The notes under the pieces: model-generated | Told to the model about the DNA's origin: nothing | Databases searched by the model: none | Seen by the model: the letters and a program-made list of their open reading frames with translations, nothing else | In this document: positions 1-64,000 of the stretch, in pieces | How the letters are laid out: the number at the start of each line of letters is the position of its first letter | Position numbering within the stretch: the first letter of the stretch is position 1 | Program-made: the position numbers and the translations under genes | Assembly (NCBI GenBank): GCA_002327985.1 | Contig: DCVM01000012.1 | Span: forward strand, 29-64,028 | Length of the DNA stretch: 64,000 nucleotides | Direction: 5' to 3' | Origin: Syntrophaceae bacterium UBA2188 | Lineage (GTDB): Bacteria > Desulfobacterota > BSN033 > UBA1163

Positions 1-127
1 AAAAGGTGCTATATATCAAATTTTTGAGATGCCCCTATATACCCTATCCAGTCTTGGGTTAGGTGGGATATTGGGAATTGAAGGAAGGTATATAGGGGCT
101 TAAGCCTATTTCCAAAGCGGAAAATAA

Positions 128-973
128 TTATTTATTCCCAATGGAGGAAATAATTTCTTTAAAATTATAGACGAATTTCCCTGACATGATGCCTCCGTCG
201 ATAGGTATAGCTGCGCCATTGATAAAAGCTGCTTCATCCGAAGCTAAAAAGAGAGCAAGGTTAGCCACTTCTTCGGGCCTTCCTATTCTTCCAATAGGAA
301 TCATGTTTTGGCGCATTTTTTTGAAAGGATGTTCAGAAGTAAAGAATTTGGCAATGGCCTCTGTCTCAATGGTCCCAGGGCAAATACAAACTGTTCTTAT
401 ATTTTGTCTCGAATAATCAAGCGCAACATTTTTAGTAAGGTTTATAATCGCGGCTTTAACACAGTTATAATGGCTGTACCAATGGGCCCCTTCCATTCCA
501 CCCACAGAAGAGATGTTGATGATTACACCTCCTCCGTTCTTCAACATGGCAGGAATTGCAAATTTGTAACCGAGGAAATAACTCCGAAGACCTACGGCAA
601 TAGCTCGATCCCATATTTCAATAGAAACTTCGGTTAAGGGACGGGCCCCCTGGAAATCAAGATAAGCAGCATTGTTAAGGAGGATGTCGAGTCGTCCAAA
701 ATTGGCCAATGTAAAATGAACCATTTCCTCCATTTTAGTAGCATCGGAAACATCGGCTTCGAAGAACAGGCCTTCTCCTCCTTCCTCTTTGATTAGATCA
801 ACTGTCTTTTGCCCGCCTTCCACATTAATATCATTGACTACTACCTTGGCTCCCTCCCGGGCAAAGCGTTTGGATATGGCCCGCCCTATACCCGAACCAG
901 AGGCTGTCAGGAGGGCAACTCGATTCATCAATCTCATATTTTCTTCTCCATCCTTTTCGTTTATTATTAACAA
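128..973 (-). CDS. short-chain dehydrogenase/reductase (SDR) family NAD(P)-dependent oxidoreductase
   Basis: N-terminal Rossmann motif TASGSGIGRA, SDR-length (281 aa), catalytic YxxxK region (YSHYNCVKAA). Confidence 0.85.
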   Translation of the reverse strand: MLIINEKDGEENMRLMNRVALLTASGSGIGRAISKRFAREGAKVVVNDINVEGGQKTVDLIKEEGGEGLFFEADVSDATKMEEMVHFTLANFGRLDILLNNAAYLDFQGARPLTEVSIEIWDRAIAVGLRSYFLGYKFAIPAMLKNGGGVIINISSVGGMEGAHWYSHYNCVKAAIINLTKNVALDYSRQNIRTVCICPGTIETEAIAKFFTSEHPFKKMRQNMIPIGRIGRPEEVANLALFLASDEAAFINGAAIPIDGGIMSGKFVYNFKEIISSIGNK

Positions 974-1030
974 AAGTCAATTCTATATACCCACTCCAAT
1001 ATATTTCTTCACTCAAACTATATCTGCTGA

Positions 1031-2986
1031 CTAAATTTGCCAGCCGGCGACATATCCTTCATGCAAGGCATCGCCAATCTTGCGGGGGCTCACACAGTCC
1101 CCAACTATATATAATTCATTAATTTTATTTTCTAATATTCCGGCAAGTTTGTTTTTAGGTTTAGCACCTAAGGCAAGGACGATCGTATCAGCCTTAAGGA
1201 TTCGGTCTATTCCCTCTTTGTCTGAAACCACCAAACCCTTGGCATTGAACTCCTTGATAGTATGGTTAAAAAGGAAGCTGACTCTATTTTTAGCAAGCTC
1301 TGTTAGAATGGACCGCCGACTTATCGAATTCAAATCCTCGGCAACCTTAGTGCCGGGCCGCACCTTAATAATAGTAACCTTCTTTCCCTTCTGAGCAAGG
1401 TAAAGGGCAGTTTCACAGCCAATAAGCCCTGCACCGACTACAATGATTTCACTCCCTAATTTCTTCTTACTCAAAAAGAGGTCTACTGCACTGACTTTTT
1501 TTTCTTGTTTAATTCCTGGAATGACAGAGACCAGTGGATTCGCTCCAGTGGCTACGATTACCGCTTGGGGTTTCACCTGATCAACTAATTGGGAAGTGAC
1601 TTCTTTTCCCTTTTCGACCCGCACTCCAAATTTGTCCAATTGAACCCGGAGGAATTTCAACAACTCCCCAAGAGAACCCTTGAAAGAAGGTTGTGATGCA
1701 GCCCTCAGTTGTCCCCCCAATTCATTTTCTTTCTCATAAAGGGTAACTTTATGCCCTTTCAGTGCTGCTACTCGTGCTGCTTCCATCCCTGCCGGGCCTC
1801 CCCCAATTACCATAACTTTCTTTGGTTTTTTAGTACGGTGAATCGCATAATATCGTTCTTTGCAAACAGTGGGATTGACCGAGCAAGAAATAGACTTCAT
1901 GAGGAATAAGTTTCCTATACAACGTTCGTTACATCTTATGCAGGGCCGTATGTCTTCCACCCGACCCTCTCTTGCTTTGTTAGGCCAATCGGGGTCGGCA
2001 AACAACGCTCTCCCCAAACAAATAAAGTCTGCTCTCCCTTCATTGAGAATTTGCTCCGCAAGTTCAGGGGTCATAATGCTACCCACTGTGATCACAGGAA
2101 TGTTGACCACTCTTTTGATTGCCCTTGCAAATTCGACCAAGCAACCTTGCGGAAGATAAGTTGGTGGTATGATCAAAGAATCGGCCTCATAGCATCCAGC
2201 ATCGATATGAAGAACGTCTAGCCCTGCAGCCTCCAAACGTCTGGCAATCTCCTGTGATTCTGTCAGGGCACGTCCACCTTCTATTCCATGTTCTGCTGAA
2301 TACCGAAAACTCAGAGGAATTTGCAGTCCTACCTTAGCTCTTATCGTATCGATCATCTCTATGGGGAATCTCATTCTCCCCTCAATGCCTCCGCCGTATT
2401 CGTCGTTGCGTTTATTCCAGAGGGGAGTCATAAACTGATCGATAAGGTAACCAGTATGAGCGTGAAGCTCAATGAGGTCAAAACCAGCTATGGCTGCACG
2501 CAGGGCAGCATCACTACAGGAATAAACTATCCTTTTTATTTCATCCACTGTCAGCTCATGACACAAAATATTAGGATTTACAAAGGAAGGTAATGGTGAT
2601 GCCGATATAGGAACCCTCCCGGGTGTAGCTCCAACCATATATCTTCCAGGGCCAGGGCTAAGTTGTATGCCAATTTTAACTCCAAAGTCGTGAACGGCAT
2701 CTACCAACTCAGCCGCTCTCGGGATATGCCAAGGGGAATCTATGAAAGCCGTTGGGATGTCAGATGGAGGGCTTACCTCCCTCTCCACCATTGTCGCCTC
2801 TGTCAGAATGAGGCCTACGCCTCCCTTCGCCCTTGCAACAAAATAATCGATCTGACGCTCAGAATAACGTCCATCTGGCTCAGCCAATAAGGTCGCCATG
2901 GGAGCCATAACAATTCGGTTTCTCAATGCTAACCTCCCAATATGTCCCGGCTGGAACAACTTAGGGAATCGCTGTTTTTTTGCCAC
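1031..2986 (-). CDS. Old-yellow-enzyme-like NADH:flavin oxidoreductase fused to FAD/NAD(P)-binding domain (2,4-dienoyl-CoA reductase / 2-enoate reductase family)
   Basis: 651 aa; N-terminal OYE TIM-barrel signature (GLILTEATMV, HAHTGYLIDQF), Cys cluster CIRCNERC typical of FadH-like Fe-S site, C-terminal dinucleotide fold VMVIGGGPAGMEAA and second GxGxxG. Confidence 0.8.
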   Translation of the reverse strand: MAKKQRFPKLFQPGHIGRLALRNRIVMAPMATLLAEPDGRYSERQIDYFVARAKGGVGLILTEATMVEREVSPPSDIPTAFIDSPWHIPRAAELVDAVHDFGVKIGIQLSPGPGRYMVGATPGRVPISASPLPSFVNPNILCHELTVDEIKRIVYSCSDAALRAAIAGFDLIELHAHTGYLIDQFMTPLWNKRNDEYGGGIEGRMRFPIEMIDTIRAKVGLQIPLSFRYSAEHGIEGGRALTESQEIARRLEAAGLDVLHIDAGCYEADSLIIPPTYLPQGCLVEFARAIKRVVNIPVITVGSIMTPELAEQILNEGRADFICLGRALFADPDWPNKAREGRVEDIRPCIRCNERCIGNLFLMKSISCSVNPTVCKERYYAIHRTKKPKKVMVIGGGPAGMEAARVAALKGHKVTLYEKENELGGQLRAASQPSFKGSLGELLKFLRVQLDKFGVRVEKGKEVTSQLVDQVKPQAVIVATGANPLVSVIPGIKQEKKVSAVDLFLSKKKLGSEIIVVGAGLIGCETALYLAQKGKKVTIIKVRPGTKVAEDLNSISRRSILTELAKNRVSFLFNHTIKEFNAKGLVVSDKEGIDRILKADTIVLALGAKPKNKLAGILENKINELYIVGDCVSPRKIGDALHEGYVAGWQI

Positions 2987-3225
2987 TCTGATTTCCTTGT
3001 TTAAATAGAAACACTACCTCATTGGCACTATGACCTTGATCAAATCCGTTGTTAAAATCTTGGTATAATTATCGCTTTCTTCTCCTTGGATCATCAGGTC
3101 TTCGCAATCAAAACAGATAAGATCGTGAGGAAGTAGTAAGAGATTAAAAAATTTGCCCGCAGAGCTTTTTTATAAGGATACTCTATTACATGGACAGTTT
3201 CATCGATTAATTGACCATCATCCGT

Positions 3226-4839
3226 TTATTTTTTTGTTTCTCTTATTTTCCAGTCTTTCAATATCTCTTCTCGAAGGATATTCTTTTTGATTTTTCCAAC
3301 CGATGTTTTTGGAAAATCTTCTTTTCTAAAAACCCAAAACCCGGGAACCTTAAACTTAGCCATTTTTTCGTTACAGAATTCTATCAGCTCTTCTTCCGTG
3401 GCAGTCTTACCCTCCTTAAACCTGATGATAGCCAGCACAGCCTCGTCTCTAATGGGGTCGGGGACGCCTAGGATGGTTGACTCTTCGACAGCCGGATGTG
3501 TATTTAGAACACGCTCGACTTCTGCGGAGGCAATATTTTCTCCTGCTCTTTTAATCATATCTTTTTTTCGATCCAACATGTAGAGGTAACCATCCTCATC
3601 CATTCTTCCATAGTCCTCAGAGTAAAACCATCCATCGACAAGGGATTCCGCCGTAGCTCCAGGATTTTTATAATATTCCTTAAATAAGGATATTCCAGGC
3701 TGGCCCTTAATCGCAATTTCCCCTTTTTCGCCAATGGGCATTTCGTTACGATCATCGTCCACAATTTTTACCTCAGTACCAAAGTGTGGCAATCCTACAG
3801 ATCTTCTTGGTCTCTCGCCCCAAATGGGCACCATCGTTGCTGGACCCAGTGTCTCCGTGGATCCATATCCCTCGACCAATATCGTATTAAAACGCCTCTC
3901 AAAGGTATCCCATTCTTCCTCCGAAATAGGGAAGGCATAAGGACCTCTCCACATTTTATTTTCTTTGTCCAAGGGATTTTCAAGTTGGGCTAAAACCATC
4001 CTGACAATAGGTGCAGCAGTAGTACATATCGTACAATGGTAGTTTCTAAGCCATGAGCTGAAACGACTGGCACTGAATCGCTCACAGAGAACAAGACTTC
4101 CCCCGGCTGTCAGACATGCAAAATACAGGACGCATTGAGCGTGAATATGAAAAAGGGGGAGGTAAATCAGATAGCGATCATCTGGGGTAACGATAAAATG
4201 TTTGCAACAAATCTCTCCAATATAGAGAAAATTGGCGTTTGTCAAAATAACCCCTTTCGGGCGAGCGGTTGTTCCTGACGTAAAAAGCATTTCAGCATTA
4301 TCCATCGGATCGATGTCCACCGGAACAAGCTCTGGGGAAGAGCCTGCAAGGATGTCCTCCCAGCAATGGGTCCCAGGGATTTTCTCTGCGGACCGATAAA
4401 TTACAATATCCTTGACAGAGGGACATTTTGAGTGAATGCTGTTAAAAATCGGATAATACTTCCCATCTGTGATGACCAACTTGGCCTCCGAAAAGTTGAG
4501 TTTATACTCCAAATCTTCAGTAACGTCAAAAATAATGGATGGGATCATGACGGCGCCGATTTTTGTGCAAGCATGCAAAGAAACAAGAAATCCTATCGAG
4601 TTGGGTAAATGGGTCAGCACGAAATCCCCCTTCTGAATACCCCGTTGAAGGAGCCAGTTGGCGAATCGATTTACTTTATCGTCAAATTGCCTGTAGGTTA
4701 ATATCTCCTCTTGTTGATCTTCACTCAAAAAAATAATAAAGGGTTTGTCACGGTGCTGACGAACCTTCCTTTCAAGCAGCTTCCTTATATTCATCTTTCT
4801 ACCCATAACAGTTGCATGGTTGAAATTTAACATATCCAT
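3226..4839 (-). CDS. AMP-dependent acyl-CoA synthetase/ligase (CaiC-like)
   Basis: AMP-binding motif LFTSGTTARPKGV, 537 aa, C-terminal conserved GKIKK lysine; RBS GAGGAGG upstream of ATG. Confidence 0.85.
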   Translation of the reverse strand: MDMLNFNHATVMGRKMNIRKLLERKVRQHRDKPFIIFLSEDQQEEILTYRQFDDKVNRFANWLLQRGIQKGDFVLTHLPNSIGFLVSLHACTKIGAVMIPSIIFDVTEDLEYKLNFSEAKLVITDGKYYPIFNSIHSKCPSVKDIVIYRSAEKIPGTHCWEDILAGSSPELVPVDIDPMDNAEMLFTSGTTARPKGVILTNANFLYIGEICCKHFIVTPDDRYLIYLPLFHIHAQCVLYFACLTAGGSLVLCERFSASRFSSWLRNYHCTICTTAAPIVRMVLAQLENPLDKENKMWRGPYAFPISEEEWDTFERRFNTILVEGYGSTETLGPATMVPIWGERPRRSVGLPHFGTEVKIVDDDRNEMPIGEKGEIAIKGQPGISLFKEYYKNPGATAESLVDGWFYSEDYGRMDEDGYLYMLDRKKDMIKRAGENIASAEVERVLNTHPAVEESTILGVPDPIRDEAVLAIIRFKEGKTATEEELIEFCNEKMAKFKVPGFWVFRKEDFPKTSVGKIKKNILREEILKDWKIRETKK

Positions 4840-5065
4840 ATTTGAACCTCCTCAAAGGCTCCATTGAAAAGTGAAAGGCTGACCATCGCGTTGCCGCTTC
4901 CCTTGAATTCGCCCAATATGTAAACCGGTCATGGAGACAACTTATTTGGATTGATTATTTAACAGCCTTATCGAAGTATTGTGTCAGTCTCTATACTGCT
5001 TGCCAACCTTATCATGCCATCAGACGATGAAGATTTCTTTCGTTTCCTTTATACATAAAGGGGGT

Positions 5066-6673
5066 TTACCTTTTTGCCTCACGTTCTTTCCAATATTCCA
5101 AAATATCTCTTCGTAGAATATTCTTCTGGATCTTTCCAACCGAGCTTTTTGGAAAATCTTCCTTTCTGAAAATCCAGAATTGCGGTACCTTAAATTTGGC
5201 CATTCTCTCCTTACAAAATTCTGTCAGTTCCTGCTCGTTCACCCTTTCCTTTAATCTTATCACCGCACATACCGCCTCGTCCCTAACGGGGTCAGGAACG
5301 CCGATGATTGCTGACTCCTCAATCGCTGGATGTAGATTTAGAACACGTTCAACTTCAGCAGAAGAGATGTTCTCGCCCGCTCTCTTGATAATGTCTTTTT
5401 TACGATCTACAAAATAGACATAACCATCTTCATCCATTCTTCCATAATCCTCAGAGTAAAACCATCCATCGACAAGAAACTCCGCTGTCGCCCCAGGATT
5501 TTTATAATATTCCTTAAATAACGAGATCCCAGGCTGGCCCTTAATCGCAATCTCCCCTTTTTCGCCAATGGGCACTTCATTACGGTCATCATCCACAATT
5601 TTTACTTCGGTACCAAAATGTGGGAATCCTACAGACCCTCTTCGCCTTTCACCCCAAATCGGCATAATGGTGGCCGGGCCTAATGTCTCAGTTAAACCAT
5701 ATCCATCGATCAAAATAGTATTGAACCGCCTCTCAAAAGAATTCCATTCCTCGTCTGAAACAGCAATTCCGTAAGGGCTTCTCCACATCCTATTCTCTTT
5801 GTCGAGAGGATGCTCAGGTTGAGGTAAAATCATACGTACAATCGGTGCTCCGGTAGAACATATTGTACAATTATAATTTCTGAGTAAAGAGCTGAACCGG
5901 CTCGCACTGAATCGTTCGCAAATGACGATACTTGCCCCAACGGTCAAACACGGAAAATAGGATATGCACTGAGCATTCACATGGAAAAAAGGTAATATTA
6001 AAAGGAAACGATCATCCGGGATGACGGCAAAGCTCTTAGAGCAAATCTCCCCCATATAGAGAAAATTAGCGTGTGTTAAAATAACTCCTTTCGGGCGAGC
6101 GGTTGTCCCTGACGTAAAAAGCATTTCAGCATTATCCAGTGGTTCGATGTCAAAAAATGGAAGCTCCGGAGAAGAATTTGCAAGGAGATCTTCCCAACGT
6201 TCGGCTCCACGAATTTTCTCCTCGGAGCGATAAATGACAATATCTTTTACCGATGGACATGCAGGCTGAATTTTATCAAATATCGGATAATATTTTCCGT
6301 CTGTAATGACCATTTTGACATCCGAGAAATTTATTTTGTATTTTAGATCCTCGGCCACATCGGAAATGATCGAAGGGATCATAACTGCGCCGATTTTTGT
6401 GCAAGCATGCAAGGAAACAAGAAATCCTATCGAGTTGGGTAAATGGGTCAGCACGAAATCACCCTTCTGAATACCCTGCTTAAGGAGCCAATTGGCAAAT
6501 CGATTTACTTTTTCGTTAAATTGCTTATACGTTAATATTTCTTCATTGAAATTTTCATCCACAAAAATAATGAACGGTTTGTCAGCATGTTGCCGAACTT
6601 TCATCTCAAGCAGTTTCCTTATATTCATCTTTCTGCCAATCACCGTTGCGTTTTGGGGATTGAGAAAATCCAT
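5066..6673 (-). CDS. AMP-dependent acyl-CoA synthetase/ligase, tandem paralog of 3226-4839
   Basis: About 80% aa identity to upstream ligase by eye, same motifs (FTSGTTARPKGV); start placed at internal MDFL with RBS GGGAAGGA (track start 6709 less likely). Confidence 0.85.
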   Translation of the reverse strand: MDFLNPQNATVIGRKMNIRKLLEMKVRQHADKPFIIFVDENFNEEILTYKQFNEKVNRFANWLLKQGIQKGDFVLTHLPNSIGFLVSLHACTKIGAVMIPSIISDVAEDLKYKINFSDVKMVITDGKYYPIFDKIQPACPSVKDIVIYRSEEKIRGAERWEDLLANSSPELPFFDIEPLDNAEMLFTSGTTARPKGVILTHANFLYMGEICSKSFAVIPDDRFLLILPFFHVNAQCISYFPCLTVGASIVICERFSASRFSSLLRNYNCTICSTGAPIVRMILPQPEHPLDKENRMWRSPYGIAVSDEEWNSFERRFNTILIDGYGLTETLGPATIMPIWGERRRGSVGFPHFGTEVKIVDDDRNEVPIGEKGEIAIKGQPGISLFKEYYKNPGATAEFLVDGWFYSEDYGRMDEDGYVYFVDRKKDIIKRAGENISSAEVERVLNLHPAIEESAIIGVPDPVRDEAVCAVIRLKERVNEQELTEFCKERMAKFKVPQFWIFRKEDFPKSSVGKIQKNILRRDILEYWKEREAKR

Positions 6674-6801
6674 ATTCGATCCTTCCCAAATATTACATAG
6701 AAAAGTCACCCTTTAATAATACTTTTGGCACTTTTCCTGAATTTGATAAAACTGTAAAACAATGACGGATGTAACTGATCTAAAATAGGGGCCTTGCCGG
6801 C

Positions 6802-7563
6802 TCATCGGAGCATGATCCCACCATCTATCACGATTGCAGAACCTACCATATAATCGCTGGCTGCTGAAGCAAGAAAAACAGCTAATCCCTTTATTTCTTC
6901 TGGGTTAGCTATCCTGCCGATCGGGACGAGTTTCTTCACCTCTTTTTCGAATCTCTCTCGGCCTTTAGGGTTTAGCTGGGTATCAAAGAGGCCAGGACAT
7001 ATCGCATTGACTTGAATGTTATATGGAATGAGTTCTAAGGCCATCACTCTTGTTAGCATAAGGCCACCCCCTTTGCTAGCACAATAATCCCCACTATGGG
7101 GTAATGGCCTAAATGACCCAATCGAGGTAACATTGATTATCTTTCCTTTCTTTTCTTTGATCATCTCCTTGGCAGCAGCTCTTGAACATAAAAATATTCC
7201 TTTCAAATTGATGGCCTGGGTCTCATCCCATTCTTCGATACTCATCTCTGTCACAGCTTTTGCGCTTCCCGTGATCCCCGCATTATTAACCAATATATCC
7301 ACCTTCCCAAACTTCTTAACCGTGATAGCGATCAAATCTTCAACCTGTTGAGGATGACTGACATCGCAACGGACGGCTAACGTTTTTACACCAAGCTTTT
7401 CTATCTCTAAGCCGACCTCTTCACAAGCGTCTAAATGACGAGCACAAAGAACAATATTTGCCCCTGCTTCAGCCAGCCCTTTAGAAATTCCCAGGCCTAT
7501 CCCCCGATATCCTCCTGTGACCACTGCCACTTTCCCTGTCAGATCAAACATCTGTAATTTCAT
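6802..7563 (-). CDS. SDR family oxidoreductase (3-oxoacyl-ACP reductase-like)
   Basis: VVTGGYRGIGLG Rossmann motif, 253 aa, NNAG and Y..K catalytic elements (YCASKGG). Confidence 0.85.
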   Translation of the reverse strand: MKLQMFDLTGKVAVVTGGYRGIGLGISKGLAEAGANIVLCARHLDACEEVGLEIEKLGVKTLAVRCDVSHPQQVEDLIAITVKKFGKVDILVNNAGITGSAKAVTEMSIEEWDETQAINLKGIFLCSRAAAKEMIKEKKGKIINVTSIGSFRPLPHSGDYCASKGGGLMLTRVMALELIPYNIQVNAICPGLFDTQLNPKGRERFEKEVKKLVPIGRIANPEEIKGLAVFLASAASDYMVGSAIVIDGGIMLR

Positions 7564-7618
7564 AACCTATCCCATTCTATTCTCATTTTAGTTATTAAGA
7601 TAAAATTAGAATCATTCT

Positions 7619-8248
7619 TCATTTATAAACATAACAGCGGCAAGGTTCCTCCCCAATTTTCTCCGGGGGATCCGTGATCATTAATGCTTTCCCTCCTGGT
7701 TCAGTGGGGCAGGTTCCCATGACATAACAGTGGGCGCAGTACACTGGAAAATTTGGCCTATTAAACGTCATAGGCTGGGGTTTCTTAATTCTCAAAAAGC
7801 TACCAGGTGGATCATAGGCACCCTCTAAGACAAGACGACCGCCGCTCCCACAACATGGTTGAGTATGAATAACAAATTTTTCATCATCTTCTTCTATTTT
7901 AATCGGATGGAGGTGCCCCCTCAATCCGGCTGCCAATATCTCAATTTTCTCTCGAGTACTCTTGTTGGCATATCGCTTGCCTAATCGGAGTGATAAGTCA
8001 CCCACTGTTTCTTTCATCGCCTCATACAAAACCTCATCTCCATAATTTTTTCCAATAAACGTTAATAGGCCTGTAATCCAATCTCGATATAAGTCATGCA
8101 TTCCTAAAAATTCATTGTACATCCTCTTACTTAACTTCTTAGCGGTCTTCTTATCCCCAGCCTCGATAGCGGCTTGGAGGAGATCTAATGTCCGTTCTCC
8201 CATCATTCTTAACTCTTCTTCTGTGAAGACTCTTTTCTCCTCCATGTT
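7619..8248 (-). CDS. hypothetical protein with C-terminal Cys-rich motif (CCGSGG...CAHC...C...C.C)
   Basis: ORF embedded in operon; likely true start at MEEKRVF with strong RBS GGGGAG (track ORF extends to 8371 and would overlap the crotonase gene); no recognisable family. Confidence 0.4.
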   Translation of the reverse strand, partial: NMEEKRVFTEEELRMMGERTLDLLQAAIEAGDKKTAKKLSKRMYNEFLGMHDLYRDWITGLLTFIGKNYGDEVLYEAMKETVGDLSLRLGKRYANKSTREKIEILAAGLRGHLHPIKIEEDDEKFVIHTQPCCGSGGRLVLEGAYDPPGSFLRIKKPQPMTFNRPNFPVYCAHCYVMGTCPTEPGGKALMITDPPEKIGEEPCRCYVYK

Positions 8249-8355
8249 CAATTCTCCCCTTTCATGGTTCCGACCTAAATCGTAGGATCTCTTTTCTAAC
8301 TTCCTCGAGGCCTGTTTGTTTCCATAAGAGATAAACGGAGAGCAGTTCTTATCTA

Positions 8356-9144
8356 TTATTTCCCTTGCCAAAGAGGCTTGCGCTTTTCAAGGAAAGCGTT
8401 TATTCCCTCTTTGGAGTCCTTCGTCACAGAAAGCATCAGCGCGGACAATTGGCAGTACTCCATCGCCCCCTCAAGCGGCATGTCTGTCCCTACCTGGATA
8501 GCACGTTTGATATGGGCTATTGATGCAGGTGCGTTTCTCAAAATTCGGCCGGCGAGTTCCTCAGCCGCCTGCAAGACTTCTCCATCCTGGACGATTTTGC
8601 TCACCAAACCGACCCTATAGGCTTCCTGGGCATCAATAGGGTCTCCGGTTAATTCTATATATAGCGCCATCTCTCTCCCGATTAAGCGGGCCAACCTGGC
8701 CGTTGCCCCAGCGCCTGGCATGATACCCAAACCCACCTCTGGCAATCCCAGCTTTGTTTTCTCCGATGCGATACGGAAGTCACAGGCTGTTGCAATCTCA
8801 AGCCCACCACCAAAGGCAATCCCATTGATGGCAGCGATGACTGGTATTCGAAGCCTCTCCAATCGGAAATTAAACCTTGTTAACTTGTCGTGGAGCAGAA
8901 AAAATTCATAAGGTGTCTCTAATGCTTTGTGAATCATCTTTATATCCCCGCCCGATATAAAAGATTTACCTGAACCGGTGAGAATAAGGGCTCCTAACTC
9001 CGCATCCCCTTCAATGTTGGCCAACACACTATCCAATTCAAGAATCATCTGCTCGTTTAAGGCGTTATGAACTTCGGGTCGGTTAAATAGAATGTACCCC
9101 ACCTTACCTTTCTTCTCATAAATAATAGTTTCGTAAGCCATCAT
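8356..9144 (-). CDS. enoyl-CoA hydratase/isomerase (crotonase family)
   Basis: 262 aa; crotonase signatures FISGGDIK, AAINGIAFGGGLEIA, oxyanion-hole region. Confidence 0.85.
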   Translation of the reverse strand: MMAYETIIYEKKGKVGYILFNRPEVHNALNEQMILELDSVLANIEGDAELGALILTGSGKSFISGGDIKMIHKALETPYEFFLLHDKLTRFNFRLERLRIPVIAAINGIAFGGGLEIATACDFRIASEKTKLGLPEVGLGIMPGAGATARLARLIGREMALYIELTGDPIDAQEAYRVGLVSKIVQDGEVLQAAEELAGRILRNAPASIAHIKRAIQVGTDMPLEGAMEYCQLSALMLSVTKDSKEGINAFLEKRKPLWQGK

Positions 9145-9168
9145 TTTTCCCCTTTCAGGAATTGATCC

Positions 9169-10233
9169 TTATAACTCTGGAGAGACCAAAATCTTACAAT
9201 GCTCCAATTTACGCTCTCCCATCAATTCTTTTATCCCTTTTTCCAAAATATCATCCAGTTTTATCTTTGCACTGATCAATTCAGGATCACACCTAACTTT
9301 TTTACTGGTCAAGAGAGAGATCGCGGGAGGGAATTCATCCACATAACCTTGACTTGCGATGATTGTTTTCTCACGGAAAAATAGATTGAAGAATGGGAAA
9401 TCACAGGTAGTTGGCATGGTCCCTACTTCCACAATGGTTGAAGCTTTTCCAGAAACAGTTTCAGACAACAACATTGCATCACTCTTGCCAGCACATTCAA
9501 ACACCACATCAGCTCTCCTTCCTTCAGTCAGTTCAGCAATAGCTCTCCCTGGATCGACCCCTTTTGGATTGATCACTTCCGTTGCACCCAGTTCTTTAGC
9601 CATTTGACCTCTATTAGAAAGCATCTCAAAAACAATGATCTTACCCGCTCCGCAAGCGTTTGCAACCTGCATGGTCAATAAACCAATGGGCCCGGCACCT
9701 ACGATCGCTACGTTAGCCCCGAGTTCCATGCGGCTTCTTTTTACAGCACGGACAGCGCAAGCCAGAGGTTCGGTAAAGGCCCCCATTTCATATGTAACCT
9801 CATTAGGCAATCTATAAACATTGTCATTGGACACGACAATAAATTCAGCAAACGCCCCATCTGCTGCCCCTCCGATACTGCCAAGGATGGCACATTGAAT
9901 ATGTTGACCTTTTTTGCAGTAGTAACACTTGTAGCATGGAATCGTAGGCCTTACCGTCGCTTTATCACCGACTTGGACCCCATGGACATTATCTCCAATT
10001 TTAACCACTTGGCCAGAGAATTCATGACCTCCGGTAATAGGAGCCATCTTCCCTGTGCCAGGATGGGGCTTTTTGACCGGCAAGAGGCCAGCTCCTCCCT
10101 GATACTCTTGAACATCAGCACCGCAAATGCCGCACCATTTCACTTTTATCTTAACCTCCCCTGGACCTGGTTCTGGTTCTGGGATGTTTTCTAATCTCAT
10201 ATCCTTGCCGCCATAATAACGTAACGCCTTCAT
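9169..10233 (-). CDS. Zn-dependent alcohol dehydrogenase, MDR family (butanediol/sorbitol dehydrogenase-like)
   Basis: GICGADV / GHEFSG zinc-ligand motifs, structural-Zn Cys cluster CYKCYYC, NAD fold VAIVGAGPIG. Confidence 0.8.
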   Translation of the reverse strand: MKALRYYGGKDMRLENIPEPEPGPGEVKIKVKWCGICGADVQEYQGGAGLLPVKKPHPGTGKMAPITGGHEFSGQVVKIGDNVHGVQVGDKATVRPTIPCYKCYYCKKGQHIQCAILGSIGGAADGAFAEFIVVSNDNVYRLPNEVTYEMGAFTEPLACAVRAVKRSRMELGANVAIVGAGPIGLLTMQVANACGAGKIIVFEMLSNRGQMAKELGATEVINPKGVDPGRAIAELTEGRRADVVFECAGKSDAMLLSETVSGKASTIVEVGTMPTTCDFPFFNLFFREKTIIASQGYVDEFPPAISLLTSKKVRCDPELISAKIKLDDILEKGIKELMGERKLEHCKILVSPEL

Positions 10234-10282
10234 TTCAACCTCCCTCTGTTTGATTCCCTTTCAAGAATCTGAGTATCCCCCA

Positions 10283-11272
10283 TCAATTCTTAGCTTGTCT
10301 TGATCTAACGATATCTTTGACAGCAGAAATGATGTCAGCCTCCTGTGGTAGGACAGCATTCTCCACAACTGTCCCCCAGGGGATTGGCGTAAATGCCGCT
10401 CCAATACGTCTTATCGGAGCATCTAAATAATCAAATAAATGTTCCACAACGCTCGCCGCTATCTCAGCCCCAAACCCACTTATCTTCACCGCCTCGTGGG
10501 CAATTACCAATTTCCCCGTTTTTTTGACAGAGCTTTCAATCGTCTTCATATCTAAAGGAATTAACGTCCGAAGATCGATAATTTCAATGTTGATTCCCTC
10601 CCTGGCAAGTTTCTCAGCGCTCGTTGCAACTTTAAAAAACAACTGCCCCCATGTAACAACAGTGACATCGGACCCCTCTCTCTTGACATCCGCTTGACCT
10701 AACGGAAGAGTATATTCTTCTTCGGGAATTTCCCCTTTTGCCCGTAAAAACTTATGTTCAATAAAAATGATCGGGTTGTCATCCCTAATGGAAGATTTGA
10801 GAAGGCCTTTCACATCATATGGGGTGCTTGGATATACGACTTTTAAACCAGGAACATGACAAAACCAGGATTCTAAACTCTGCGAGTGACCAGGACCAGC
10901 GCTTACTCCACCCCCCCCCAATGTACGGAAAACAACAGGTGCTTTACACTGACCGGCAGACATGTATCGCATTTTTGCCGCTGAATTTACAATAGAATCC
11001 ATAGCCAAGGCTGTAAAATCCATAAACATGATTTCTGCCACCGGTCTCAGTCCAGAAATCGCTGCCCCAACTGCGATACCGGCGATAGCTGACTCACTAA
11101 TAGGAGTATCTATTATTCTTTTACTGCCAAATGCTTCAAACAAACCCTTGGTAGCGTTAAAACTTCCGCCTGAGATTCCAACATCTTCACCCATGACGAT
11201 AACGCTATCGTCTCTTGCCAACTCCTCTCTTAATGCCTCATTGATCGCTTTAACATATGTAATTTCTTTCAT
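10283..11272 (-). CDS. TPP-dependent 2-oxoacid/acetoin dehydrogenase E1 component beta subunit (AcoB-like), copy 1
   Basis: Transketolase-like pyrimidine-binding N-terminus MKEITYVKAINEALREEL...VIVMGEDVG, 329 aa. Confidence 0.85.
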   Translation of the reverse strand: MKEITYVKAINEALREELARDDSVIVMGEDVGISGGSFNATKGLFEAFGSKRIIDTPISESAIAGIAVGAAISGLRPVAEIMFMDFTALAMDSIVNSAAKMRYMSAGQCKAPVVFRTLGGGGVSAGPGHSQSLESWFCHVPGLKVVYPSTPYDVKGLLKSSIRDDNPIIFIEHKFLRAKGEIPEEEYTLPLGQADVKREGSDVTVVTWGQLFFKVATSAEKLAREGINIEIIDLRTLIPLDMKTIESSVKKTGKLVIAHEAVKISGFGAEIAASVVEHLFDYLDAPIRRIGAAFTPIPWGTVVENAVLPQEADIISAVKDIVRSRQAKN

Positions 11273-11289
11273 TTAGATACCCCAGGTTA

Positions 11290-12252
11290 TTAAACATACA
11301 CATTCTGAAATGCTTGCTCCCTACTTGCCACCGGACTGCTTTTTGCAAATTGAATGGCCTCTTCGATCTCTCTCTTTACGGATTCATCCAACTCATTCAT
11401 TGATTCAAGGGTTAGAATTTTTTCATCCATGAGTCGCTTTTGAAACTTACTCAAAGGATCGACCCTACGTGCCTCTTCGATGTCTTTTGGGTCTCGATAT
11501 TTTTGGGGATCGCCGATATAGTGTCCCTCCCAACGCCTTACCTTACATTCTATTAATGTTGGACCATCCCCTTTTCTCGCCCTCGCTATTGCCTCTCTTG
11601 CTACCTCATAAACTTCCAAAATATCCGTGCCATCCACGACTTTCCCTAACATGTTGTATCCTTCGGCCTTCCGCCATATGTCAACTTGGGACGCGGTCGC
11701 TTTTTGGGGGGTAAATTGTGCCCAACCATTATTTTCAACGACAAAGACGATAGGTAATTTCCATAGCGAAGCGATATTCAAGCTTTCGTGGAAATTTCCT
11801 TCATCCACAGTACCGTCCCCGAAAATACAGATAACCACCTGATCGGACTTTCTGTATTGGCAAGCAAGCGCTACTCCAACAGCAACAGGAATTTGACCCC
11901 CAAGAGTTCCACTTTGTCCAAGTATCCCATATTTCAAATCGAAATAGTGCATCTCACCAGATATCCCTTCACAGGGGCCATTCTTTCTCCCTAACGCCTC
12001 AGCCATAAATCGCTTTAGGGGGACCCTTTTTCCAATGATTATTGCGCGCCCCCGGTGAGTGTTATTGATGTAGTCTTCTGGTTCAAGATATGCAGTGACG
12101 CCCACACCAACGGCCTCTTGCCCGAGATTAGAGTGAAACCAACCCGCAACTTCACCCGTAGTCATTAACTCAATGAGCTTTTCCTCTAATCTCCTTGTTT
12201 TCAACAAGAGTGTAAAAAGTTCCTTTTTCTTCTCATTGCTGACTTCACCCAT
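11290..12252 (-). CDS. TPP-dependent acetoin/2-oxoacid dehydrogenase E1 component alpha subunit (AcoA-like), copy 1
   Basis: TPP-binding GDGTVDEGNFHESLN...VENNGWA motif, 320 aa (AcoA-sized, shorter than BCKDH/PDH E1alpha). Confidence 0.85.
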   Translation of the reverse strand: MGEVSNEKKKELFTLLLKTRRLEEKLIELMTTGEVAGWFHSNLGQEAVGVGVTAYLEPEDYINNTHRGRAIIIGKRVPLKRFMAEALGRKNGPCEGISGEMHYFDLKYGILGQSGTLGGQIPVAVGVALACQYRKSDQVVICIFGDGTVDEGNFHESLNIASLWKLPIVFVVENNGWAQFTPQKATASQVDIWRKAEGYNMLGKVVDGTDILEVYEVAREAIARARKGDGPTLIECKVRRWEGHYIGDPQKYRDPKDIEEARRVDPLSKFQKRLMDEKILTLESMNELDESVKREIEEAIQFAKSSPVASREQAFQNVYV

Positions 12253-12274
12253 ATCGAACCTCTCTTCACCATTT

Positions 12275-13414
12275 TTATCCTGCAGAAAAAAGTTGTTTCG
12301 CTACTATCTCCCGATGGAAATCACTATCGCCAAACGTAATTTCAGCCATTCTACCCATTCTGAAATAAAGGGGCATGTCATGATCCTCGCAATATCCCAC
12401 TCCACCGATGACCTGATGCCCTAAAGCGACAATTCTTCTAAATGCATCATTGCACCAAGCCTTTGCAATCGACACTTCCTTTTCGTAGGGGATGTCCTCA
12501 TCAATCATCCAAGCCCCCTTGTAGGTGACCCACCTACAACCATCAAGGTCAACCAACATATTGCTACAATGATGCTGGATGGCCTGAAAACTACCTATGG
12601 GCTTTCCAAACTGAACCCTTTTCTTTGCATAGGAAACAGCCATATCCAGAACCTGTTGGCCTCCCCCAACCATCTCAGCACATTTGGCCAGGGCTGCTTT
12701 TTGCAGAATTTTTTTTAAGAGTCCCCAACCTTTATTTAATTCACCAAGCACATTTTCCTTGGGTACTCTTACTTTGTTAAAGAAAATTTCATATTGTTTA
12801 TCTTTTGCCATGGTATTAAGAAGCGTATATTTTATTCCTTCGGCTTTTCCATCTATGACAAAAAGTGTAATTCCATCTTCCGGATCTTTTCCCTTTTCGG
12901 TTCTGGCGACACATAACAGGTAATCCGCAACATGGGCATTCGGAACGAACAATTTAGTCCCATGAACGATGAAGCTTTCTCCTTTGGCTTTGGCAGTTAC
13001 TGTAATTGAAGATGGATCATAATCACTTTCGGATTCGGTTATGGCCAAAGTGGCGATTAATTCTCCTTTAGCTATTTTAGGCAACAGCTCTTGCTTTTGT
13101 TGTTTGGTACCAGCTTCTAATATGGTTAATCCTCCTAAAACAACTGTTGAGAAAAAGGGACCTGGAAGGCAGGCACGCCCCATCTCCTCAAGTAACAAAA
13201 TCAATTCCATGAAGTTTCCACCTGTGCCACCAAACTCCTCTGGGAAGATGAGTGCCATCCAACCTAACTCTGCCATTTGGCGCCACAACTCATCTGAATA
13301 ACCTTTCGTGCCTTCAACCATCTCCCTTAATAAGGAACTAGGACATTTATCCATTAAAAATTGTCGAGCACTTTTTCGTATTAATTGTTGCTCTTCGGTA
13401 AATTTAATATCCAT
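12275..13414 (-). CDS. acyl-CoA dehydrogenase
   Basis: 379 aa ACAD fold; N-terminal MDIKFTEEQQLIRKSARQFL, C-terminal FGDSDFHREIVAKQL typical of ACAD. Confidence 0.85.
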   Translation of the reverse strand: MDIKFTEEQQLIRKSARQFLMDKCPSSLLREMVEGTKGYSDELWRQMAELGWMALIFPEEFGGTGGNFMELILLLEEMGRACLPGPFFSTVVLGGLTILEAGTKQQKQELLPKIAKGELIATLAITESESDYDPSSITVTAKAKGESFIVHGTKLFVPNAHVADYLLCVARTEKGKDPEDGITLFVIDGKAEGIKYTLLNTMAKDKQYEIFFNKVRVPKENVLGELNKGWGLLKKILQKAALAKCAEMVGGGQQVLDMAVSYAKKRVQFGKPIGSFQAIQHHCSNMLVDLDGCRWVTYKGAWMIDEDIPYEKEVSIAKAWCNDAFRRIVALGHQVIGGVGYCEDHDMPLYFRMGRMAEITFGDSDFHREIVAKQLFSAG

Positions 13415-13461
13415 TTCTTAACACCTCATGTAAACTGTATAAGTTGAAAAATTAGCCACAT

Positions 13462-14637
13462 TTAATTCCTCGGCAACCCAAGACCTCGTGTAGCCGTGAG
13501 ATTTCTAATAATTTCACTGGTACCTCCACCGATGGTATAGACGACAGACATCCGGCATAATCTTGATATCTCACCTCTCAGTGGAACCCACTTAGAATCC
13601 TCATCTAAACGACCAAAGAACCCCAAAATCTCCATGCCGGTATATGCAAGACGCTGGTACAACTCACTTATAAATAGCTTGCTGATTCCTGACTCGTAGT
13701 CCGGAGATCGCCCTTCAAACAACATTGCGAATGCGCGATATTCAAGGCATTTTGAAACTTCGATCTCAATCGCCATTTGAGCTAACTTGTTTCTCACCAA
13801 GGGATCTTCAGTCATCAACTTTCCATTTCTTCGCGTTTGCCTGGTATATTCAATAATTCTATTTAAGATGGGTACGAGCCTTTCTGTCTGAGACATCATT
13901 AAACGTTCATAATTTAACGCCTCTATCATGTAGTAAAATCCTCTGTTCTTTTCACCCACTAATCGGTTTTTAGGGACTCTTACATCGTCATAGAATACCT
14001 CATTGGTTCTTTCACCCCCCAGTGTCCATATTGGTGTAATGGTGATACCTGGACTCCGTTGATCCACGACAAATAGACTGATGGACTCATGTTTAGGTGC
14101 ATTCAAATCAGTTTTTGCTGCTAACCAATGATAGTCTGCGTAATGAGACTCTGTATTAAATGTTTTTTGTCCGGTGATTAGATAACAATCCTCTTTTTCT
14201 ACAGCGACCATTTGCATAGCTAACAAATCAGACCCAGCCGGAGGTTCAGTATACCCTAAGCCAAATTCTATCTCCCCTCTTGCAATTCGAGGTAGAAATT
14301 CTCTTTTCATCTCTTCAGAGCCATGGTGAAGGATGGTGGGTCCAGACATAAACCGGGCCACTTCATTGGGTATATGGACCTCATGCCGAGCAAACTCCTG
14401 TACAAGAATGAAATCGTGGATGATCGAGCCGTCACTCCCACCGTACTCCTTAGGCCAGCCCAATCCCAACCAACCTTTCGCCCCTAACTTAAGAGCAAAG
14501 GCTCGGCCTTCTGGCCCTAAGCCTTTATCGATTGCATACTGCCGGCGAATTTCGTCGGTTAATTCTTTATCTAAGAAATCGCTCACTTCCTGTCGAAACT
14601 TCTCTTCTTCCGGTGTCGACGTCAAATTGAAATTCAT
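13462..14637 (-). CDS. acyl-CoA dehydrogenase
   Basis: 391 aa; ACAD N-terminal helical domain MNFNLTSTPEEEKFRQEVSDFL, C-terminal IGGGTSEIIRN. Confidence 0.85.
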   Translation of the reverse strand: MNFNLTSTPEEEKFRQEVSDFLDKELTDEIRRQYAIDKGLGPEGRAFALKLGAKGWLGLGWPKEYGGSDGSIIHDFILVQEFARHEVHIPNEVARFMSGPTILHHGSEEMKREFLPRIARGEIEFGLGYTEPPAGSDLLAMQMVAVEKEDCYLITGQKTFNTESHYADYHWLAAKTDLNAPKHESISLFVVDQRSPGITITPIWTLGGERTNEVFYDDVRVPKNRLVGEKNRGFYYMIEALNYERLMMSQTERLVPILNRIIEYTRQTRRNGKLMTEDPLVRNKLAQMAIEIEVSKCLEYRAFAMLFEGRSPDYESGISKLFISELYQRLAYTGMEILGFFGRLDEDSKWVPLRGEISRLCRMSVVYTIGGGTSEIIRNLTATRGLGLPRN

Positions 14638-14734
14638 AAACTCCCCTCAACCCTTTCATATTTTTTTAAAATCAATAAATTTCTTTACTTTTTTCCCATT
14701 TTTACCGATCTCTTCCCCTTTCTCTAAATCATTT

Positions 14735-15406
14735 TTATCCAACGATGCCCAACCCCCTTAAGATAAAATCCATCAAAAAATCAATATTTTTCTTGTTTGA
14801 TCTTTTCTTAAGATTCCATCCCCTTAAGGCAAGGAAGACTGAAAGAAAAGCAATAAGATTTGCTGAAAAATCTTTATCTGTTTTGATTTTTTTCTTCTCA
14901 TATGCCTTTTCCAATACCTGGCGCCAAAAGCCAACGATAAGCTTGTCGTCGAGTGACAGGACCTCATGCAAATATCTCTTTTCCATATATTTGCTCTCGG
15001 TGTAAACAAATAACAATAATTTTTTGTTCTTCGTTATAAACTCAATGGTTCGACGCAGGGCAATTTCCAATAATTTCAAAGGGTCCTTGATTTTCTCAAC
15101 ACCAGACCGTTCGATATTTTCATACCATTTCATTGCAATATATTTGTTCACCAGAAATAAGACATCATCTTTTGAGGATATATAATGGTACAATTTCCCC
15201 ATTGACATCCCACATTCTTGCGCTATTTCACGTATCGTTGTAGGATGAAATCCCTTCTTAAAAAATAATCTACAGGCCCCTTCGATGATCTGCTCATGTC
15301 TGATATCAATCAGTTTTTCATTTTTAGCAGATAATTTAACCAAACCTCTTTGGTGGGACGCTTTAGTGTGTTTGCTACTGACCGATTTTCCTCCAGACGT
15401 TTCCAT
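14735..15406 (-). CDS. TetR family transcriptional regulator
   Basis: HTH region FFKKGFHPTTIREIAQECGMSMGKLYHYISSKDDVLF; embedded between lipB and the ACAD genes; start uncertain (overlaps lipB by about 30 nt). Confidence 0.75.
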   Translation of the reverse strand: METSGGKSVSSKHTKASHQRGLVKLSAKNEKLIDIRHEQIIEGACRLFFKKGFHPTTIREIAQECGMSMGKLYHYISSKDDVLFLVNKYIAMKWYENIERSGVEKIKDPLKLLEIALRRTIEFITKNKKLLLFVYTESKYMEKRYLHEVLSLDDKLIVGFWRQVLEKAYEKKKIKTDKDFSANLIAFLSVFLALRGWNLKKRSNKKNIDFLMDFILRGLGIVG

Positions 15407-16103
15407 AGAAATCTCCTATCGTTGTTTCATATGGCCCTGCCCATTCTCTTCTCTCTCCGACAAGCTCCACCTGGACATCGAAAACTTCCGAAAAAAAGTT
15501 TATTAATTTCTTTGTTACTGTTTCCATCGATATATTTTTTGCAAGAATCTCAACAATAGAGGTCGCTTTTTGCCCAAGAATGCCACAGGGATTGATGTTT
15601 AGGAAATGTCCCAATTTAGGTTTTACGTTGAGGGCAAACCCATGCATCGTAATCCATTTTCTTATGCTCAGTCCGATGGAAGCTATCTGTTCTTCATTTA
15701 CCCAGATCCCGGCATGGTCGTTTTTTCGGTTGGCAGGGATACAGAAACTGTTTAAGGTTCTTAGGATGACTTCCTCAAGATCTCGAACGTATTGATGAAT
15801 ATCTCTATTCCTTTCTTTCAGGTTTAAAATCGGATAACCCACCAATTGCCCAGGACCATGGTAGGTCACATCGCCCCCTCTATCAGTGAAAAACAAAGAA
15901 ATATGCTCTTTGGAAAGTTCTTCTTGGGGGACAAGGACATGATCTAAGTCGCCGGATTTACCGACGGTAATGGTCGGTGGATGCTCCAAAAGGAGAAGCA
16001 TATCTGACATCTTTCCATCCATTCTTTCACGATGAAGCTTTCTCTGTAAGAACGTGGCGGCTTGATACTCTATTAATCCGAGCTGATAAACAATGCATTT
16101 CAT
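15375..16103 (-). CDS. lipB: octanoyltransferase (lipoyl(octanoyl) transferase)
   Basis: LipB motifs LLLEHPPTITVG, GGDVTYHGPGQLVGYPI; likely start at MKCIVYQLG. Confidence 0.75.
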   Translation of the reverse strand: MKCIVYQLGLIEYQAATFLQRKLHRERMDGKMSDMLLLLEHPPTITVGKSGDLDHVLVPQEELSKEHISLFFTDRGGDVTYHGPGQLVGYPILNLKERNRDIHQYVRDLEEVILRTLNSFCIPANRKNDHAGIWVNEEQIASIGLSIRKWITMHGFALNVKPKLGHFLNINPCGILGQKATSIVEILAKNISMETVTKKLINFFSEVFDVQVELVGERREWAGPYETTIGDFYGNVWRKIGQ

Positions 16104-16135
16104 AGATGGACGATTACTCCGTTGTCCCCTCTTCT

Positions 16136-17515
16136 TCAGGGAATAGCGCCTCTTGCCACTTCCCAAAATATTTCTGATAAAGTCGGATGAAGATGCAAGA
16201 CACTACTGAGGTCCTCAAGGGTCATCTCTAATTTCATTGCCACCGTTGCCTCTGCAATCAGTTCATTCGCCTGGGGTCCTATCATATGCACCCCTAATAT
16301 CTGCCCATATTTAGTATCGGTAATGATCTTAACCATCCCAATTCTTTGCCCAAGGATCGTCGCAAGGCTGTTGCCAGCAAATGGATACTTTTCGACTTTT
16401 ACCTGGCGCCCTTGCACAATGGCCTCCTCTTCTGTCAAGCCCACACCCGAAATTTCGGGAAAGGTATGGGTCCCGTATGGAATAGCTTTGTAATCCACTT
16501 CTGTATATTTGCCCATAGCATTTTCTGCAGCCACCATTCCTTCAACATAAGCGACATGGGTCCACATTTGCTGCATGGTCACATCACCTGCGGCAAGTAT
16601 GGTCGGAACGTTTGTCTGCATGCGTCTGTTCACAGCGATACCTTTTTTGTCATTTAGGGTAATCCCCACTTTATTCAAATCAATTTCTTTGAGGTTGGAC
16701 ACCCTTTCTTCTGCAACCGCCAGATGTTGAGTGTCTAATTGTATCTCTTTGCCTTTAACGCTCACTCCCACACTCTTTTCCTCTGATCCCTTATCTTCTA
16801 CTTTATCTACATGTGCTTCCGTGTAGGTCTTAATCTTGCTATTCTCTAACTCCTTCTCAAAAATAGAGACTATCTCTCGATCAAGTTGATGGAGTATCTT
16901 TGGAGACTCTTCAAGGAGGGTGATTTGGGTTCCCAATTTAGAGAAGATGGTTGCAATAGAAGCCCCTATGAAGCCGCCCCCGATGATTATCATGGATTTA
17001 GGAACCACTTTAAATTCAAGCAATTCATTTGGAGTGATGATTTTTTCTCCACCGGGAATCGAAGGTTTCTTCCATTCTGACCCTGTCGCAATGATAATCT
17101 TTCGGGCCGTGATTTCCTTCCTACCTCCATCCTTCAATTGCACCTCAAGCTTTGATGGTGAAAGAAGTCTCCCAATACCTTCAATGACCTCCACCCCATT
17201 GGCTGAAAAACTTTGTTTTAGCCCTGTTAATAAGGTCCTAATGATGATATTCTTGCGTGAGATCATTTTCGAAAGGTCAATTTCTGTCTCTTTGTAATTT
17301 ACCCCATAGTCTTTGGCATATCTGGTTAAATCAACCATCTCCGCCATCCTTAATAGGGCCCTGACAGGGATACAGCCCCTGTTTATACAAGTTCCCCCCA
17401 AAGCATCGTTTTCTATAAGCGTAGCCTTTCCACCGAGCTGAGATACTTTTAACGCAGCCTGATATCCAGCGGATCCACCACCAAGTATGACGACATCTCT
17501 TTCTTCCATCTTCAA
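16136..17515 (-). CDS. lpdA: dihydrolipoyl dehydrogenase (E3)
   Basis: FAD fold VVILGGGSAGY, redox-active disulfide GGTCINRGCIP, 459 aa, C-terminal HAHPTLSE. Confidence 0.9.
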   Translation of the reverse strand: MKMEERDVVILGGGSAGYQAALKVSQLGGKATLIENDALGGTCINRGCIPVRALLRMAEMVDLTRYAKDYGVNYKETEIDLSKMISRKNIIIRTLLTGLKQSFSANGVEVIEGIGRLLSPSKLEVQLKDGGRKEITARKIIIATGSEWKKPSIPGGEKIITPNELLEFKVVPKSMIIIGGGFIGASIATIFSKLGTQITLLEESPKILHQLDREIVSIFEKELENSKIKTYTEAHVDKVEDKGSEEKSVGVSVKGKEIQLDTQHLAVAEERVSNLKEIDLNKVGITLNDKKGIAVNRRMQTNVPTILAAGDVTMQQMWTHVAYVEGMVAAENAMGKYTEVDYKAIPYGTHTFPEISGVGLTEEEAIVQGRQVKVEKYPFAGNSLATILGQRIGMVKIITDTKYGQILGVHMIGPQANELIAEATVAMKLEMTLEDLSSVLHLHPTLSEIFWEVARGAIP

Positions 17516-17548
17516 TTCCCTTCCATTTTCTTCTGATTCCTATTTATG

Positions 17549-18862
17549 TTAAACCAGCAGGAGACCGGATGTTGCTATGAGTTCTTTAAGCCTAAACAAG
17601 AAATTCTCCGCCACAGCACCATCAATCACTCTATGATCAAAGGTTAAACTGAAAGGTATCATCCGCGCGATCACAATCTGCCCATCTCTCACCAAAGGCC
17701 TCTCTATAATCGGACCAGCTCCTAAAATCGCTGATTCTGGCTGATTGATGATTGGGGTCTGAAAATAGCTAACCCCCCTCCCCCCAATACTCGTCAGTGT
17801 AAATGTCCCCCCTGTCACATCGTCAGGCATAAGCTTACCCGCTTGCGCCTTCTCAACCATCTCTTTGATCATCTTCGATATCTCGACAAGACTCTTCTGA
17901 TCGGCATTCTTGATCACCGGCACAATTAACCCCTTCTCCCCTTTTTCACCGAGGCTGACAGCCACCCCAATGTTGATATCTTCCCAAACCTTTATTTCGT
18001 TATCAATCAGACTGCTATTTAACAAAGGATGATCTTTAAGGGCTTTGGCAATGGCAAAGACCAGTAAATCCGTATAGGTGATTCTCACCCCAACGGTTCT
18101 CTCCTGGCTTAATAAATTCTCCCGAAGTTTCACAAAATCCGTCGCATCAAACTCACCCATCACTGTAAGTTGAGCGGAAACGGATAAACTCCGAACCATA
18201 TGCTCAGAAATCGATTTTCTCATCCCTTTCAGGGGTATCGTGGCTTTCACTCTTTTACCTAAAGAAACCTCGGGAGGTAATTGGATCGGTTCCACCTTTT
18301 TCTTTTCTTCTATTGCTTTCTCGACATCCTCCCTTGTAATCCTTCCCCCAGGACCCGTCCCCAGCACTTTCGATATATCGATCATGTGCTCCTCTGCCAT
18401 TTTACGGGCAACTGGAGATATCCGAATACGCTCTCCTTCGCTAGGCATCTCTTTGGACGCTCCCCCAGTAGCTATTTGTGTTGAAAATTGAGCGACTTCA
18501 CCGGAGGGAGCTTCTTGCCCTTTCACTCCGCTTGCGTATATTTCTTTTGGTGGCTCCTTCTGAAGCCTTTCAAATTCATCCTTTGTTTCGACGATTAGGC
18601 CAACAATCCTGGCTACTTCTACTTGAATCCCTTCTTCCACAAGAATGTGTAAAAATCCCGAACCTTCAGCGACAACATCCCAACCTGTCTTCTCTGTCTC
18701 AATCGCTAAAACCACACTCCCTTTTTCCACCCAATCCCCTTCTTTTGCCTTCCATTCAATCATTGTTGCATAAACCATATTCATCCCAAGTTTAGGTATC
18801 ACTATTTGAGCTGCCACGTTCATTCCTCCTGATTTGATAGTGGGGACCAGTCCATAATCCAA
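17549..18862 (-). CDS. dihydrolipoamide acyltransferase (E2, AcoC-like)
   Basis: Lipoyl domain with ETEKTGWDV, peripheral subunit-binding domain, catalytic DHRVIDGA; exact start uncertain (a GTG 15 codons in has an AGGAGG RBS). Confidence 0.85.
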   Translation of the reverse strand: MDYGLVPTIKSGGMNVAAQIVIPKLGMNMVYATMIEWKAKEGDWVEKGSVVLAIETEKTGWDVVAEGSGFLHILVEEGIQVEVARIVGLIVETKDEFERLQKEPPKEIYASGVKGQEAPSGEVAQFSTQIATGGASKEMPSEGERIRISPVARKMAEEHMIDISKVLGTGPGGRITREDVEKAIEEKKKVEPIQLPPEVSLGKRVKATIPLKGMRKSISEHMVRSLSVSAQLTVMGEFDATDFVKLRENLLSQERTVGVRITYTDLLVFAIAKALKDHPLLNSSLIDNEIKVWEDINIGVAVSLGEKGEKGLIVPVIKNADQKSLVEISKMIKEMVEKAQAGKLMPDDVTGGTFTLTSIGGRGVSYFQTPIINQPESAILGAGPIIERPLVRDGQIVIARMIPFSLTFDHRVIDGAVAENFLFRLKELIATSGLLLV

Positions 18863-18914
18863 ACTTACACAAAAAATGGCTCGCTATGCTTGCGAGGCAC
18901 AATAGGGTGGATCA

Positions 18915-19979
18915 TCAATTTTCCTTTTTGCCGTAACCAAGCCTTTCTCCCATGTGCCGACCTGGTTTGAGTAATTCTAACGGTTTCACTTGAAAAGACT
19001 CCTTTATCCCCAAGACTTCTGTGATAGCATCTGCTATATCCTGGGGTTGTGGTAAAGCATAGCACTCCATGAAACCGCCGGGGATCGGGGAATTCGCAGC
19101 CCCAACCCTTTTAATTGGCGCATCCAGGTAATCGAAACCTTTTTCCATAAACTGCATTCCGATCTCAGCTCCCACACTACAGCGCAGCGTGTCTTCGTCA
19201 ACAATAACCAATCGATGCGTCTTTTTAACAGACGATAGGATGGTCTCGATGTCAAGGGGTTCAAGCGTTCTTGGGTCAAGAACCTCCACATCCAGACCTT
19301 TCTCCTGTAATTGGTCAGCCACTTGCAGTGTCATAAAGACCATTAGCCCTGTGGCAACAACAGTCACATCTTTCCCCTCTCTCTTGATATCTGCCTGTCC
19401 GAAGGGGATGGTGTACTCCTCCTCAGGCACAAGGCCCGATGTCCCTGCGCCTACAAGAATCCGATGATAAAGGACGACAGTAGGGTTATTATCTCTGATT
19501 GCCGTCTTTAAAAGTCCTTTGAGGTCATAGGGAGTGGTGGGGATGGCAAGCTTCAATCCCGGGGTATGCATGATATAGCCCTCAAGGCATTGGGAATGCT
19601 CTGGGCCACCACCTCCGAGATATCCCCCAATTCCGGCCAAGAAAGTGACAGGAATGGTAACCTTACCCCCATGGATGTAACGCCACTTGGCTGCTTTATG
19701 AAACAGTTCATCAGCAGCAGGCATGAAGAAATCAACAAATCGGGAGTGGACGATCGGTCGATAACCAGCCAACGCCGCCCCCACACCACAACCCAGGATT
19801 CCCGGTTCGGCTATGGGCACCTCTCTTAACCTCTTCGTACCGAACTTTTCTACCAAACGCACGGGCGTTAATATTGGATCAGCCTGGACATTCAAGCCGA
19901 TGATGAATACTGTTTCATCCCTCGTCATTTCTTCTTCAAGAGCTTCAATAATGGCCTGTACGAATTTAATCTCTCGCAT
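18915..19979 (-). CDS. acetoin-dehydrogenase-type E1 beta subunit, copy 2
   Basis: MREIKFVQAIIEALEEEM... transketolase-like beta subunit, 354 aa. Confidence 0.85.
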   Translation of the reverse strand: MREIKFVQAIIEALEEEMTRDETVFIIGLNVQADPILTPVRLVEKFGTKRLREVPIAEPGILGCGVGAALAGYRPIVHSRFVDFFMPAADELFHKAAKWRYIHGGKVTIPVTFLAGIGGYLGGGGPEHSQCLEGYIMHTPGLKLAIPTTPYDLKGLLKTAIRDNNPTVVLYHRILVGAGTSGLVPEEEYTIPFGQADIKREGKDVTVVATGLMVFMTLQVADQLQEKGLDVEVLDPRTLEPLDIETILSSVKKTHRLVIVDEDTLRCSVGAEIGMQFMEKGFDYLDAPIKRVGAANSPIPGGFMECYALPQPQDIADAITEVLGIKESFQVKPLELLKPGRHMGERLGYGKKEN

Positions 19980-19999
19980 TTTTTCAATCTTCCTTTCTA

Positions 20000-20983
20000 T
20001 TATTCAGCATAGAGAGCTTTCTTTAATATTTCCTTCGGATCGGTCGGCATTGGATCTGCCCAAGCCAAACGATCTGCCTCCTCCATCTCGTTTGCTGCCC
20101 CACCATCGATCTTTTCTATATCCACCTGGGTGAGAACTCCTTCTTTCAGTAACCGTTTTTGCGCCAGTTTAATCGGATCCCTTTTTCTCCAAACCTCGAT
20201 TTCCTCTTGAGTACGAGGCCTTCCTAATAAGGTATCGGGAAGGCCTACGGCGTGAGGCTGAATGCGATAGGTCTTGCATTCAATCAGGCTAGGCCCTTCG
20301 TCCGCTCTCGCCCGATCTATCGCGGTCTGGACTTCCTTGTGGACTGCAAAAACATCCTGCCCATCCACGACTTTTGCAGGGACACCATAACCAAAGCCTA
20401 AATCAGCAAAATCGTCTTTTGGATGAATTATTTTAACAGGTGTATTTCCCATAATTTGATTGTTCTCGACAATAAATAGATTAGGAAGCTTCCACGTTGC
20501 AGCCATGATCATTGATTCATGGAAAGTCCCCCGTGCATAGGTCCCCTCTCCTTCGATCACCATGACTACCTGCTTTTTTCCCCGCAATTGCGCCGCAAGC
20601 CCCATTCCGACAGCAAGGGGAAAATGCCCACCGAGTGTCCCGCTCATGCCCGGAATGCCCAGCTTCATATCACACGTATGAAATCCACTAACACCATCGC
20701 AGCAGCCGGTAATTCTACCATAATGTTCTGCCAAGATGATCCTGGCAGGGAGGCCCTTAATCAGAGTCTTACTGATGGCGTGCCCCCGGTGAGAAGGAAA
20801 AAGATAGTCATCCTCCCTTAGAAAACTACATGCACCGACTCCTACAGCCTCCTGACCCTCACCACTATGAAAAAAGGTTGAAATTTTACCCGTCAGCAAG
20901 GCTTTCACCATCGTCTCATCCAGCTTCCGGACCCGCACCAGATTTGTGTAGAGTCGTATCTTTTGCTCCTTGGTCAGATCCAT
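20000..20983 (-). CDS. acetoin-dehydrogenase-type E1 alpha subunit, copy 2
   Basis: TPP motif GEGTYARGTFHES...VENNQ; start placed at MDLTKEQ (RBS AAGGAGGGG) by homology with copy 3. Confidence 0.8.
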   Translation of the reverse strand: MDLTKEQKIRLYTNLVRVRKLDETMVKALLTGKISTFFHSGEGQEAVGVGACSFLREDDYLFPSHRGHAISKTLIKGLPARIILAEHYGRITGCCDGVSGFHTCDMKLGIPGMSGTLGGHFPLAVGMGLAAQLRGKKQVVMVIEGEGTYARGTFHESMIMAATWKLPNLFIVENNQIMGNTPVKIIHPKDDFADLGFGYGVPAKVVDGQDVFAVHKEVQTAIDRARADEGPSLIECKTYRIQPHAVGLPDTLLGRPRTQEEIEVWRKRDPIKLAQKRLLKEGVLTQVDIEKIDGGAANEMEEADRLAWADPMPTDPKEILKKALYAE

Positions 20984-21152
20984 AGCCCCTCCTTTTATGC
21001 GTTTTTTGTCCCTAATCATTTTAAATAAACTTTTGTACGAAATATCTTAATCCACACCTTGAATATCAAGGAACTTTGTTCACCTTTTCCGCAATGTCCT
21101 TGTAGTCATGGATGCGGAGGATGATATCTCCCATCCGCTTTATCTCCGTACT

Positions 21153-22217
21153 CTAATTTTGTTTTACCTTTGTGATCCCTAAATCACCGAATGCTTTAAC
21201 AGCGTCAAATCCAACTTTTTCTTTCTTCATATCACTAATATCCATATCTTTGCCCAAGACTTTCAGAATAGCAGCAGCGATGTCTGGGGGTTGAGGTAAA
21301 ACATGTTCCTCTAAGTACCATCCTGCGGGAATGGGACAATTGGCGGCAGCCACCCTCTGGATCGGAGCGTCAAGGTAATCGAAAGCCTTCTCCATAATTT
21401 GCATGCCGATCTCCCCAGTCACACCGCATCGCAAGGTATCTTCATCGACGATCACCACTCGCTTCGTCTTTTTTACAGAAGTGACGATCGTGTCAATATC
21501 AAATGGCTCAAGCGTCCGTGGGTCAATGACCTCTACACTAATTCCCCTCTCCTGGAGTTTATTCGCCACCCCAAGACTCAAATCAACCATAAATCCTACT
21601 GCAACCACCGTGACATCTTTTCCTTCTTTTTTAACATCCGCCAAACCAAACGGGATCGTATACTCTTCATCAGGGATCTCACCTTTTTTAGTTAATAAAA
21701 GCTTATGATAAAGGTAAACTACAGGATCATCATCTCGAATGGCTGTTTTTAAGAGGCCCTTCGCATCATAGGGTGTCGTCGGAATAGCAATCCTCAATCC
21801 TGGTGTATGCATGATGAGGGATTCTACGGACTGTGAATGTTCCGAATCAGACCGTATATACCCGCCGGTGGATGCCATATAAACAATGGGCATTTTCAAC
21901 TTCATACCATGAGTAAACCGCCATTTGGCTGCCTTGTTACATATTTCATCTCCTGCGATGAGAAAGAAGTCGCTAAACATCAGCTCAGCAATGGGGCGAT
22001 ACCCCGCTAAGGCTGCTCCTACAGCTGCCCCTGCAATAGCATTTTCACTTATTGAGGTATCTAATACTCTGTCTTTACCAAATTTCTCAAATAAACCGTT
22101 TGTATGGGGAAACGTCCCTCCCCTCACACATTCTCCAAAGATAAAAACAGTCTCGTCTCTTTTCATCTCTTCCAAAAGAGCCTCATTAATGGCCTGAATA
22201 AATCTAACCTCTCTCAT
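21153..22217 (-). CDS. acetoin-dehydrogenase-type E1 beta subunit, copy 3
   Basis: MREVRFIQAINEALLEEMKRDETVFIFG; roughly 65% identical to copy 2 by eye. Confidence 0.85.
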   Translation of the reverse strand: MREVRFIQAINEALLEEMKRDETVFIFGECVRGGTFPHTNGLFEKFGKDRVLDTSISENAIAGAAVGAALAGYRPIAELMFSDFFLIAGDEICNKAAKWRFTHGMKLKMPIVYMASTGGYIRSDSEHSQSVESLIMHTPGLRIAIPTTPYDAKGLLKTAIRDDDPVVYLYHKLLLTKKGEIPDEEYTIPFGLADVKKEGKDVTVVAVGFMVDLSLGVANKLQERGISVEVIDPRTLEPFDIDTIVTSVKKTKRVVIVDEDTLRCGVTGEIGMQIMEKAFDYLDAPIQRVAAANCPIPAGWYLEEHVLPQPPDIAAAILKVLGKDMDISDMKKEKVGFDAVKAFGDLGITKVKQN

Positions 22218-22236
22218 TTTGGCTCCCCCTTTCTTT

Positions 22237-23211
22237 TCATTTCCAATAGAGAACCTGCTTCAATATCTGAGGATCGGGTGCTGGACTCTCAGTCGCAAAT
22301 CTCTCTGCCTCCTCCATCTCCTCTATTGCTTCTCGATCGATCCGGTCTACATCTGCCTGGGTTAGGACACCCTCTTTGAGGAGTCGCTCCTGAAAAAGGT
22401 TTACCGGATCCTTTTTCACCCAAGGTTCGATTTCCTCCGGAGACCTGAGTCCTGCACATCTTTTATCCACCATGCCATAGGTATGGGGTTCGATACGATA
22501 AGTCTTGCATTCTATCAAGCTCGGCCCTTCTCCAGCTCTCGCTCTCTCTATAGCAGTTTGAAATGCTTCAAAGACTGCAACGACATCCTGTCCGTCAACC
22601 ACTACTCCAGGCATTCCATAACCAAAAGCTAAATCCGCCATGTTCTCTTTTGGAAAAATATCGCTGGTCGGGGTGAAAACCATATACTGATTGTTTTCAA
22701 CTCCCCACACAATAGGAAGCTTCCAATTTGCCGCCATCAGTGCAGCTTCATGGAAAGTCCCCCGACCATAAGTCCCGTCTCCCTGTATACAAACTACCAC
22801 CTGTCCTTTAGCTCGCATCTTGGCAGCAATACCCATTCCGGCAGCCAGGACAAAGTCACCTCCTAATGATCCGCTTAGACCAGGGGCACCATATTCCATA
22901 TCCGCAACATGAAGACAGCCCATACCCTGGCATGCACCGCTATTTTTGCTGAAGTGCTCTGCGATAAAGGCCCTGGGTGAGATACCTTTTGGGATTACCG
23001 TAGTAATACCGTGCCCTCGATGACAAAAAAAGATATAGTCATCCTTTCTTAAAAAAGTGGTAGCTCCAACACCAACCGCTTCTTGACCTTTTTGGCTACT
23101 CCAGTGCCCGCAAACCTTCCCAGACAAAACGCCTTTCACCATTATTTCATCAAGCTTCCGGACTCGCACCAGATTCGTATAGAGCTTCATTTTCTGTTCC
23201 TTTGTTAGCAT
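22237..23211 (-). CDS. acetoin-dehydrogenase-type E1 alpha subunit, copy 3
   Basis: GDGTYGRGTFHEA...VENNQ TPP motif; start at MLTKEQ with RBS AGGAGG 8 nt upstream. Confidence 0.8.
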   Translation of the reverse strand: MLTKEQKMKLYTNLVRVRKLDEIMVKGVLSGKVCGHWSSQKGQEAVGVGATTFLRKDDYIFFCHRGHGITTVIPKGISPRAFIAEHFSKNSGACQGMGCLHVADMEYGAPGLSGSLGGDFVLAAGMGIAAKMRAKGQVVVCIQGDGTYGRGTFHEAALMAANWKLPIVWGVENNQYMVFTPTSDIFPKENMADLAFGYGMPGVVVDGQDVVAVFEAFQTAIERARAGEGPSLIECKTYRIEPHTYGMVDKRCAGLRSPEEIEPWVKKDPVNLFQERLLKEGVLTQADVDRIDREAIEEMEEAERFATESPAPDPQILKQVLYWK

Positions 23212-23260
23212 ATATCTACCTCCTAACCACATTTCTCTAAAAATTAGTTTCGATTTATAA

Positions 23261-24220
23261 TCATGTGTGTGAAAAGAGTTTTAATCCCTTCGCCAACCCA
23301 TGGAATCTATAAATCCAACCTCCGTCTAAACCGCCAACGGTTATATAGCCCTCATCTGTTTCTGGCTTGAATGCTAAATTGGTAGTCAGAAGGTTCTTTC
23401 CTTCATCTCGACCTGGTATTAAAACCTGAGCCACCGGAATAGCTGCTTTATTTAGGACCAGAATTCTTCCATGCCCTGCAAGAGTTTGATAGACGTTACC
23501 CTCTGAATCGACAGCGTTCGAGTCAGGCATTCCATCTCCCATAAAATTGTAAGCAACCGTAGCCGGAGGGTGAGCAAGCGATATTCCATCTTGCTGTATT
23601 TTTATATGAATTAATCGATTCAAAGCTGACTCAGCCACCCAGAGTTCATACCCAAAGGGAATGATGCTTGGCATTGAAACTCCTTTTGGGACTAGAGAAA
23701 TTCCATTGGCCGTCACAAGATTTGTAACAATCGGGTGGACTGTCTTTAGATCTGCCGAAAAACGGTAAACACCACCCGTTAGACTGAAGGCGTTTTTAAA
23801 GTCTCCGAGATCGGTGACGTAGAAGTTCCCATCATAGTCAAAGACAATATCATCCGGAGCTATGGGTTTACCTTCGTACCTTACTTTTATTTCCCTCATA
23901 TTACTCCCATCCGGATTCATCGCCATCACTTGCCCTGAAGGACAAACCAAATACAACCTTCCATCCTTATGGATAGCACATCCAGCAGCCATGTAGGCTG
24001 GGTTGCTGAAGATTGTACTCATCTTTTTATCTGGTGTGATCTTAATGACACGGCCTTCAACGACCGAAGTGATGAAGAGGTTTCCTTCTCGGTCGAATGC
24101 AGGAGCTTCAAGAATGGATGGATAGGGATTGATTTGTAACCAACATTCCGCCATGATTGTATAAATACTTTCTTCGGATGGTGGGATAAGAACTAAATCT
24201 TTTTTCGCTTTTTCTCCCAT
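23261..24220 (-). CDS. SMP-30/gluconolactonase/LRE-like beta-propeller protein (putative lactonase)
   Basis: 319 aa; repeated hydrophobic-G-D/N blade pattern (DREGNLFIT, DYDGNFYVTD, DSEGNVYQT) typical of SMP-30/strictosidine-synthase-like 6-blade propellers. Confidence 0.6.
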   Translation of the reverse strand: MGEKAKKDLVLIPPSEESIYTIMAECWLQINPYPSILEAPAFDREGNLFITSVVEGRVIKITPDKKMSTIFSNPAYMAAGCAIHKDGRLYLVCPSGQVMAMNPDGSNMREIKVRYEGKPIAPDDIVFDYDGNFYVTDLGDFKNAFSLTGGVYRFSADLKTVHPIVTNLVTANGISLVPKGVSMPSIIPFGYELWVAESALNRLIHIKIQQDGISLAHPPATVAYNFMGDGMPDSNAVDSEGNVYQTLAGHGRILVLNKAAIPVAQVLIPGRDEGKNLLTTNLAFKPETDEGYITVGGLDGGWIYRFHGLAKGLKLFSHT

Positions 24221-24274
24221 TTTCGCTCTCCTTTATTTAACGTTTAAATCAATGTTATAATGATGAAATAATAA

Positions 24275-25063
24275 TTAGGCAATGAAGCCTCCATCCTGGA
24301 CAAATGTTTGCCCTGTCACATAACTCGACGCATCAGAGGCTAACCAAATAGCTAATCCCTTAATTTCATTTGGCTCAGCTACCCGTCCCATGGGTGTAAA
24401 TTTAGCGAATCTTTGAAGGTAAGGTTCTGCTACCTCTCGGGGTATAAACGTGGACTTGGTATCATGAGTCCCTGGTGCAATCGCATTGATTCGAATCCCA
24501 TCCTTAGCATAGGCAACTGCCGCATGCCTTGTGAGAGCAATAATACCAGCCTTAGACGCCCCATAAGCATATATATTGGGGGCAGACCATTCCCAACACC
24601 CAGCCATCAGCCCGGCTACAGAAGCCGTGCTAATGATAGACCCTCTTTTCTGCTTTAGCATCACGGGTAAAACGGCGCGCATGCAGAGAAATGTCCCCTT
24701 CAAATTAATGTTAATGCATGCATCCCAATCTTCAATCACAAGTTCATGAAGTCTTTTTTCAATGGAATGGCACCAACCGGCATTATTGAACAAAATATCG
24801 ATGGTTCCGAATCCTGATACCGTCTGATTGACCATGCGCTCGATCTGGTCCGGTTTGGATACATCCGCCTCAATGGCTATGGCACGATGTCCAAACCTCT
24901 TTATGTCATCAACGGTTTCATCGGCAAACTTTTTGTTGATATCAGCACAGGCAACATCCGCCCCAAACTCAGCCATGGCCTCGCAATATGCCCGGCCAAG
25001 CCCGTGACCTCCTGCTGTAATCAGGGCAACCCTTCCTGAAAGATCAAAAATGTTCTTTTCCAT
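24275..25063 (-). CDS. SDR family oxidoreductase
   Basis: ITAGGHGLGRA Rossmann motif, YGASKAG catalytic Tyr/Lys. Confidence 0.85.
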   Translation of the reverse strand: MEKNIFDLSGRVALITAGGHGLGRAYCEAMAEFGADVACADINKKFADETVDDIKRFGHRAIAIEADVSKPDQIERMVNQTVSGFGTIDILFNNAGWCHSIEKRLHELVIEDWDACININLKGTFLCMRAVLPVMLKQKRGSIISTASVAGLMAGCWEWSAPNIYAYGASKAGIIALTRHAAVAYAKDGIRINAIAPGTHDTKSTFIPREVAEPYLQRFAKFTPMGRVAEPNEIKGLAIWLASDASSYVTGQTFVQDGGFIA

Positions 25064-25081
25064 AACGAGACTCTCCTTATC

Positions 25082-25852
25082 TCAGCAGAGTGTAAAACCT
25101 CCGTCTACAGCCAAGTGACAACCCACAACGAATGAAGCCGAATCGGAGCACAACCACACCACTGCTTCAGCGATTTCTTCTGGTAAGGCTATCCGTCCGA
25201 TCGGTGTTGCCATTGCCATTTTTTCGAGGTCTGGATTCAAAGCTGCCAGACGCTCTACCCCTGGCGTTTTAGTAGCACCTGGCTGAACAGCATTAACACG
25301 GATGCCAAACCTGGCATATTCCAGGGCTGCTGTTCGTGTCAGTTGCAATACACCTGCTTTTGCAGCATTGTACGGAGCATTTCCAATACCAGCTTTTACA
25401 GCAGCCCCTGAAGTGGTATTAACAATGACTCCAAATTTCTGCCGGAGCATCAATGGAATCTCATATTTCATGCATAGCCATACACCTTTCAAGTTGACAC
25501 CTATGGAGCGATCCCAAAACTCCTCCGCGATATCAGCAGTAGGAACAATATCCTGAAGGGATGGAGGTATCAGTCCGGCATTATTGTGTGCAAAATCTAA
25601 ACGTCCATAGGTGTCAACGATTTGTTTAATCATTTCTTCCACATCTCTTGCTTTAGAGACGTCACATTTAATAAACAATGCTGTTCCACCAGCTTCTTTG
25701 ATTTGGTGGACCGTTTCTTCGCCACCCTCTACAACAACATCGGCCACAACCACTCTTGCTCCTTCCCTGGCAAACAGCAACGCAGTGGCTCTCCCTATTC
25801 CCGAGCCTGCACCTGTGATGAGAGCCACTTTGTCTTTGAACCTTGGGGTCAT
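25082..25852 (-). CDS. SDR family oxidoreductase
   Basis: ITGAGSGIGRA, NNAG, YNAAKAG motifs. Confidence 0.85.
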   Translation of the reverse strand: MTPRFKDKVALITGAGSGIGRATALLFAREGARVVVADVVVEGGEETVHQIKEAGGTALFIKCDVSKARDVEEMIKQIVDTYGRLDFAHNNAGLIPPSLQDIVPTADIAEEFWDRSIGVNLKGVWLCMKYEIPLMLRQKFGVIVNTTSGAAVKAGIGNAPYNAAKAGVLQLTRTAALEYARFGIRVNAVQPGATKTPGVERLAALNPDLEKMAMATPIGRIALPEEIAEAVVWLCSDSASFVVGCHLAVDGGFTLC

Positions 25853-25913
25853 AATTCCTCCTCAGAATAAGCACTCACGTTTATGCTTCACCACTGCAAC
25901 CTTTCAAGTTTTT

Positions 25914-27356
25914 CTATTTCGCCTTTTTTGCGAAACTATAGATGTCAATGTCATCGCGCTTCATTGTTGGCGACGGCACGACTAACATCCTATTAAATGT
26001 AGAATGAAGATCCACGTAGTCTCTTTGAACACCCGAAGCCATACAGACAAGGCCGATATCGGGGTGAAAAGTTGGTATATTGGTACTGTCGCGGTACAAG
26101 CGCCCCTTCCTGTCATAGTTTTCAGCATACAAGAGGAATAATGTTTCTTTATCAAAATAGAGGATTCGTTTGCTATAGACATAGTTTTTATCCAATTGAG
26201 TTAACTTAACCACATAGACAGGCCGTCGCTCGAACTCCATGTTCGCCCATTCATATCCTTTCTTCGAATTAAGATAGTATGCCCCATCCATATCAGAGGC
26301 TATAAACAGGTATTCTCTTTCACCAACCAGCTCATACTGGTATGGGTAATGGTTGGGAGATATTTTTTGATCAAAGCCCTCATTATCATCCGTGATGCCA
26401 TCCTGTCCTCCCACCACATCCTGGGTATCTGTTGCCGACATCTTTCGAATACGCCTGATCGCACTAACGTATAGCATCGCACCATCTATCTTGTCGGCAT
26501 CTAAGTAATAGGTGAGTCCAATGGCACTTCCATATAAATCTCTCGGAGCAAGATATGCATATATGGCACCTTTATCCTCCCGCATATCCTTGGCTCGTTT
26601 ATCATACCATCCATAAGGTTCAACAAAAACCCGCCCTTTAAGCTTAATCTGCGTCATCAGTCCCGTACCATCGCTATCTATCTTCAGATTCTTGTTAAAT
26701 CCAATCGGTATGGTGTACCCATACATACCGTCCGCATAGGTGTAACGTTTCTTCCAATTGTAGATGATCTGCTGGGCTGCAAATTTTCCGGATGGCCTTG
26801 GAAATGGATAGCCGCTGATGTAGCTATCTTCAATAATGTAACCCTTATCGTCAAGCTTGGTACGTCCCATATTCTCTTTCGTCGCCTTAGCGAGAGGAAG
26901 GGTCCAAAAATACTGCCGCGTGGGAATCACCTTAAACTCCGAAAAATTCCCAACATGAGGCGGTCCACCAGGTTTAAAAAAGCGCTCATATAATGGGGGT
27001 AACATTAGCTCCTTAAGGCCAGGGTATTTGTCCCTGTCTTGATAGGTGTAGGTGCCCGGTTTAATCTCCGGGGCAATCTTGCCCACCATATCCGGAGCCC
27101 TAAACCCAACCACATCCGCCCAGGCTCTTTTCATCGCCTCTATGTCATGGGTCATCTTCGAATAGTATTCAGGTGGGATGAGTTTATTCATGGGCAAAGC
27201 TTTGTAAAGTGGGCGCGGGTCATCAAAAATGGCCTTTGCCCCTTTAAGTCCATCGTGGGTGACGGTGATTTTTTGGCACCATGCACTGGGTGCCAGGATA
27301 AACAGTCCTAACAAGAGGACCAAAGTCACGATGAAAAACATCTTCGTCTTTTCCAT
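25914..27356 (-). CDS. DUF1329 family secreted protein (LolA-like lipoprotein-sorting-like fold), signal peptide
   Basis: 480 aa, N-terminal signal peptide MFFIVTLVLLLGLFILAPSAWC; size, composition and genomic pairing with a DUF1302-like gene and an SSD-RND transporter match the DUF1329 family. Confidence 0.65.
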   Translation of the reverse strand: MEKTKMFFIVTLVLLLGLFILAPSAWCQKITVTHDGLKGAKAIFDDPRPLYKALPMNKLIPPEYYSKMTHDIEAMKRAWADVVGFRAPDMVGKIAPEIKPGTYTYQDRDKYPGLKELMLPPLYERFFKPGGPPHVGNFSEFKVIPTRQYFWTLPLAKATKENMGRTKLDDKGYIIEDSYISGYPFPRPSGKFAAQQIIYNWKKRYTYADGMYGYTIPIGFNKNLKIDSDGTGLMTQIKLKGRVFVEPYGWYDKRAKDMREDKGAIYAYLAPRDLYGSAIGLTYYLDADKIDGAMLYVSAIRRIRKMSATDTQDVVGGQDGITDDNEGFDQKISPNHYPYQYELVGEREYLFIASDMDGAYYLNSKKGYEWANMEFERRPVYVVKLTQLDKNYVYSKRILYFDKETLFLLYAENYDRKGRLYRDSTNIPTFHPDIGLVCMASGVQRDYVDLHSTFNRMLVVPSPTMKRDDIDIYSFAKKAK

Positions 27357-27413
27357 CTTTATCTCCTTTCTTTCAGCTTGGATTCATCTATGGTTAAACC
27401 TGTGATGGAGCCT

Positions 27414-28937
27414 TTAGCCCCACTTGTAACTGACCTTGAAATAGATATAATCCTTGTTTTCAAACAACTCGAACCCTTGCCCTTCCTTCTTTCCATACAG
27501 GAAACATGATCCCAAAGTGAAATGCCATTTGTTACTATAGTCATAGACCAATTGCAGACGGAAGAAGTCTGACTTGGAGTTGACATCGTGTAGCCAGAAG
27601 AACGACGGGGTCAATTTGTTGTGAAAGTAGGATGTATTGATCATCAAGGTCGTCTGGTAGTTGTTTTTCTTTAAACCCGAAATCTCTTCGATGGATGGAT
27701 AATCATTTATTCTCCGATAGTAGAATTGTGGCGAGATCATGAAATAGGTATTCGGGTTCAAGAAGGGAATTCTCACTTTCCAATCCACCCCAATAGCCCC
27801 ACGAAACTCATCTGATTTTTTAAATCTGGAGATGGGTGTTCCCGGTGTTCCAAAAGCAAACGTGCTATCAAAGGCGTACAAAGTCTCCAAACGCACAACC
27901 GGAGAAACACCTCCCAAGAAGGAGGCCCTCAAGGGGGTAATATCCCTGGAAAAGGTAGCCCCCACAAAACGAAAAAGTGGATACTTGCCTTCCATGAGGG
28001 GGTGAAGGATCAAGTTCCCATCGGAGGCAAAAATATCTGGCGGAAGCGGGGAAAGATAAGGAGGAATAAGATTTGTCACCGGGTCATTATCCCGACCATA
28101 AAACGCATTCAATGTAATGACGGAGTCGTATACGACCCCTTTAATTCTGAATGCGAATTCATTCCCTTCTCTCCATCTCTTTGGCTTATCAATCATCCCT
28201 GTTCTAATCATTGAACCCATATGGGGTCCAGAAAGCGGAATATCCGGTGCCCAAATCCCTCCATCATCGTTGCCAATCATGATCCCCTGATTAGGAATGA
28301 AATCTGGGTTGGGGTTATAGACAAATTCGAGGTTCAGACTCTGGATCCAGGTCGGCTTGATGGGCAAATTGTACTCAGTTCTAATGAGCCAGATCGGAAT
28401 GATATTTGTCTCAAATTCTACATCGGCAAACCCTCGACGCTGGTCCCAAGGATTAATCTGATCCATGAGCCGGAAACCGTCTGTCTCACCCCAGTTAACA
28501 ATTTGCTTTCCTATTCGGAACATGAAATCTCCTGGGGTCCAGGTAACATGGGCCTCTTTCAATAATTGCCAGTACTTATCATCCACATTTAAGTTCTTAT
28601 AGGATTTGTTAAACAATTTTTCATTCCATGAACTGTCCTTATGTTTCAACTGGTAAATCCAATCCACGGTGAGCATGCCTGAGGCATAGAATTTAAGACT
28701 CTTCATAGGCGTATAATCGCCTTCCACAAAAAGGTTCATCAGGGCAGAATTTAAACCTTTTTCAGTATCATATTTGTCCCTATCGAGCAGACTAAAGGAT
28801 GCCCCCTGAGTCGCATATCCAAACAAGTTGAGAGGCTTTCCGAGCACTGTAAACTGCTCGGCCATAACAGGAAAACTTGATAAGGCCATGGTCAGTACGA
28901 CTATCCAAAATAAAATTAAAAATCTTTTCTTTTTCAT
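27414..28937 (-). CDS. DUF1302 family outer-membrane protein (putative beta-barrel)
   Basis: Signal peptide MKKKRFLILFWIVVLTMALSSFPVMA, about 500 aa, aromatic-rich, ends in Y-K-W-G-stop beta-barrel-like terminus; start at MKKKRF with RBS GAAGGAGGGAGGGG. Confidence 0.65.
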   Translation of the reverse strand: MKKKRFLILFWIVVLTMALSSFPVMAEQFTVLGKPLNLFGYATQGASFSLLDRDKYDTEKGLNSALMNLFVEGDYTPMKSLKFYASGMLTVDWIYQLKHKDSSWNEKLFNKSYKNLNVDDKYWQLLKEAHVTWTPGDFMFRIGKQIVNWGETDGFRLMDQINPWDQRRGFADVEFETNIIPIWLIRTEYNLPIKPTWIQSLNLEFVYNPNPDFIPNQGIMIGNDDGGIWAPDIPLSGPHMGSMIRTGMIDKPKRWREGNEFAFRIKGVVYDSVITLNAFYGRDNDPVTNLIPPYLSPLPPDIFASDGNLILHPLMEGKYPLFRFVGATFSRDITPLRASFLGGVSPVVRLETLYAFDSTFAFGTPGTPISRFKKSDEFRGAIGVDWKVRIPFLNPNTYFMISPQFYYRRINDYPSIEEISGLKKNNYQTTLMINTSYFHNKLTPSFFWLHDVNSKSDFFRLQLVYDYSNKWHFTLGSCFLYGKKEGQGFELFENKDYIYFKVSYKWG

Positions 28938-29107
28938 AACCCCTCCCTCCTTCTTTTTTCTCTCCATGGTTTGATAAAAAAACAATAATCTCTTCCTCTT
29001 CCCTATCCCAATTCGACCCTCAATAATTCCACTTCACCCCCTTTCCTAAAATAAACTTGCCCGTGTAGCGTGCCCGTAAATCCTCTATAGCCTCAATCTC
29101 TTTCTTT

Positions 29108-29195
29108 CACCCCACCCTCATCCTCACTCCATCAAGGGGGAGAGGGATCTTTGGCCTCTCCCCCCTCTGGAGTGGGTTAGGGGTGAGGAAATGAG
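29108..29195. repeat. long imperfect inverted repeat / GC-rich stem-loop in the RND-DUF1302 intergenic spacer
   Basis: Core 10-bp perfect stem GGGGGAGAGG (29136-29145) / CCTCTCCCCC (29155-29164) around a 9-nt loop, flanked by further imperfect complementarity (cactcca / tggagtg; cctcatcctcac / gtgaggaaatgagg). Confidence 0.5.
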
Positions 29196-29211
29196 GAAAG
29201 AGACGAAATGT

Positions 29212-31629
29212 TTATGAAGAGGTTTGTGCAATGGCTACTCCTGCCTCGGCTGTATTGTCTGCCGTTAATGCAGCCTTTCTTATAAACTTCGGCTTGATGA
29301 TATAAATCAATAAAGGATGAAGGGTTAAGGTGAGAAGGACGTTTGCCCCTAAGATGATGGCAAGAAAAAAACCCATCTCCCCTTGAAACTTCATATCTGA
29401 AAATACATACCACGTCAGGACTGGTAAAATGATCGTCAACCCGGTATAGACCACTGCCTTGCCGGTCGTACAGACGGACTGGATAATGGCTTGTTTCCAA
29501 TCGCCCCCTTGAAGAGTGTATTCTTCCATGCAACGGCTATAGAGGTAGATACAGAAATTGTCTCCCACCCCCACTCCTACTGCAGCAATAGGAAGCGTAT
29601 TGATTGAAAGACCAATATCCATTAAGGCCATATAGGCAAAGGCCATACTATTAGCAAAAATCAAGGGAAGGGTCACCATGAGACCACCCGTAATAGACCT
29701 AAAAGAAATACAGATGAGGATAAAGATGGCGGCAAGGACGCTTGAATCAATCAGGGCATGGGCTCGTTTCATCTCCTCATTGACGCCGATTTCCATCCCA
29801 ATTCTCCCACCCGCTAACTTAAATTCTCCCTTCTCGATATTCATGGGACGGTCCTTAAAAAACTCATAGGCAGCATCACGAATACGAAGCAGATTCTCCG
29901 AGGTATGATCCGAAAAGTAGAGAATGACTTGAGCTCGCTCCAGATCTTCATCAACAAAACGACGCAAGACAAACGGATCAATGTCTTTACGGACATAGCC
30001 CATGAGTCCTTTAAACATCAAAGCATTTTGCGGCATCTGGTACCAAAGCTGATCCCCGTCGTGTAGCATCAGATTCACCATGTTCACGGTGTTGGCCAAA
30101 GTATTCGAAGACTTGTAAATATCGGGCAGCCTCTCTTGCATGTGCCTTGAAAACGCATCAAAGGTCGTCAACACCGCCGGGTTATAAACCGACTCTTTCT
30201 CTCCCTCGTAGAAAAGCATCAAGTTCTCCGACGATGCATCAAAGAGATGGTTGATGAGCTTCTGATCTTGATTATAAGGATGGCTTGGCCATAGAAGAGG
30301 GGAACCAGGAGTAGGATCTCCAATTTTTAGCCCGCTTATCGCCCAGCTAAAAAAGATCATCGCCCCAACGATCAATCCCCCAACGGCATACCGGCCCGAC
30401 CCGATGGAAAAACTGGTCACCTTGGTAATGGCCCGAGCCTGCCAATCCATTTGACACTTTTCTTTTGCATACCGATCGCTTGCCACTTTTAGCGGGAGCA
30501 CACTACAAATAATGGGAACCATAATGCCCGTCAACCCTGTGCTGAATATCCAAAACCCCATGATGATGGCCAGATGCTGCATCAGGACAATCTTGGCAAA
30601 ACTCAATACCAGGAAACCAGCTGCATCCGTAAAGACCCCTGTCCAGTTGGGAAAGAGCATGGTCCGCATGGTCTCATAACTGGCACGGAGCCGATCCCCG
30701 CCACTCGCATTAAGTTCTTCAAAATAACGATGGGTGATCTGAACGGAGTTGCTAATGAATCGGGCCCCTACAAAAAAGGCCAGAACATAGAGGAGGGGAC
30801 TGAAGTTGATTCCTGTAAAACCCACAAATCCCAGCCCTATTACAGTAAGAATCGCCGCATCCATGATCGGAACAATCATCCCCATTACATTGCGAAAGAT
30901 GATGTAGAGGATCAAGATCATCAACGCAATACTGATACCAAAAACAAGGTAGGTCTGGTACTTCAGGCTGTAAATCCAGCCCATCAACATGGGAAACCCA
31001 ACAATATGAACGGAGGTCTCCTCGTCGGTATATTCTTTGACTAATTTTCTTAAAAGGCTGAAGGCTTTCCCATAAGAGATGTTTTCCTTAAAATCGGTCA
31101 ACAACAGGGCAGCGGTTCCATCGCTTGACACCAGGGTGCCGTTATAGGCAGGATTGGAAAAGATGTTTTGCTTCAATAAGGCCATTTCTTCTGGGCTGTT
31201 AGGAGGATCTGGCCACATCAGGGGCTCAATTTTTATCTCACCTTTTCCTAATGTCCTCACCACTTTGGTCGACCGGCTTGCAATCGATACGGTCAAACTC
31301 CGATACACTTCATCCCACAGCACCACCTCCTCGGTCATCTTCGAAATCTTGTCCAGAACCCCCCGGGTAAAGATATCCCCCTTCTTCGTCTTAATCGCGA
31401 TGGCTACCGTCGAACCCCCACTCCCAAACACTTCTGAAAACCGAGCATGAAGTTTAAGATAAGGATGATCATAGGGAAACAACTCATGCAGAAGAACCTC
31501 CCCCCGAATCTTGAAAACCCCATACAAAAAGACCCCTGTGATCACCAAAATAGTTATCAAAACAACCCATTTGCGACTTACCAAGTACCAACAAATGCGG
31601 TCCAGTCTTGTTTTATTGTGGCCAACCAT
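29212..31629 (-). CDS. RND superfamily exporter, MMPL/SSD-type (12-TM, two large periplasmic loops)
   Basis: About 805 aa; two hydrophobic 6-TM bundles each following a large soluble loop; resembles HpnN/MMPL-type RND transporters rather than AcrB. Confidence 0.75.
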   Translation of the reverse strand: MVGHNKTRLDRICWYLVSRKWVVLITILVITGVFLYGVFKIRGEVLLHELFPYDHPYLKLHARFSEVFGSGGSTVAIAIKTKKGDIFTRGVLDKISKMTEEVVLWDEVYRSLTVSIASRSTKVVRTLGKGEIKIEPLMWPDPPNSPEEMALLKQNIFSNPAYNGTLVSSDGTAALLLTDFKENISYGKAFSLLRKLVKEYTDEETSVHIVGFPMLMGWIYSLKYQTYLVFGISIALMILILYIIFRNVMGMIVPIMDAAILTVIGLGFVGFTGINFSPLLYVLAFFVGARFISNSVQITHRYFEELNASGGDRLRASYETMRTMLFPNWTGVFTDAAGFLVLSFAKIVLMQHLAIIMGFWIFSTGLTGIMVPIICSVLPLKVASDRYAKEKCQMDWQARAITKVTSFSIGSGRYAVGGLIVGAMIFFSWAISGLKIGDPTPGSPLLWPSHPYNQDQKLINHLFDASSENLMLFYEGEKESVYNPAVLTTFDAFSRHMQERLPDIYKSSNTLANTVNMVNLMLHDGDQLWYQMPQNALMFKGLMGYVRKDIDPFVLRRFVDEDLERAQVILYFSDHTSENLLRIRDAAYEFFKDRPMNIEKGEFKLAGGRIGMEIGVNEEMKRAHALIDSSVLAAIFILICISFRSITGGLMVTLPLIFANSMAFAYMALMDIGLSINTLPIAAVGVGVGDNFCIYLYSRCMEEYTLQGGDWKQAIIQSVCTTGKAVVYTGLTIILPVLTWYVFSDMKFQGEMGFFLAIILGANVLLTLTLHPLLIYIIKPKFIRKAALTADNTAEAGVAIAQTSS

Positions 31630-31646
31630 CGACATCTCCCTTACGC

Positions 31647-32669
31647 TTAATACTTAATCCGCTCCCAGGTCGTTGAAGAATTAAGGTAGATAGCCCCTCT
31701 CCACCCCACTGCTACAAATCCAGAATTACCCCGCGGAGCAAGTCCATAAATCCAACCATACTTAATAGATGGCCTAAATTCTGGAGTCTGCCAGGTCTTC
31801 CCACTATCCTCAGAAGATAAAAACGTCCCACTCCCCCCAACGAAAATTTTATCTTTCTTGTCAGAAGTGATACTAAAAAGCTGGGTCCTCCGTGCCCCTG
31901 TCACCACAGGCTCCCACGTCTTCCCCCCATCCAACGTCTTGGTCACATACCCATCTATCCCCACCGCCCACGCCGTCTTCGGATCCAAAACCACAACGTC
32001 AAAAAGATAGGTTCCCCCTATAATCTCCCCCGTCTCCCTCGATATCCTAAACTCCCCCGCCTGCTTCTCCCATGTCACCCCTCCATTACTGGTATGGTAA
32101 ATATACCCATACTCCCCAACCGCCCATCCATGAAGGGCATCACAGAATGAAATAGCCTTAAGGATATAGTCCTCACCACTGAATTGTTTGCTCCAGCTCT
32201 TACCCCCATCATTCGTAAATAAAATCGTGGTCCGCTCAGTAACAATCCATCCTTTTAAGACATCTACAAAAAATACATCCATCAGAAAGTCGGATATGGG
32301 AGATTTCTGCTTCTCCCATGTTCTACCCCCATCTACCGTACGTATGATCGTCCCCTGATCCCCCACAGCCCAACCCTGTTTTGAATCCACAAAATGAATT
32401 GAGCTCAACGCAAAACGCGTGCCGCTGCTCTGACGTTCCCAAGTCTTCCCCCCATCCCTGCTATAAAGAATAGTCCCCCAACGCCCGCAAACCCACCCCT
32501 CTCTCTCATCTGGGAAACTCACCGAAAAAAGATCATCATATAATTTGTTGGGCTGCCCTCTAAGGTTTCCAAATAATAGAAAACAAAATATAAAATTCAT
32601 TCCCAGAAATACATGGAATACATATATAAAGCGTTTAAAAAAAACCCTATAATAAATTGTCCTTTTCAT
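31647..32669 (-). CDS. BNR/Ycf48-like beta-propeller repeat protein, N-terminal TM/signal
   Basis: Repeated S/TxDGGKTW motifs (RDGGKTWERQ, VDGGRTWEKQ, NDGGKSWSKQ, SNGGVTWEKQ, LDGGKTWEP, EDSGKTWQT). Confidence 0.75.
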   Translation of the reverse strand: MKRTIYYRVFFKRFIYVFHVFLGMNFIFCFLLFGNLRGQPNKLYDDLFSVSFPDEREGWVCGRWGTILYSRDGGKTWERQSSGTRFALSSIHFVDSKQGWAVGDQGTIIRTVDGGRTWEKQKSPISDFLMDVFFVDVLKGWIVTERTTILFTNDGGKSWSKQFSGEDYILKAISFCDALHGWAVGEYGYIYHTSNGGVTWEKQAGEFRISRETGEIIGGTYLFDVVVLDPKTAWAVGIDGYVTKTLDGGKTWEPVVTGARRTQLFSITSDKKDKIFVGGSGTFLSSEDSGKTWQTPEFRPSIKYGWIYGLAPRGNSGFVAVGWRGAIYLNSSTTWERIKY

Positions 32670-33062
32670 TTTTCCCTTTTCCTCTTCAAAGAAGAATGTT
32701 GCTTATATCAGATGCCACGTTTGCCGGGAATTTAGTTTATCATAATCTTAAAAAATATATTTAGAGCAAGCGCTCGATTTATCTGCTACCATATCTCAAA
32801 AAGTTTGTCAAGAAAAAAATTAGGCTGTGTTAACCAATGAAAAACGTACCTGCCAGAGTGTACGGGATAGTTTTAATTAAGGCACTAAAGGATTAATTTA
32901 GGGGGGATATAAAAGAATTTGGCCTATTTAGTAAGCTGAAAGGGTACAAGAATCAATTGAATTGAGGAAAAAAGGGTTGATCGATTAGAATACTGAAATA
33001 CCCTCTGCCTCATCTTTTAAAGAAGTCTCCAGAATAAATTTATGGGTATCTAGCTTGAATCG

Positions 33063-36000
33063 CTATTTAAAAGGCTGAGAAGACCTTTTTGTCGAGCTAT
33101 TTTCTTTCTTCAACAGACCTTTCATTTTTTCCTGAAGATCATCGAGCAGCGTGTAGGCCACTGGAACGACAAAGAGGGTGAGCAGCGTCGAGGCAAACAT
33201 CCCCCCAAAGGTTGCTCTGCCCATCCCCGCTCTTGCCTCACCCCCTGCACTATAGCCCAAGGCCACCGGAAGAACTCCCAACATGGTCGTCACAGCCGTC
33301 ATTAAAATGGGCCGAAGTCTGACAGGAGAGGCCTGAAGGACAGCCTGATCCCTTTCTGTTCCACGTTCTCTTAACGTATTGGTATAATCAACCAACAAGA
33401 TGGAATTCTTCACCACCAGGGCGGTCAGAGTGATCATACCGATCATACTCATTATGGAAATGGTATCGCCCGTCAGATAGAGGGCACCGAAAGCCCCTGC
33501 CGTACTTAAGGGCAACGCCAACATCACTGACAGGGGATGAAGGAAGCTGTTGAACTGCATGGCCAGGACCATGTAGATGATCACGACAGCCTGGATCAGG
33601 GCAATGATCATATATCGAAAGGATTCTTTGAAAACCTCTGCTTGCCCAGTGAAAGCGTAAGAATACCCTTCTGGAATATATTTCTTAGATAGAGCCTCCA
33701 TCTCCAAAATGGCCTCTCCCAGGGCCTTGCCTCCTGCTGTATCAGCGTAGATCGTTGCACTCCTCTGCCGGTCCTTCCGGTTGACGAGATTGGGACCGAT
33801 CCCTTCTTCGACCTTCACGACCTGGGCAAGTTTAATCAGACCTCCTTTGGGGGTTCTAATAGAGATCTGAGAAATGTCTTGCGGATTCATTCTCTGATCT
33901 CTGATCAGCCGGACTCTTACATCATAGCGTTTCGCCCTTTCCACATCCTTAAACTTTGAGACCTCTTGACCACCTATCAACTGCTGAACGGCGGATGAAA
34001 TCTCACGAATATCCAGTCCCACATCAGCAGCCCTATTCCGGTCGATCAGCACCCTCACCTCGGGCTTTGTAAGTTCAAGATCAGAGCTGATATCGACCAT
34101 GCCCGGACTCCTCATCATTTCTTCCATAATTTGGCCGGAGATCTTCTCAATCGTCTCCATTTCCGCTCCTTTAATATCCAACTGCAAAGGCGCCCCTCTT
34201 TTGCCTCCTGAACCAACGGGCGAAATATCTTCTACGTAGGCTTTGAACCCGGGCATTTCCTGTAACTTCTTTCGCAGATCACCCATAATTTGCTGCTGGG
34301 ACCGTTTCCTTTCTTTTCGGTCTTTCAAACTGACAACGACAATCCCTTTATTGACCTCTTTACGTTCTCCAATTCCAATGGCGGCAAAGACTGCTTCAGC
34401 CTCTGGCAGGGAAAGTGTAAGATCTTCCAGCCTTTGCAGACTTTCATCTGTATCGTACAATGTTGAACCGGTCGGCATCTCAAGACGGATGATAAAACGA
34501 CCTTCATCGGACTTGGGGATGAATTCACTCTTCAAATTTATTAAAAGCGCAATACTTCCTAAGAAGATCCCGGTTGCAATAACGATGACTAACCAGCGGT
34601 GTCTTAGAGAGAAGGCCAACGCCTTTCGGTAGCGATCTTCAAGTCTCCCATAAGATTGATCAAAAAATTGATAAACCCTTCCGTGTTTCGATTCCAGCTT
34701 CAAGAACTTTGAACAGAGCATGGGGATAAGGATGAGGGCAACAACCAGAGAAGCGATTACAGAAGCGGCTACTGTGACGCCAAACTGGTAGAAGAATCTT
34801 CCGATGATTCCTCCCATGAAGGCTACCGGAAGAAACACCGCTGCGATGGAAAAAGTTGCGGCCATGGCCGCAAAGGCAATTTCTGAAGTTCCCTTTTTCG
34901 CCGCCCCGACTGGATCAGCCCCTTCCTCCATATGCCGATAGATATTCTCCAGGACAATAATGGCATCGTCGCAAACCACCCCGACCATCATCGAAAGGGC
35001 AAGCATGGTAAAATAGTTCATGGTAAATCCCATGAAATGCATGATGCCAAAACTGGTGATGAGAGATGTAGGGATGGAGACAGCCGTGATGATAGTGCTC
35101 CGAACGTTCAGTAGGAAGATGAACATAATCACTGCGGCAAGGAGCCCTCCGATGAAAACATCCTCTGTGACCCCCCCGATAGCCTCTTCAATGAATTTGG
35201 AGGAATCAAAGGAGATATGGATATCAACTCCCGGGGGAAGAGTCTTCTTGATTTCAGCAAGCTTTGCCTTAACGGCTCCCGCCACTTCTACGACATTGGC
35301 GCCCGATCTTGGGATCACCCCCATTCCTATCGCCTGAATCCGATCATACCGGGCAATGGTTCTCACGGGCTCGGTTCCATCCTCTGCCCATCCCACATCG
35401 TTTAAACGAATGGGAGCCCCATTCTGATAGGTGATGATCAAGTTATTGAACTCTTCGATATTTCGTAATTCACCCAGATTTCTAACCGTGAACTCACGAC
35501 GAACGCTTTCAATGATTCCGCCCGGTAATTCAATATTTTTTGCAAGGAGCGCTCTCGATATATCGGCCGATGTTAATCGATGGGCCTCCAGTTTCTTTCC
35601 ATCCAGCCATATCCTGATCTCCCTTTTCGCGAAGCCCCCTAACATAATTGATCCAACACCTCTGATGGATTCAATTTGGGGTCTCAACACCTCATCAGCC
35701 AACATGCCCAGTTTTGAAGAAGGTTGATTTCCTGCCACCGAGAGCCAGAGAATGGGTCTTGCATTGATGTCGAGCTTGTCGATAATGGGAGGGTCGATAT
35801 CCATGGGCAATCTTTTCTTCGCCACATCCACTTTCGCTCTGACATCCTGAACAGCGGAATCAATATCGCGGTAAAGTTCAAACTCCACAACAACCTGCGA
35901 AAACCCATAACCGCTCGTGGAGGCAATATGCTTCACCCCTTCGATGGTGTTGACCTGCTCTTCAATCGGGTCTGTGACATCGGTATCCATGACCTCCGGC

Positions 36001-36164
36001 GCTGCGCCGAAAAGGGTCGTGGTGATCGTCACCATAGGAAAATCGACTTGGGGGTAGAGGTCGATCCCAATTCGCTGATATCCGAGGATTCCAAAAAAGA
36101 CGAGGGCCAGGGTGATGATGGTGGCTACGACGGGTCGTTTGACAGCGGTGTCTGAGAGAAACAT
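33063..36164 (-). CDS. AcrB/AcrD/AcrF-family RND multidrug efflux pump, inner-membrane subunit
   Basis: 1033 aa, HAE1 signature N-terminus MFLSDTAVKRPVVATIITLALVFFGILGY; RBS GGGAG 7 nt upstream. Confidence 0.9.
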   Translation of the reverse strand: MFLSDTAVKRPVVATIITLALVFFGILGYQRIGIDLYPQVDFPMVTITTTLFGAAPEVMDTDVTDPIEEQVNTIEGVKHIASTSGYGFSQVVVEFELYRDIDSAVQDVRAKVDVAKKRLPMDIDPPIIDKLDINARPILWLSVAGNQPSSKLGMLADEVLRPQIESIRGVGSIMLGGFAKREIRIWLDGKKLEAHRLTSADISRALLAKNIELPGGIIESVRREFTVRNLGELRNIEEFNNLIITYQNGAPIRLNDVGWAEDGTEPVRTIARYDRIQAIGMGVIPRSGANVVEVAGAVKAKLAEIKKTLPPGVDIHISFDSSKFIEEAIGGVTEDVFIGGLLAAVIMFIFLLNVRSTIITAVSIPTSLITSFGIMHFMGFTMNYFTMLALSMMVGVVCDDAIIVLENIYRHMEEGADPVGAAKKGTSEIAFAAMAATFSIAAVFLPVAFMGGIIGRFFYQFGVTVAASVIASLVVALILIPMLCSKFLKLESKHGRVYQFFDQSYGRLEDRYRKALAFSLRHRWLVIVIATGIFLGSIALLINLKSEFIPKSDEGRFIIRLEMPTGSTLYDTDESLQRLEDLTLSLPEAEAVFAAIGIGERKEVNKGIVVVSLKDRKERKRSQQQIMGDLRKKLQEMPGFKAYVEDISPVGSGGKRGAPLQLDIKGAEMETIEKISGQIMEEMMRSPGMVDISSDLELTKPEVRVLIDRNRAADVGLDIREISSAVQQLIGGQEVSKFKDVERAKRYDVRVRLIRDQRMNPQDISQISIRTPKGGLIKLAQVVKVEEGIGPNLVNRKDRQRSATIYADTAGGKALGEAILEMEALSKKYIPEGYSYAFTGQAEVFKESFRYMIIALIQAVVIIYMVLAMQFNSFLHPLSVMLALPLSTAGAFGALYLTGDTISIMSMIGMITLTALVVKNSILLVDYTNTLRERGTERDQAVLQASPVRLRPILMTAVTTMLGVLPVALGYSAGGEARAGMGRATFGGMFASTLLTLFVVPVAYTLLDDLQEKMKGLLKKENSSTKRSSQPFK

Positions 36165-36173
36165 AAAAAACTC

Positions 36174-36267
36174 CCAAAAAACTAAGTCGAATAGTCACTT
36201 AGCCTTTTAGTCATATAGTCCCTTATCTCGTCGTCTTTTCACAGACCATACGACTATCTGACTATGC
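36174..36267. repeat. cluster of short GACTA/TAGTC direct and inverted repeats in the adaptor-pump intergenic spacer
   Basis: CTAAGTcgaatagtcACTTAG inverted repeat, then tagtcatatagtc and gactatctgactatgcgacta; at least 6 copies of the pentamer in about 95 bp. Confidence 0.4.
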
Positions 36268-36306
36268 GACTAAGGAACTTTCAATCCATGAACTCTATCT
36301 CTTATA

Positions 36307-37416
36307 TTATTTTTTGACGATCTTAACTGTTATGCCATCGCTTAACTGTTCATGTCCGGCTGTGACCACTTGCTGTCCTTTTTGAATGCCCTGAACGAGT
36401 TCAACACGGCCTTCCATTCTCACGCCCGTTTCGACCTCCCGACGACGAGCAACCCCGTCCTGGATCACAAAGACAAAAAACTTCCCCTTCTCGCTGAGAA
36501 GGGCCGCCTCTGGGATAAGGAGCGCATTGGGGTTGGTTCCTGTTGGGATAGAGACCTCCGTGAAAAAGCCAGGTTTGAGTCGATGGTGAGGATTCCGAAC
36601 CAGTGCCTTCATCCTCACATTCCGGGTGGAAGGATCAGCTGTCGGGCTGATGAATTGGAGGGTGGCTGAAAACCTTTCTCCAGAGAAAGCCTTTACCGTA
36701 AACCCAAGCCTACTTCCCAATCGGACCATGGTCGCCCAATTCTCCGGGAGATAGAATTCGAGCTCGAGAGGATCCATTTGAACAATCTTTAAAATCTCAT
36801 CTTTGGGAGCCACATTCACATGCTCTCCCAAGGCAGCGATCTTCAGATTGACAACGCCATGGATGGGAGAGACGATTTGATGGTCCAGAAGGTTCTGCCT
36901 GGCCAGACTTAATTCTGCTTTAGCCAAAGTCAACCTTGCCTCGTCCAGCTTTAATTTAAGGGCGAGATCGTCATACGTCTGTTGAGGAATCACTTTTGAT
37001 TCGAGAAGCCTCTGATATCTAACAAGGGTCACCCGGCTCGTCTCTAAGGAGGCTTCTGCCTGTTGGACATTCGCTTCTGCCCTCTCCACCTGGAGCCTGG
37101 CATCCACATCATCCAGTTGAACCACCGTTTGCCCCTTTATCACCCGATCGCCCTCTTTGACATGGATCTGTTTGATGATCCCCGCTCTCTTTGGACTGAT
37201 CGTCACATCTTCAAGGGCTTTGAGACTCCCTATTGCTGAAAGGGTATAGGAAATGAATCTTGGAATCACCTCTATCACTTCCACTTTCTTTTCTTCAGCG
37301 ATGAGAACAGATGGATTGGAGCCCGTTTTGGGTGGATGAGACTCCTTCGAACCACATCCCCCAAGAAAAAGGAGCACTACACATAGACCATATAAAATAA
37401 ATTGCCGCATATTCAT
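36307..37416 (-). CDS. RND efflux periplasmic adaptor (membrane fusion protein, AcrA/HlyD-like), lipoprotein
   Basis: Lipobox LFLGGCGS, biotinyl/lipoyl-like and coiled-coil hairpin (LETSRVTLVRYQRLLES...). Confidence 0.85.
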   Translation of the reverse strand: MNMRQFILYGLCVVLLFLGGCGSKESHPPKTGSNPSVLIAEEKKVEVIEVIPRFISYTLSAIGSLKALEDVTISPKRAGIIKQIHVKEGDRVIKGQTVVQLDDVDARLQVERAEANVQQAEASLETSRVTLVRYQRLLESKVIPQQTYDDLALKLKLDEARLTLAKAELSLARQNLLDHQIVSPIHGVVNLKIAALGEHVNVAPKDEILKIVQMDPLELEFYLPENWATMVRLGSRLGFTVKAFSGERFSATLQFISPTADPSTRNVRMKALVRNPHHRLKPGFFTEVSIPTGTNPNALLIPEAALLSEKGKFFVFVIQDGVARRREVETGVRMEGRVELVQGIQKGQQVVTAGHEQLSDGITVKIVKK

Positions 37417-37487
37417 TCTCTCTCTTCTAAAAAGCTTGTCTGTTTAAGGTTCATTGTTGATCGTTCATTGTTCATCGTTCACCGTCT

Positions 37488-38807
37488 TTACGGATACATC
37501 CTCCCCATGGCTCGTTCCAATTGGGCCTTGGCAATATTGAAGTCGCTTAAGGCACCATAATAGTTGACCCTCGCCTGAGATAATAATACGACCGCATCGA
37601 GGACATCTGTTTGTGTGGCCACCTGATACTTGTATCGTTCTTCATTCATCCTTAAATTTTCTTCTGCCTGTTCAATCGATTTTTCTGCAACGCTGAGATT
37701 CTTCTCAGCCAGCGCCATATTGAGGTAGTCATTCTTGACTTCGAGGGTAATGGAGTCAATGAGTTGCGTCTTCAAGTCTTCTGCCTGAGTGACCTTCACC
37801 TTGTTCTCCCCCACTTTGAGGGCGGTATTGCCCCAATTCCAGAGAGTAAGGGTGGCTAACGCCTGAACCGTCCATCTCTCGTTTTTATAATCCCCGTTTA
37901 GCCCCAATTCTTCAGAGAAACGACCATAGTTCCCTAAGAGACTGATCGTCGGGAAAAACCCACTTCTGGCTGCCTTGACCCCCTCCTTGGCCTGGTCGAT
38001 ATTCAATTGGGCGGCCTTCACCTCCGGCCTCAGGCGGAGGCTCTCCTCAAGAGAGGCTTCAAAACTCATTGGAAAGCGTTTGTACTCAAGAATGTCAACG
38101 ACCTCAAAAGGTGTGTCGATCTCCCTCCTGAGCAATGTATTGAATGAGGCCTTGGCTGTTGCCAGATCATTCTCCACCTTTTTCGCAGCTTGTTTGGTAT
38201 TGGCCAGCCTCACTTCGGCCTGAAGAACATCATTCTTGGGAACAATGCCAACATCAAAAAAGGCTTTGGTCACTTCAAGTTGAGCTTCGAATTGCTTGAC
38301 GGCTTGTTTTGCCACATCCCAAAACTTTTCAGCCCTCAAGATATTGAAGTAGCCCACTCTCACCTGGAGAACCAAGTCCCGTTTCACAGTCTCTACATTT
38401 TCCTTGGAAAGATCAACCCCTAATTTGGCTGCTCGGTAATTCGCTAAATTAAACCCCCCTGTAAAAAGCGGCTGACTCACAGTGGTACTAAAATTATAAA
38501 CGTCCCTGCTCGTACCAATGACTACACCAGAAGCAGAGACCTGATAAGACCCTACGGTGACAGGTGAATCATACCGAGTATAGCCATATTGCCCTGTCCA
38601 CCACGGGAGAAAATTCGTGACGGCTTCCTTCCTTCGGAACTCAGAACCTAAAACCCCTATGGTAGCAGAATGAAGGGTCAGGCTCCGTTCCATTGCAATC
38701 TTTATGCTTTCTTCCAGTGTGAGAGGTTTCTGAGGTTCTTGACCCAAGACAACACCTGTAAAAACCATTGTCCCTAACATGAATCCGACGAACCATTTGA
38801 GTCTCAT
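37488..38807 (-). CDS. TolC-family outer membrane efflux protein
   Basis: Signal peptide MRLKWFVGFMLGTMVFTGVVLG, two repeated halves with long coiled-coil segments; start taken at MRLKW rather than track start 38843. Confidence 0.8.
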   Translation of the reverse strand: MRLKWFVGFMLGTMVFTGVVLGQEPQKPLTLEESIKIAMERSLTLHSATIGVLGSEFRRKEAVTNFLPWWTGQYGYTRYDSPVTVGSYQVSASGVVIGTSRDVYNFSTTVSQPLFTGGFNLANYRAAKLGVDLSKENVETVKRDLVLQVRVGYFNILRAEKFWDVAKQAVKQFEAQLEVTKAFFDVGIVPKNDVLQAEVRLANTKQAAKKVENDLATAKASFNTLLRREIDTPFEVVDILEYKRFPMSFEASLEESLRLRPEVKAAQLNIDQAKEGVKAARSGFFPTISLLGNYGRFSEELGLNGDYKNERWTVQALATLTLWNWGNTALKVGENKVKVTQAEDLKTQLIDSITLEVKNDYLNMALAEKNLSVAEKSIEQAEENLRMNEERYKYQVATQTDVLDAVVLLSQARVNYYGALSDFNIAKAQLERAMGRMYP

Positions 38808-38811
38808 TAAT

Positions 38812-39444
38812 CTATCTCCTCCTTTCCATTTGCTGTACCCCACCTAAAAAGATTTCTAAAACCGTATCCAACTTTGAAATGAGTGGATAGTATTCTGGAC
38901 TGATCAGCCATTCAAAGACAAAGGAATTGACCACTCCCACCAGGGCATGAGCTAAATCCAGAGGATTCATGGATTTGAATTCCCCTTCCTTGACCCCATG
39001 TTTCATCACCTCGGCGAGAAGGTGGATATAAATAATCATCTTGTTATGGATTCCTTTTCCTAAATCCTCTTTGACCGTCCACTCAAACCGATTTCGTTCT
39101 GAGATGTAGATCCTTAAGAAATCGCGATTCTTTTCGAAGAATTCGAACTGAAGGGCCAGCACCTTCTTGATTCGGTCTACGGCCGAGGTCTTCTGAGAGA
39201 GTTCGGTTTTAACCAGCCGATTGATCTCTTGGACCTTATCATCAATGAGGGTAAAATAAAGTTCCTCTTTCGATTTGAAATACTTATAGAGGGTCCCCGT
39301 TCCAAATTCTGCTTCCCGCGCAATATCACTCATGGTGGTGGGGAAGAATCCTTTGGCGGCAAACACCTTTTCTGCTGCCGAAAGGATTTCTCCACGATGG
39401 GCTAAATATTCCCTTTCCTTCCGGCTTATTTTCTCTCTCTCCAT
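38812..39444 (-). CDS. TetR/AcrR family transcriptional regulator (efflux operon repressor)
   Basis: HTH FFPTTMSDIAREAEFGTGTLYKYFKSKEELY; first gene of the efflux operon. Confidence 0.85.
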   Translation of the reverse strand: MEREKISRKEREYLAHRGEILSAAEKVFAAKGFFPTTMSDIAREAEFGTGTLYKYFKSKEELYFTLIDDKVQEINRLVKTELSQKTSAVDRIKKVLALQFEFFEKNRDFLRIYISERNRFEWTVKEDLGKGIHNKMIIYIHLLAEVMKHGVKEGEFKSMNPLDLAHALVGVVNSFVFEWLISPEYYPLISKLDTVLEIFLGGVQQMERRR

Positions 39445-39490
39445 TTTTAATAAACCTTTTAACGAGTCTCAAGAATAGTTATTCACTTTT

Positions 39491-39504
39491 TGAACAACAG
39501 TTCA
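39491..39504. promoter_or_regulatory. candidate TetR operator: inverted repeat TGAACaacaGTTCA about 50 bp upstream of the tetR-acrAB-tolC operon
   Basis: Perfect 5-4-5 palindrome in AT-rich promoter region upstream of 38812-39444. Confidence 0.3.
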
Positions 39505-39583
39505 TTTTTAAAATAAAAAAAAAGTGCTGTCAAGCTAAATTTTACTTAAATTTCTTTCATCCTCTTTCATTTCAAGTCCTGCC

Positions 39584-40198
39584 TTAGGCTTTGGGTGGTA
39601 GGGAAACAAGCTTCCCGCTCACCTCCAGAATATGGACCATCACCCCCTTTAAGGCTTCGAGGATACCTAAATAAATGGGTGAGGATTTGGGCACGCAGAT
39701 TCCTTGAATCAACCTCTCCTCATGTTCTTCGGAGTAGCCATTCGCAATTTTAAATATGGACCTCACCTCCTCTCCAATTCGCTGAGCCAGAAGCTTGTTC
39801 TGGGTAGTGATGAGATCCGGAAGGTTTTCCAAAAGTCTCATGGCTTCTTGAAATACATCATTCACTTCTTTGACTGCCCGATCACTAAAAAGGTTATGAT
39901 GTTGAGACTTGGCTTTGAGTCGATCAAAAATCCCCTCAATATTGTAAGTCATACGGTCCAAACTGGAGGCGATCGAGAGATAAGGCTTTGCCCACTCCCT
40001 CCCTTTTTCGCTCGACGGACTCTTTGAAATAATGAAACTGGTCAACTCTGAGGAATATTGATGAATCTTATCTTTCACTATCTCTGCCTCTGTAAAGGGT
40101 TTCTCCGAAGGTCCTCGAAATCCCTCGAAAGCCAATTCCAACATCTTCATCAGACCCTGACAAACCAGAACCATCTTCTCCATGATCTCTTTGTCCAT
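39584..40198 (-). CDS. hypothetical all-helical protein, possibly PhoU/DUF47-like
   Basis: 204 aa, predicted helical, weak PhoU-like patterning; no phosphate transporter nearby; assignment tentative. Confidence 0.3.
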   Translation of the reverse strand: MDKEIMEKMVLVCQGLMKMLELAFEGFRGPSEKPFTEAEIVKDKIHQYSSELTSFIISKSPSSEKGREWAKPYLSIASSLDRMTYNIEGIFDRLKAKSQHHNLFSDRAVKEVNDVFQEAMRLLENLPDLITTQNKLLAQRIGEEVRSIFKIANGYSEEHEERLIQGICVPKSSPIYLGILEALKGVMVHILEVSGKLVSLPPKA

Positions 40199-40262
40199 CT
40201 TTCTTCCCCTTTCTGCAACTGGAAGATCCCCACAGCCTGATTTAGATCATACAGCCTAAAAC

Positions 40263-41513
40263 CTAAAACAGGTTCAATTGATCCTTCGATGCGTCCCCTC
40301 TTTTTTTCTCAGGGAAAAGATTGATTTTCCCATAAGCCCCGTCATGGCCTGGAACAATCGAAACTTTTTCCTGCCTCATTCGGATAATTCCCTCTAAGAT
40401 AGCGGGGGAAACAAATGAAGCCAATTCGTCAGGCGTGGCATCGAGGAGGATCCTAAATTCCGGACCTCCTCGATCAATCAATCTTTCATATTCAGACTCC
40501 ACTGCCTTGGTCCCCACTCCAACATCCAATGCCTCCGCGACGATCTCCTCCAATGGAATAAGGTGAATGGAGGGGATGGCATGCTTCGGAATAAAGCTTT
40601 CTGGACGATCAGCCAATTCCTCCACCCGATGCATCACCCCAACGGTCAACTTCTTATGACAGTTCGGGCAGAGATACTGATTTGCCTTGGTTTGAGAAGG
40701 AGAAAAGATCACACCACATTGACGATGACCATCATAATGATATTTCCCCTCCTCTGGAAAGAATTCGATGGTGAAGAGTAGTTTCCTTGGGTCTTTCTTT
40801 CGAATGGCCTCCGCGATCTCTCGATAATCCAATGCACAATCGAAGGCATTGGCTTCCCTTCCCAACCGGTTTGGGGAGTGGGCATCGGAATTGGAGAGGA
40901 GGGTAATGGAATCAAGGGCTGACCATCTCCAGTTCATCTCCGGATCTGAAGAGAGGCCTGTCTCGATGGCATGGATATGAGGAGATATCTCTCCATAACA
41001 TTCTTGAATGGAATCGAATCCTGAATTGGCTCCAAAGATTGAAAACCAGGGGGTCCAGGCATGGGCAGGAATGATCAGGCAATCCGCCGAAATATCTAAA
41101 ATCATCTTTGCCAATTCTTTTGCTGAAAAACTAAAAATGGGTCTCCCATCTGACGAGAGTTTCCCAAGGTTTCCCAATTTAGAACGAATCGTCTCAACCA
41201 CTTCGAAGCTGGGGGCAAAAATGAGGGTGTGGATCCGCCTACCCTTGCCCTCCTGAGAGTAAATGTTGCTCACTTCAGCCGTCAAAATATACTGGACGCG
41301 CTCATCTCCCTTGATCAGTTTAAGAAGACCATTCCCCAAAGGTTCCAATTTTGACCGCAACTCGGCGAAATAGGTCGGATGGGTAAAGTCTCCTGTGCCG
41401 AGAAGAGCGATTCCCTTTTTCTTTGCCCATCGAGCAAGGTTCTCCACCTCCATCTCCTTGCTTGTGGCCCGACTGAACTTAGAATGAAGATGAAAATCAG
41501 CAATAAACCGCAT
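40263..41513 (-). CDS. PHP-domain protein, endonuclease Q (EndoQ/TIGR00375)-like
   Basis: N-terminal PHP metal site ADFHLHSKFSRATS, further His/Asp ligands (PAHAWTPWFS, NSDAHS), internal zinc finger CPNCHKK...HRVEE; 416 aa. Confidence 0.55.
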   Translation of the reverse strand: MRFIADFHLHSKFSRATSKEMEVENLARWAKKKGIALLGTGDFTHPTYFAELRSKLEPLGNGLLKLIKGDERVQYILTAEVSNIYSQEGKGRRIHTLIFAPSFEVVETIRSKLGNLGKLSSDGRPIFSFSAKELAKMILDISADCLIIPAHAWTPWFSIFGANSGFDSIQECYGEISPHIHAIETGLSSDPEMNWRWSALDSITLLSNSDAHSPNRLGREANAFDCALDYREIAEAIRKKDPRKLLFTIEFFPEEGKYHYDGHRQCGVIFSPSQTKANQYLCPNCHKKLTVGVMHRVEELADRPESFIPKHAIPSIHLIPLEEIVAEALDVGVGTKAVESEYERLIDRGGPEFRILLDATPDELASFVSPAILEGIIRMRQEKVSIVPGHDGAYGKINLFPEKKRGDASKDQLNLF

Positions 41514-41621
41514 ACCCTATGCACCTAAAATTCGAAGCACGAAATCCGAAATACGAAATCATCTCAAATGTCGAACAAACATTTCATGGCCTTCCCTTTT
41601 TCCTCGATTCTCTAACTCCAC

Positions 41622-41990
41622 TTACTCAATGGGTCCTTTTAATTCTTTTACCATCATACAGCTCATATTCCCCCTCTCTGACGAAACCCCCTGAAGCATT
41701 CCTTCTTTTTGAGTTCTCAGCCCGCAATAGCCCCACCCTCCTTCCAAAATTTGACATTGATTGACACAGACCTGCCAAAGGAGTCCTGATCTATTTCGAG
41801 GAGGGGTGGTTACCAAATAGAATGGTTCCCGGGAGGAACGATGCGTATTCTCAATGAAAAGTTTAATGTTCTCCTTTCCTGATCGAAGGCAATGGATACA
41901 GACCGGGAGGGCTTCAGAAAGAAGGCTCACCTCTTTCCCGCAAGTGAGGCACTCTTTTCCCCATTGGGCCTTAGCCTTTTTATAAACCAC
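41622..41990 (-). CDS. small Cys-rich protein resembling the N-terminal zinc-ribbon region of PFL-activase/AmrS-type radical SAM enzymes; lacks CxxxCxxC (possible gene remnant)
   Basis: CLTCGK...CIHC plus CVNQCQILEGGWGYCGLRTQKEGML, compared with CGLCHHRCTI...GLCGVRENREGKLY in the AmrS at 60094-61143; ORF stops before any radical SAM core. Confidence 0.35.
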   Translation of the reverse strand: MVYKKAKAQWGKECLTCGKEVSLLSEALPVCIHCLRSGKENIKLFIENTHRSSREPFYLVTTPPRNRSGLLWQVCVNQCQILEGGWGYCGLRTQKEGMLQGVSSERGNMSCMMVKELKGPIE

Positions 41991-42262
41991 TCTTTTACCC
42001 CGTTAAGAAACCCCGAACAATTACTTGGAAATTAAAGGTTCCGTTCAACGGTGACGATGCCCGTATCGTTAATAAAAGGTTACGTTTAACGTCCTCTTCA
42101 TTCTTTGGCTGGTACCTTAACCGATTACCGAAACGGGCTTCGTAGCCTTTGCCTTAACCCGAACCACTGTAGTATTTTCATGGTCCGCGCCTGTCTGCCG
42201 GTAGGCAGGGGTGACCACGTGGCCATCATGGGTAATTAATTTCCTTCCCTCACAAATGGGGT

Positions 42263-42520
42263 TTACTCCACGACTTTATAAACAACGTCGTGTTCCCTCA
42301 CTTTGTCCTTCACCTTGATCCCGATATCTGCCCCCGGCCCTGCTTCCTGAACATTGATGTTCTCAATCTGCATCGAATCGATGGTTTGTGTGACATCGGT
42401 CGTATGTCCAACAATATGGATGGTATCCCCGACCTTTAATGAACCCTCTGATAAGCGTATCGCCGCGACACTAATCTTTCCAAAATATTTGATGATTTCT
42501 CCCACTTTCTTCTCTTCCAT
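42263..42520 (-). CDS. standalone EF-Tu domain-2-like beta-barrel protein
   Basis: 85 aa; pattern G.I..AAIRLSEGSLKVGDTIHIVG...T.SMQIE...V.EAGPGADIGIKVK matches GTP_EFTU_D2 barrel (compare GTVVTGRVERGxxKVGDEVEIVG...V.SIEMF...EAxAGDNVG). Confidence 0.5.
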   Translation of the reverse strand: MEEKKVGEIIKYFGKISVAAIRLSEGSLKVGDTIHIVGHTTDVTQTIDSMQIENINVQEAGPGADIGIKVKDKVREHDVVYKVVE

Positions 42521-42535
42521 CTTTTTCCTCCTTTC

Positions 42536-43582
42536 TTAAGCGTTCATGTCAATTCCTATTCTCCTGATCGCTTCAAAAACTTCATCCATCTCTATAGCTC
42601 TCAGGCATTCAAAGTCCTTACACTGAAAAAATCGCTCTTGAGGGCAAGGAGAGCAGGGCATTCCCCTCCGAACCACAGCCGTCTTTTCCCCCCTCGGTGA
42701 CCAAACCATGTGATTCGATGGCCCGAAGATGGCAATCGTCGGAATCCCTAAGGCCGCAGCCATATGAGAAATCCCAGAATCATTTCCGATATAAAACCAG
42801 CTCCCTTCCATGACGGAGGCCAGTTGGAGAAGGGTAAGCCCCTTTGCGATGATGAGTTGATTGGAACTCACCTCTTCAAAGACCTGCTCAACTTCTCTCC
42901 CCTCAGCCGGACCAAGAACAATGAGAATTTTGGAGTTGAGGCGATCTTGTAGAGTACGAGTCAGGTTTAAAAATTGATCCAGAGGCCAAACTTTTTTTTT
43001 GCTTCCACTGCCAGGATGGAGGATGACCCCTTTCGATCGTTCTGCCTGAGTCACCCCTTTGCTTTTCCAGTAATCCCTGGCCCATTGTCGATCCGACTCT
43101 TTCAAATGAAGTCTGGGATTCGATTCCGAGTTGTGAAGCCCAAACTGGTCCAATTGTTTGAGAAGATGATCTGTTACATGAACCTGCTTATCCCAGGGTG
43201 GAAAGGAATTGATGTGAAGGAGCCGACCCTGGCAAACCCTTCTCAGGTTCGCCATGACCGCTCCTTCTCCATCTTTTCCAAACATGACAATCAGATCGAA
43301 TGTTTTGAAAAATTGAGACAGAGGAAAGTCTAAAAATCCATCTCGAACAAAAAAAGTCGCCATTCCCTTTTGATCGATAGAGAGAATTTCATCGGCATAA
43401 TGTCGCTTTTCAACCAACTCCAGAATTCTCGGGTATCCCATCATGGCGGATCGGGCATAGGGAAAGGCCTTTCGAAGGGTTTCGAGGGCAGGCAAAGCAA
43501 GGATGAAATCACCCAAGGCACCCTGGTGAATCACCAAAATGGATGACACCCCGGATGCCTGGTTCGAATGGGAAGGAATCAT
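42536..43582 (-). CDS. glycosyltransferase family 9 (ADP-heptose:LPS heptosyltransferase-like)
   Basis: ILVIHQGALGDFILALPALETLRKAFP N-terminal motif and C-terminal GNDSGISHMAAALGIPTIAIFGPS. Confidence 0.8.
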   Translation of the reverse strand: MIPSHSNQASGVSSILVIHQGALGDFILALPALETLRKAFPYARSAMMGYPRILELVEKRHYADEILSIDQKGMATFFVRDGFLDFPLSQFFKTFDLIVMFGKDGEGAVMANLRRVCQGRLLHINSFPPWDKQVHVTDHLLKQLDQFGLHNSESNPRLHLKESDRQWARDYWKSKGVTQAERSKGVILHPGSGSKKKVWPLDQFLNLTRTLQDRLNSKILIVLGPAEGREVEQVFEEVSSNQLIIAKGLTLLQLASVMEGSWFYIGNDSGISHMAAALGIPTIAIFGPSNHMVWSPRGEKTAVVRRGMPCSPCPQERFFQCKDFECLRAIEMDEVFEAIRRIGIDMNA

Positions 43583-43600
43583 CGTTTTCTTTTTCTTTGG

Positions 43601-44356
43601 TCAGGAGATGTTTTCCAATCGCTTCCGAATGTGATGATCATCGGGGGTGATCTGAAGAATCTTTCGATATTCTCTTCTTGCCTCTTTCCATCTTTTCTGA
43701 TCCTCATACAGAACACCCAAATTGATCCTGGCAAAAAGATAGTTGGGATTGATACGAAGGGCCTTCTTCAATTCAAGGATAGCCTCTCCATATCGCTTCC
43801 GATCACTGTAAAGAAGAGCTAAATGATAACGGAGATCGGCATACCGGGGGTTCAAGTGGACCGCCTTTTTCATGCAGCGAAGGGCCTCCTGGGTTCGGCT
43901 CATGAGGCCATAAGTATAACTGAGATTGGCATATCCCATTCCCGCAGAGGCATCGATCTTTAACGCTTTTTGGAATTCCTGAATGGCCTTTGGGTAAGCT
44001 CCCTGATAATAATAGACCGTCCCAAGATTCATATGAAAAATAAACGTATCGGGTTTTAACCTAACAGCCTTTCTGAGCTCTTTGATGGCCTGTGCAAATT
44101 TTCCTCTTTGAGCAAGATAGAGACCGACGAAATTGTGAAATTGGTACAAAAAACCCAAATGGAGATGGGCCTCTCGATACTTTGGGTTGAGGCGGAGGGC
44201 CTCTAACAAATGAACCTCAGCTTTTTCCATCTGTCCATGGGCCATGAGGAGGAGAGCTAACTGATTTCGGAGGTCTGCGTAATGGGGATGCATTCGGACC
44301 TCTTGTTCGATCTCCCCCAAAATTCGCTTATAGGTTGGATTCCATCTTAAGCTCAT
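43601..44356 (-). CDS. tetratricopeptide (TPR) repeat protein
   Basis: At least six 34-aa TPR units (AxxxLGxxYxxxGxYxxAIxxxxKALxLxP...); start uncertain because of overlap with 44328-44684. Confidence 0.7.
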   Translation of the reverse strand: MSLRWNPTYKRILGEIEQEVRMHPHYADLRNQLALLLMAHGQMEKAEVHLLEALRLNPKYREAHLHLGFLYQFHNFVGLYLAQRGKFAQAIKELRKAVRLKPDTFIFHMNLGTVYYYQGAYPKAIQEFQKALKIDASAGMGYANLSYTYGLMSRTQEALRCMKKAVHLNPRYADLRYHLALLYSDRKRYGEAILELKKALRINPNYLFARINLGVLYEDQKRWKEARREYRKILQITPDDHHIRKRLENIS

Positions 44357-44684
44357 CCTTTTCTTCCTTCTTTCCGCCTTTATCCTTCTTGACTTCAACG
44401 GGAATCCACTGGCCTCTTTCCTTTCTCCAATTGAGGAGCTGAAAAATAACGTCACTCACTCCTGGAATGCTCCTCACCTTCTTTTCCAAGGAAAAAAGGG
44501 TATTCATCACTAAGTTTTTTCGTTTCTCTTCATCCCAGTCTTTGGAAGAATGAGGGACCTCAAAAATCCCTCGAATGTAAACCACTCCCTTGACCGTTCC
44601 GAAATCCATTCGAGAAGAATCGATGTTGGTTCGGATTAATACTCGCCGGAGATGAGATTGAATAACAAAGTCCTCTTTTAACAC
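44328..44684 (-). CDS. hypothetical small protein (possibly BON-like), immediately downstream of a receiver domain
   Basis: 118 aa ORF 6 nt after the response-regulator gene; segments VKGVVYIRGIF and IPGVSDVIFQL are weakly reminiscent of BON domains; low-complexity K/E tail. Confidence 0.35.
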   Translation of the reverse strand: MLKEDFVIQSHLRRVLIRTNIDSSRMDFGTVKGVVYIRGIFEVPHSSKDWDEEKRKNLVMNTLFSLEKKVRSIPGVSDVIFQLLNWRKERGQWIPVEVKKDKGGKKEEKDELKMESNL

Positions 44685-44690
44685 GACCTT

Positions 44691-45101
44691 CTAATCAATG
44701 TCTTCTAATTTTAAGGATGGATCAGGACCTTCTTCCAACGCTCTCTTGATCGCATCTAACAACTCTTCAGGATCGTAAGGTTTCTTAATATAGAAACGGG
44801 CTCCCAAGGCCATGGCCTTGTCCTCTGCATTCTTTTCTGGGCTCCCGGTGAGGAAGATAACGGGAATGGTAAAGGTGTGGATGGACCGTTTTAATCTCTG
44901 CCCAACACTGAACCCATCCCCGGCGGGCATTCGAATATCGAGAATGATGAGATCGGGCTTCTCTTTATGGGCGACGAAAACACCCTGGGCCCCGTCAAAG
45001 GCGGTGACCACTTCATATCCAGCTCCTTGAAGTCGAATCATCAGTGCCTTAACGATATCTCTCTCATCATCCACAACGAGAATCTTTTTTTTCTGTCCCA
45101 T
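44691..45101 (-). CDS. single-domain response regulator (CheY-like receiver)
   Basis: KILVVDDE...DLIILDIRMP...phospho-acceptor Asp, conserved Thr/Lys (FLTGS, KKPYD). Confidence 0.85.
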   Translation of the reverse strand: MGQKKKILVVDDERDIVKALMIRLQGAGYEVVTAFDGAQGVFVAHKEKPDLIILDIRMPAGDGFSVGQRLKRSIHTFTIPVIFLTGSPEKNAEDKAMALGARFYIKKPYDPEELLDAIKRALEEGPDPSLKLEDID

Positions 45102-45121
45102 ATTTTCCTCATTCTACAGGT

Positions 45122-46426
45122 TCAATCCCTATTCTCCCCTTCTTCCATGCTCTTCCAATAAGGGGAATCCCCATCCAGCCAAGTCAACATTTCATCTCTT
45201 TTGTTTTCAAACATGGCCATCTCTTTCTTTTCGATCGGCGTCCCGGGCATGAAGGTTTCTTTCAAGGGATTCCGGAATTGACCGTCTTTGGCTAATCGAT
45301 AGTCCAGATGAGGTCCGGTGGAAAGACCGGTCGATCCGACATACCCGATGATCTGCTTCTGTTTCACCTTGACTCCTTTTCTGGTCCCAGACCCGAACCG
45401 AGAAAGATGGCCATAAGAAGTGGTATACCCATTCGTATGCCGGAGGATCACCTGGTTCCCGTATCCACCATTCCACCCGCAGAAGGTTACGGTTCCATCT
45501 GCCACAGCCCATATGGGTGTCCCAGATGGAGCCGCATAATCCACCCCATAATGAGGCCTCACCCCTCCCAGAATTGGATGTTTTCGTGCCCGGCTGAATC
45601 TCGAACTGATCCGGTTAAACCGTAAAGGGGCCTTCAAAAATGCCTTTTTCGAAGAAATTCCTTTTTCATTATAATAACCATCTTGATATCGGATCCCTCT
45701 GATCACCCTTTCTCCACTCTGATATTCGACGGCTCGAATGGTTCCATACTGAATGAACTGATCTCCTTTATAAATCTTTTCCACCACTACTTTAAATCGA
45801 TCCCCTTCACGAACATCCTTATAAAAATCAATCTCCCAGGCCAGGAGCTCAGCGAAGGCGAGGGTCAAGGGGTCCTGTTCTCCGGCGGCATCCATCGCCT
45901 CAAAAAGGGACGAACGAATTTCTCCCACCACCTTCGTCATCCGTGTTTCGAGGAGAACTTCCTTCCTTTGAGCCACATATCCGTAGGAACCTTTTTCAAT
46001 CTTATAAATCTCTACGGGGCTCGCTTCATAAATAAATTTTACCATCTCACCCTCCTCATCCGTGATGAAACGGTAAGAAACCCCGCTTTGGATCTTTTTA
46101 AAATCCACATGAGGCTTCAAGGTCGAAATGATCAAATCAATCCATTTGAGTGGAATGTTCTTCTTCGATAAGGACTGAAAAAGAGTGCCTCGTTCCTTCA
46201 CCTCCCCTTCAATGGTACAGAGTTGAGGCTCCCGGGAAACTGGAGCGCTGGGCTCTGGAGGAACCGCAGGGGGAGGTGAAAAGAAGTAAGGGAGTATCAA
46301 AAAGTAGATGAAAAGGAAAAACCCCGCCAGAAAAGCCCCTGAAAGAAGAATCCGTTTCCTCCTCTTTCTTTTGGCCTCAAAAGGTCGTCCCCTGTTGGGA
46401 TTTAGTTTTTGCAAATCAGCACTCAT
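45122..46426 (-). CDS. M23 family metallopeptidase (murein endopeptidase, MepM/NlpD-like)
   Basis: HYGVDYAAPSGTPIWAVADGTV...GYGNQVILRHTNGYTTSYGHLS catalytic LytM motifs; N-terminal TM anchor. Confidence 0.85.
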   Translation of the reverse strand: MSADLQKLNPNRGRPFEAKRKRRKRILLSGAFLAGFFLFIYFLILPYFFSPPPAVPPEPSAPVSREPQLCTIEGEVKERGTLFQSLSKKNIPLKWIDLIISTLKPHVDFKKIQSGVSYRFITDEEGEMVKFIYEASPVEIYKIEKGSYGYVAQRKEVLLETRMTKVVGEIRSSLFEAMDAAGEQDPLTLAFAELLAWEIDFYKDVREGDRFKVVVEKIYKGDQFIQYGTIRAVEYQSGERVIRGIRYQDGYYNEKGISSKKAFLKAPLRFNRISSRFSRARKHPILGGVRPHYGVDYAAPSGTPIWAVADGTVTFCGWNGGYGNQVILRHTNGYTTSYGHLSRFGSGTRKGVKVKQKQIIGYVGSTGLSTGPHLDYRLAKDGQFRNPLKETFMPGTPIEKKEMAMFENKRDEMLTWLDGDSPYWKSMEEGENRD

Positions 46427-46466
46427 CTTTTCAAACGTTCAACGCATAGCTCTGAATTCTTTCCGA

Positions 46467-47453
46467 TCATCCACTCTCCCTCAAAAAATGGGCAGCGTCT
46501 TCAGGAGGTGTCGGATTAACAAAGAAACCCGTTCCCCATTCAAAGCCTTCTCGTAACCCAATCCGTAATCGAGTCTCGATATGCCAGTGGTATTCTGGAC
46601 GATGGAATCGACTCTGAATCGGAGAAGTATGAAAGGTCAAACTATAGGGTGGATCAGAAAGGAGTTTTAAAAAACTATGGAACAACGACTGAATTCCAAT
46701 AGAAAGATCGGCCATCTCTTCTTGGGTGATGCGATGAAAATCAGGGGAGTGAACCTTTGGGACAATCCAGGCTTCAAACGGGTAGCGTGAAGCGAAGGGG
46801 GAAAAGATCAAGAAGTGGACGGTTTCCAGTATCACCCTCTTCTTCATCGAGATTTCTTCTTTGACAATGTCACAGAAAATGCATCGCTCTTTCCGTTGAT
46901 AGTAATCTAAGGTCCCCCAGATCTCTTCGTCAATTCTCTTCGGGATGACCGGCATGGCCATGATGTGGGAATGGGGATGACGGTTAAAAATGCCCGGATG
47001 ATTCTTCAGAATGAGAAACTGCTCAAATCGCTGATCCTTCTCCAGGTCGATGAGCCTTTCCTGATAGGCTAAAAGAATTTTTTCGATCTGCTTCGGTTCC
47101 ATCGTCGCAAGACCCTGATGGTGTTCAGGGGATTCCACAACAATCTCATGAGCCCCGATGGCTTCCATAAGATCGTACATCCCATTGGGTCTTCGGTCGA
47201 AGTCCCCTTCGATATGGAAAAAGGGAAATTTATTGGGAATGACTCGGACAGACCAATCTCTTTCTTGACGGCTTAAAGAAAAAGTAGGGGGGGGAGTCAT
47301 TCCCTCATTCCCTGGGCAGAAAGGGCAGGGGTCTTTTGCCTCTTGAGGTTGATAGGGGGGTTTGAAAGGGAGGTAATCCATGGGGCCTTTCGGGTGATCA
47401 TTGGTCACCACCACCCACATCCTTGTCACCGGCTCTCTTCTCAGTTCTGCCAT
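46467..47453 (-). CDS. galactose-1-phosphate uridylyltransferase family (HIT-like nucleotidyltransferase)
   Basis: CPFCPGNE zinc motif and HxHxH-type HIT histidines (HPHSHIMAMP). Confidence 0.75.
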   Translation of the reverse strand: MAELRREPVTRMWVVVTNDHPKGPMDYLPFKPPYQPQEAKDPCPFCPGNEGMTPPPTFSLSRQERDWSVRVIPNKFPFFHIEGDFDRRPNGMYDLMEAIGAHEIVVESPEHHQGLATMEPKQIEKILLAYQERLIDLEKDQRFEQFLILKNHPGIFNRHPHSHIMAMPVIPKRIDEEIWGTLDYYQRKERCIFCDIVKEEISMKKRVILETVHFLIFSPFASRYPFEAWIVPKVHSPDFHRITQEEMADLSIGIQSLFHSFLKLLSDPPYSLTFHTSPIQSRFHRPEYHWHIETRLRIGLREGFEWGTGFFVNPTPPEDAAHFLRESG

Positions 47454-47463
47454 GGCCCTCTCC

Positions 47464-48051
47464 TTAAGAAAGAAGGGATTGGTAAATATATTGCCTTCCC
47501 CGATGAGACTCTTCCTTCCCTACCATCGGCCTTTCCATTCGAACGACCAGGCGCTTCTTATAAAGATTGAGAAGCCGGGTGCCTCCTGTGTTCATTTCAA
47601 TTCCCTCTTCCTCGGAAAGTTCCCTCAGCGTCAGCTGCCTTTTCTTCATCACCTGGTTTAAGGTGTGGGACAAATAATTATTCAGAGAACCAATGATTTG
47701 CCATCCATCCGCCCCCGTGGTCAGTACCGCCAATTTTTTTCTTTCCAAGGCAACACTGATGTTTTCCGCTTGGGAGGGGTTAAGGTTTTTCAGGACAAGA
47801 AATTTCTCTCCATATTCACCGCTCCACAACCGGGAAATCATTTTGGCCACGACTTCATCAGCCCAGGAAAAATCGATAGGCCCCATTCCTGAAAAATCAA
47901 GGACGACTCGGAGCACTCCCTTCTCCTCTCCTAAAACCTTTTCAATGGCCTCTCGAATCCGCACGCCCCGGGCCCGGCCTGTCATCTCTCTCGATCCGTT
48001 CTTCAAAAGTGTGTGGGGAAGCTTCCTTAAGGTCAGGGTCCGTTTTTCCAT
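47464..48051 (-). CDS. hypothetical protein with STAS-like (DUF4325-like) N-terminal half
   Basis: VLRVVLDFSGMGPIDFSWADEVV resembles STAS/DUF4325 anti-sigma-antagonist-like fold; assignment tentative. Confidence 0.4.
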   Translation of the reverse strand: MEKRTLTLRKLPHTLLKNGSREMTGRARGVRIREAIEKVLGEEKGVLRVVLDFSGMGPIDFSWADEVVAKMISRLWSGEYGEKFLVLKNLNPSQAENISVALERKKLAVLTTGADGWQIIGSLNNYLSHTLNQVMKKRQLTLRELSEEEGIEMNTGGTRLLNLYKKRLVVRMERPMVGKEESHRGRQYIYQSLLS

Positions 48052-48164
48052 TCTTTCCCTTCAATTGATTCAGTTGAATCAACTAATCATAAATCGGATC
48101 GAATGTCAAGTCCTTTTTAAAGACCGTTTAAAAGAGCGATGAAAAACCGGGTGGAAGAATCCTT

Positions 48165-48476
48165 TCAATGGCGAATGGAGTCCGGATCTTTCCGAATTCG
48201 AAAGGGACCCTCCCAGGGGTGCTGAACCCCCTCCACAAACCGATCTCGACAACTCTTACAAAGGATCAGCGTAATCTCCTCGTAAACCTCTTTCTCTAAT
48301 TCCTTCGGATCCACGCGTTGAACTTGGTCAAGTAACTCCTTGAGCTGTTGATCCACCCCTTCGGAGGATTCCGAAAGCATCCCATCAAACCCTGAAACAA
48401 TCTTCATATGGATGACATAGAATAAACTTCCTGGCGAAAGCCCTTTTCCACACCTCCAGCAATTTCTTTCTTCCAT
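48165..48476 (-). CDS. zinc-ribbon hypothetical protein
   Basis: CWRCGKG ... CKSCRDRF: two CxxC pairs; 103 aa. Confidence 0.4.
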   Translation of the reverse strand: MEERNCWRCGKGLSPGSLFYVIHMKIVSGFDGMLSESSEGVDQQLKELLDQVQRVDPKELEKEVYEEITLILCKSCRDRFVEGVQHPWEGPFRIRKDPDSIRH

Positions 48477-48508
48477 CGGTTCCCAGCTATCCTCCCATGT
48501 TTGTTGTC

Positions 48509-49816
48509 TTATCCCTCACTTCTTTCCTTCCATGATCCCAACTCTTTCAGGGCCCGCTCTGCCAAGAGAAGCCGCTTTTCCCTCCCCCTGCTCTTCCCAG
48601 ATAAAGGAGGAAACAGACCGAAGTTAATGTTCATCGGCTGAAACGGAAGGGTGATAGAATGGGTGATATAATAGATCAATGCCCCCATGGCAGTGGTCCG
48701 AGGGGGAACCACAGGGGCCATTCCCTTCGTATAGCGATGGGCATTGATCCCGGATAACAGACCCATAGCGGTCGATTCCATATACCCTTCGACTCCTGTA
48801 ATCTGCCCAGCCAAGAAGAGGTCTGGATGATCCTTCATCTGGAGGGATTCTCTCAACCATCGAGGGGAATCGATGAAGGTATTCCGATGGGTTGATCCCA
48901 ATCGCACGAATTCTGCATGCTCAAGTCCGGGAATCATTCGAAATACCCTCTTCTGTTCCTCATGCTTTAGCCGAGTTTGAAAGCCGACCAGGTTGAAAAG
49001 TGTTTCAAACCGATCCTCCTGCCTGAGTTGGACAACAGCAAAAGGTTGCCTTCCTGTTTTTGGATCGATGAGGCCAACGGGCTTGAGGGGTCCATGCGCA
49101 AGGGTATCCTTCCCCCGGCTTGCCATCTCCTCAATGGGGAGGCATCCTTCAAAGAGGTGCCTCTTTTCAAAATGACGTGTGGGCACTTTCTCCGCCCCAT
49201 TCAATGCCTCTACAAATTGGTAATATTTCTCTTTGTCCATTGGACAATTCACATAGTCTTCTCCCCCTTTTCCATACCGAGAGAATTTGAAGGCTTTCTG
49301 AAAGTTGATCGAATCAGCCGTAACGATGGGGGAAATGGCATCATAGAAAAAGAGGTGACAGGTTCCTGTCAGTTTCTGGATCTCTTGGCTCAAAGCCTCT
49401 GAGGTAAGGGGACCGGTGGCGATAATGGTAATCCCCTCTTTAGGGATAGAGGTCACTTCCTGGCGGATCACCTCTACATTTTTTAGGTTTTCCAGAACTT
49501 GGGTAATCTCCTTTGAAAAGATCTCCCGATCTACGGCCAGAGAATCTCCCGCCGGAACCTTTGTCTCTTTCGCCACTTTTAAAATGAGAGATTCCAATTG
49601 CCTCATCTCTTCTTTCAAAATCCCCGACGCATTCTCGATGGATTCCGATTTGAAAGAATTACTGCAAACCAATTCTGCGAAGAAGGGGGACCGATGAGCT
49701 GGAGAATAGAACTCCGGTTTCATCTCATAGAGAATCACCTCCCCTCCTCTCTTAGCAATCTGCCAAGCCGCCTCGCATCCCGCCAGGCCTGCGCCAATAA
49801 TGGTGATCGGATCCAT
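48509..49816 (-). CDS. trmFO: methylenetetrahydrofolate--tRNA-(uracil54-C5)-methyltransferase (FAD-dependent)
   Basis: ITIIGAGLAGCEAAWQIAKRG FAD fold, ELVCSNSF, 435 aa; position downstream of topA as in Firmicutes. Confidence 0.9.
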   Translation of the reverse strand: MDPITIIGAGLAGCEAAWQIAKRGGEVILYEMKPEFYSPAHRSPFFAELVCSNSFKSESIENASGILKEEMRQLESLILKVAKETKVPAGDSLAVDREIFSKEITQVLENLKNVEVIRQEVTSIPKEGITIIATGPLTSEALSQEIQKLTGTCHLFFYDAISPIVTADSINFQKAFKFSRYGKGGEDYVNCPMDKEKYYQFVEALNGAEKVPTRHFEKRHLFEGCLPIEEMASRGKDTLAHGPLKPVGLIDPKTGRQPFAVVQLRQEDRFETLFNLVGFQTRLKHEEQKRVFRMIPGLEHAEFVRLGSTHRNTFIDSPRWLRESLQMKDHPDLFLAGQITGVEGYMESTAMGLLSGINAHRYTKGMAPVVPPRTTAMGALIYYITHSITLPFQPMNINFGLFPPLSGKSRGREKRLLLAERALKELGSWKERSEG

Positions 49817-49958
49817 GGTATCCTTATTTTAGGCATTCTATCTCTCCTTTGCAAATTTGAATTTTGACAATCTCAAGAAAGGTGGTTAAATAAGAGTCGA
49901 TGGGGTGACGAAAAGGGCTTTCTGGCCTTCCCCTTAAAAGGGATGACCTTGACCAGCG

Positions 49959-51275
49959 ATGAAGATTGAACTGATCGTTCCAGCCGTTGAAGAAAATGCG
50001 TCCATCCCGAACCTTGCCCTTCCGATTCTCGCTGCCCTTTCTCCACCTGACGTGGAAATTTCTTTCACGGATGACCTTCTGACTCCCATCCGTTTAGAGA
50101 AGGAATTGAAGAAGGTTGACCTCGTCGGAATCACGGTTTTATCTAAAACCGCACTAAGGGCCTACGACATCGCTGATGCCTACCGAAAAAAAGGGATCCC
50201 TGTTGTCTTAGGGGGAATTCATGCCACAGCCCTTCCGGATGAGGCCAGAGGTCATTCGGATTCGGTCGTCCTGGGAGAGGCTGAAGAAGTCTGGCCCCTC
50301 CTGATTGAAGATGCCCGAAAAGGAAACCTCCAGCCCTTTTACCATCAGGAGGGTTACACGGAATTATCAACGATCCCAATCCCTCGACGAGACATTCTAC
50401 CCAAAAGGGGGTATCTTCCTCTGGATGTGGTTCAGGTCACCCGGGGATGTCCCTTTCGCTGCGAGTTCTGTTCCGTTCAGAATTTTTTTGGAGAAACTTA
50501 TCGGTTTAGGCCTATCTCGGCGGTGGTGGAAGAGGTGCGCCAATTACGTCACCGGTGGATGATGTTCAACGACGACAATATCATCGGAAACCCTTCCTAC
50601 TCAAAGGAATTGCTGAAGGCCCTGATCCCCCTCAAGAAAAAATGGTTCGGCCAGGTCTCCTTATCTGGATTAAAGAAGGTCGAACATGTTGAGTTACTAG
50701 CCAAAAGTGGCTGTAACAGCCTCTTCATCGGTTTTGAATCCCTTTCCAAAAAAAATCTGGTGGCGTCCCAAAAATTTCAAAATGATCCGGCTGAGTATCG
50801 AGAAATCATTGATACCCTCCATCGGTATGGCATTGCCATCTGCGGATCGTTTGTCTTTGGATTTGACGAGGATGACGCTTCGGTATTTGAAGAAACGGTC
50901 TCTTTCTCCATCCAGACCAAACTCTTTTCAGCAGTCTTTATGATTCTCACTCCCTACCCAAAAACGGATTTTTATCATCGGGTGAAAAATGAGGGGCGGT
51001 TGGTTCAGGATCAATGGTGGCTTTTGGAAAAGCCTGAGGAGTGGGCTCCCTACTTCATTCCGAAGAAAATGAGCGGTGAGACTCTCCGGGAGGGTTGGAA
51101 AAGAGCCTGGAGGGAGTTTTATTCCTTCCCTTCGATATGGAAACGATTCCAGTGGAATTATTCACCGACCTTGATCAACCGATTCGTCTACTTTCCTTTC
51201 CAATGGATGCATCATCGGTTCACAAAGAAAAAGATTCTCCAAGGCAGGCGAAGATATCGAACCCGTTCACTCTGA
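49959..51275 (+). CDS. B12-binding domain radical SAM protein
   Basis: N-terminal Rossmann-like B12-binding-type domain followed by VTRGCPFRCEFCSV (CxxxCxxC); 438 aa; the only plus-strand gene in this region. Confidence 0.8.
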   Translation: MKIELIVPAVEENASIPNLALPILAALSPPDVEISFTDDLLTPIRLEKELKKVDLVGITVLSKTALRAYDIADAYRKKGIPVVLGGIHATALPDEARGHSDSVVLGEAEEVWPLLIEDARKGNLQPFYHQEGYTELSTIPIPRRDILPKRGYLPLDVVQVTRGCPFRCEFCSVQNFFGETYRFRPISAVVEEVRQLRHRWMMFNDDNIIGNPSYSKELLKALIPLKKKWFGQVSLSGLKKVEHVELLAKSGCNSLFIGFESLSKKNLVASQKFQNDPAEYREIIDTLHRYGIAICGSFVFGFDEDDASVFEETVSFSIQTKLFSAVFMILTPYPKTDFYHRVKNEGRLVQDQWWLLEKPEEWAPYFIPKKMSGETLREGWKRAWREFYSFPSIWKRFQWNYSPTLINRFVYFPFQWMHHRFTKKKILQGRRRYRTRSL

Positions 51276-53489
51276 ACTGCGATACCCACACTCCTTTTGA
51301 GGACATCGCTTGCTGATTCCTCCCTTTCCTTGCTTCTCAACCAGAAAGGGAAAACCGCACTGGGGACATTTTTCTGGAATGGGCTTATCCCATAAGGCAT
51401 AGGTACACGTGGGATAATTGGTACAGCTGTAAAAAGTTCTGCCCTTCCGGGTCCTTCTTTCAACCATCGCTCCACCACATCCCTCTTGAGGACATGGTAC
51501 CCCCATATCCAAAGACCGGGTGAATTTACAGGAGGGATAATTCGAACAGGCCAGAAATCTTCCAAATTTTCCATTCTTGATGACCATGGGGTTTCCGCAT
51601 TTTTCGCATCGGGTCTCGGTCTCCACTTGATTTTCTCCGTTTCCTTCTATCTCTCTTGTATATCGGCATTTGGGATAACTGGAGCAGGCTAAGAAATAAC
51701 CTCTTTTTCCCCATCGCTTCACCATCTTTGAACCACATCGCTCGCAGATGGCATCCGTAGGAATCATCTCCCGCTTGACATCCCTCATGGACACCTTGGC
51801 CATTTCCAGATCCTTTTCGAAAGGGGTATAAAATTCTTTCAATGTATCGACCCAATCTTTTTGACCCTCTTCAATCTGATCTAAATTCTCTTCCATCTGT
51901 GCCGTGAATTCGATATCGAAGATGTCGGGGAAATTGACAACCAGAAGATCATTCACCATGCACCCCAACTCTGTCGGGAAAAATTTCCCCTTTTCTAACC
52001 GGACATACCCTTTTTCTTTGATCGTGGTCAAGATGGTTGCATAGGTAGAGGGTCTTCCAATCCCCTTTTCTTCCAATTCCTTGATCAGCGTCGCCTCCGA
52101 AAATCGGTAAGGCGGCTGGGTAAAATGCTGTTTCGGCGTGAGGCCCAATAGCTCCAAAATTTCCCCTTCCGATAACAAGGGGAATTTCTTTTCTCCATTT
52201 CCATTCTCTTGATTATCCTCTCCCTCCACGTAGAGGGCCATAAAACCCTGAAAGATTGGAACAGTCCCCGTTGCGGTAAACAGGGCATCGTCCGCTTTGA
52301 CCTCGATGGTGGTTTGGAGAAAAACGGCTGAAGACATTTGAGAGGACACAGATCGATCCCAAATCAATTTATAAAGGGCCCTTTGATCTTTGTCTAAATA
52401 GGCCTTCACCTTGTCAGGGTCCAAGTCAATTGATGTGGGTCGAATAGCCTCATGGGCTTCCTGGGCGTTTCTGCGGCTTTTATAGATATTGGGTTTATCA
52501 GGGAGATAAGAATCTCCAAAGCGGACCTTAATCCATTCCCTGACCTGTTGAATCGCTTCGGCAGAAACCCGGACCGAGTCGGTCCTCATGTAAGTGATCA
52601 ACCCCACACTCCCTATCTCACCGAGGTCCACCCCTTCGTATAACTTCTGTGCGACTCGCATGGTCTTTTGAGCGTAGAAGGAAAGCTTCCGATAGGCCTC
52701 CTGTTGAAGACGGCTGGTAATAAAGGGAGGGAATGGATGACGTTGCTTTTCCTGTTGAGCAATTTTGGAGACGGAATATGGAACAGCCTCGAGGGTTTTT
52801 TGAATGGCCAAAGCTTCTGTCTCATTGGCCATTTTTACTTTCTTTCCCTTCCACTTTGCCAATCTTGCATCAAAGGAGATGGGCGACCCTTTTCCCTTGA
52901 GTGTCGCCGTGAGGCTCCAATACTCTTCAGAGACGAAATTTTCAATCTCTCTTTCTCTTTCACAGACAATCCGAACAGCAACGGATTGGACCCGACCGGC
53001 GCTCAATCCCCTTCGGACCTTCTCCCAAAGAATGGGGCTGACCTGATAGCCGACCAAACGATCCAAGATTCGTCTGGCCTGCTGGGCTTCATATTTTGAG
53101 GCTTGTAATTTTCCGGGGTGGCGGAGGGCATCCAAGACTGCCTTTTTCGTGATCTCATTGAAGAGAACCCGATAAATATTTTTATCCGCATCCCCAATCT
53201 CCTCGGCAATGTGCCAGGCAATCGCTTCCCCTTCTCGATCCGGATCCGGGCCGAGGTAAATATTTTTCACTTCCTTACTGGCCTTTTTCAATTCCCGGAT
53301 GACCTTCCCTTTCCCGGAGATGGGAAGATAATGGGGTTGGAAATCTTTTTTAAGATCCACTCCCAGTTCACCCTCTGGAAGGTCCTTCACATGACCCACG
53401 GAAGCCTTGATGACATAGTCCTCCCCTAAAAATTTTTGAAGGGTCTTTACCTTCGCAGGGGACTCCACAATGATCAAACCTTTTAACAT
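51267..53489 (-). CDS. topA: DNA topoisomerase I with C-terminal zinc ribbons
   Basis: TOPRIM N-terminus LIIVESPAKVKTLQKFLG...DPDREGEAIAWH, active-site Tyr region, three C4 zinc-ribbon repeats at C-terminus. Confidence 0.95.
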   Translation of the reverse strand: MLKGLIIVESPAKVKTLQKFLGEDYVIKASVGHVKDLPEGELGVDLKKDFQPHYLPISGKGKVIRELKKASKEVKNIYLGPDPDREGEAIAWHIAEEIGDADKNIYRVLFNEITKKAVLDALRHPGKLQASKYEAQQARRILDRLVGYQVSPILWEKVRRGLSAGRVQSVAVRIVCEREREIENFVSEEYWSLTATLKGKGSPISFDARLAKWKGKKVKMANETEALAIQKTLEAVPYSVSKIAQQEKQRHPFPPFITSRLQQEAYRKLSFYAQKTMRVAQKLYEGVDLGEIGSVGLITYMRTDSVRVSAEAIQQVREWIKVRFGDSYLPDKPNIYKSRRNAQEAHEAIRPTSIDLDPDKVKAYLDKDQRALYKLIWDRSVSSQMSSAVFLQTTIEVKADDALFTATGTVPIFQGFMALYVEGEDNQENGNGEKKFPLLSEGEILELLGLTPKQHFTQPPYRFSEATLIKELEEKGIGRPSTYATILTTIKEKGYVRLEKGKFFPTELGCMVNDLLVVNFPDIFDIEFTAQMEENLDQIEEGQKDWVDTLKEFYTPFEKDLEMAKVSMRDVKREMIPTDAICERCGSKMVKRWGKRGYFLACSSYPKCRYTREIEGNGENQVETETRCEKCGNPMVIKNGKFGRFLACSNYPSCKFTRSLDMGVPCPQEGCGGAMVERRTRKGRTFYSCTNYPTCTYALWDKPIPEKCPQCGFPFLVEKQGKGGISKRCPQKECGYRSSE

Positions 53490-53591
53490 TTTTCTTCGCT
53501 CCGAAAATCCATCATAAAGTATTGGTGGATCGTATTAGTGTTCAGAAAAGGTTAATGTTACAACATTTCTCTTCATGATTCACTACCCCGA

Positions 53592-54692
53592 TCACATTTT
53601 TTTACTAAAACATTTACCTGGCCACTGAGAGATCCAACCCTTCAATTCCAAATTCAAAAGGAGACTGGACACCTTCCCCGGATCCCATTGACTCTCCCGA
53701 ATGATGGCATCGATATGCAAAGGAGTCTCCCCTAAAAGACGGTAGAGGGCTTCTTCTTCCTCGGGGAGAGGAGAAAGGGACATCCCGGTTTTTTGAGTTG
53801 TCTCCTTCTCCCTTTTCCACTGAGGCAAGATCTCTTCAAGGATGTCTTCCGTGGATTCGACCAGCTTCGCCCCTTCCTTGATCAACTGATTGGTGCCCCG
53901 ACTACCCTCGGCTCCGACATTTCCGGGGACAGCAAAGACTTCCCTCCCTTGCTCCAATGCATAGCCGGCGGTGATGAGGGAACCACTCCCTGCGCTGGCT
54001 TGGACAATGACGACCCCTATGGAAAGACCACTGATGATTCGATTTCGCTTCGGAAAATGGCCTCCTTCGGGGGGCGACCCCATTGGAAATTCGGAAAGAA
54101 CAGCTCCCTGTCCGATAATTTGATGATAAAGACTTCGATTCTCAGAAGGATAGATCACATCTATACCGCTTCCTAACACCGCAACCGTCCTCCCCCCTCC
54201 CTGAAGGGCTCCCATGTGAGCCACCGAATCTATCCCTCTCGCCATTCCACTGACGACCGTGACTCCATGGCGGGCAAGATCCTGACTGATCCTTTCGGTG
54301 ACCCCTCTCCCATAAGGGGAGGTCTTTCGGCTCCCCACAATGGCAATGGCTAATTCATCTTCGCCTCGCCATTCTCCTCTCATATAAAGCACGGCAGGGG
54401 GGTCGTAAATATCTTTCAGGCGTATGGGATAACCCTCATCCTTTATAGTCAAAACCCTCCCTCCCGCTCCTTTCAAAAGAGCTAACTCCTTGGCTACCTC
54501 TTTTTCCAACGGACCTTTTTGAATTTGATGAGCCACCTTGTCTCCTAACCCTTCAATTTTCAATAATTCCTTCATCGGGGCATGGAAGACGGCTTCCGGG
54601 GTCTGGAATCGATCTAAAAGTCTTTTGATGGTTATACTCCCAACCCCAGGGGTGAGGGTTAAAGCTAACCAATAAAAAATATCCTCAGCCAT
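53592..54692 (-). CDS. dprA: DNA processing protein A (Smf)
   Basis: SAM-like N-terminus, Rossmann-fold core IVGSRKTSPYG...GMARGIDSVAH, C-terminal winged helix. Confidence 0.9.
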   Translation of the reverse strand: MAEDIFYWLALTLTPGVGSITIKRLLDRFQTPEAVFHAPMKELLKIEGLGDKVAHQIQKGPLEKEVAKELALLKGAGGRVLTIKDEGYPIRLKDIYDPPAVLYMRGEWRGEDELAIAIVGSRKTSPYGRGVTERISQDLARHGVTVVSGMARGIDSVAHMGALQGGGRTVAVLGSGIDVIYPSENRSLYHQIIGQGAVLSEFPMGSPPEGGHFPKRNRIISGLSIGVVIVQASAGSGSLITAGYALEQGREVFAVPGNVGAEGSRGTNQLIKEGAKLVESTEDILEEILPQWKREKETTQKTGMSLSPLPEEEEALYRLLGETPLHIDAIIRESQWDPGKVSSLLLNLELKGWISQWPGKCFSKKM

Positions 54693-54899
54693 AAAGATTC
54701 TCGGGGGAAAAATAATTTGCCGGATGAAGCTGTTTCAGGTGATAAAAAAAGGCTGAGGAGATGAAAGGAAATCTCCAAAGCCCGGTTAAACATTCCAATC
54801 ACCAAATTTCAAATAACGGTTTGAAGTTCGCAGGACCCCTCCCCAGCATTTTGATGATGGTGCTTGGAGTTTTGTTTACACCTCATGAACGGGTTGGTA

Positions 54900-55682
54900 T
54901 TATTTGATTAAGAGACCCTCCATCTTTTCCTTTGAATAAGGTTGAATATAATCCCCTCTCATCACGGCATCAAAGGATTCAATAATCTTTGCCGTAAAGA
55001 ATTTACCAGATTGGTCAATGATTTGAACATTCCCTACAATATTATACTTTCTTCCAATAGTTCTCCCGGTGAGGGGATGTTTGATCTCATCGGAGACACG
55101 AAAAACCGTATATTTATTTCCGATCAAAATGGATTCGGAGGTTTTGAAGGCCAGATAGACAATATCGCCTCCAGACATCAGGTTTTTCCCTTCTTTGCTC
55201 TCCAACACAAGGCCAATTCCCCGGTAGTCCATATCGCTCATAAACCCCGCACTTCGGATATCAGGAAAATTGAAAGGCTTTTCCTCCTCCTGGACAGGCT
55301 TCACTTCTGCGACCACCTCTGGTTTCTTTTCTACAGGAGGTGGCTCAGGCTTGGCTACCACTGGTTCTGCCACCGACTCTTTTGGCTTCTCCTCTGAAAC
55401 CATCTTAGGTTCTTCTTTCTTCACAGGCTCCTCAGCAGAAAAACGGATTGGGTTTCCTGGATAAATCCAATGCGGATTAGTAATGTAAGGATTTCTCTCC
55501 CACAACTTTGGCCAAAGAAAGGGATCCTTTAAAAATTTAGAAGAGATATCCCAGAGCGTGTCTCCCTTTTTAATCGTATACACCCCTTCCATCTCCTTCT
55601 TCTCTTGTGTCCATCCAGGAAGGACAATACAAAAGGAGAATATCAAAATCGTGCTAAAAAAGACGCCCATTAATCTTCTCAT
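54900..55682 (-). CDS. LysM domain peptidoglycan-binding protein, secreted
   Basis: Signal peptide, Lys[17 protein letters not shown], proline/glutamate-rich linker; start at MRRLMGVF with RBS GGAGGAGG. Confidence 0.75.
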
Positions 55683-56094
55683 AATTACCTCCTCCCTTTC
55701 ATTAGACGGGTTTATAAATTTAAAAAACAAAATTTTGTTAAAAATTACCCTCTTATCCATATTTTGTCAAGGAAAATATATAGCAATATCCATACCAAAC
55801 CTCATCCTATCTTTTTTAATTATTGAAAAATATTGGAAATCTTAAGAAATTAGAAAAATGGATGATTTGTTTTTTCAACTGAAAGTGGATAGTTTTTGTC
55901 CAAACTTTTCATATTCTTGAACAAATTTTAACCTGATTTGCCAATGGGCAGGAAAACCACGTAATTGACATATGAACTTCCCCTATGTTATTAAATTGGA
56001 CCCTTCGACTCCCTAAAATCAATTCAGGAACTTTTTCTCGCTGAATTCAAGCCGCAGTCCTGGTAACGTCGAAGGAGTCCACCTCTATTCTATC

Positions 56095-56808
56095 TTGAAA
56101 CTAGCAAAAATGATTCTTCTCCCATCATCCGATGAAACATTGGATCCCTTCTTCGAGGGAAAACTCCAAATTATTCAGAAAAAAAGGGGTTATCGGTTTT
56201 CTGTGGATGCGATTCTACTCAGCCAATTCATAAAAATCCGTAGAAATGAGAGAGTCATTGACCTGGGAACAGGCTGTGGCATTCTACCCCTGTTATTGTC
56301 ATGCTCCACCAAAGCCCATTCTTTTTTAGGCATTGAGATTCAGAAGGAATTGGCCGAATGTGCCAAAAAAAATGTAGTCCTCAACACTCTTGAAAATCGG
56401 ATATCTATTCTTCATCAGGATCTTAGAGAGTTGAAAAAGACATTGCCAGCGGGTTCTTTCGATGTCGTCCTCTCCAATCCACCCTATCGAAAACATCGAA
56501 CCGGTAGGATCAACCCTTCCATGGAAAAGGCGATCGCACGCCATGAAATTAAAGGAACGCTCCAAGAACTGATCTCCATTGCCTCCTATCTGCTTCCCCC
56601 CAAGGGGAGATGCTATCTCATCTTCCCGGCCATCAGAATGGTTGACTTATTCGTGGAATTAAGAGGTGAAAAATTGGAGCCAAAGCGATTGCAGTTTGTT
56701 TATCCCCGTATGGGAGAAGAGGCAAAGTTTCTCCTCGTGGAATCGATTAAAACCAGCGGGGTGGAATTAAAGCTCATGCCCCCTCTCTTCCTCCATGAGA
56801 CATCATAA
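56095..56808 (+). CDS. class I SAM-dependent N6-adenine methyltransferase (TrmN6-like)
   Basis: SAM motif VIDLGTGCGILPL and NPPY catalytic motif (LSNPPYRKH). Confidence 0.7.
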   Translation: MKLAKMILLPSSDETLDPFFEGKLQIIQKKRGYRFSVDAILLSQFIKIRRNERVIDLGTGCGILPLLLSCSTKAHSFLGIEIQKELAECAKKNVVLNTLENRISILHQDLRELKKTLPAGSFDVVLSNPPYRKHRTGRINPSMEKAIARHEIKGTLQELISIASYLLPPKGRCYLIFPAIRMVDLFVELRGEKLEPKRLQFVYPRMGEEAKFLLVESIKTSGVELKLMPPLFLHETS

Positions 56809-56873
56809 ATCAGGGAAGCGGAGCAGAAATATTTTTTGACAATGGGGGATGAATGGGATAATAATTTTTTAAT

Positions 56874-57893
56874 ATGAATCACGTCAACCGCTTCCGTCCG
56901 TTTACAAAAGAAAAGACCTCTGCTCTGGAGAATGCCCTCGAATGCATTCGGGATGATTTAGAAAAAGTGGATCAAGAGTTTCGGAAGAACCTGAGATCCG
57001 ATGTTCCCATCATTTCTGCAATCGGAGAACATCTCCTTCTGAGCGGAGGAAAACGGTTCCGGGCCAAACTCCTTCTCCTCTCATCCAAATTGTGTGGGGT
57101 TCAGGGAGATCTTTATATTTCCATGGCAAGCCTGATTGAATTCATTCATACCGCCACCCTGCTCCATGACGATGTGGTTGACAGGGCCGAACTCAGAAGG
57201 GGCATTGACTCTGCCAATTCCAAATGGGGAAACGAGGCGAGTGTTTTGGTTGGTGATTTCCTGTTTACCAAATGTTTTTCTCTTCTGGTGCAGAGTGGAA
57301 ACTGGAAGATTCTCCAAACCGTCGCCAAAGCAACCACAACCATGGCAGAGGGAGAATTAGAGGAACTCATCAAGACCAACGATCTCACTCTTACGGAAGG
57401 GGGATACCTTTCGATCATCACTCGTAAAACCGCTTCCCTTATCTCTGCGGCCACACAGATTGGTGCTATTCTTGGAAACGTCTCTGAAGAAAAAGAAAGG
57501 GCCTTATCCGAGTTCGGCATGAATGTCGGCATCGCCTTCCAACTGATCGATGACCATCTTGATTACACGTCTAACGAAGAGGAATTTGGAAAGAAGATTG
57601 GGATCGATTTACAAGACGGTAAGATCACCCTTCCCCTGATCATCACCCTCCATCATTGCAATCAAGAAGAAAAGGCTTTTATTCGCAAGGCGGTCGAGTC
57701 CAATCCCATTACGAAAGACGCTTTTTTCCGAGTGGTGGAAATCATCGAACGATACCATGGGATTCAATCTACCTGGGAAAAGGCAAAGGAGTATATTGAA
57801 AAGGCGAAGGATTATCTCCGTCTCTTTCCAAATTCTAAGGAAAAAGAGGCCTTGGATATCCTGGCCGATTATGTTCTGGCAAGAAGGTTATAG
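56874..57893 (+). CDS. ispB: polyprenyl diphosphate synthase (octaprenyl/heptaprenyl diphosphate synthase-like)
   Basis: First and second Asp-rich motifs LLHDDVVD and FQLIDDHLDY. Confidence 0.85.
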   Translation: MNHVNRFRPFTKEKTSALENALECIRDDLEKVDQEFRKNLRSDVPIISAIGEHLLLSGGKRFRAKLLLLSSKLCGVQGDLYISMASLIEFIHTATLLHDDVVDRAELRRGIDSANSKWGNEASVLVGDFLFTKCFSLLVQSGNWKILQTVAKATTTMAEGELEELIKTNDLTLTEGGYLSIITRKTASLISAATQIGAILGNVSEEKERALSEFGMNVGIAFQLIDDHLDYTSNEEEFGKKIGIDLQDGKITLPLIITLHHCNQEEKAFIRKAVESNPITKDAFFRVVEIIERYHGIQSTWEKAKEYIEKAKDYLRLFPNSKEKEALDILADYVLARRL

Positions 57894-57997
57894 GAGGGTT
57901 TGCCCTAACTCCCCGGGGCTTGAGATTTCAATATGGCAACTTGCATGTTCAATCAATTATAATGAAAAAAAACCATTAAACCGATAAGGAGTAGAAA

Positions 57998-58330
57998 ATG
58001 GCCGATGAGTCGAGTTTGCTTCATGTCAATGATAAGAATTTTGCCTCCGAAGTACTCCATTCAGACCTTCCAGTATTGGTCGACTTTTGGGCAACCTGGT
58101 GCGGTCCCTGCCGAAGCATCAGTCCTATTGTTGAGGAGTTGGCAAAGGAGTTTTCAGGGAAGGTGAAGGTGACCAAGCTTAATGTGGATGAGAGCCCTGC
58201 AACCCCCAGTCAGTATGGAGTAAGGGGAATTCCAACCCTGATTCTCTTCAAAGGTGGGAAGGTTCTCGATCAAATTGTCGGTGCGGTGCCAAAAACCCGT
58301 TTAAAAGCCTTGATTGAAAAGGCTCTTTAA
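57998..58330 (+). CDS. trxA: thioredoxin
   Basis: WCGPC active site, 110 aa, RBS AAGGAG. Confidence 0.9.
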   Translation: MADESSLLHVNDKNFASEVLHSDLPVLVDFWATWCGPCRSISPIVEELAKEFSGKVKVTKLNVDESPATPSQYGVRGIPTLILFKGGKVLDQIVGAVPKTRLKALIEKAL

Positions 58331-58517
58331 ACGGACGGTTCCTTTGCCAGCGATTGCCAAATGCTCATTTCTAATAAGAAACGTTTCATATTGAATGACT
58401 CCTTCATTCTCTTTGTGTGTCTGGCATGGGTATTCCTTCTTACTCATTGTGCTAAAGAAAAGAAATCCTCATCAGCTTTGGCGTCGGATTTTACGCTGAA
58501 CGCCATCCCCAGTAGGA

Positions 58518-59132
58518 TTATTTTCTCTTGGCCTCTTCCATGGAGTGGAGGTATTCTTCGATGACCTTCTGGGGGTCTAATCCCAGGGACTGAGCATAAT
58601 TTCTTAAAAACCCCTTGAGATAGACCAAGGCTGGGAGTTTGTCAAAGGCCTCTTCCTCAATCCACTCCAAAACCTTTATACTAATCTTTGTCTCCTTAGA
58701 GATGTTTTGGAGTTCAATCCCCATCCTTTCCCGAACCTGCATTAGGGTCTTTCCGTGATAAACCCCCTCTTCTACATTGAACGAAAGTCCGGTGAAAGAA
58801 AGGGAGGTCTTTTTTCCATGGGGCATCCCATGGGTTTCAGGAGGCTTTTCGGGTGGCGGGTACCCAACCATCTGGAAATGGGACTGGTCGTAACTTTTCC
58901 GTAATGCCTCGTCATTGAGAACCCGAAAAGCCTCTTCAACAGCCTCTTGTATTTCCTTCACCTCCTCATCGGAAAAGAGGGAATAGACAGCCATGGATTC
59001 GCTGTGAAACGTCTCTTTGGCATGTTCATAAGCCCTCTGTATTTCTTTGGCCGTAGCGGTCGGACTGACTTCCAAGATCTCATAATACGTCTGGTCTTTA
59101 ATACTCTTGATGCTCATATCCGGTAAAATCAA
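58518..59132 (-). CDS. RodZ-like HTH (HTH_25/XRE) protein with degenerate J-domain-like N-terminus
   Basis: C-terminal ISKETKISIKVLEWIEEEAFDKLPALVYLKGFLRNYAQSLGLD matches RodZ N-terminal HTH; N-terminal YYEILEVSPTATAKEIQRAYEHAK resembles DnaJ J-domain but lacks HPD; start overlaps (ATGA) the upstream ATPase gene. Confidence 0.5.
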   Translation of the reverse strand: MILPDMSIKSIKDQTYYEILEVSPTATAKEIQRAYEHAKETFHSESMAVYSLFSDEEVKEIQEAVEEAFRVLNDEALRKSYDQSHFQMVGYPPPEKPPETHGMPHGKKTSLSFTGLSFNVEEGVYHGKTLMQVRERMGIELQNISKETKISIKVLEWIEEEAFDKLPALVYLKGFLRNYAQSLGLDPQKVIEEYLHSMEEAKRK

Positions 59133-60091
59133 ACCCCCTTCTCATAGCTATTTGCTAATTTGGAGGCGATCTCCATCACACATTGAGCCGCCCTGGACCT
59201 CGAGTTTTCTAAAACCAGAGGCTTCCTTCGCCGGATGGAATGACTCACATCTTGGTCGTAGACGATATAGCCCAAATAGTGAAGATGAATGCCAAAATAT
59301 TTCAGACAAGCGCTTCGAATCGAAAAACCAATCTCAATATCCTTCTTTGAACGGGCTTGGTTCAGAATGAGATTCGGGTGAAAGGTTTCGGCTTCTTCGA
59401 CGATCCGTTGGGCATCCGCCTCATCGATTCGCTTCACCGCTTTAATGAGTTCATGAGGGTTTTGAATTCCCCTTTCATTCTTACGATCCATCAGACCATC
59501 GATCAGGGTCTTGACCTCTGAGGAGGAAACCGATTGTTTCAGTCTCCGATAGAACGCACTTTTGAGAAACCGATATGTATTTTCGATCGAAGTGGGTTCA
59601 GGGGTAACCACCAGAATCCCTCCATCAGACATCAAGAAGAAATCTAAAACACTCAAAGAGTTGCCCGCTCCTAAATCCACGAGGATCGTATCGCTATCCA
59701 GATTTTGAATGGAGCGAATGAGTTTTCGTTTCTGAACGCTCTTTGCATCTGCGGCATTGAGCAGGTCTTGTGCACCGGTCAGAAGTTGAACGTTGGGAAT
59801 GGGGGTGGGGATAAGAACTTCACGAAGATGGGAAACCCTCTTTTTAATAAAGTCAGAGAGGGTAAAGGCTGGAGGAGAAATACCCAGAAAGGTGTGGAGA
59901 TTGGCTCCACCTAGGTCGGCATCAATGAGAGCAACACGGATTCCAAGCTTCGAAAGACAGATACCCATATTGGCTGTGATGAAACTCTTTCCACTTCCTC
60001 CCTTGCCACCACCGATGGTCCAGATCATCTTCCGGTTGCGAAACTGATTCGACCCCACCCTGAACCCCTTCTTCATCTCCCGCCCCCCCAT
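59129..60091 (-). CDS. MinD/ParA-family P-loop ATPase
   Basis: Deviant Walker A GGGKGGSGKS, IDADLGGANL; translationally coupled on both sides. Confidence 0.8.
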   Translation of the reverse strand: MGGREMKKGFRVGSNQFRNRKMIWTIGGGKGGSGKSFITANMGICLSKLGIRVALIDADLGGANLHTFLGISPPAFTLSDFIKKRVSHLREVLIPTPIPNVQLLTGAQDLLNAADAKSVQKRKLIRSIQNLDSDTILVDLGAGNSLSVLDFFLMSDGGILVVTPEPTSIENTYRFLKSAFYRRLKQSVSSSEVKTLIDGLMDRKNERGIQNPHELIKAVKRIDEADAQRIVEEAETFHPNLILNQARSKKDIEIGFSIRSACLKYFGIHLHYLGYIVYDQDVSHSIRRRKPLVLENSRSRAAQCVMEIASKLANSYEKGV

Positions 60092-60093
60092 GA

Positions 60094-61143
60094 CTAAACG
60101 GGAGGTTGCGGGGATGATCCATTTTCTATTTCATTCCATATGCCGTCAATCTTTCCATGACAATGACGGCATGCCCCATTCACGACATCATTTTTTGTCA
60201 CTCGAAATCCAGTCCGTTCAATCAACCTAAGGCCACAGTGGGGGCAGAAGGTATCTTCACCTTCCTCTCCGGGATTATTTCCACAATAGACATATCGGAG
60301 CCCTGCCTTGATCCCAATCTTCCTGGCTCGTTGCAACGACGAAGCAGGAGTTCTTGGAAGATTCAGCATCTTGTGGGTGGGATAAAAAGCGGAGATATGC
60401 CATGGCACCTCTATCCCCAAGGAGACGATGAATTGAGCTATTTCCTCAAACTCCTGATCTGAGTCGTTGAGGGTAGGAATGACAAGGGTGGTGATCTCCA
60501 CCCAAATCCCCATCTGTTTCATCCGTTTGAGGTTCTCCAGAACTGGATTCAAGGTTGCCCCGCAGATCTCTCTATAAAATTTATCTCTGAAACTTTTTAA
60601 ATCGACATTGGCTGCATCTAAGCAAGGCTGGAGGGTTTGGAGGGCTTCCTCCGTCATATACCCATTAGTAACAAAAATATTTTTAATTTTCTCATGAGCG
60701 GCCAGACGTGCTGTCTCGTAGGCATATTCGAAATAGATGGTCGGCTCTGTATAGGTGTAGGAGATGGATTGGCATCCGTATTGTTTGGTTAAAGAAATAA
60801 TTTTAGGGGGAGAGAGGTCAGATCCCTCAATCTGACCCTCTCGACCTCTCGGCATCTGAGAAATTTCATGATTTTGACACTGGAGGCACCTGAAATTACA
60901 ACCGACAGTGGCTATAGAGAAAGAACTTGATCCTGGAAAAAGATGAAAGAGGGGTTTCTTCTCAATGGGGTCCACATTCAGCGAGATGGCACGGCCATAG
61001 ACGAGTGTATAAAGCTTTCCTTCCCGATTCTCTCGAACGCCACAGAGTCCTCTTTTCGAAAGGGAGATGGTACATCGATGATGGCAGAGTCCACATTGCA
61101 CCTTTCCATCCTTAAGAGGACTGTAAAACATCGCTTCTTTCAT
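60094..61143 (-). CDS. amrS: AmmeMemoRadiSam-system radical SAM enzyme (AmrS-type, PFL-activase-like)
   Basis: N-terminal CGLCHHRC...GLCGVREN, radical SAM GCNFRCLQCQNH, C-terminal CPHCG...CRHCHG zinc ribbon. Confidence 0.7.
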   Translation of the reverse strand: MKEAMFYSPLKDGKVQCGLCHHRCTISLSKRGLCGVRENREGKLYTLVYGRAISLNVDPIEKKPLFHLFPGSSSFSIATVGCNFRCLQCQNHEISQMPRGREGQIEGSDLSPPKIISLTKQYGCQSISYTYTEPTIYFEYAYETARLAAHEKIKNIFVTNGYMTEEALQTLQPCLDAANVDLKSFRDKFYREICGATLNPVLENLKRMKQMGIWVEITTLVIPTLNDSDQEFEEIAQFIVSLGIEVPWHISAFYPTHKMLNLPRTPASSLQRARKIGIKAGLRYVYCGNNPGEEGEDTFCPHCGLRLIERTGFRVTKNDVVNGACRHCHGKIDGIWNEIENGSSPQPPV

Positions 61144-61198
61144 ATCATCTTTCCAATCTCCGGACAGGACATGTCCTGATTAAAAAAAGAGGCGAACA

Positions 61199-62383
61199 CT
61201 AAAGATCGAAATGAGGAAGTTGCTTAAGAACGAATTCTCTGATGACCTGTGGCTTGGGAAAGCCTCCAAGGATCTTGTTGTTCTGGACAAAAGGGACGAG
61301 AAGCTCTTTAAACCGACCGCCACAAGAACATCGGTCTGCATCCGGGGTAGACCGCCTTCGGTTCTTCTTAAAAGGAACTATTTTATCTTGAAAACATTTC
61401 GAGCAACGGAGGACACTTTTTGATCCTGACATCTTCCCCCTCTTTGCCAGAGGTTTTCCATCGATTTCGACGATGTCCATTGCAAAGTCGATCACCCGTG
61501 CATTGGTGATGGATGTCCCCACCCCGTAGGCATCCACCAGAGGATTCAGGGCAAGGATTCGCTTCTCATCTAACCCACCGCTGACATAAATTTGAACATG
61601 ACCGAATCCCCTTAAATTCAGTTCCCAACGAATCTCCTCAATGATCTTCTGAAAATCACCTCGCCTCGAACTGGGGGTATCCAGCCGGATCCCAAAAAGT
61701 TTCTTCCCAAGTGCCTCAGCCACTCGAATGGATTCTATCTTTTCATCATTAAAAGTGTCAACCAGAGAAACCCGTCTCACTTTCGGCTGGATCACTTCAT
61801 CAAAAGCCTTGGTCGCCTCCACGGTATCCCCCATGATCAGGATCAATGCATGGGGCATGGTTCCCGAGGGTTCCTCGCCGATCAACTCGGCGTTCTTTAC
61901 CACCGATATCCCATCACAGCCACCGATGAAAGCATTTCGCTCTACCATGGGCGCCACGACGGGGTGGATTCGCCTCGCACCAAAGCTGATCACTTTTCGT
62001 TCCCCGGCTGCTTTTTTGCAGCGAGCAGCCTTCGTCGCCACGCCTGAGGCCTGACAGAGAAGTCCCAAGAGAGACGTCTCATAGAGGCCAAAATCTGTGT
62101 ACATCCCCTCGATCTCCATCACGGATTCAAAAGCCCGAAAGATCGTCCCCTCTTTCATCGATCGGACACTGATTTTCAAATCTTTCAGAAGATAAGCTGC
62201 TTCCTCGATCCCGGCTAAGACCCCCCATGCGTAATCCTCAGGAAACCGTTTGGCAATGAATTCAGCCTTCACCCATTTATCAATCTTTTTTGCTTTGAGG
62301 ACTTGCATCGTCCTGACAAAATAGATATCGGTCAATCTGCCTTCCTTGATTTCCTTTGGGTCCGCCGTATGGAACATGCGCAT
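61199..62383 (-). CDS. nicotinate phosphoribosyltransferase (archaeal-type) with C-terminal zinc ribbon
   Basis: NAPRTase core (SGGLDEKRI, GVGTSI) and C-terminal CSKC...CSCGG; start uncertain (track start 62434). Confidence 0.75.
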   Translation of the reverse strand: MRMFHTADPKEIKEGRLTDIYFVRTMQVLKAKKIDKWVKAEFIAKRFPEDYAWGVLAGIEEAAYLLKDLKISVRSMKEGTIFRAFESVMEIEGMYTDFGLYETSLLGLLCQASGVATKAARCKKAAGERKVISFGARRIHPVVAPMVERNAFIGGCDGISVVKNAELIGEEPSGTMPHALILIMGDTVEATKAFDEVIQPKVRRVSLVDTFNDEKIESIRVAEALGKKLFGIRLDTPSSRRGDFQKIIEEIRWELNLRGFGHVQIYVSGGLDEKRILALNPLVDAYGVGTSITNARVIDFAMDIVEIDGKPLAKRGKMSGSKSVLRCSKCFQDKIVPFKKNRRRSTPDADRCSCGGRFKELLVPFVQNNKILGGFPKPQVIREFVLKQLPHFDL

Positions 62384-62665
62384 GGCTCCAAAAATAAAAT
62401 TTGGATTTCCTTTTATATAACAGAAATTTATCAACCCTGTCTATAAAAATATTTCACTGACCCCTGTTTGAAAAATAAGAAAGGAGCAAAAAGGGAGGAG
62501 CCATCATCCCCGCGGCTCGCCCCGTTAAAAGGTGGTAAGCAAAAGAACTCCTGGTTCACAATGAAAATTTTATAACGGGATAAGGCTCTTATTCAGAATG
62601 CATTTATCAAAAAAAGCGATGGGGTTGGATGAGCGAAGGGGGCCATGGCGGGTGCTTCCCTTGGA

Positions 62666-63475
62666 TCAGAGAGAATCTGCACCCTGCCCTGCTTTGGCAT
62701 ATCCTTTTTTCTTCTGGTTCGTGTCATAGATGATTCTCAGCCCTTCCAAGGTTAAAAATTCATTGACCTCTTCAATCATTTCAGATTCATCCGCAATGAG
62801 TTTGGCCAGACCTCCTGTGGCAATCACCTTAGGATTCGATCGCACCTCTTTCTTCATTCTTCTGACGATCTCATCGACCAATCCGACATAACCAAAAAAA
62901 ATGCCAGACTGCATACTGTGGACAGTATCCTTTCCGATGACCTGTTTCGGTTTGACAATCTCAACCCGGGGCAACTTTGAAGTTCTCTGGAACAAGGCCT
63001 CTGCCGAAATCCCAATTCCTGGCGCTATGGCACCTCCCATATATTCACCTCGCGCAGTGACGTAGTCGAAGGTTGTGGCAGTTCCGAAATCGACCACGAT
63101 TAAACTCTTTTTGTATCGCTTGTAGGCAGCCACGGCATTGACAATCCGGTCTGCTCCCACCTCCGCAGGATTCTCGTAGGCAATGACTATTCCTGTATCA
63201 ATGTCAGGTCCAACAATAAGGGGTTTGACATGAAAGTATTTTTCTGCCATTCCCTGCAGCATGTCCAACACCGGAGGGACGACCGAAGAGATGATTAACC
63301 CTCGAAAATCTTCCATGTTGAGATGATCAAATAAGAAGAGATCCCGAAACAGAATGCCCCATTCATCGGCCGTCTTTCCCCTTTCTGTTGCAATCCGCCA
63401 ATGATCCACTAATACCTCCCGATCGTACACCCCCAAGACGGTATTCGTATTCCCCACATCAATGACTAGCAGCAT
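62666..63475 (-). CDS. coaX: type III pantothenate kinase
   Basis: [33 protein letters not shown] motifs. Confidence 0.9.
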
Positions 63476-63567
63476 AAAATCCCTCCTACGGATGACGCCA
63501 AATAGTCCCCAGTCTTATAGCCGTGTAGTGAAAAAATATGGAACGGTGAGGCTATTTGACGATGAGA

Positions 63568-64000
63568 CTACAAGACTTCTGTTTTCGTCTTATATTCTAC
63601 ATCTCCTGCAACCACTCTTGTTCGTTTCCCATCTTCCGTTTCCAAAATCAAGGCTCCGTCAGAATCTATTTCCACTGCCGTGCCGGTCAACACTTTCCCA
63701 AAAGAGGTGACCTTGACCTGTCTCCCCTGGATACGAGCCCGATCTCTCCATGCCTTCAGAATAACCTCACTGTCTTCTTTTAAAAATATCGAATACCACT
63801 TTTCCAATTCCAGTAAAAGGGATCGGAGAAACATCTTTCTTGAAATCGGCTGGCCCATCTCAATCTTTAATGAAGTGGAAACAGCCCGAATCTCTTTTGA
63901 AAATATCTGATGGTCCATATTGAGGTTCACACCAATCCCGAGGATGACAAAATGAATTCGGTCCATTTCCGAATGGATCTCGTTGAGGAGCCCTGCTATT
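63568..64000 (-). CDS. birA: biotin--[acetyl-CoA-carboxylase] ligase, C-terminal part (gene continues beyond window end)
   Basis: GIGVNLN catalytic-domain motif plus C-terminal SH3-like domain; birA-coaX adjacency is common; reading frame stays open to position 64000. Confidence 0.7.
   Translation of the reverse strand, partial: IAGLLNEIHSEMDRIHFVILGIGVNLNMDHQIFSKEIRAVSTSLKIEMGQPISRKMFLRSLLLELEKWYSIFLKEDSEVILKAWRDRARIQGRQVKVTSFGKVLTGTAVEIDSDGALILETEDGKRTRVVAGDVEYKTKTEVL

Follow-up and report, generated by a model that had tools for sequence, protein, structure and literature searches.

A composite catabolic gene island that may cleave acyloins and degrade diols in an uncultured anaerobe

Gene content and limits of the island

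The window, that is, the whole 64-kb stretch of DNA analysed, holds an island of about 39 kb (128-39444) whose 31 genes all lie on one strand and fall into three modules, here called A, B and C. The interval 128-15406, with which the initial annotation dealt, is the downstream part of this island. Every ORF in it is on the minus strand, and Pfam gave each enzyme the identity that had been stated. In the direction of transcription, the interval encodes a TetR regulator, two ACADs, an E1 alpha and an E1 beta subunit, an MDR ADH, a crotonase, a Cys-rich ORF, an SDR, two AMP-binding ligases, a protein with Oxidored_FMN and Pyr_redox_2 domains and another SDR. The initial gene list was correct in outline, although it omitted the TetR gene and gave a wrong length for the Cys-rich protein (see below). 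It had also placed the E1 genes upstream, where two pairs are indeed found, but a third alpha/beta pair lies inside the interval, between the ACADs and the ADH. The short same-strand spacers that it described are present from the TetR gene to the middle SDR (SDR_c; 17-110 nt), while gaps in module C reach 239 nt (128, 226, 239 and 93 nt before ligase 1, ligase 2, the OYE gene and the last SDR, respectively).

At the upstream edge of the island there is a TetR gene (38812-39444, minus strand; Pfam TetR_N), and the translations of the ORFs beyond position 39444 look unrelated to catabolism. At the opposite end, the last gene is an SDR gene (SDR_d), followed by unrelated genes. The identical contig L001, which continues for about 2.5 kb to the left of the window, carries SLT, CDP-alcohol phosphatidyltransferase and epimerase genes there on the opposite strand. 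The absence of a thiolase and of a classical HADH was borne out, as none of the long ORFs in the 64 kb encodes a thiolase or a dehydrogenase of the 3HCDH family. Both are also absent from the additional 2.5 kb of L001; hence, no such pair that could complete ordinary beta-oxidation is found immediately outside the downstream end.

Module A

The genes of module A, all on the minus strand, were assigned by Pfam. The first is an AcrAB-TolC-type efflux set (33063..38843) of OEP (37488-38843), an HlyD-type adaptor (36307-37416) and AcrB (33063-36164), with matches to OEP, HlyD_D23 and ACR_tran (966 bits). A cassette resembling AmeABCD follows, in which the genes for a BNR/Ycf48-like protein (31647-32669) and an HAE3/MMPL RND protein (29212-31635) precede those for a DUF1302 outer-membrane protein (27414-28985) and a DUF1329/LolA-like protein (25914-27356). 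Further downstream are two SDRs (25082-25852 and 24275-25063), an SGL (SMP-30/gluconolactonase-like) beta-propeller (23261-24220) and two E1 pairs with E1_dh, Transket_pyr and Transketolase_C domains, namely pair 1 (E1a_1, 22237-23232; E1b_1, 21153-22217) and pair 2 (E1a_2, 20000-21019; E1b_2, 18915-19979). Finally, the module encodes an E2 (17549-18862) with lipoyl, E3-binding and catalytic domains and a visible lipoyl-type lysine context, ETEKT; an E3 (16136-17515); and the octanoyltransferase LipB (15375-16166). This E2 and this E3 are the only ones in the 64 kb.

AmeABCD of Castellaniella defragrans acts on hydrophobic monoterpenes (PMC6394551). This apolar monoterpene efflux system shares with the window cassette the DUF1302, DUF1329/LolA-like, BNR/Ycf48-like and HAE3 RND families, and both cassettes belong to catabolic islands of anaerobic degraders. 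By contrast, the window cassette is coupled to SDR, SGL propeller and E1 genes. Module A is also present on two other contigs, L171 and L172, both uncultured, and the coupling is kept there: the cassette is conserved with the E1 genes (72-75% identity in L171), and the SDR and propeller genes adjoin both.

Module B and its relatives

Module B consists of a TetR gene, the ACAD pair, an E1 alpha/beta pair, a butanediol-dehydrogenase-like ADH, the crotonase, the Cys-rich protein and SDR_c. Its first gene encodes the TetR-family regulator (14735-15406, minus strand; Pfam TetR_N), whose start overlaps the upstream LipB stop by 32 nt and whose homologs (33-35% identity) head type II operons. The gene set recurs on about 20 independent metagenome or MAG contigs, all uncultured, in two different orders, and the clustering is therefore not due to chance. 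The recurring set includes TetR, E1 alpha, E1 beta, ADH, crotonase, E2, E3, SDR, ACAD1 and ACAD2, with or without the Cys-rich protein and LipB/LipA. Relatives usually embed their own E2/E3, while module B of the window has none and would have to use those of module A, which would tie the two modules functionally. The window E2/E3 are 65% identical to those of L171 and 35-41% identical to those embedded in module B relatives.

In its close relatives, the core operon adjoins a gene for a thiolase of the SCPx type or for a FadB-like protein. Consequently, the toolkit that the initial annotation called incomplete is probably completed by thiolase and HADH steps encoded elsewhere in the genome.

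E1 pairs and their affinities

The third E1 pair (E1a_3, 11290-12252; E1b_3, 10283-11272; minus strand; Pfam) is the one conserved within module B. E1a_1 and E1a_2 share 59% identity, and each shares 41% with E1a_3; both E1 beta subunits of module A have 354 aa, against 329 aa in E1b_3. In a small NJ tree with six reference sequences defined by operon context only (a sigma-54 regulator with lpdA, or an acetoin reductase, served as aco hallmarks), E1a_3 groups with the E1 alpha of aco-type operons, and E1a_1 and E1a_2 form a deep separate clade with an altered active-site loop. E1a_3 and the aco-type subunits have the loop GH(Y/F)xGDxxxYR in common, and their identity is 34-42%, compared with 33% to PdhA and 28% to BCKDH.

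Aco systems, such as AcoABCL or acoABCSL of Pelobacter carbinolicus with lipB and budX, resemble the island in their alpha2beta2 ThDP E1, E3 and lipoyl-E2 with a 2-oxoacid_dh catalytic domain, as well as in the lipoate-attachment gene and the butanediol-dehydrogenase-type ADH beside the E1 genes. An anaerobe aco cluster with lipB, lipoate synthase and butanediol dehydrogenase provides a precedent (PMC3543383). Nevertheless, the window has three E1 pairs to one E2/E3, two of the pairs are in the separate clade, and the conserved operon that holds the E1 genes also encodes an alpha2beta2 ACAD, crotonase, SDR and Cys-rich protein. Of the window ORFs that were scanned, none has a sigma-54 regulator domain of the AcoR type; the regulators among them are TetR-family proteins. 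The substrate is probably not acetoin itself.

It is also conceivable, although unlikely, that the E1/E2/E3 proteins are BCKDH-type 2-oxoacid dehydrogenases and that module B is a branched-chain or 2-oxo/2-hydroxy-acid pathway. A 2-oxoacid would then yield an acyl-CoA for ACAD, hydratase and SDR, as in isoleucine and valine catabolism, and the three E1 pairs would represent three specificities. In fact, E1 alpha/beta, E2, E3, ACAD, hydratase and SDR make up the common branched-chain amino-acid trunk, and the cluster L178 on a Rhizobium plasmid, which also brings together E1 alpha/beta, E2, E3 and ACAD, joins HADH, thiolase, ACAD, BCKDH E1 alpha/beta, E2 and lpdA. PDH models are the best NCBIfam matches of all E1 subunits; two beta subunits, E1b_3 (397.7) and E1b_1 (331.6), score above the 321-bit threshold of NF006667, a PDH E1-beta subfamily model, while the three E1 alpha and E1b_2 are below the PDH-model cut-off. 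Moreover, the relative L086 has a Liv-type ABC transporter, and L088 has, in place of the ACAD pair, a 2-hydroxyacyl-CoA dehydratase and activase, typical of 2-oxo/2-hydroxy-acid fermentations.

However, the identities given above place E1a_3 closer to aco-type E1 alpha than to the BCKDH reference, solved BCKDH E1 alpha structures score 107-144 bits against 198 for PDH E1 alpha, and the window E1 alpha proteins are only 27-28% identical to the BCKDH E1 alpha of L178. The window also differs from L178 in adding a butanediol-dehydrogenase-like ADH, a heteromeric ACAD and the Cys-rich protein and in having no thiolase or HADH. This ADH, which would have no role in a branched-chain pathway, is invariably beside E1 beta, and neither an aminotransferase nor an amino-acid dehydrogenase is encoded in the cluster. 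In addition, the variable flanks include an aldehyde:ferredoxin oxidoreductase (AOR) gene in L088 and acetone-carboxylase-like and 3-oxoacid CoA-transferase genes in L084; the AOR and ketone-carboxylase-type flanks suggest a carbonyl co-product rather than CO2. Finally, strict anaerobes usually rely on ferredoxin-dependent 2-oxoacid oxidoreductases.

Other enzymes of module B

The two ACAD genes (minus strand; Pfam) encode ACAD1 (13462-14637), read as catalytic, and ACAD2 (12275-13414), considered non-catalytic for its missing base Glu. The best solved homologs of ACAD1 are Tcur3483 (238 bits) and ChsE4 (4x28_A, 226 bits); its E244 aligns with E247 of ChsE4, and this Glu is invariant in 16 homologs. 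ACAD2, which resembles ordinary short-chain ACADs more than ChsE5, has no Glu at either known base position across 17 homologs. The best NCBIfam models of the pair, PimC-large and PimD-small, are far below cut-off, as are the cyclohexanecarboxyl-CoA dehydrogenase models. The alpha2beta2 architecture has been described for ACADs (PMC10925408), and the pair is read as a ChsE4/ChsE5-like enzyme of this kind in which ACAD1 would be catalytic and ACAD2 structural. As in ChsE4-ChsE5/FadE26-FadE27, Tcur3483-Tcur3481 and PimCD, the two genes are adjacent and only one subunit has the catalytic Glu; the Pro aligned with Pro91 of ChsE4 is also retained. In contrast to the steroid side-chain enzymes, the window pair is found in an anaerobe, beside an Aco-like E1 and an ordinary crotonase and without other steroid-catabolic genes.

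The Zn-dependent MDR ADH (9169-10233, minus strand; Pfam) has (R,R)-butanediol dehydrogenase as its highest-scoring solved homolog (245 bits for 6ie0, compared with 169 for sorbitol dehydrogenase), and a member of its 90%-identity cluster was named butanediol dehydrogenase by JGI. Its gene directly follows E1 beta in both type I and type II operons. The crotonase-type enoyl-CoA hydratase (8356-9144, minus strand; Pfam ECH_1) has 3-hydroxypropionyl-CoA dehydratase (5zai, 204 bits) and a short-chain enoyl-CoA hydratase as best solved homologs, and both catalytic Glu are seen by eye in the motifs GGGLE and PEVGLG. There is thus a mismatch between a crotonase that looks short-chain and an ACAD that resembles bulky-substrate enzymes.

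The Bad/Ali/Pim pathway of Rhodopseudomonas palustris shares CoA ligase, ACAD, hydratase and SDR chemistry with the island, including the PimC/PimD models of the ACADs, but it has no E1/E2/E3 counterpart, and the window has no recognised BadI-type ring hydrolase. The lone crotonase of the window keeps the two hydratase Glu motifs and looks like a short-chain hydratase. A ring pathway of the BadH/BadI/Dch type, which had been proposed for comparison, is therefore not indicated.

The classical SDR of module B (SDR_c, 6802-7563, minus strand; Pfam) is conserved in type I and type II operons (48-67% identity). The solved proteins that it matches are of generic types, FabG or gluconate-5-dehydrogenase. 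An SDR serves as 3-hydroxybutyryl-CoA dehydrogenase in sulfate reducers (PMC7888143), and SDR_c is a candidate 3-hydroxyacyl-CoA dehydrogenase.

The Cys-rich protein (CysR; 7619-8245, minus strand) matches nothing in Pfam or NCBIfam and has 208 aa instead of 250. The open reading frame spans 7619-8371, but the start is the ATG at 8245, preceded at 8 nt by a ribosome-binding site, AAGGGGAG; a length of 207-208 aa is also seen in the homologs and in the called protein P0001, which is identical. Relatives are numerous: one search gave 764 homologs, and a second one gave 880 clusters at 50% identity. C132, C170, C173, C202, H50, H111 and H172 are invariant. The AF2 model (pLDDT 89.9) has remote fold matches to BcsD, Bet3/TRAPP and the phenol-sensor domains of MopR/PoxR. 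CysR is found in type I operons and one type II operon, and in other genomes its homologs adjoin B12 acyl-CoA mutases. It may be a small, probably metal-binding accessory protein that binds a hydrophobic ligand or acyl group.

Module C and the relation between modules

Module C (minus strand) contains two CoA ligases, a FadH/NCR-type flavoenzyme and SDR_d. Ligase 1 (5066-6673; ORF 5066-6709, called from 6673 in identical contigs) and ligase 2 (3226-4839), both Pfam AMP-binding, are duplicates of each other: BLASTP aligns the proteins at 78% identity, and the DNA contains direct repeats of 1.83 kb. CaiC is the NCBIfam model that fits them best, although their scores of 437-446 bits do not reach its cut-off of 651. 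The FMN/[4Fe-4S]/FAD enoate reductase (1031-2986; Oxidored_FMN and Pyr_redox_2) shares with the three-cofactor OYE enzymes FadH and NCR the FMN OYE domain, the cluster motif CxxCxxxCx11C (at residue 349) and the FAD/NAD(P) domain. Among solved structures, it is most similar to 2-naphthoyl-CoA reductase (6qkg, 318 bits) and FadH (1ps9, 296 bits), and it falls far below every equivalog cut-off (BaiCD, mycofactocin OYE and bilirubin reductase). SDR_d (128-937; Pfam; ORF 128-973, called from 937) has 269 aa as called in L001.

The three modules that make up the island are separable, and each is found alone elsewhere. Hence, the clustering that the initial annotation had seen as a single island is real, but it comprises three units. 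This raises the question of whether A, B and C are merely adjacent, independent operons, each with its own substrate, and the island only positional. Modules A and B do occur alone with other neighbours, a TetR gene lies between them, and the ligase and OYE genes follow gaps of 128-239 nt and are missing beside most module B relatives. Nevertheless, such independence is rather improbable, since module B here lacks the E2/E3 that nearly all relatives embed, the sole E2/E3 being those of module A, and since the 31 genes share a strand, with TetR overlapping the LipB stop. Furthermore, homologs of the OYE enzyme and of the CaiC-like ligases are found again close to related E1 genes in L109, L111, L115, L159 and L089, with the enoate reductase represented in the first four.

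Proposed pathway and substrate

Taken together, modules A, B and C may form an acyloin-cleaving, diol-degrading island, a reading to which we give about an even chance and in which every step is drawn from homology and gene context. Module A would handle a hydrophobic compound, with the AmeABCD-like cassette and AcrAB-TolC for transport or efflux, and its SDRs and SGL propeller would modify it; two specialised ThDP E1 heterotetramers would share one lipoyl-E2, one E3 and LipB. In module B, the ADH would oxidise a vicinal diol to an alpha-hydroxy-ketone (acyloin), whose C-C bond E1 pair 3 would cleave, passing the acyl half via lipoyl-E2 to CoA and releasing an aldehyde, or a ketone where the carbinol is tertiary. 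No aldehyde dehydrogenase or AOR for the predicted aldehyde is encoded in the window. The acyl-CoA could then undergo one beta-oxidation-like turn by the alpha2beta2 ACAD, crotonase and SDR, the last as 3-hydroxyacyl-CoA dehydrogenase, before thiolysis by an enzyme encoded elsewhere. Module C, with its ligases, enoate reductase and SDR, may activate acid products and remove conjugated double bonds.

Alternatively, the E1s could be mainly carboligating, joining a ketone or aldehyde to a ThDP-bound acyl anion equivalent, or the cluster could make acyloin-type lipids or signals. Working in reverse, Aco-type E1 can form methylacetoin from acetone, and the acetone-carboxylase-like flank of L084 fits this option, as does the presence of CysR homologs beside B12 acyl-CoA mutases, enzymes of ketone and tertiary-alcohol metabolism in sulfate reducers. 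It is very improbable, however, because only oxidative transfer to CoA requires E2, E3 and LipB, because genes for an ACAD, a hydratase, ligases, uptake/efflux and TetR regulators are typical of catabolism, and because biosynthetic genes are absent.

The view that the set is tailored to something other than plain fatty acids gains from the ChsE4/ChsE5-type ACAD pair, the butanediol-dehydrogenase-like ADH, the aco-grouping E1 alpha and the upstream transporter cassette, while the alicyclic, branched or terpenoid class suggested initially remains a guess, and the support for a hydrophobic substrate is indirect. In agreement with the initial annotation, we found no described pathway that matches this gene set, and the block would be a catabolic gene island for a route without description so far. 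The island's host is an uncultured diderm anaerobe, probably one of the Desulfobacterota, and the substrate, as read from its genes, is most likely a hydrophobic diol or hydroxy-ketone.

Gene content and limits of the island

All open reading frames (ORFs) in the interval 128-15406 are on the minus strand. Pfam confirmed there the enzymes listed in the initial annotation, that is, two acyl-CoA dehydrogenases (ACAD1 and ACAD2), an MDR alcohol dehydrogenase (ADH), a crotonase, a protein without a family, two AMP-binding CoA ligases, a flavoenzyme with Oxidored_FMN and Pyr_redox_2 domains, and three SDR-type genes in all. Nevertheless, that list had missed a TetR gene and a third E1 alpha/beta pair. 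The TetR regulator (14735-15406, minus strand) is the first gene of the interval in transcription order, and the E1 pair (E1a_3, 11290-12252, and E1b_3, 10283-11272, both minus strand) separates the ACADs from the ADH. The family-less protein is a Cys-rich polypeptide of 208 aa (CysR), with homologs of similar length; its start ATG, at 8245 on the minus strand, has the ribosome-binding site AAGGGGAG ahead of it. In identical public contigs, the first ligase is called from 6673 and the last SDR from 937. Genes are spaced by 17-110 nt in the stretch between TetR and the middle SDR, and gaps of 128-239 nt precede the ligases and the flavoenzyme.

Genes for LipB, E3 and E2 come next upstream, again on the minus strand, with two more E1 alpha/beta pairs, an SGL-family propeller of the beta type and a pair of SDRs beyond them. 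Further upstream there is a DUF1329/DUF1302/MMPL(HAE3)/BNR cassette, followed by AcrB, HlyD, OEP and a second TetR. These upstream genes are called module A here; module B extends from the first TetR to its SDR and module C comprises the ligases, the flavoenzyme and the last SDR. Past 39.4 kb, the genes are housekeeping or unrelated, and past the last SDR, on an identical contig (L001), there are SLT and CDP-alcohol phosphatidyltransferase genes and an epimerase gene in opposite orientation. L001 was reached by an exact-sequence look-up of the Cys-rich protein (P0001), those of the terminal SDR and the flavoenzyme giving no match, probably owing to the start codon chosen. Thus, unrelated flanks on both sides place the limits of the island at 128-39444. 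The LipB stop is overlapped for 32 nt by the TetR start (15375-15406); consequently, module A transcripts would read through the module B regulator. Promoter-like and terminator-like sites did not exceed shuffled expectation, and no Rfam families or tRNAs are present. Three ORFs (204, 416 and 195 aa) at 39584-41513 and 47464-48051 matched none of the Pfam families (threshold E<=1e-5). Plus-strand genes are few in the window; one of them (49959-51275), unrelated to the island, encodes a B12-binding radical SAM protein with DUF4070.

Recurrence of the modules

Relatives were sought in species-representative genomes with the Cys-rich family, in metagenomes with the E1a_3 clade, and by contig look-ups for single homologs. 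This search for the gene order in other genomes, which had been proposed as a check, recovered the set TetR, ACAD1, ACAD2, E1 alpha, E1 beta, ADH, crotonase, E2, E3 and SDR, with or without CysR and LipB/LipA, on about 20 independent contigs, in every case from uncultured sources (MAGs or metagenomes of Desulfobacteraceae, "Chloroflexia", sediments, peat and the subsurface). Two orders were found. Type I, ACAD1-ACAD2-E1a-E1b-ADH-crotonase-E2-E3-CysR-SDR, occurs at loci L008, L014, L084, L086, L089-L092, L107 and L115, with E1 alpha subunits 50-77% identical to E1a_3. Type II, TetR-E1a-E1b-ADH-SDR-crotonase-E2-E3-ACAD1-ACAD2, occurs at L124, L137, L140, L147, L150, L153, L159, L163 and L165, with 45-50% identity. 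That the gene content stays the same while its order changes argues strongly that the module B genes function together.

The module A block (transporter cassette, SDRs, SGL, E1 pairs, E2, E3 and LipB) recurs in two contigs, L171 and L172. The former is 65-75% identical to module A of the window and carries three E1 pairs. The E2 and E3 of the window share 65% identity with their L171 counterparts, versus 35-41% with the E2/E3 embedded in module B relatives. Neither in the window nor, apparently, in L092 does module B include an E2/E3; here it must be served by those of module A. That modules A, B and C are independent neighbors is an unlikely reading. In L092 (Ga0209777_10014794), the core operon passes directly from the crotonase to the Cys-rich protein, as in the window. 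In L171/L173 (17861-19984 in L173 coordinates), the module A relative has three E1 pairs and an MBL-fold protein; directly behind it come the genes for both subunits, large and small, of a B12 acyl-CoA mutase, and then a NIPSNAP-like gene. A metagenome scan with only the SGL protein as query gave no relatives.

Module C is outside the conserved core. L089, L109, L111, L115 and L159 nevertheless carry homologs of its flavoenzyme and of CaiC-like ligases in the vicinity of related E1 genes. Its two CoA ligases (3226-6673, minus strand) are a tandem duplicate with 78% protein identity, 77-80% DNA identity and a repeat period of about 1.83 kb, the spacers upstream of the two copies being 128 nt and 226 nt.

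Type of the E1 enzymes

According to Pfam, the three pairs are heterotetramer-type E1 (E1_dh in alpha; Transket_pyr and Transketolase_C in beta), encoded with a single E2 and a single E3. Among the NCBIfam pyruvate dehydrogenase (PDH) models, all three E1 alpha and E1b_2 are under the cut-off, and E1b_3 and E1b_1 are over that of the PDH E1-beta subfamily. The alpha subunits score 241-327 bits versus cut-offs of 394-411, so the curated equivalog level is not reached, and no model of branched-chain 2-oxoacid dehydrogenase (BCKDH) is among the NCBIfam matches of the window E1 subunits. Of the solved structures, human PDH E1 alpha is nearest to E1a_3 (198 bits), versus 107-144 bits for BCKDH E1 alpha.

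On annotated plasmids, the best matches of E1a_3 are genes labeled generically as TPP-dependent E1 alpha. Three of their operons were inspected, and all three (Enterococcus gilvus, Acinetobacter and C. difficile) have an acetoin-operon layout; for instance, a sigma-54 regulator, lpdA, E1 alpha/beta and E2 in E. gilvus, or E1 alpha/beta, E2, lpdA and an acetoin reductase in Acinetobacter. E1a_3 is 34-42% identical to the E1 alpha of these aco-type operons, versus 33% to PdhA and 28% to BCKDH. In a neighbor-joining tree, which is indicative only, as it has few references, defined by operon context, and no bootstrap, the E1a_3 clade (with Type II and plain E1-E2-E3 operons) groups with the three aco-type E1 alpha, outside of which fall S. 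aureus PdhA and Rhizobium BCKDH. A GH(Y/F)xGDxxxYR loop is common to the clade and the three aco-type proteins. E1a_1 and E1a_2, from the two E1 pairs at 18915-23232 (minus strand), form, in the same tree, a deep separate clade with proteins of L171 and L172. Its loop, PHxxGxxD, contains a four-residue insert and lacks the YR seen in the E1 alpha of Aco, PDH and BCKDH. This clade is populous (5764 database proteins at E<1e-50). The corresponding beta subunits, E1b_1 and E1b_2, have 354 aa, about 25 aa more than the 329 aa of E1b_3.

The genes next to E1 also bear on its specificity. The best solved homolog of the ADH beside E1b_3 is (R,R)-butanediol dehydrogenase (6ie0, 245 bits, versus 169 for sorbitol dehydrogenase), and the adjacency of ADH and E1 beta is conserved in module B relatives. 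In L088, an aldehyde:ferredoxin oxidoreductase is encoded upstream of the core operon. On the flanks of the core operon in L084/L085 (1584-7393 and 19940-20963) are genes of the acetone-carboxylase-like type (hydantoinase A/B, Acetone_carb_G), a family III CoA-transferase and CoA_trans A/B genes (3-oxoacid CoA-transferase genes in L084), which suggests a ketone as substrate or product. The flanks of L088 and L084 fit a carbonyl co-product, since acyloin cleavage yields one and 2-oxoacid decarboxylation does not. Thus, the identity of the ADH and the flanks of the relatives lend independent support to a putative acyloin-type E1. The main competing explanation is that these proteins are 2-oxoacid dehydrogenases of a branched-chain-type pathway. 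Loci of similar gene composition, such as L178, speak for it, but the affinities of E1 weaken it, as do the flanks of the relatives and the butanediol-dehydrogenase-like ADH fixed beside E1 beta, and we regard it as rather improbable.

For the acyloin-cleaving reading there is a precedent in an anaerobe, as the aco cluster of Pelobacter carbinolicus includes lipB, lipoate synthase and butanediol dehydrogenase (PMC3543383). The window shares with the Aco system the E1/E2/E3 set and a butanediol-dehydrogenase-type ADH, and differs from it in having three E1 pairs on one E2/E3.

Proposed processing of the acyl-CoA

The best solved homologs of ACAD1 are Tcur3483 (238 bits) and M. tuberculosis ChsE4 (4x28_A, 226 bits), both of them catalytic subunits of ACADs of the alpha2beta2 kind. 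Its Glu244 is aligned to ChsE4 Glu247, which we take to be the catalytic base, and is invariant in 16 homologs. By contrast, ACAD2 has no Glu at the ChsE4-type or MCAD-type base position in 17 of 17 homologs, these positions being occupied by Ala and Phe/Tyr/Leu; it scores 136 bits to Tcur3481, and homomeric ACADs score higher. In alpha2beta2 ACADs, the catalytic base and the substrate site are on the alpha subunit alone (PMC10925408), so the predicted pair matches the published architecture. As in the ChsE4-ChsE5 type, the window has two adjacent ACAD genes, only one of which retains the catalytic Glu. The Pro aligned to ChsE4 Pro91, a residue tied to an enlarged cavity (PMC10925408), is also kept in ACAD1. 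In one relative, L088 (ENA ERZ25039477 contig_18342, 6781-16699), the ACAD pair is replaced by a 2-hydroxyacyl-CoA dehydratase, with two HGD-D subunits and a BcrAD/BadFG activase.

Both Glu motifs of a hydratase are retained in the crotonase, whose closest homologs are 3-hydroxypropionyl-CoA dehydratase and a short-chain crotonase; for both reasons, a ring hydrolase of the BadI/Dch type was discarded. The conserved SDR of module B is generic and FabG-like. In Desulfococcus biacutus, a FabG-annotated SDR is a 3-hydroxybutyryl-CoA dehydrogenase (PMC7888143), and this precedent makes plausible the earlier proposal that SDRs replace a classical 3-hydroxyacyl-CoA dehydrogenase (HADH).

The initial annotation had also reported that the set lacks a thiolase and a classical HADH, and a Pfam scan agrees: no long ORF of the window matches Thiolase_N or Thiolase_C and no 3HCDH-family dehydrogenase was found, the Rossmann folds of the flavoenzyme and E3 being hit by 3HCDH_N at sub-threshold level only. 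Five SDRs are present instead. A thiolase/HADH pair just outside the window, named beforehand as counter-evidence, is absent from the left side, as neither type of gene was found in L001 past the left end. Relatives have such genes beside the operon: L088 and L090 encode an SCPx-type thiolase with DUF35, and L089 encodes a FadB-like protein. The set is thus incomplete in the sense that the missing beta-oxidation genes are most likely encoded elsewhere.

The flavoenzyme has an FMN OYE domain, an FAD/NAD(P) domain and a CxxCxxxCx11C motif for [4Fe-4S] and, hence, all three cofactor features of FadH/NCR-type OYE reductases, judging from its motifs.

A Cys-rich family without a domain model

No Pfam or NCBIfam model matches CysR, although the family is large, with 764 homologs in one search and 880 clusters at 50% identity in an exhaustive one. 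Its invariant residues are C132 (in CGSGGR), C170 and C173 (in FPVYCAHC), C202, H50, H111 and H172. Given remote matches to Bet3/TRAPP subunits and to sensor domains of the MopR/PoxR/DmpR kind, a V4R/Bet3-like ligand-binding fold is a tentative candidate. The best genome matches (63-64% identity) are in MAGs of Desulfobacterales and Syntrophaceae. All gene contexts concern acyl-CoA metabolism: Type I operons, one Type II operon, three loci with CysR behind a BcrAD/BadFG-type activase, and five or six where it is behind a B12 acyl-CoA mutase, with a hydratase and an HADH following. In L004, L005, L010-L012 and L018, CysR adjoins the B12-binding small subunit of the mutase, after it in five and before the mutase genes in L018. 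P0117, a CysR homolog fused to a B12-binding domain, is the sole such fusion, and one homolog has a weak B12-binding_2 match (E 0.005). At Binatia loci, the neighbors, read from translations, look like housekeeping genes; these MAGs are closely related, so their shared order is uninformative.

Several other leads were set aside. Many relatives of CysR are tandem duplications without other domains, and the idea that long relatives carry informative fusions was discarded, since ten of them have no Pfam domain and resemble such duplications. From the five or six other loci, a CysR gene had been predicted after the B12 mutase of L171, but the gene there is NIPSNAP-like. L088 has a DUF6125 protein downstream of E3, at the Type I position of CysR, but the two are unrelated (hhalign probability 1%). 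Finally, a tie of CysR to the acetone pathway of sulfate reducers is unsupported by PMC7888143.

A possible route for hydrophobic diols

DUF1302 outer-membrane, DUF1329/LolA-like, BNR/COG4447 and HAE3 RND proteins, encoded together in module A, are the four families that define the AmeABCD-type HAE3 cassette, and the composition is that of AmeABCD of Castellaniella defragrans, an anaerobic degrader in which it lies in a monoterpene island (PMC6394551). Fitness phenotypes on fatty esters are described for the DUF1302/DUF1329 and BNR/RND genes of Pseudomonas putida, whose RND operon contains a putative lactonase (bioRxiv 10.1101/2020.07.04.188060). By analogy, the cassette, together with the P. 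putida data and the AcrAB-TolC set, indicates a substrate that would be hydrophobic and possibly toxic; its identity is not given by these genes.

In the proposed mechanism, module A would transport or expel a hydrophobic compound and contribute SDR and SGL steps. A vicinal diol would be oxidized to an acyloin by the ADH or SDRs, and one of the three E1 would carry out ThDP-dependent C-C cleavage, freeing an aldehyde or ketone and passing the acyl half through the shared lipoyl-E2 to CoA. With a ring acyloin, cleavage would open the ring to give an omega-oxo-acyl-CoA. The acyl-CoA may then undergo one turn of ACAD, hydratase and SDR, followed by thiolysis by an enzyme encoded elsewhere, and the ligases and the FadH/NCR-type reductase would take acid and unsaturated products. 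We give this general scheme, from diol through acyloin to acyl-CoA and one beta-oxidation-like turn, an even chance; a carboligation or biosynthetic role for the same genes is very unlikely. Only tentatively, and with more doubt than confidence, we extend it: modules B and A may be a widespread, undescribed anaerobic strategy that opens C-C bonds without oxygen in vicinal diols or acyloins of a hydrophobic nature, among which there might be alicyclic or terpenoid rings and the ends of isoprenoids. Specialized Aco-type E1 on a shared E2/E3 would deliver the CoA thioester directly to an alpha2beta2 ACAD, a crotonase and an SDR, and the CysR family (about 880 clusters, no Pfam model), putatively Bet3/V4R-like and probably metal-binding, would be an integral part.

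Novelty and biological meaning

Every enzyme belongs to a known family and, in consequence, the system is not new in kind. Its conserved combination, however, seems to be undescribed: Aco-type E1/E2/E3 share one operon with the alpha2beta2 ACAD, crotonase, SDR and Cys-rich protein, several E1 specificities are served by one E2/E3, and there is a coupling to an AmeABCD-like cassette. The initial annotation could not match the pathway to a described one, and a full-text search gave no published match either, which, as its literature coverage is incomplete, is absence of evidence.

Uncultured Desulfobacterota and Chloroflexota commonly carry the core operon, as do other anaerobes of sediments and the subsurface. 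The island offers a tangible example of one E2/E3 core shared by several E1 specificities, and a sizeable Cys-rich family without a Pfam or NCBIfam model gains a defined genomic context. If the proposed route is true, acetoin-type ThDP/lipoyl complexes would reach beyond C4 fermentation products and provide a general, energy-conserving and oxygen-independent way of cutting C-C bonds beside oxygenated carbons in hydrophobic compounds. A missing reaction type would thus be added to models of the anaerobic degradation of lipids, terpenoids and hydrocarbon-derived alcohols.

Follow-up and report, generated by a model that had tools for sequence, protein, structure and literature searches.

Strict anaerobes usually oxidise 2-oxoacids by ferredoxin-dependent enzymes. 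Among lipoamide complexes with a lipB of their own, the best known in the phylum considered here is the Pelobacter acetoin dehydrogenase. In Pelobacter carbinolicus, an anaerobe of this phylum, the acoABCSL cluster carries lipB (PMC3543383), as the original prediction for our locus had stated for some anaerobes. In the hybrid PDH-ODH of Corynebacterium and Mycobacterium, AceE and OdhA are both assembled on one AceF/Lpd core (PMC7568260, PMC10581250).

Here we analysed a 64-kb stretch of DNA (the window) from an uncultivated member of Thermodesulfobacteriota, a relative of sulfate-reducers. The same contig, with identical gene calls, is found in NCBI GCA_002402385.1 (DHFU01000081.1) as well as in assemblies at JGI and ENA. 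Every gene named below is on the minus strand, at the coordinates first given for it. The region is best explained as a catabolic island joining two modules, A and B, which are found separate and self-contained in other genomes. This fusion of conserved modules is our main new result.

Three E1 pairs and a single E2, E3 and LipB

Searches with Pfam and NCBIfam models bore out the predicted inventory of three E1 alpha/beta pairs, all intact, against one E2, one E3 and one LipB, together with a TetR regulator. The E1 and core genes are:

10283..11272, minus strand: E1 beta 1 (module B), PF02779 and PF02780
11290..12252, minus strand: E1 alpha 1 (module B), PF00676, TIGR03182 at 327 bits
15375..16103, minus strand: LipB octanoyl/lipoyl transferase, TIGR00214 at 172 bits (cutoff 84), PF21948
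16136..17509, minus strand: E3 dihydrolipoyl dehydrogenase, TIGR01350 at 442 bits (cutoff 409)
17549..18823 (ORF to 18862), minus strand: E2 acyltransferase, PF00364 (lipoyl), PF02817 (peripheral subunit-binding domain, PSBD) and PF00198 (catalytic)
18915..19979, minus strand: E1 beta 2 (module A paralog), PF02779 and PF02780, divergent N-terminal loop 'GLNVQADPILT' as read from the alignment
20000..20983 (or 21019), minus strand: E1 alpha 2 (module A paralog), PF00676, GEG variant of the TPP-binding motif
21153..22217, minus strand: E1 beta 3 (module A core pair), PF02779 and PF02780, C-terminal extension of ~30 aa
22237..23211 (or 23232), minus strand: E1 alpha 3 (module A core pair), PF00676 (6.9e-63), TIGR03182 at 241 bits

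Pairs 2 and 3 are paralogs (59% identity between the alphas, 62% between the betas) and pair 1 is divergent from both (41% for alpha, 46-51% for beta), in agreement with the original prediction. The TPP-binding motif GDG/GEG...NN was read in the E1 alpha sequences; alpha2 shares its GEG with the ortholog L004_a1 and with human BCKDHA. The sequences also retain the alpha His and, in beta, both the Glu of 'PI(S/A)E' and the 'HSQ'. All three TPP E1 heterotetramers appear to be catalytically intact. The E2 has one lipoyl domain and an intact catalytic DHRxxDG motif.

The window E2, E3 and LipB are 55-66% identical to those of module-A loci in other genomes. The E2 shares 66% identity with the module-A E2 of locus L004 and 57% with that of locus L006, compared to 37-41% with module-B E2s; the corresponding values for E3 are 65%, 55% and 37-39%. 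Searches of the whole 64-kb window by tblastn with foreign queries found no second E2, E3 or LipB and no remnant of one.

Phylogeny of the E1 subunits

Neighbour-joining trees were built with few references, and the Aco reference group itself had a support of only 59%. All three pairs fell inside a superclade of mitochondrial-type PDH and Aco enzymes, to which BCKDH and Gram-positive PDH formed an outgroup (bootstrap 100). Pairs 2 and 3 were placed in one large uncharacterised clade (84% for alpha, 96% for beta) and pair 1 in another, and neither clade was seen to nest within the AcoA/AcoB references from verified aco operons. The E1s are thus not of BCKDH or Gram-positive PDH type. The label "acetoin-dehydrogenase-type" in the original prediction holds as far as the superclade and a shared 'HRGH' motif go and is otherwise loose, since the pairs do not nest in AcoA/AcoB and the betas do not carry the AcoB insertion.

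The alphas scored 241-327 bits with the PDH model TIGR03182 against a cutoff of 394, and the PDH and BCKDH models all remained below cutoff. The alpha1 score of 327 bits is in the range of genuine AcoA (324-347 bits). Subunit size had been used to set these alphas apart from PDH as AcoA-sized; that argument is invalid because TIGR03182 has only 315 positions and aligns end to end.

Within the large clade, alpha3 grouped with L004_a3, L006 and L019 (bootstrap 96%) and alpha2 with L004_a1/a2 (bootstrap 54). The betas followed the same pattern, beta3 with its orthologs (83%) and beta2 with L004_b1/b2 (85%), and beta1 formed a clade with L103-L105 (100%). These groupings indicate that the alpha2/alpha3 split predates the split from the L004 lineage and that pair 2 is an older duplicate of pair 3, which argues that both copies were retained for different roles.

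Module A

Module A comprises an envelope transport set with outer-membrane and RND components, two SDRs, a lactonase-like beta-propeller, pairs 3 and 2, E2, E3 and LipB. In addition to the E1 and core genes, it contains:

23261-24220, minus strand: SMP-30/gluconolactonase-like protein
24275-25063 and 25082-25852, minus strand: two SDRs
25914..32669, minus strand: envelope transport set of DUF1329, DUF1302, HAE3/MMPL RND transporter and BNR/Ycf48-like proteins

The envelope transport set is syntenic in L004, L006/L007 and L019, and the SMP-30-like and two-SDR arrangement (23261..25852) is syntenic in L004 and L006. Pair 3 has orthologs in every module-A locus. The gene order of the module is kept in L004, which has three E1 pairs with one E2, one E3 and LipB, and in L006/L007 and L019, which have one E1 pair. 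No signal peptide was seen on the SMP-30/gluconolactonase-like protein, which was called cytoplasmic. In Pseudomonas and Shewanella, the four envelope genes show cofitness (10.1101/072470; 10.1101/2020.07.04.188060); the set may have an uptake, export or esterase role.

L004 is a second syntenic locus with three pairs, and two E1 pairs occur in ~8% of species-representative loci. The multi-E1 design, predicted to be uncommon, is indeed uncommon but is recurrent rather than unique, and none of the recurring multi-E1 loci is characterised. Some homologs are named acoA by JGI auto-annotation.

Module B

Module B comprises a TetR regulator, two ACADs, pair 1, an MDR, an enoyl-CoA hydratase, a Cys-rich protein and an SDR. 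Pair 1 is not a satellite of the system of pairs 2 and 3 and belongs instead to this separate conserved module. The remaining genes of the module, and those beyond it, are:

14735..15406, minus strand: TetR-family regulator, PF00440, marking the module B start
13462-14637 and 12275-13414, minus strand: two ACAD genes, Pfam ACAD domains, distantly PimC/PimD-like
9169..10233, minus strand: MDR Zn-dehydrogenase, PF08240 and PF00107
8356-9144, minus strand: enoyl-CoA hydratase
7619-8245, minus strand: conserved Cys-rich protein
6802-7563, minus strand: SDR
128..6709, minus strand as the island: two acyl-CoA ligases, a BaiCD/FadH-like OYE flavoenzyme and an SDR

The genes at 128..6709 probably provide downstream steps of the same island. 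Among sub-threshold NCBIfam matches, the ACADs hit pimC and pimD far below cutoff, with pimC best for the 391-aa ACAD. The two ACADs probably form a heteromeric enzyme. The hydratase and Cys-rich ORFs abut with zero gap.

The module recurs in five loci (L104, L105, L106, L107 and L108), where the ACAD, E1, MDR, hydratase, Cys-rich protein and SDR match those of the window at 57-83% identity, except that the Cys-rich protein match in L106 is doubtful (32%). Identities to module-B orthologs are 64-74% for the pair-1 alpha and 61-76% for the MDR, and the ACADs are 62-76% identical to orthologs in L103-L108. The orthologous operons L104 and L105 are headed by a TetR. Module-B orthologs adjoin LivK-type ABC transporters.

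All five loci have their own E2, directly after the MDR/ECH, and their own E3, and LipB is present in two of the five. In L104 and L105, the E2 and E3 lie between the hydratase and the Cys-rich protein. Neither a module-B type E2 or E3 nor remnants of them were found by tblastn in the window's module B or elsewhere in the 64 kb.

Substrate chemistry of the E1s

With moderate confidence, we favour a two-module island in which three E1s share one E2/E3 core and perform acyloin cleavage of different carbonyl substrates. In this scheme, SDR or MDR dehydrogenases encoded nearby would act on an imported and probably hydrophobic compound (an alcohol, a diol, or a hydrolysed ester or lactone) and make from it a carbonyl substrate that differs for each E1. 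All three E1s would dock on the PSBD of the single E2. Each would cut the C-C bond beside the carbonyl, as in acetoin cleavage, and release an aldehyde, and the acyl half would pass to lipoamide and on to CoA. LipB would lipoylate the E2, and the single E3 would reoxidise it with NAD+. The ACAD, hydratase, SDR, ligases and OYE enzyme may then carry out beta-oxidation-like steps.

We infer acyloin cleavage from gene context. An SDR/MDR homolog lies within ~6-8 kb at 33/51 species-representative loci of the alpha2/3 clade, compared to 6/27 loci of other E1 types. 'HRGH' (within 'CHRGHG' in alpha3) is common to the three alphas and the four AcoA references. This enrichment and this motif favour acyloin chemistry, as do the ferredoxin route of anaerobes for 2-oxoacids and the lipB precedent of Pelobacter. 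Several points tell against it: the pairs do not nest in AcoA/AcoB, the insertion present in 4/4 AcoB references is missing from all three window betas in the alignment, and an aldehyde dehydrogenase that could handle the aldehyde product is absent from the island.

The last two points also suit the possible, though rather unlikely, alternative that the three E1s are 2-oxoacid dehydrogenases of unusual specificity which release CO2 instead of an aldehyde, with the core still shared. Their substrates could be 2-oxoacids derived from the hydroxy acids of lactone/ester hydrolysis, or branched or dicarboxylic 2-oxoacids. The whole is built like a 2-oxoacid dehydrogenase (OADH) complex, two of the three alignment columns separating Aco from 2-oxoacid alphas match the 2-oxoacid enzymes, LivK-type transporters adjoin the module-B orthologs, and hydrolases (SGL, an MBL-fold protein and dienelactone hydrolase) recur beside clade members. 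However, all nine 2-oxoacid E1 alpha references have 'YR' where the window alphas have His, although 'HRGH' may be an ancestry marker rather than a substrate determinant. The sub-cutoff PDH and BCKDH scores, the outgroup position of BCKDH and Gram-positive PDH, and the SDR/MDR-enriched neighbourhoods also speak against this alternative. Aminotransferases or 2-hydroxyacid dehydrogenases, expected for 2-oxoacid supply, are not what these neighbourhoods show.

Probable sharing of the E2/E3 core

Since the window's module B does not contain its own E2/E3, pair 1 most probably uses the module-A core. The original prediction of one core for several E1s is supported by the five module-B loci that carry the E2 and E3 missing here. 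It is improbable that the two modules merely happen to be adjacent, with only pairs 2 and 3 using the local E2 and pair 1 relying on an E2/E3 encoded elsewhere or on none. Such an arrangement would fit the TetR gene between the modules and the extent of the search, which covered 64 kb of the genome. It would also fit the low identity (37-41%) of the window E2 to the E2s partnering pair-1 orthologs, so that pair 1 may not be compatible with this E2. However, all five module-B loci keep an E2 after the MDR/ECH, and its clean absence, with no remnants, beside a same-strand E2/E3/LipB set is hard to explain by chance adjacency. In addition, the TetR gene overlaps the lipB end by 32 nt.

An ordinary acetoin/2,3-butanediol system (acoABCL and bdh) with duplicated E1 genes is very improbable: the acoA names given to some homologs, the 35% identity of the MDR to the P. 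denitrificans butanediol dehydrogenase and the HRGH motif favour it, but the pairs lie outside the Aco reference clade, the betas do not have the AcoB insertion, acoR and acoX are absent, and the envelope transport set, ACADs, hydratase, ligases and OYE are not needed for acetoin.

Comparison with known systems

The arrangement appears to be a variant of the pyruvate/acetoin dehydrogenase complex, unusual but not unique. Like the Aco system (AcoA/AcoB/AcoC/AcoL), the window combines a heterotetrameric TPP E1 with a lipoyl E2 and an E3, has alcohol dehydrogenases adjoining the E1 genes and shares the alpha 'HRGH'. The cluster includes a lipoylation gene, as does Pelobacter carbinolicus aco (PMC3543383). 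In contrast, Aco has the sigma-54 regulator AcoR and AcoX where the window has a TetR and no AcoX, and the window has three E1 pairs, outside the Aco clade, with betas that do not carry the AcoB insertion. Because of the island's link with acyl-CoA and envelope transport genes, its substrate is very probably not acetoin.

Mitochondrial/alphaproteobacterial PDH (TIGR03182) and BCKDH E1s have the same fold and catalytic residues as those of the window. Subunit sizes are close to the TIGR03182-type PDH, whereas BCKDH alphas are longer; in the window alphas, His replaces a conserved Tyr, and the TIGR03182 scores are 241-327 bits against the cutoff of 394. The PDH-ODH hybrid places more than one kind of E1 on a single E2/E3, as proposed for the window. 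Its E1s, E1p and E1o, are homodimers that belong to central metabolism, and OdhA has its own transferase domain. In contrast, the window has three alpha2beta2 E1s of catabolic modules, and gene loss suggests that they share one core.

Three E1 pairs are encoded with a single E2, E3 and LipB

The original prediction described three TPP-dependent E1 alpha/beta gene pairs (pairs 1, 2 and 3) accompanied by one lipoyl acyltransferase (E2), one dihydrolipoyl dehydrogenase (E3), LipB and a TetR regulator. This inventory was confirmed by Pfam and NCBIfam scans and by tblastn. All genes from ~128 to 39444 lie on the minus strand, including those of the E1s and their core:

22237-23211 and 21153-22217, minus strand: E1 alpha and beta of pair 3 (Pfam and NCBIfam)
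20000-20983 and 18915-19979, minus strand: E1 alpha and beta of pair 2 (Pfam and NCBIfam)
17549-18823, minus strand: E2 with a lipoyl domain, a peripheral subunit-binding domain (PSBD, residues ~146-181) and a catalytic domain carrying DHRVIDG
16136-17509, minus strand: E3 (TIGR01350, 442 bits; cutoff 409)
15375-16103, minus strand: LipB octanoyltransferase (TIGR00214, 172 bits, above the cutoff of 84)
14735-15406, minus strand: TetR regulator
11290-12252 and 10283-11272, minus strand: E1 alpha and beta of pair 1 (Pfam and NCBIfam)

The catalytic motifs of all the E1s, read from their sequences, are intact. Domains and motifs together gave the architecture of a 2-oxoacid or acetoin dehydrogenase complex: a TPP E1 of the α2β2 type with its catalytic residues, an E2 with the lipoyl-Lys, PSBD and DHRxxDG catalytic domain, and an FAD E3. 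The GEG variant of the TPP motif in alpha2 was considered as a defect and ruled out, since it is shared with the ortholog L004_a1 and with human BCKDHA. Between pairs 2 and 3 the identity is 59% for alpha and 62% for beta; pair 1 is 41-51% identical to either. A tblastn search of the 64-kb window with foreign E2, E3 and LipB queries revealed no second copy or remnant of these genes. The same contig is also present as DHFU01000081.1 in NCBI assembly GCA_002402385.1 and was assembled too from JGI and ENA samples. The TopA of the window has many metagenomic relatives at 87-90% identity, the sole named one being from Thermodesulfobacteriota. Promoter and terminator scans gave counts equal to those of shuffled controls and did not resolve operon boundaries.

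Two features of the beta subunits were also observed. Beta2 and beta3 are extended at the C-terminus by ~30 residues (gene 3' ends at 18915-19010 and 21153-21250), as are the L004 and L006 orthologs (351-360 aa), whereas beta1 and more distant members of the clade, that of L008 (320 aa) for example, lack the extension. The N-terminal loop of beta2 (19850-19979) is strongly divergent: it reads 'GLNVQADPILTPVRL' in place of the 'GEDVG..GG.F..T.GL' of other E1 betas, with beta3 and the L004 orthologs in between. This loop may represent a remodelled active-site entrance.

The window E1s group apart from the Aco references

The three pairs had been predicted to be of the acetoin dehydrogenase type. 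Aco references were taken from verified plasmid aco operons, namely P. denitrificans acoXABC-bdh-acoR, Mycetohabitans acoR-acoXABC-lipA, Acinetobacter lipA..acoABC and E. faecalis sigma54-lpdA-E1-E2. PDH references included PGAP-named pdhA genes, the BCKDH reference matches the P. putida structure 2bp7 (E = 2.6e-167), and human PDHA1, G. stearothermophilus PdhA, human BCKDHA and P. putida BkdA1 were derived from the PDB. No Aco E1 structure was found in the PDB and no AcoA/AcoB model in NCBIfam, and Aco membership was judged by the reference sequences instead.

Bootstrapped neighbour-joining trees were built separately for alpha and beta. BCKDH and Gram-positive PDH were separated as an outgroup from the three window alphas (100% bootstrap). 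Alpha2 and alpha3, like beta2 and beta3, fell in a large clade (bootstrap 84% for alpha and 96% for beta) that leaves out the Aco references and mitochondrial-type PDH, and almost all of its members come from uncultivated (MAG) genomes. Alpha1 and beta1 clustered with their own orthologs in a separate clade (beta bootstrap 100%), that of the gene set termed module B below. No window pair was placed inside the Aco references in these trees, and the window alphas stood apart from the P. putida and human BCKDH alphas. Their identities were 33-40% to AcoA, 29-36% to PDH and 25-30% to BCKDH. Against TIGR03182, alpha1, alpha2 and alpha3 scored 327, 245 and 241 bits, below the cutoff of 394; the genuine AcoA references gave 324-347 bits and a PDH alpha proper 492 bits. 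The TIGR03181 scores (246, 215 and 220 bits) were likewise below the cutoff of 411. The original prediction had also taken the 'AcoA-sized' alphas as Aco evidence; this argument fails because the PDH model, 315 positions long, aligns end to end, mitochondrial-type PDH being of the same size.

Two sequence markers were derived empirically in this analysis from four Aco references and nine 2-oxoacid alphas, and they point in opposite directions. The Tyr of the 'xYRxx' motif, present in 9/9 2-oxoacid alpha references, is replaced by His ('HRGH') in 4/4 AcoA references and in 74 of 88 related locus alphas. The window alphas carry this His (THRGR in alpha1, SHRGH in alpha2 and CHRGH in alpha3). In contrast, the insertion of 8-14 residues that follows 'GED(I/V)' in 4/4 AcoB references is lacking from beta1, beta2 and beta3, the last two being 2 residues shorter still at this point. 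Of the three alpha columns that separate Aco from 2-oxoacid enzymes, two match the 2-oxoacid side. As to operon context, the regulator is a TetR and no sigma-54 AcoR, Pfam and NCBIfam scans found no AcoX in the island, and the MDR and SDR dehydrogenases present are generic. By the trees, identities, TIGR03182 scores and two markers, the window E1s are relatives of Aco and PDH that belong to two uncharacterised clades, outside the AcoAB family as the references define it. The acetoin-type label was therefore too specific: the HRGH-type His agrees with it, but nesting in the Aco clade, the AcoB insertion and AcoR/AcoX do not.

A related annotation was noted on a Priestia aryabhattai plasmid (L017, 3884-4867), where a PGAP-named pdhA adjoining a sorbitol PTS operon scores barely above the TIGR03182 cutoff (396.7 vs 393.85 bits) and carries the Aco-like HRGH motif. 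The pdhA name may be an over-call.

Two conserved modules and a likely common core

Comparison with other loci suggests that the island is a fusion of two conserved modules, A and B. Module A comprises pairs 2 and 3, E2, E3 and LipB, preceded upstream of pair 3 by a cytoplasmic SMP-30/gluconolactonase-like protein (SGL) and two SDRs. Further upstream is a four-gene envelope set (25914-32669) encoding DUF1329, DUF1302, an HAE3/MMPL RND transporter and a BNR/Ycf48-like protein. This gene order recurs in loci L004, L006/L007 and L019. In L004 the envelope set is accompanied by three SDRs, SGL, LipB, a single E2 and E3, and three E1 pairs; the other loci have a single E1 pair each. The window E2, E3 and LipB are 66, 65 and 57% identical to those of L004 and 57, 55 and 55% identical to those of L006.

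The synteny of the envelope set with an alpha3-type E1 module is kept in L004, L006/L007 and L019. These four envelope families are cofit in Shewanella and Pseudomonas and are needed by P. putida on Tween 20 and butyl stearate; the P. putida BNR-RND operon also encodes a lactonase, and uptake, export and esterase roles for the set are debated (10.1101/072470; 10.1101/2020.07.04.188060). A periplasmic esterase role had been considered for the SGL protein, in which no signal peptide was seen. Some genes of these relatives are absent from the window: in L004 (20790-20984), LipB is followed by a gene of the methylmalonyl-CoA-mutase family and an MBL-fold hydrolase separates E1 pairs, while L006 (13400-14398) encodes GcvH, LipA and a BKACE beta-keto-acid cleavage enzyme. 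Such additions could be clues to the products. The strand of the island also carries, immediately upstream of it, an RND efflux system of the AcrB/HlyD/OEP type with a TetR of its own (33063-39444), which fits a toxic or hydrophobic substrate. Between the efflux operon and housekeeping genes lie genes for a 204-aa protein without a family match and a TIGR00375-family protein below cutoff (39584-41513).

Module B starts at the TetR regulator, downstream of which are two ACADs (distantly PimC/PimD-like), pair 1 and an MDR dehydrogenase, then an enoyl-CoA hydratase (ECH), a Cys-rich protein without a family match and an SDR. Beyond this SDR are two acyl-CoA ligases, a BaiCD/FadH-like OYE flavoenzyme and another SDR. 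Module B was found in five other loci (L104, L105, L106, L107 and L108), whose ACAD, E1 alpha/beta, MDR, hydratase, unknown protein and SDR are 57-83% identical to those of the window, except for a doubtful 32% match of the L106 unknown protein. The conserved Cys-rich protein (7619-8245, ~208 aa) has CCGSGG, CAHC and CxC in its C-terminal half, and gave no Pfam or NCBIfam match; its AlphaFold2 single-sequence model was too poor to use (pLDDT 46). Its homologs lie just after the module-B E3 in L104/L105 (57-60% identity) and farther downstream in L106.

All five module-B loci have their own E2 directly after MDR/ECH and their own E3, the latter split into two calls in L108, and 2/5 also have LipB and a radical-SAM (LipA-like) gene. 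These E2s and E3s are 37-41% identical to those of the window. In the window, the hydratase and unknown genes abut with nothing between them, and pair 1 is thus without a cognate E2/E3. It lies directly downstream of E2-E3-LipB of module A on the same strand, and LipB and TetR overlap by 32 nt. The missing module-B E2/E3, the position of pair 1 and this overlap provide the strongest available support for one core. As judged from the genes, a single E2/E3 core is likely common to all three E1s, and the original prediction is in part supported.

Multi-E1 loci are uncommon but recurrent

We surveyed 78 loci from species-representative genomes, retrieved with an alignment of alpha2/3 relatives. 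Among the 51 alpha2/3-type loci, four have two alpha genes (L022, L026, L035 and L058), as does one locus of another type (L097). Three E1 pairs were seen only in the window and L004. In the trees, the alpha2/alpha3 duplication is older than the split from the L004 lineage, and L026 and L035 hold a separate old paralog pair elsewhere in the clade. These counts and old duplications suggest that multi-E1 clusters are uncommon, recurrent and retained. The predicted rarity of the design is borne out but it is not unique, given the three pairs of L004 and the two alpha genes of five surveyed loci. We found no paper describing multi-E1 clusters.

Putative function of the E1s

An SDR or MDR homolog was present within ~6-8 kb in 33 of the 51 alpha2/3-type loci compared to 6 of 27 loci of other types. 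Hydrolases also recur beside clade members: SGL occurs in the window and in loci closely related to it, MBL-fold proteins near the E1s of L004 and L008, and a dienelactone hydrolase in the cultured Novosphingobium malaysiense MUSC 273 (L059), which has an alpha2/3-clade E1. The dehydrogenase-then-E1 pattern matches the logic of butanediol conversion to acetoin followed by cleavage, and the aco cluster of Pelobacter carbinolicus, of the same phylum, with lipB and acoS, is a precedent (PMC3543383). On the basis of this pattern and precedent, we favour a putative acyloin-type cleavage of carbonyl compounds by these E1s. An imported alcohol, diol or lactone, probably hydrophobic, would be converted to carbonyl compounds, which the E1s would cleave in acyloin fashion to acyl-CoA products that could then enter the ACAD, hydratase and SDR steps.

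The chief alternative to this dehydrogenase-and-cleavage route is that the E1s catalyse oxidative decarboxylation of unusual 2-oxoacids, which would account for the island having no aldehyde dehydrogenase and agrees with the missing AcoB insertion and the 2-oxoacid-like alpha columns. If acyloin-type cleavage is nevertheless preferred, a broader picture, tentative and as a whole rather unlikely, can be drawn. The island would specify a lipoamide-dependent machine that breaks C-C bonds without oxygen, with interchangeable E1 'heads' seated on a single E2 core. Every E1 would open its own alpha-hydroxyketone, formed from a hydrophobic substrate that is a vicinal diol or derives from a lactone, and acyl-CoA would result without further steps; alicyclic rings or mid-chain diol lipids might be among these substrates. 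On this view both E1 clades would represent new functional families with a wide distribution among anoxic-sediment Thermodesulfobacteriota and Dehalococcoidia. Literature searches on acetoin dehydrogenase with vicinal diols, Dehalococcoidia, sulfate reducers and ring cleavage, and on Chol11 side-chain TPP enzymes, returned nothing.

Significance and comparison with known systems

Lipoamide-dependent dehydrogenase complexes are uncommon in strict anaerobes. What is new here is a variant of a known multienzyme complex and two populous E1 clades in anaerobes, with thousands of metagenomic relatives and no characterised member. If these E1s do cleave acyloins or other carbonyl compounds of lipid or alicyclic origin, anaerobic carbon turnover would gain a C-C cleavage step that is independent of oxygen and so far missing. 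The module fusion with loss of one E2/E3 set would be a natural experiment in swapping E1 specificities on a common E2, also of interest to enzyme engineers, and offers a well-defined, testable example of how E1 modules come together on one E2.

Like the window island, the Pelobacter carbinolicus aco cluster combines E1 genes with lipB. The PDH-ODH hybrid of Corynebacterium is a precedent for E1s on one E2 (PMC7568260, PMC10581250); the window would likewise place its E1s on a common E2, although its case is drawn from gene content.

Follow-up and report, generated by a model that had tools for sequence, protein, structure and literature searches.

Within the window (the whole stretch of 64,000 nucleotides that was analysed), four consecutive genes occupy the minus strand from 32669 to 25914 and encode, in this order, a Ycf48/BNR-like propeller, an MMPL/HAE3-like RND pump, a DUF1302 barrel and a DUF1329 LolA-like protein. 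The original prediction had placed these gene types side by side here; the ORFs match its coordinates exactly, all on the minus strand, and each of the four proteins passes its Pfam threshold. The BNR and RND genes are separated by 11 nt, the DUF1302 and DUF1329 genes by 57 nt, and the DUF1329 gene and the first SDR gene by 61 nt. Two SDRs, an SGL-family protein and then the Aco/PDH-like E1, E2 and E3 genes follow on the same strand, and the genes are co-directional from the module down to at least 15375. On the 5′ side a non-coding spacer of 393 nt (32670..33062, minus strand), presumed to be a regulatory region, separates the module from the AcrB-type pump gene of a complete TetR-OEP-MFP-AcrB efflux system (33063-39444). 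A consensus scan of this strand of the spacer gave no convincing sigma-70 site, and a promoter and terminator scan of 22000-33200 returned fewer sites than in shuffles, none of them useful; we therefore claim no promoter.

The propeller (AmeC-like, PhnL-like; 31647..32669, minus strand; 340 aa) matches PSII_BNR (PF14870, E 5.8e-34) and BNR repeats. Hydropathy gives one N-terminal hydrophobic segment, and from its sequence the protein is predicted to be periplasmic or membrane-anchored. Identity with the photosystem II assembly factor Ycf48/HCF136 was rejected: the score against NF010237 is 131.9 bits where the cut-off is 326, and only the fold family is in common.

The pump (AmeD-like; 29212..31635, minus strand; 807 aa, or 805 aa in public gene calls) is an RND-superfamily inner-membrane transporter of MMPL/HAE3-like type, with 93.7 bits against MMPL (PF03176, E 1.4e-26, cut-off 20.5). 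Its best NCBIfam match is the HAE3 model TIGR00921 (E 3.4e-31), at 108 bits below the cut-off of 351.9. It had been called an SSD-type RND transporter; the RND/MMPL part of that name stands and the SSD part does not, there being no sterol-sensing-domain family among its Pfam matches at E <= 0.001. A crude hydropathy profile agrees with a 1+5/1+5 arrangement in which two loops of ~190 aa each reach into the periplasm, and R292 and D693 are nearly invariant among 39 homologues. As a single sequence the pump matches no solved structure; its profile matches MmpL3 and MmpL4 only, over ~100-150 residues of the membrane domain (E 2e-8). More specific identities were rejected. The hopanoid transporter HpnN model TIGR03480 gives 31.8 bits against 751.85, with no HpnN chain in the solved-structure profile search; mycobacterial MmpL (TIGR00833) gives 86.6 bits against 874.7, and the MmpL3/MmpL4 similarity is limited to the membrane domain. 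For the module as a whole, a tripartite HAE1 pump of the AcrAB-TolC type fails because the membrane-fusion protein and TolC-like factor are absent from the four genes.

Between the pump and DUF1302 genes, a 274-nt spacer is computed to fold into a long stable RNA hairpin (29092..29208, minus strand). The 172-nt spacer folding has -73.5 kcal/mol and z -4.3, and 0 of 200 shuffles fold as well. A repeated REP-like element was rejected as its identity, as no convincing second copy was found within the window. Only some relatives have a comparable structured spacer. The hairpin might let the outer-membrane pair be made at a higher level than the pump.

The DUF1302 gene was first listed as a longer ORF (27414-28985); its true start is the ATG at 28937, behind a GGAGG motif, giving a protein of 507 aa that agrees with public gene calls (AmeA-like; 27414..28937, minus strand). 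This outer-membrane beta-barrel has a signal peptide and scores 53.7 bits against PF06980 (E 2.5e-14, cut-off 23.2). By sequence it matches no solved structure. Its predicted model is a beta-barrel similar to the 18-strand channels Occ/OprD and AlgE; the best structural matches of the model are Occ uptake channels, including BenP, with the export barrel AlgE among the top ones. The secreted DUF1329 protein (AmeB-like; 25914..27356, minus strand; 480 aa, with a signal peptide) reaches 126.4 bits against PF07044 (E 2.2e-36, cut-off 23.1) and also matches LolA_like (PF17131); HMM searches thus bear out both DUF assignments of the original prediction. It consists of an N-terminal domain without a match and a C-terminal LolA-like half-barrel. 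With its AF2 model (pLDDT 88.6, pTM 0.87) Foldseek retrieves LolA3 (9tp6, E 8e-16, TM 0.79), the DUF1329 crystal structure 4z48 (TM 0.67), 3bk5 and 3buu, and then LolA, RseB and MucB. The LolA-like fold that had been proposed is confirmed at the level of the model, which places the protein within the LolA/LolB superfamily fold, an open half-barrel with a hydrophobic cavity.

Pfam also agrees with what had been described downstream. The first SDR (25082..25852, minus strand; PF13561, E 2e-67) keeps its position in the closest relatives; its best NCBIfam equivalog, PRK06172, gives 316.7 against a cut-off of 336, and the glucose 1-dehydrogenase subfamily NF005559 gives 227.6 against 215. The second SDR (24275..25063, minus strand; PF13561, E 2.2e-63) is conserved in the same relatives. 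Next comes an SMP-30/gluconolactonase/LRE-like (SGL) six-bladed propeller, a putative lactonase (23261..24220, minus strand; PF08450, E 9.1e-21, 75 bits against 26.3), which gets no NCBIfam name at cut-off; its gene is at the equivalent place in loci L084-L087 and absent from 79 more distant loci. Two E1alpha/E1beta pairs, E2, E3 and a lipoate-protein ligase (15375..23232, minus strand) make up an Aco/PDH-like thiamine-diphosphate complex, of which the first E1beta (21153-22217), the sole complex gene scanned with NCBIfam, reaches the NF006667 cut-off (331.6 against 321). Among the proteins scanned earlier, cut-offs were reached only by this E1beta and by broad SDR subfamily models; none of the CoA ligases, acyl-CoA dehydrogenases, hydratase, Zn-ADH and OYE-type reductase of the island is at an NCBIfam curated cut-off. 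The predicted substrate that we suggest for the operon is a cyclic, aromatic-derived or alicyclic compound, handled via hydroxy-ketone/diketone intermediates and CoA thioesters.

The comparison covered 79 related loci, nearly all of them in Thermodesulfobacteriota; 53 had enough flank to judge. All four genes are present in 40 of these 53, mostly in the window's order, and therefore the module is not a chance juxtaposition. The exact gene order of the window is found in 30 of the 79 (32 counting two with an extra BNR or RND fragment), and 12 loci have the DUF1302-DUF1329 pair alone, several of them behind MalT/LuxR-type regulators. One organism with the window's architecture, Desulfocicer vacuolatum DSM 3385 (L055), is cultivable. 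Recurrence of the four-gene set, which had been stated for Proteobacteria, holds, but the relatives of this copy are Thermodesulfobacteriota and not classical Proteobacteria.

The coupling to catabolic genes proposed at the outset is real and recurrent. The two closest lineages (70-72% identity) keep the order BNR-RND-DUF1302-DUF1329-SDR-SDR-...-SGL-E1alpha-E1beta, at least six more distant loci keep the coupling, and the window's E1/E2/E3/lipoate ligase set is also found downstream of the module in L008, L021, L024, L033, L037, L082 and L084-L087. Tallied as raw counts without background control, the same-strand neighbours (n=263) include SDR (19), URO-D (10), thiolase (8), GerE (7), MFS (5) and Zn-ADH (5), and further OYE, alpha/beta-hydrolase, TetR and sigma-54 activators; nearly 150 distinct neighbour families were matched in each of two batches. 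Linkage to envelope housekeeping had been named as the alternative. The neighbours are catabolic or regulatory, with TetR, MalT/LuxR and sigma-54 regulators adjoining module loci; the 25 commonest families of either batch include none for envelope housekeeping, lipid biosynthesis or envelope biogenesis.

Copy numbers, counted in the fetched loci over 10 kb around DUF1329 matches and not over whole genomes, reach 13 DUF1329 genes in one Syntrophorhabdaceae MAG, with only a single BNR-RND pair in their 10-kb surroundings, and 11 in one Desulfatitalea MAG. The orphan DUF1302-DUF1329 pairs in Syntrophorhabdaceae follow MalT/LuxR-type ligand-responsive activators. We argue for a substrate-specific role because there are up to a dozen copies per genome, because these stand with varied catabolic operons and ligand-responsive regulators, and because the outer-membrane half is separable.

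The module had been taken as uncharacterised, with no experimentally defined function, which is out of date. Deletion of AmeABCD in Castellaniella defragrans 65Phen causes monoterpene sensitivity, with lower limonene tolerance above 5 mM even with acetate and more Nile Red accumulated, and the authors of this only targeted study read AmeABCD as an exporter (Puentes-Cala and Harder 2018, PMC6394551). It has in common with our locus a DUF1302 outer-membrane protein, a DUF1329 LolA-superfamily periplasmic protein, a COG4447/Ycf48-like protein and an RND pump, HAE3-type in Ame and HAE3-like here, in both cases as adjacent co-oriented genes inside a catabolic island whose substrate is, or here would be, cyclic and hydrophobic. 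The gene order differs (DUF1302-DUF1329-BNR-RND in Ame, BNR-RND-DUF1302-DUF1329 here), the host of AmeABCD is a betaproteobacterium whereas our locus has Thermodesulfobacteriota relatives, and the downstream enzymes here are unrelated to the monoterpene genes of the Ame system.

In RB-TnSeq data the four-family set is cofit in several bacteria. [quoted passage not shown] The same four families, cofit, make up the Shewanella, Kangiella and P. stutzeri clusters and PP_0765/PP_0766 with PP_2018/PP_2019 in P. putida KT2440. With Tween 20 or butyl stearate, P. putida requires the system (bioRxiv 10.1101/2020.07.04.188060; PMC10866462), and AlphaFold co-folding suggested two alternative partners for its DUF1329 protein, namely the barrel and the BNR-RND pair (PMC10866462). 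Its outer-membrane pair is separate from its inner-membrane pair, whereas the window has four contiguous genes joined to a catabolic operon. That outer-membrane pair stands behind a LuxR-type regulator (PP_0767-PP_0765/6; bioRxiv 10.1101/2020.07.04.188060), like the Syntrophorhabdaceae orphan pairs, whereas the window's local regulators are TetR-type. The BNR-RND operon of P. putida includes a putative lactonase, PP_2021.

Another carrier is the benzene-degrading Desulfobacterota strain ORM2a, an anaerobic hydrocarbon/aromatic degrader of the same broad lineage, in which the DUF1329 protein ranks 4th in abundance during growth on benzene (PMC13101534). Its 'nanopod' cluster and that of Delftia, which lies in a hydrocarbon catabolic cluster, have like our locus a porin-like protein, DUF1329, a Ycf48-related protein and an MMPL transporter. 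Unlike our locus, the ORM2a cluster puts the outer-membrane pair first and is interrupted by a gene for a universal stress protein and a hypothetical gene; it also makes up a genomic island of its own, apart from the putative benzene-activation cluster. In Delftia acidovorans Cs1-4, disruption of the Ycf48-like phnL of the phenanthrene cluster lowered extracellular protein by 96% and left fewer nanopods and vesicles; on phenanthrene, though not on pyruvate, the lag became longer. Among the major vesicle-associated proteins of this strain is one of the DUF1302 family (PMC3958437). The growth defect is credited to deletion of the DUF1329 gene in PMC13101534, but the primary paper (PMC3958437), which we follow, reports disruption of phnL, a Ycf48-domain gene. 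For the LolA-like and RND pair of aryl-polyene clusters, outward lipid movement was proposed (PMC8253772). ApeL/ApeM/ApeN, Lol and the MmpL exporters are like our locus in pairing a LolA-fold carrier with an RND-superfamily protein for a hydrophobic molecule crossing the periplasm; Ape differs in having a LolB-like protein instead of a large barrel, no Ycf48-like propeller, and a biosynthetic cluster around it.

The locus, from an uncultured anaerobe, is an ordinary example of an already described envelope system and adds no new type. The best explanation is that an AmeABCD-type system heads a long catabolic operon and is dedicated to that operon's substrate; we put a probability of about 0.85 on a substrate-dedicated trans-envelope transporter of the AmeABCD kind. 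In the outer membrane, the DUF1302 protein would form an Occ/AlgE-like barrel of 18 strands. The DUF1329 protein would be a periplasmic LolA-like carrier that docks on the barrel, perhaps at its periplasmic face and with the conserved loop 148-179, and shields hydrophobic or amphiphilic cargo on the way across the periplasm. At the inner membrane, the Ycf48-like propeller would join the MMPL/HAE3-like RND protein in a station that loads or unloads the carrier by the proton gradient. Physical contacts among the four proteins are proposed by analogy with the published co-folding of the P. putida homologues.

Eukaryotic NPC2-NPC1 illustrates that an RND protein can work inward: a soluble beta-sandwich carrier hands cholesterol to an RND-superfamily protein from the extracytoplasmic side. 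The analogy is one of mechanism only, as there is no detectable sequence relationship and the NPC side is without an outer membrane or barrel partner. The direction of transport at our locus is one that we infer. Inward transport, as substrate acquisition with an NPC2-to-NPC1-like hand-off, is tentatively the single most likely direction, and an uptake role, favoured at the outset alongside handling, is plausible as against efflux. The inward direction is favoured because P. putida mutants fail on the non-toxic esters, because co-folding there puts DUF1329 on the barrel or on the BNR-RND pair, because the DUF1329 protein is so abundant in benzene-grown ORM2a, because in structure the barrel comes closest to Occ uptake channels such as BenP, and because the genes for a complete efflux pump of the canonical type, its own TetR included, stand directly upstream.

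Our best explanation is weakened by the outward direction proposed for the aryl-polyene pair, by the pleiotropic phenotypes in Shewanella and P. stutzeri, and by the points that speak for efflux. To our knowledge all bacterial RND/MMPL transporters characterised so far are exporters, and the only solved sequence relatives of the pump, MmpL3 and MmpL4, are exporters too. The published view of AmeABCD is of a tolerance pump, in which the RND protein would extract a toxic substrate or intermediate from the inner membrane and pass it through propeller, carrier and DUF1302 barrel to the outside, so that the membrane is not overloaded while degradation by the operon proceeds. The limonene and Nile Red results point to efflux, R292 and D693, conserved charged residues of the membrane domain, are compatible with proton coupling, and AlgE is an export barrel. 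We nevertheless regard such a pump as rather unlikely here: the adjoining TetR-OEP-MFP-AcrB system, the need for the system on non-toxic esters and the extreme abundance of the carrier in ORM2a speak against it, and 11-13 paralogous outer-membrane pairs per genome, many without a nearby pump and each behind a ligand-sensing activator, would be unusual for tolerance pumps.

It is improbable that the system instead carries one of the cell's own lipids or surface components out to the outer membrane, where vesicles, 'nanopods' or surface remodelling would improve access to or retention of poorly soluble substrates. The phnL phenotypes, with a lag on phenanthrene only, the DUF1302 protein in Delftia vesicles, the proposal of Price et al. 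and the aryl-polyene precedent all fit this, but lipid-biosynthesis and envelope-biogenesis families lie outside the top 25 neighbours in both batches, and a single endogenous cargo leaves a dozen divergent outer-membrane pairs per genome, each with its own regulator, unexplained. Highly improbable is a constitutive housekeeping envelope system beside catabolic genes by chance, which the pleiotropic phenotypes and a DUF1302 gene conserved almost universally across P. aeruginosa strains (PMC13499233) would suit, but not the tight co-directional spacing with catabolic genes, the coupling kept in the two closest lineages and the more distant loci, the many paralogues per genome or the adjacent regulators of three types.

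How poorly soluble or membrane-toxic substrates cross two membranes in Gram-negative degraders is still largely an open question, and there is no agreement on what the four-gene system does, although it recurs in settings that involve monoterpenes, phenanthrene, benzene, fatty esters and steroids. For anaerobic Thermodesulfobacteriota our comparison shows up to a dozen copies per genome in the loci fetched, ties to diverse catabolic operons and regulators, and an outer-membrane half that can be uncoupled. Settling direction and cargo could be of use for better uptake or tolerance in engineered degraders and producers. Returning to the substrate-dedicated transporter, the DUF1302-DUF1329 pairs might even be interchangeable substrate-specific front ends, each with its own ligand-sensing regulator and many sharing one proton-driven Ycf48-like/RND engine, an idea that we consider unlikely. 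If true, it would be an import logic parallel to TonB-ExbBD with its many receptors, or to NPC2-NPC1, and the system would be the first bacterial RND system to work inward, as well as a main path of substrate uptake for anaerobic aromatic and hydrocarbon degraders.

The four module genes stand at the head of a co-directional array of about 32 kb with short spacers. They encode a Ycf48/BNR-like propeller (31647-32669; PF14870, E 5.8e-34), an RND-superfamily protein with an MMPL domain (29212-31635; PF03176, E 1.4e-26), a DUF1302 protein (27414-28985 as first called) and a DUF1329 protein that also matches LolA_like (25914-27356). Every ORF in 23261-32669 and its surroundings lies on the minus strand, the coordinates agree with the original prediction, and Pfam confirms each of the four identities; the two DUF families, proposed from sequence alone, exceed their cut-offs (53.7 versus 23.2 bits for DUF1302, 126.4 versus 23.1 for DUF1329). 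The DUF1302 start was corrected to the ATG at 28937, which follows a GGAGG motif; the resulting 507 aa agree with public gene calls. The 'SSD-type' label once attached to the pump found no supporting match; its nearest NCBIfam model was HAE3 (TIGR00921, E 3.4e-31, under its cut-off). Ycf48, HpnN and actII/MmpL were ruled out as equivalogs by their NCBIfam scores. By hydropathy the propeller, DUF1302 and DUF1329 proteins each have one N-terminal hydrophobic segment, and the pump is compatible with the 1+5/1+5 arrangement of RND proteins and a pair of periplasmic loops of ~190 aa each. Further copies of the four genes were sought across the window and none was found.

The LolA-like fold expected for DUF1329 was borne out by an AF2 model (pLDDT 88.6, pTM 0.87). 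Its C-terminal ~280 residues resemble LolA3 of P. gingivalis (9tp6; E 8e-16, target TM 0.79), with further matches to 3bk5, 4z48 (itself a DUF1329 protein, solved by crystallography) and 3buu, then LolA, RseB and MucB; the N-terminal ~170 residues of the model had no match among solved structures. The pump's solved relatives by sequence are MmpL3 and MmpL4 only, the match being limited to the membrane bundle. R292 and D693 of its membrane domain are near-invariant in 39 pump homologues, a sequence pattern that would fit proton coupling. Residues 148-179 of the DUF1302 protein (27414-28937) hold the best-conserved motif of the subfamily, WGETDGFRLMDQINP.DQRRGFADVEFE, and are the sole long stretch with pLDDT <50 in the AF2 monomer model; they are a candidate partner-binding or plug loop.

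The array continues on the minus strand with two SDRs, one protein of the SGL family and two E1alpha/E1beta pairs (all by Pfam), then E2, E3, lipoate ligase and TetR. After these come two acyl-CoA dehydrogenases resembling PimC/PimD, the third E1alpha/beta pair, a Zn-ADH, an enoyl-CoA hydratase, one unknown protein and one SDR; last are two CoA ligases, followed by a BaiCD/FadH-like Fe-S flavoenzyme and another SDR. The three E1 pairs, at 10283-12252 and 15375-23232 (minus), are accompanied by a single E2, one E3 and one lipoate-protein ligase. The flavoenzyme (1031-2986, minus; 651 aa) belongs to the OYE plus pyridine-nucleotide-disulfide-reductase type. None of its top matches reaches the cut-off; they are BaiCD, the FadH/OYE family of mycofactocin and bilirubin reductase. 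Homologues are found next to the module in seven or more of the related loci. The enzymes suggest that SDRs may oxidise a cyclic diol or ketol before Aco/PDH-like ThDP-dependent C-C cleavage and CoA-dependent beta-oxidation-like steps. The E1 pairs and the extra genes of the closest relatives hint that cyclic ketols or diketones, derived from aromatic or alicyclic, possibly methoxylated, compounds, are cleaved. The locus is present in four public assemblies, including DHFU01000081.1 of MAG GCA_002402385.1.

The predicted coupling to catabolic genes holds in relatives. In the two lineages nearest to the window (L084-L087; 70-72% identical) the order is TetR, ChsH2-OB, thiolase, CoA ligase, cupin, BNR, MMPL, DUF1302, DUF1329 and two SDRs; then a third SDR or, in one lineage, a corrinoid protein and a URO-D-type methyltransferase; then SGL, E1alpha, E1beta, a metallo-beta-lactamase-fold protein, E1alpha, E1beta and E2. 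The coupling is therefore conserved, SGL included. E1, E2, E3 or lipoate-ligase genes also lie downstream in six other loci (L008, L021, L024, L033, L037, L082). Among 263 same-strand ORFs within three genes of the module, close to 150 Pfam families were matched per batch; raw counts of the most frequent ones, without background control, were SDR 19, URO-D methyltransferase-like 10, thiolase 8, GerE 7, MFS, Zn-ADH and FAD_binding_2 5 each, OYE, alpha/beta-hydrolase, ChsH2 OB and TetR 4 each, and sigma-54 activators 3.

The same four protein types make up AmeABCD of Castellaniella defragrans, and the window module is best placed with this already described system rather than with a new type. 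We read it, at a probability of about 0.85 and with good support, as an AmeABCD-type trans-envelope transporter that moves a hydrophobic or amphiphilic molecule and is both dedicated to the catabolic operon and expressed together with it. AmeABCD is induced on monoterpenes, and its deletion causes poor growth on unfunctionalised monoterpenes, higher limonene sensitivity even with acetate, and more Nile Red accumulation, which its authors read as export (PMC6394551). The four genes are cofit in Shewanella, Kangiella and Pseudomonas, where export of a cell-wall component was proposed; DUF1329 genes are also listed in phenanthrene, p-cresol and steroid clusters (bioRxiv 10.1101/072470). P. putida requires PP_0765/0766 and PP_2018/2019 on Tween 20 and butyl stearate (bioRxiv 10.1101/2020.07.04.188060; PMC10866462), and its BNR-RND operon includes a putative lactonase (bioRxiv 10.1101/2020.07.04.188060). 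According to AlphaFold co-folding, the DUF1329 protein may bind either the barrel or the propeller-pump pair (PMC10866462), and a later study predicted a DUF1302-DUF1329 complex (ipTM 0.84; PMC13499233). In the benzene-degrading Desulfobacterota strain ORM2a the DUF1329 protein ranks fourth in abundance (PMC13101534). In Delftia, disruption of the Ycf48-like phnL reduces vesicle and nanopod formation and delays growth on phenanthrene only, and a DUF1302 protein is a major vesicle protein (PMC3958437). Given these phenotypes, the statement that no experiment has defined a function for the module no longer holds; the observation behind the original prediction was confirmed and its interpretation partly supported. 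The 2026 ORM2a paper (PMC13101534) attributes impaired Delftia growth on phenanthrene to deletion of a DUF1329 gene; in the primary paper cited there (PMC3958437) the disrupted gene is phnL, encoding a Ycf48-domain protein (Delcs14_1758).

Homologues of the window DUF1329 are at best 72% and mostly ~50% identical; when 1.84 billion cluster representatives were searched with a profile, 1,488 matched at E<=0.001, 151 of them at E<=1e-30. Scanning species-representative genomes yielded 79 loci from 42 assemblies, in which ORFs were called and labelled by phmmer against the window proteins. Almost all are Thermodesulfobacteriota (Syntrophorhabdaceae, Syntrophaceae, Desulfatitalea, Desulfobacula and the isolate Desulfocicer vacuolatum DSM 3385). 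All four genes occur in 40 of the 53 loci with sufficient flank. The exact window order is found in 30 of 79 classified loci (32 if two loci that carry an additional BNR or RND fragment are included), the outer-membrane pair (DUF1302-DUF1329) comes first in six of the 79, and it stands alone in 12 loci. A betaproteobacterial Rhodocyclaceae MAG (L007) has the full module in window order, with DUF1329 51% identical, and could reflect horizontal transfer. The identical layouts of a Pirellulales MAG (L066) and a deltaproteobacterial MAG (L063) suggest a binning error or very recent transfer.

One Syntrophorhabdaceae MAG (CAXXIT01) has 12 loci (L028, L032, L034, L039, L040, L044-L046, L049, L053, L057, L071) with 13 distinct DUF1329 genes, several sharing one 389-kb contig, and a single propeller-pump pair within 10 kb of them; most are DUF1302-DUF1329 pairs with no pump within 10 kb. 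A Desulfatitalea MAG has 11 DUF1329 genes in the fetched loci. Several CAXXIT01 genes adjoin MalT/LuxR-type regulators, mostly directly downstream of them. For orphan pairs L032 and L057 the activator is the large gene directly upstream, for L053 the adjoining large gene downstream, and partial or related forms adjoin L044 and L058; a regulator beside an orphan pair is also known from Pseudomonas. The L040 pair, at ~16.4-19.5 kb of its locus, is broken into fragments, a possible sign of a pseudogene or of misassembly.

A long hairpin (29092-29208, minus) lies inside the 274-nt spacer between pump and DUF1302 genes; folded as a 172-nt spacer, it reaches -73.5 kcal/mol (z -4.3). In relatives the median length of the corresponding spacer is 88 nt, versus 13.5 nt for the BNR-RND spacer, and it is strongly structured in only some of them (e.g. 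L024, z -7.7). The hairpin might allow the outer-membrane pair to be expressed independently of the inner-membrane pair.

For the direction of transport, import is our tentative first choice, ahead of efflux, lipid or vesicle export and housekeeping in that order. It is favoured because many paralogous outer-membrane pairs are under ligand-sensing regulators, some without a pump nearby, because P. putida needs the system on non-toxic esters, because the carrier is very abundant in ORM2a, and because a canonical efflux pump already adjoins the module. The latter, at 33063-39444 (minus), is a complete tripartite system (TetR, TolC-like OEP, membrane-fusion protein, AcrB-type pump) in the same orientation, 393 nt upstream. 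Efflux by the module itself is the strongest competitor to import, though we hold it unlikely. To our knowledge bacterial RND proteins export as a rule, which speaks for it. So do the AmeABCD tolerance and dye data (PMC6394551), and the aryl-polyene proteins ApeL/ApeM/ApeN are a precedent for export (PMC8253772). That the module exports lipid or drives vesicle formation, to which the Delftia phnL phenotype (PMC3958437) and the pleiotropy in Price et al. (bioRxiv 10.1101/072470) point, is improbable. A pure housekeeping role is far less probable still. None of the top 25 neighbour families in either batch of the 263 same-strand ORFs belongs to envelope biogenesis.

The main value of the analysis lies in the comparative picture across related loci. 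It makes testable the idea of inward transport in which many substrate-specific DUF1302-DUF1329 front ends would be served by one shared Ycf48-like/RND inner-membrane engine.
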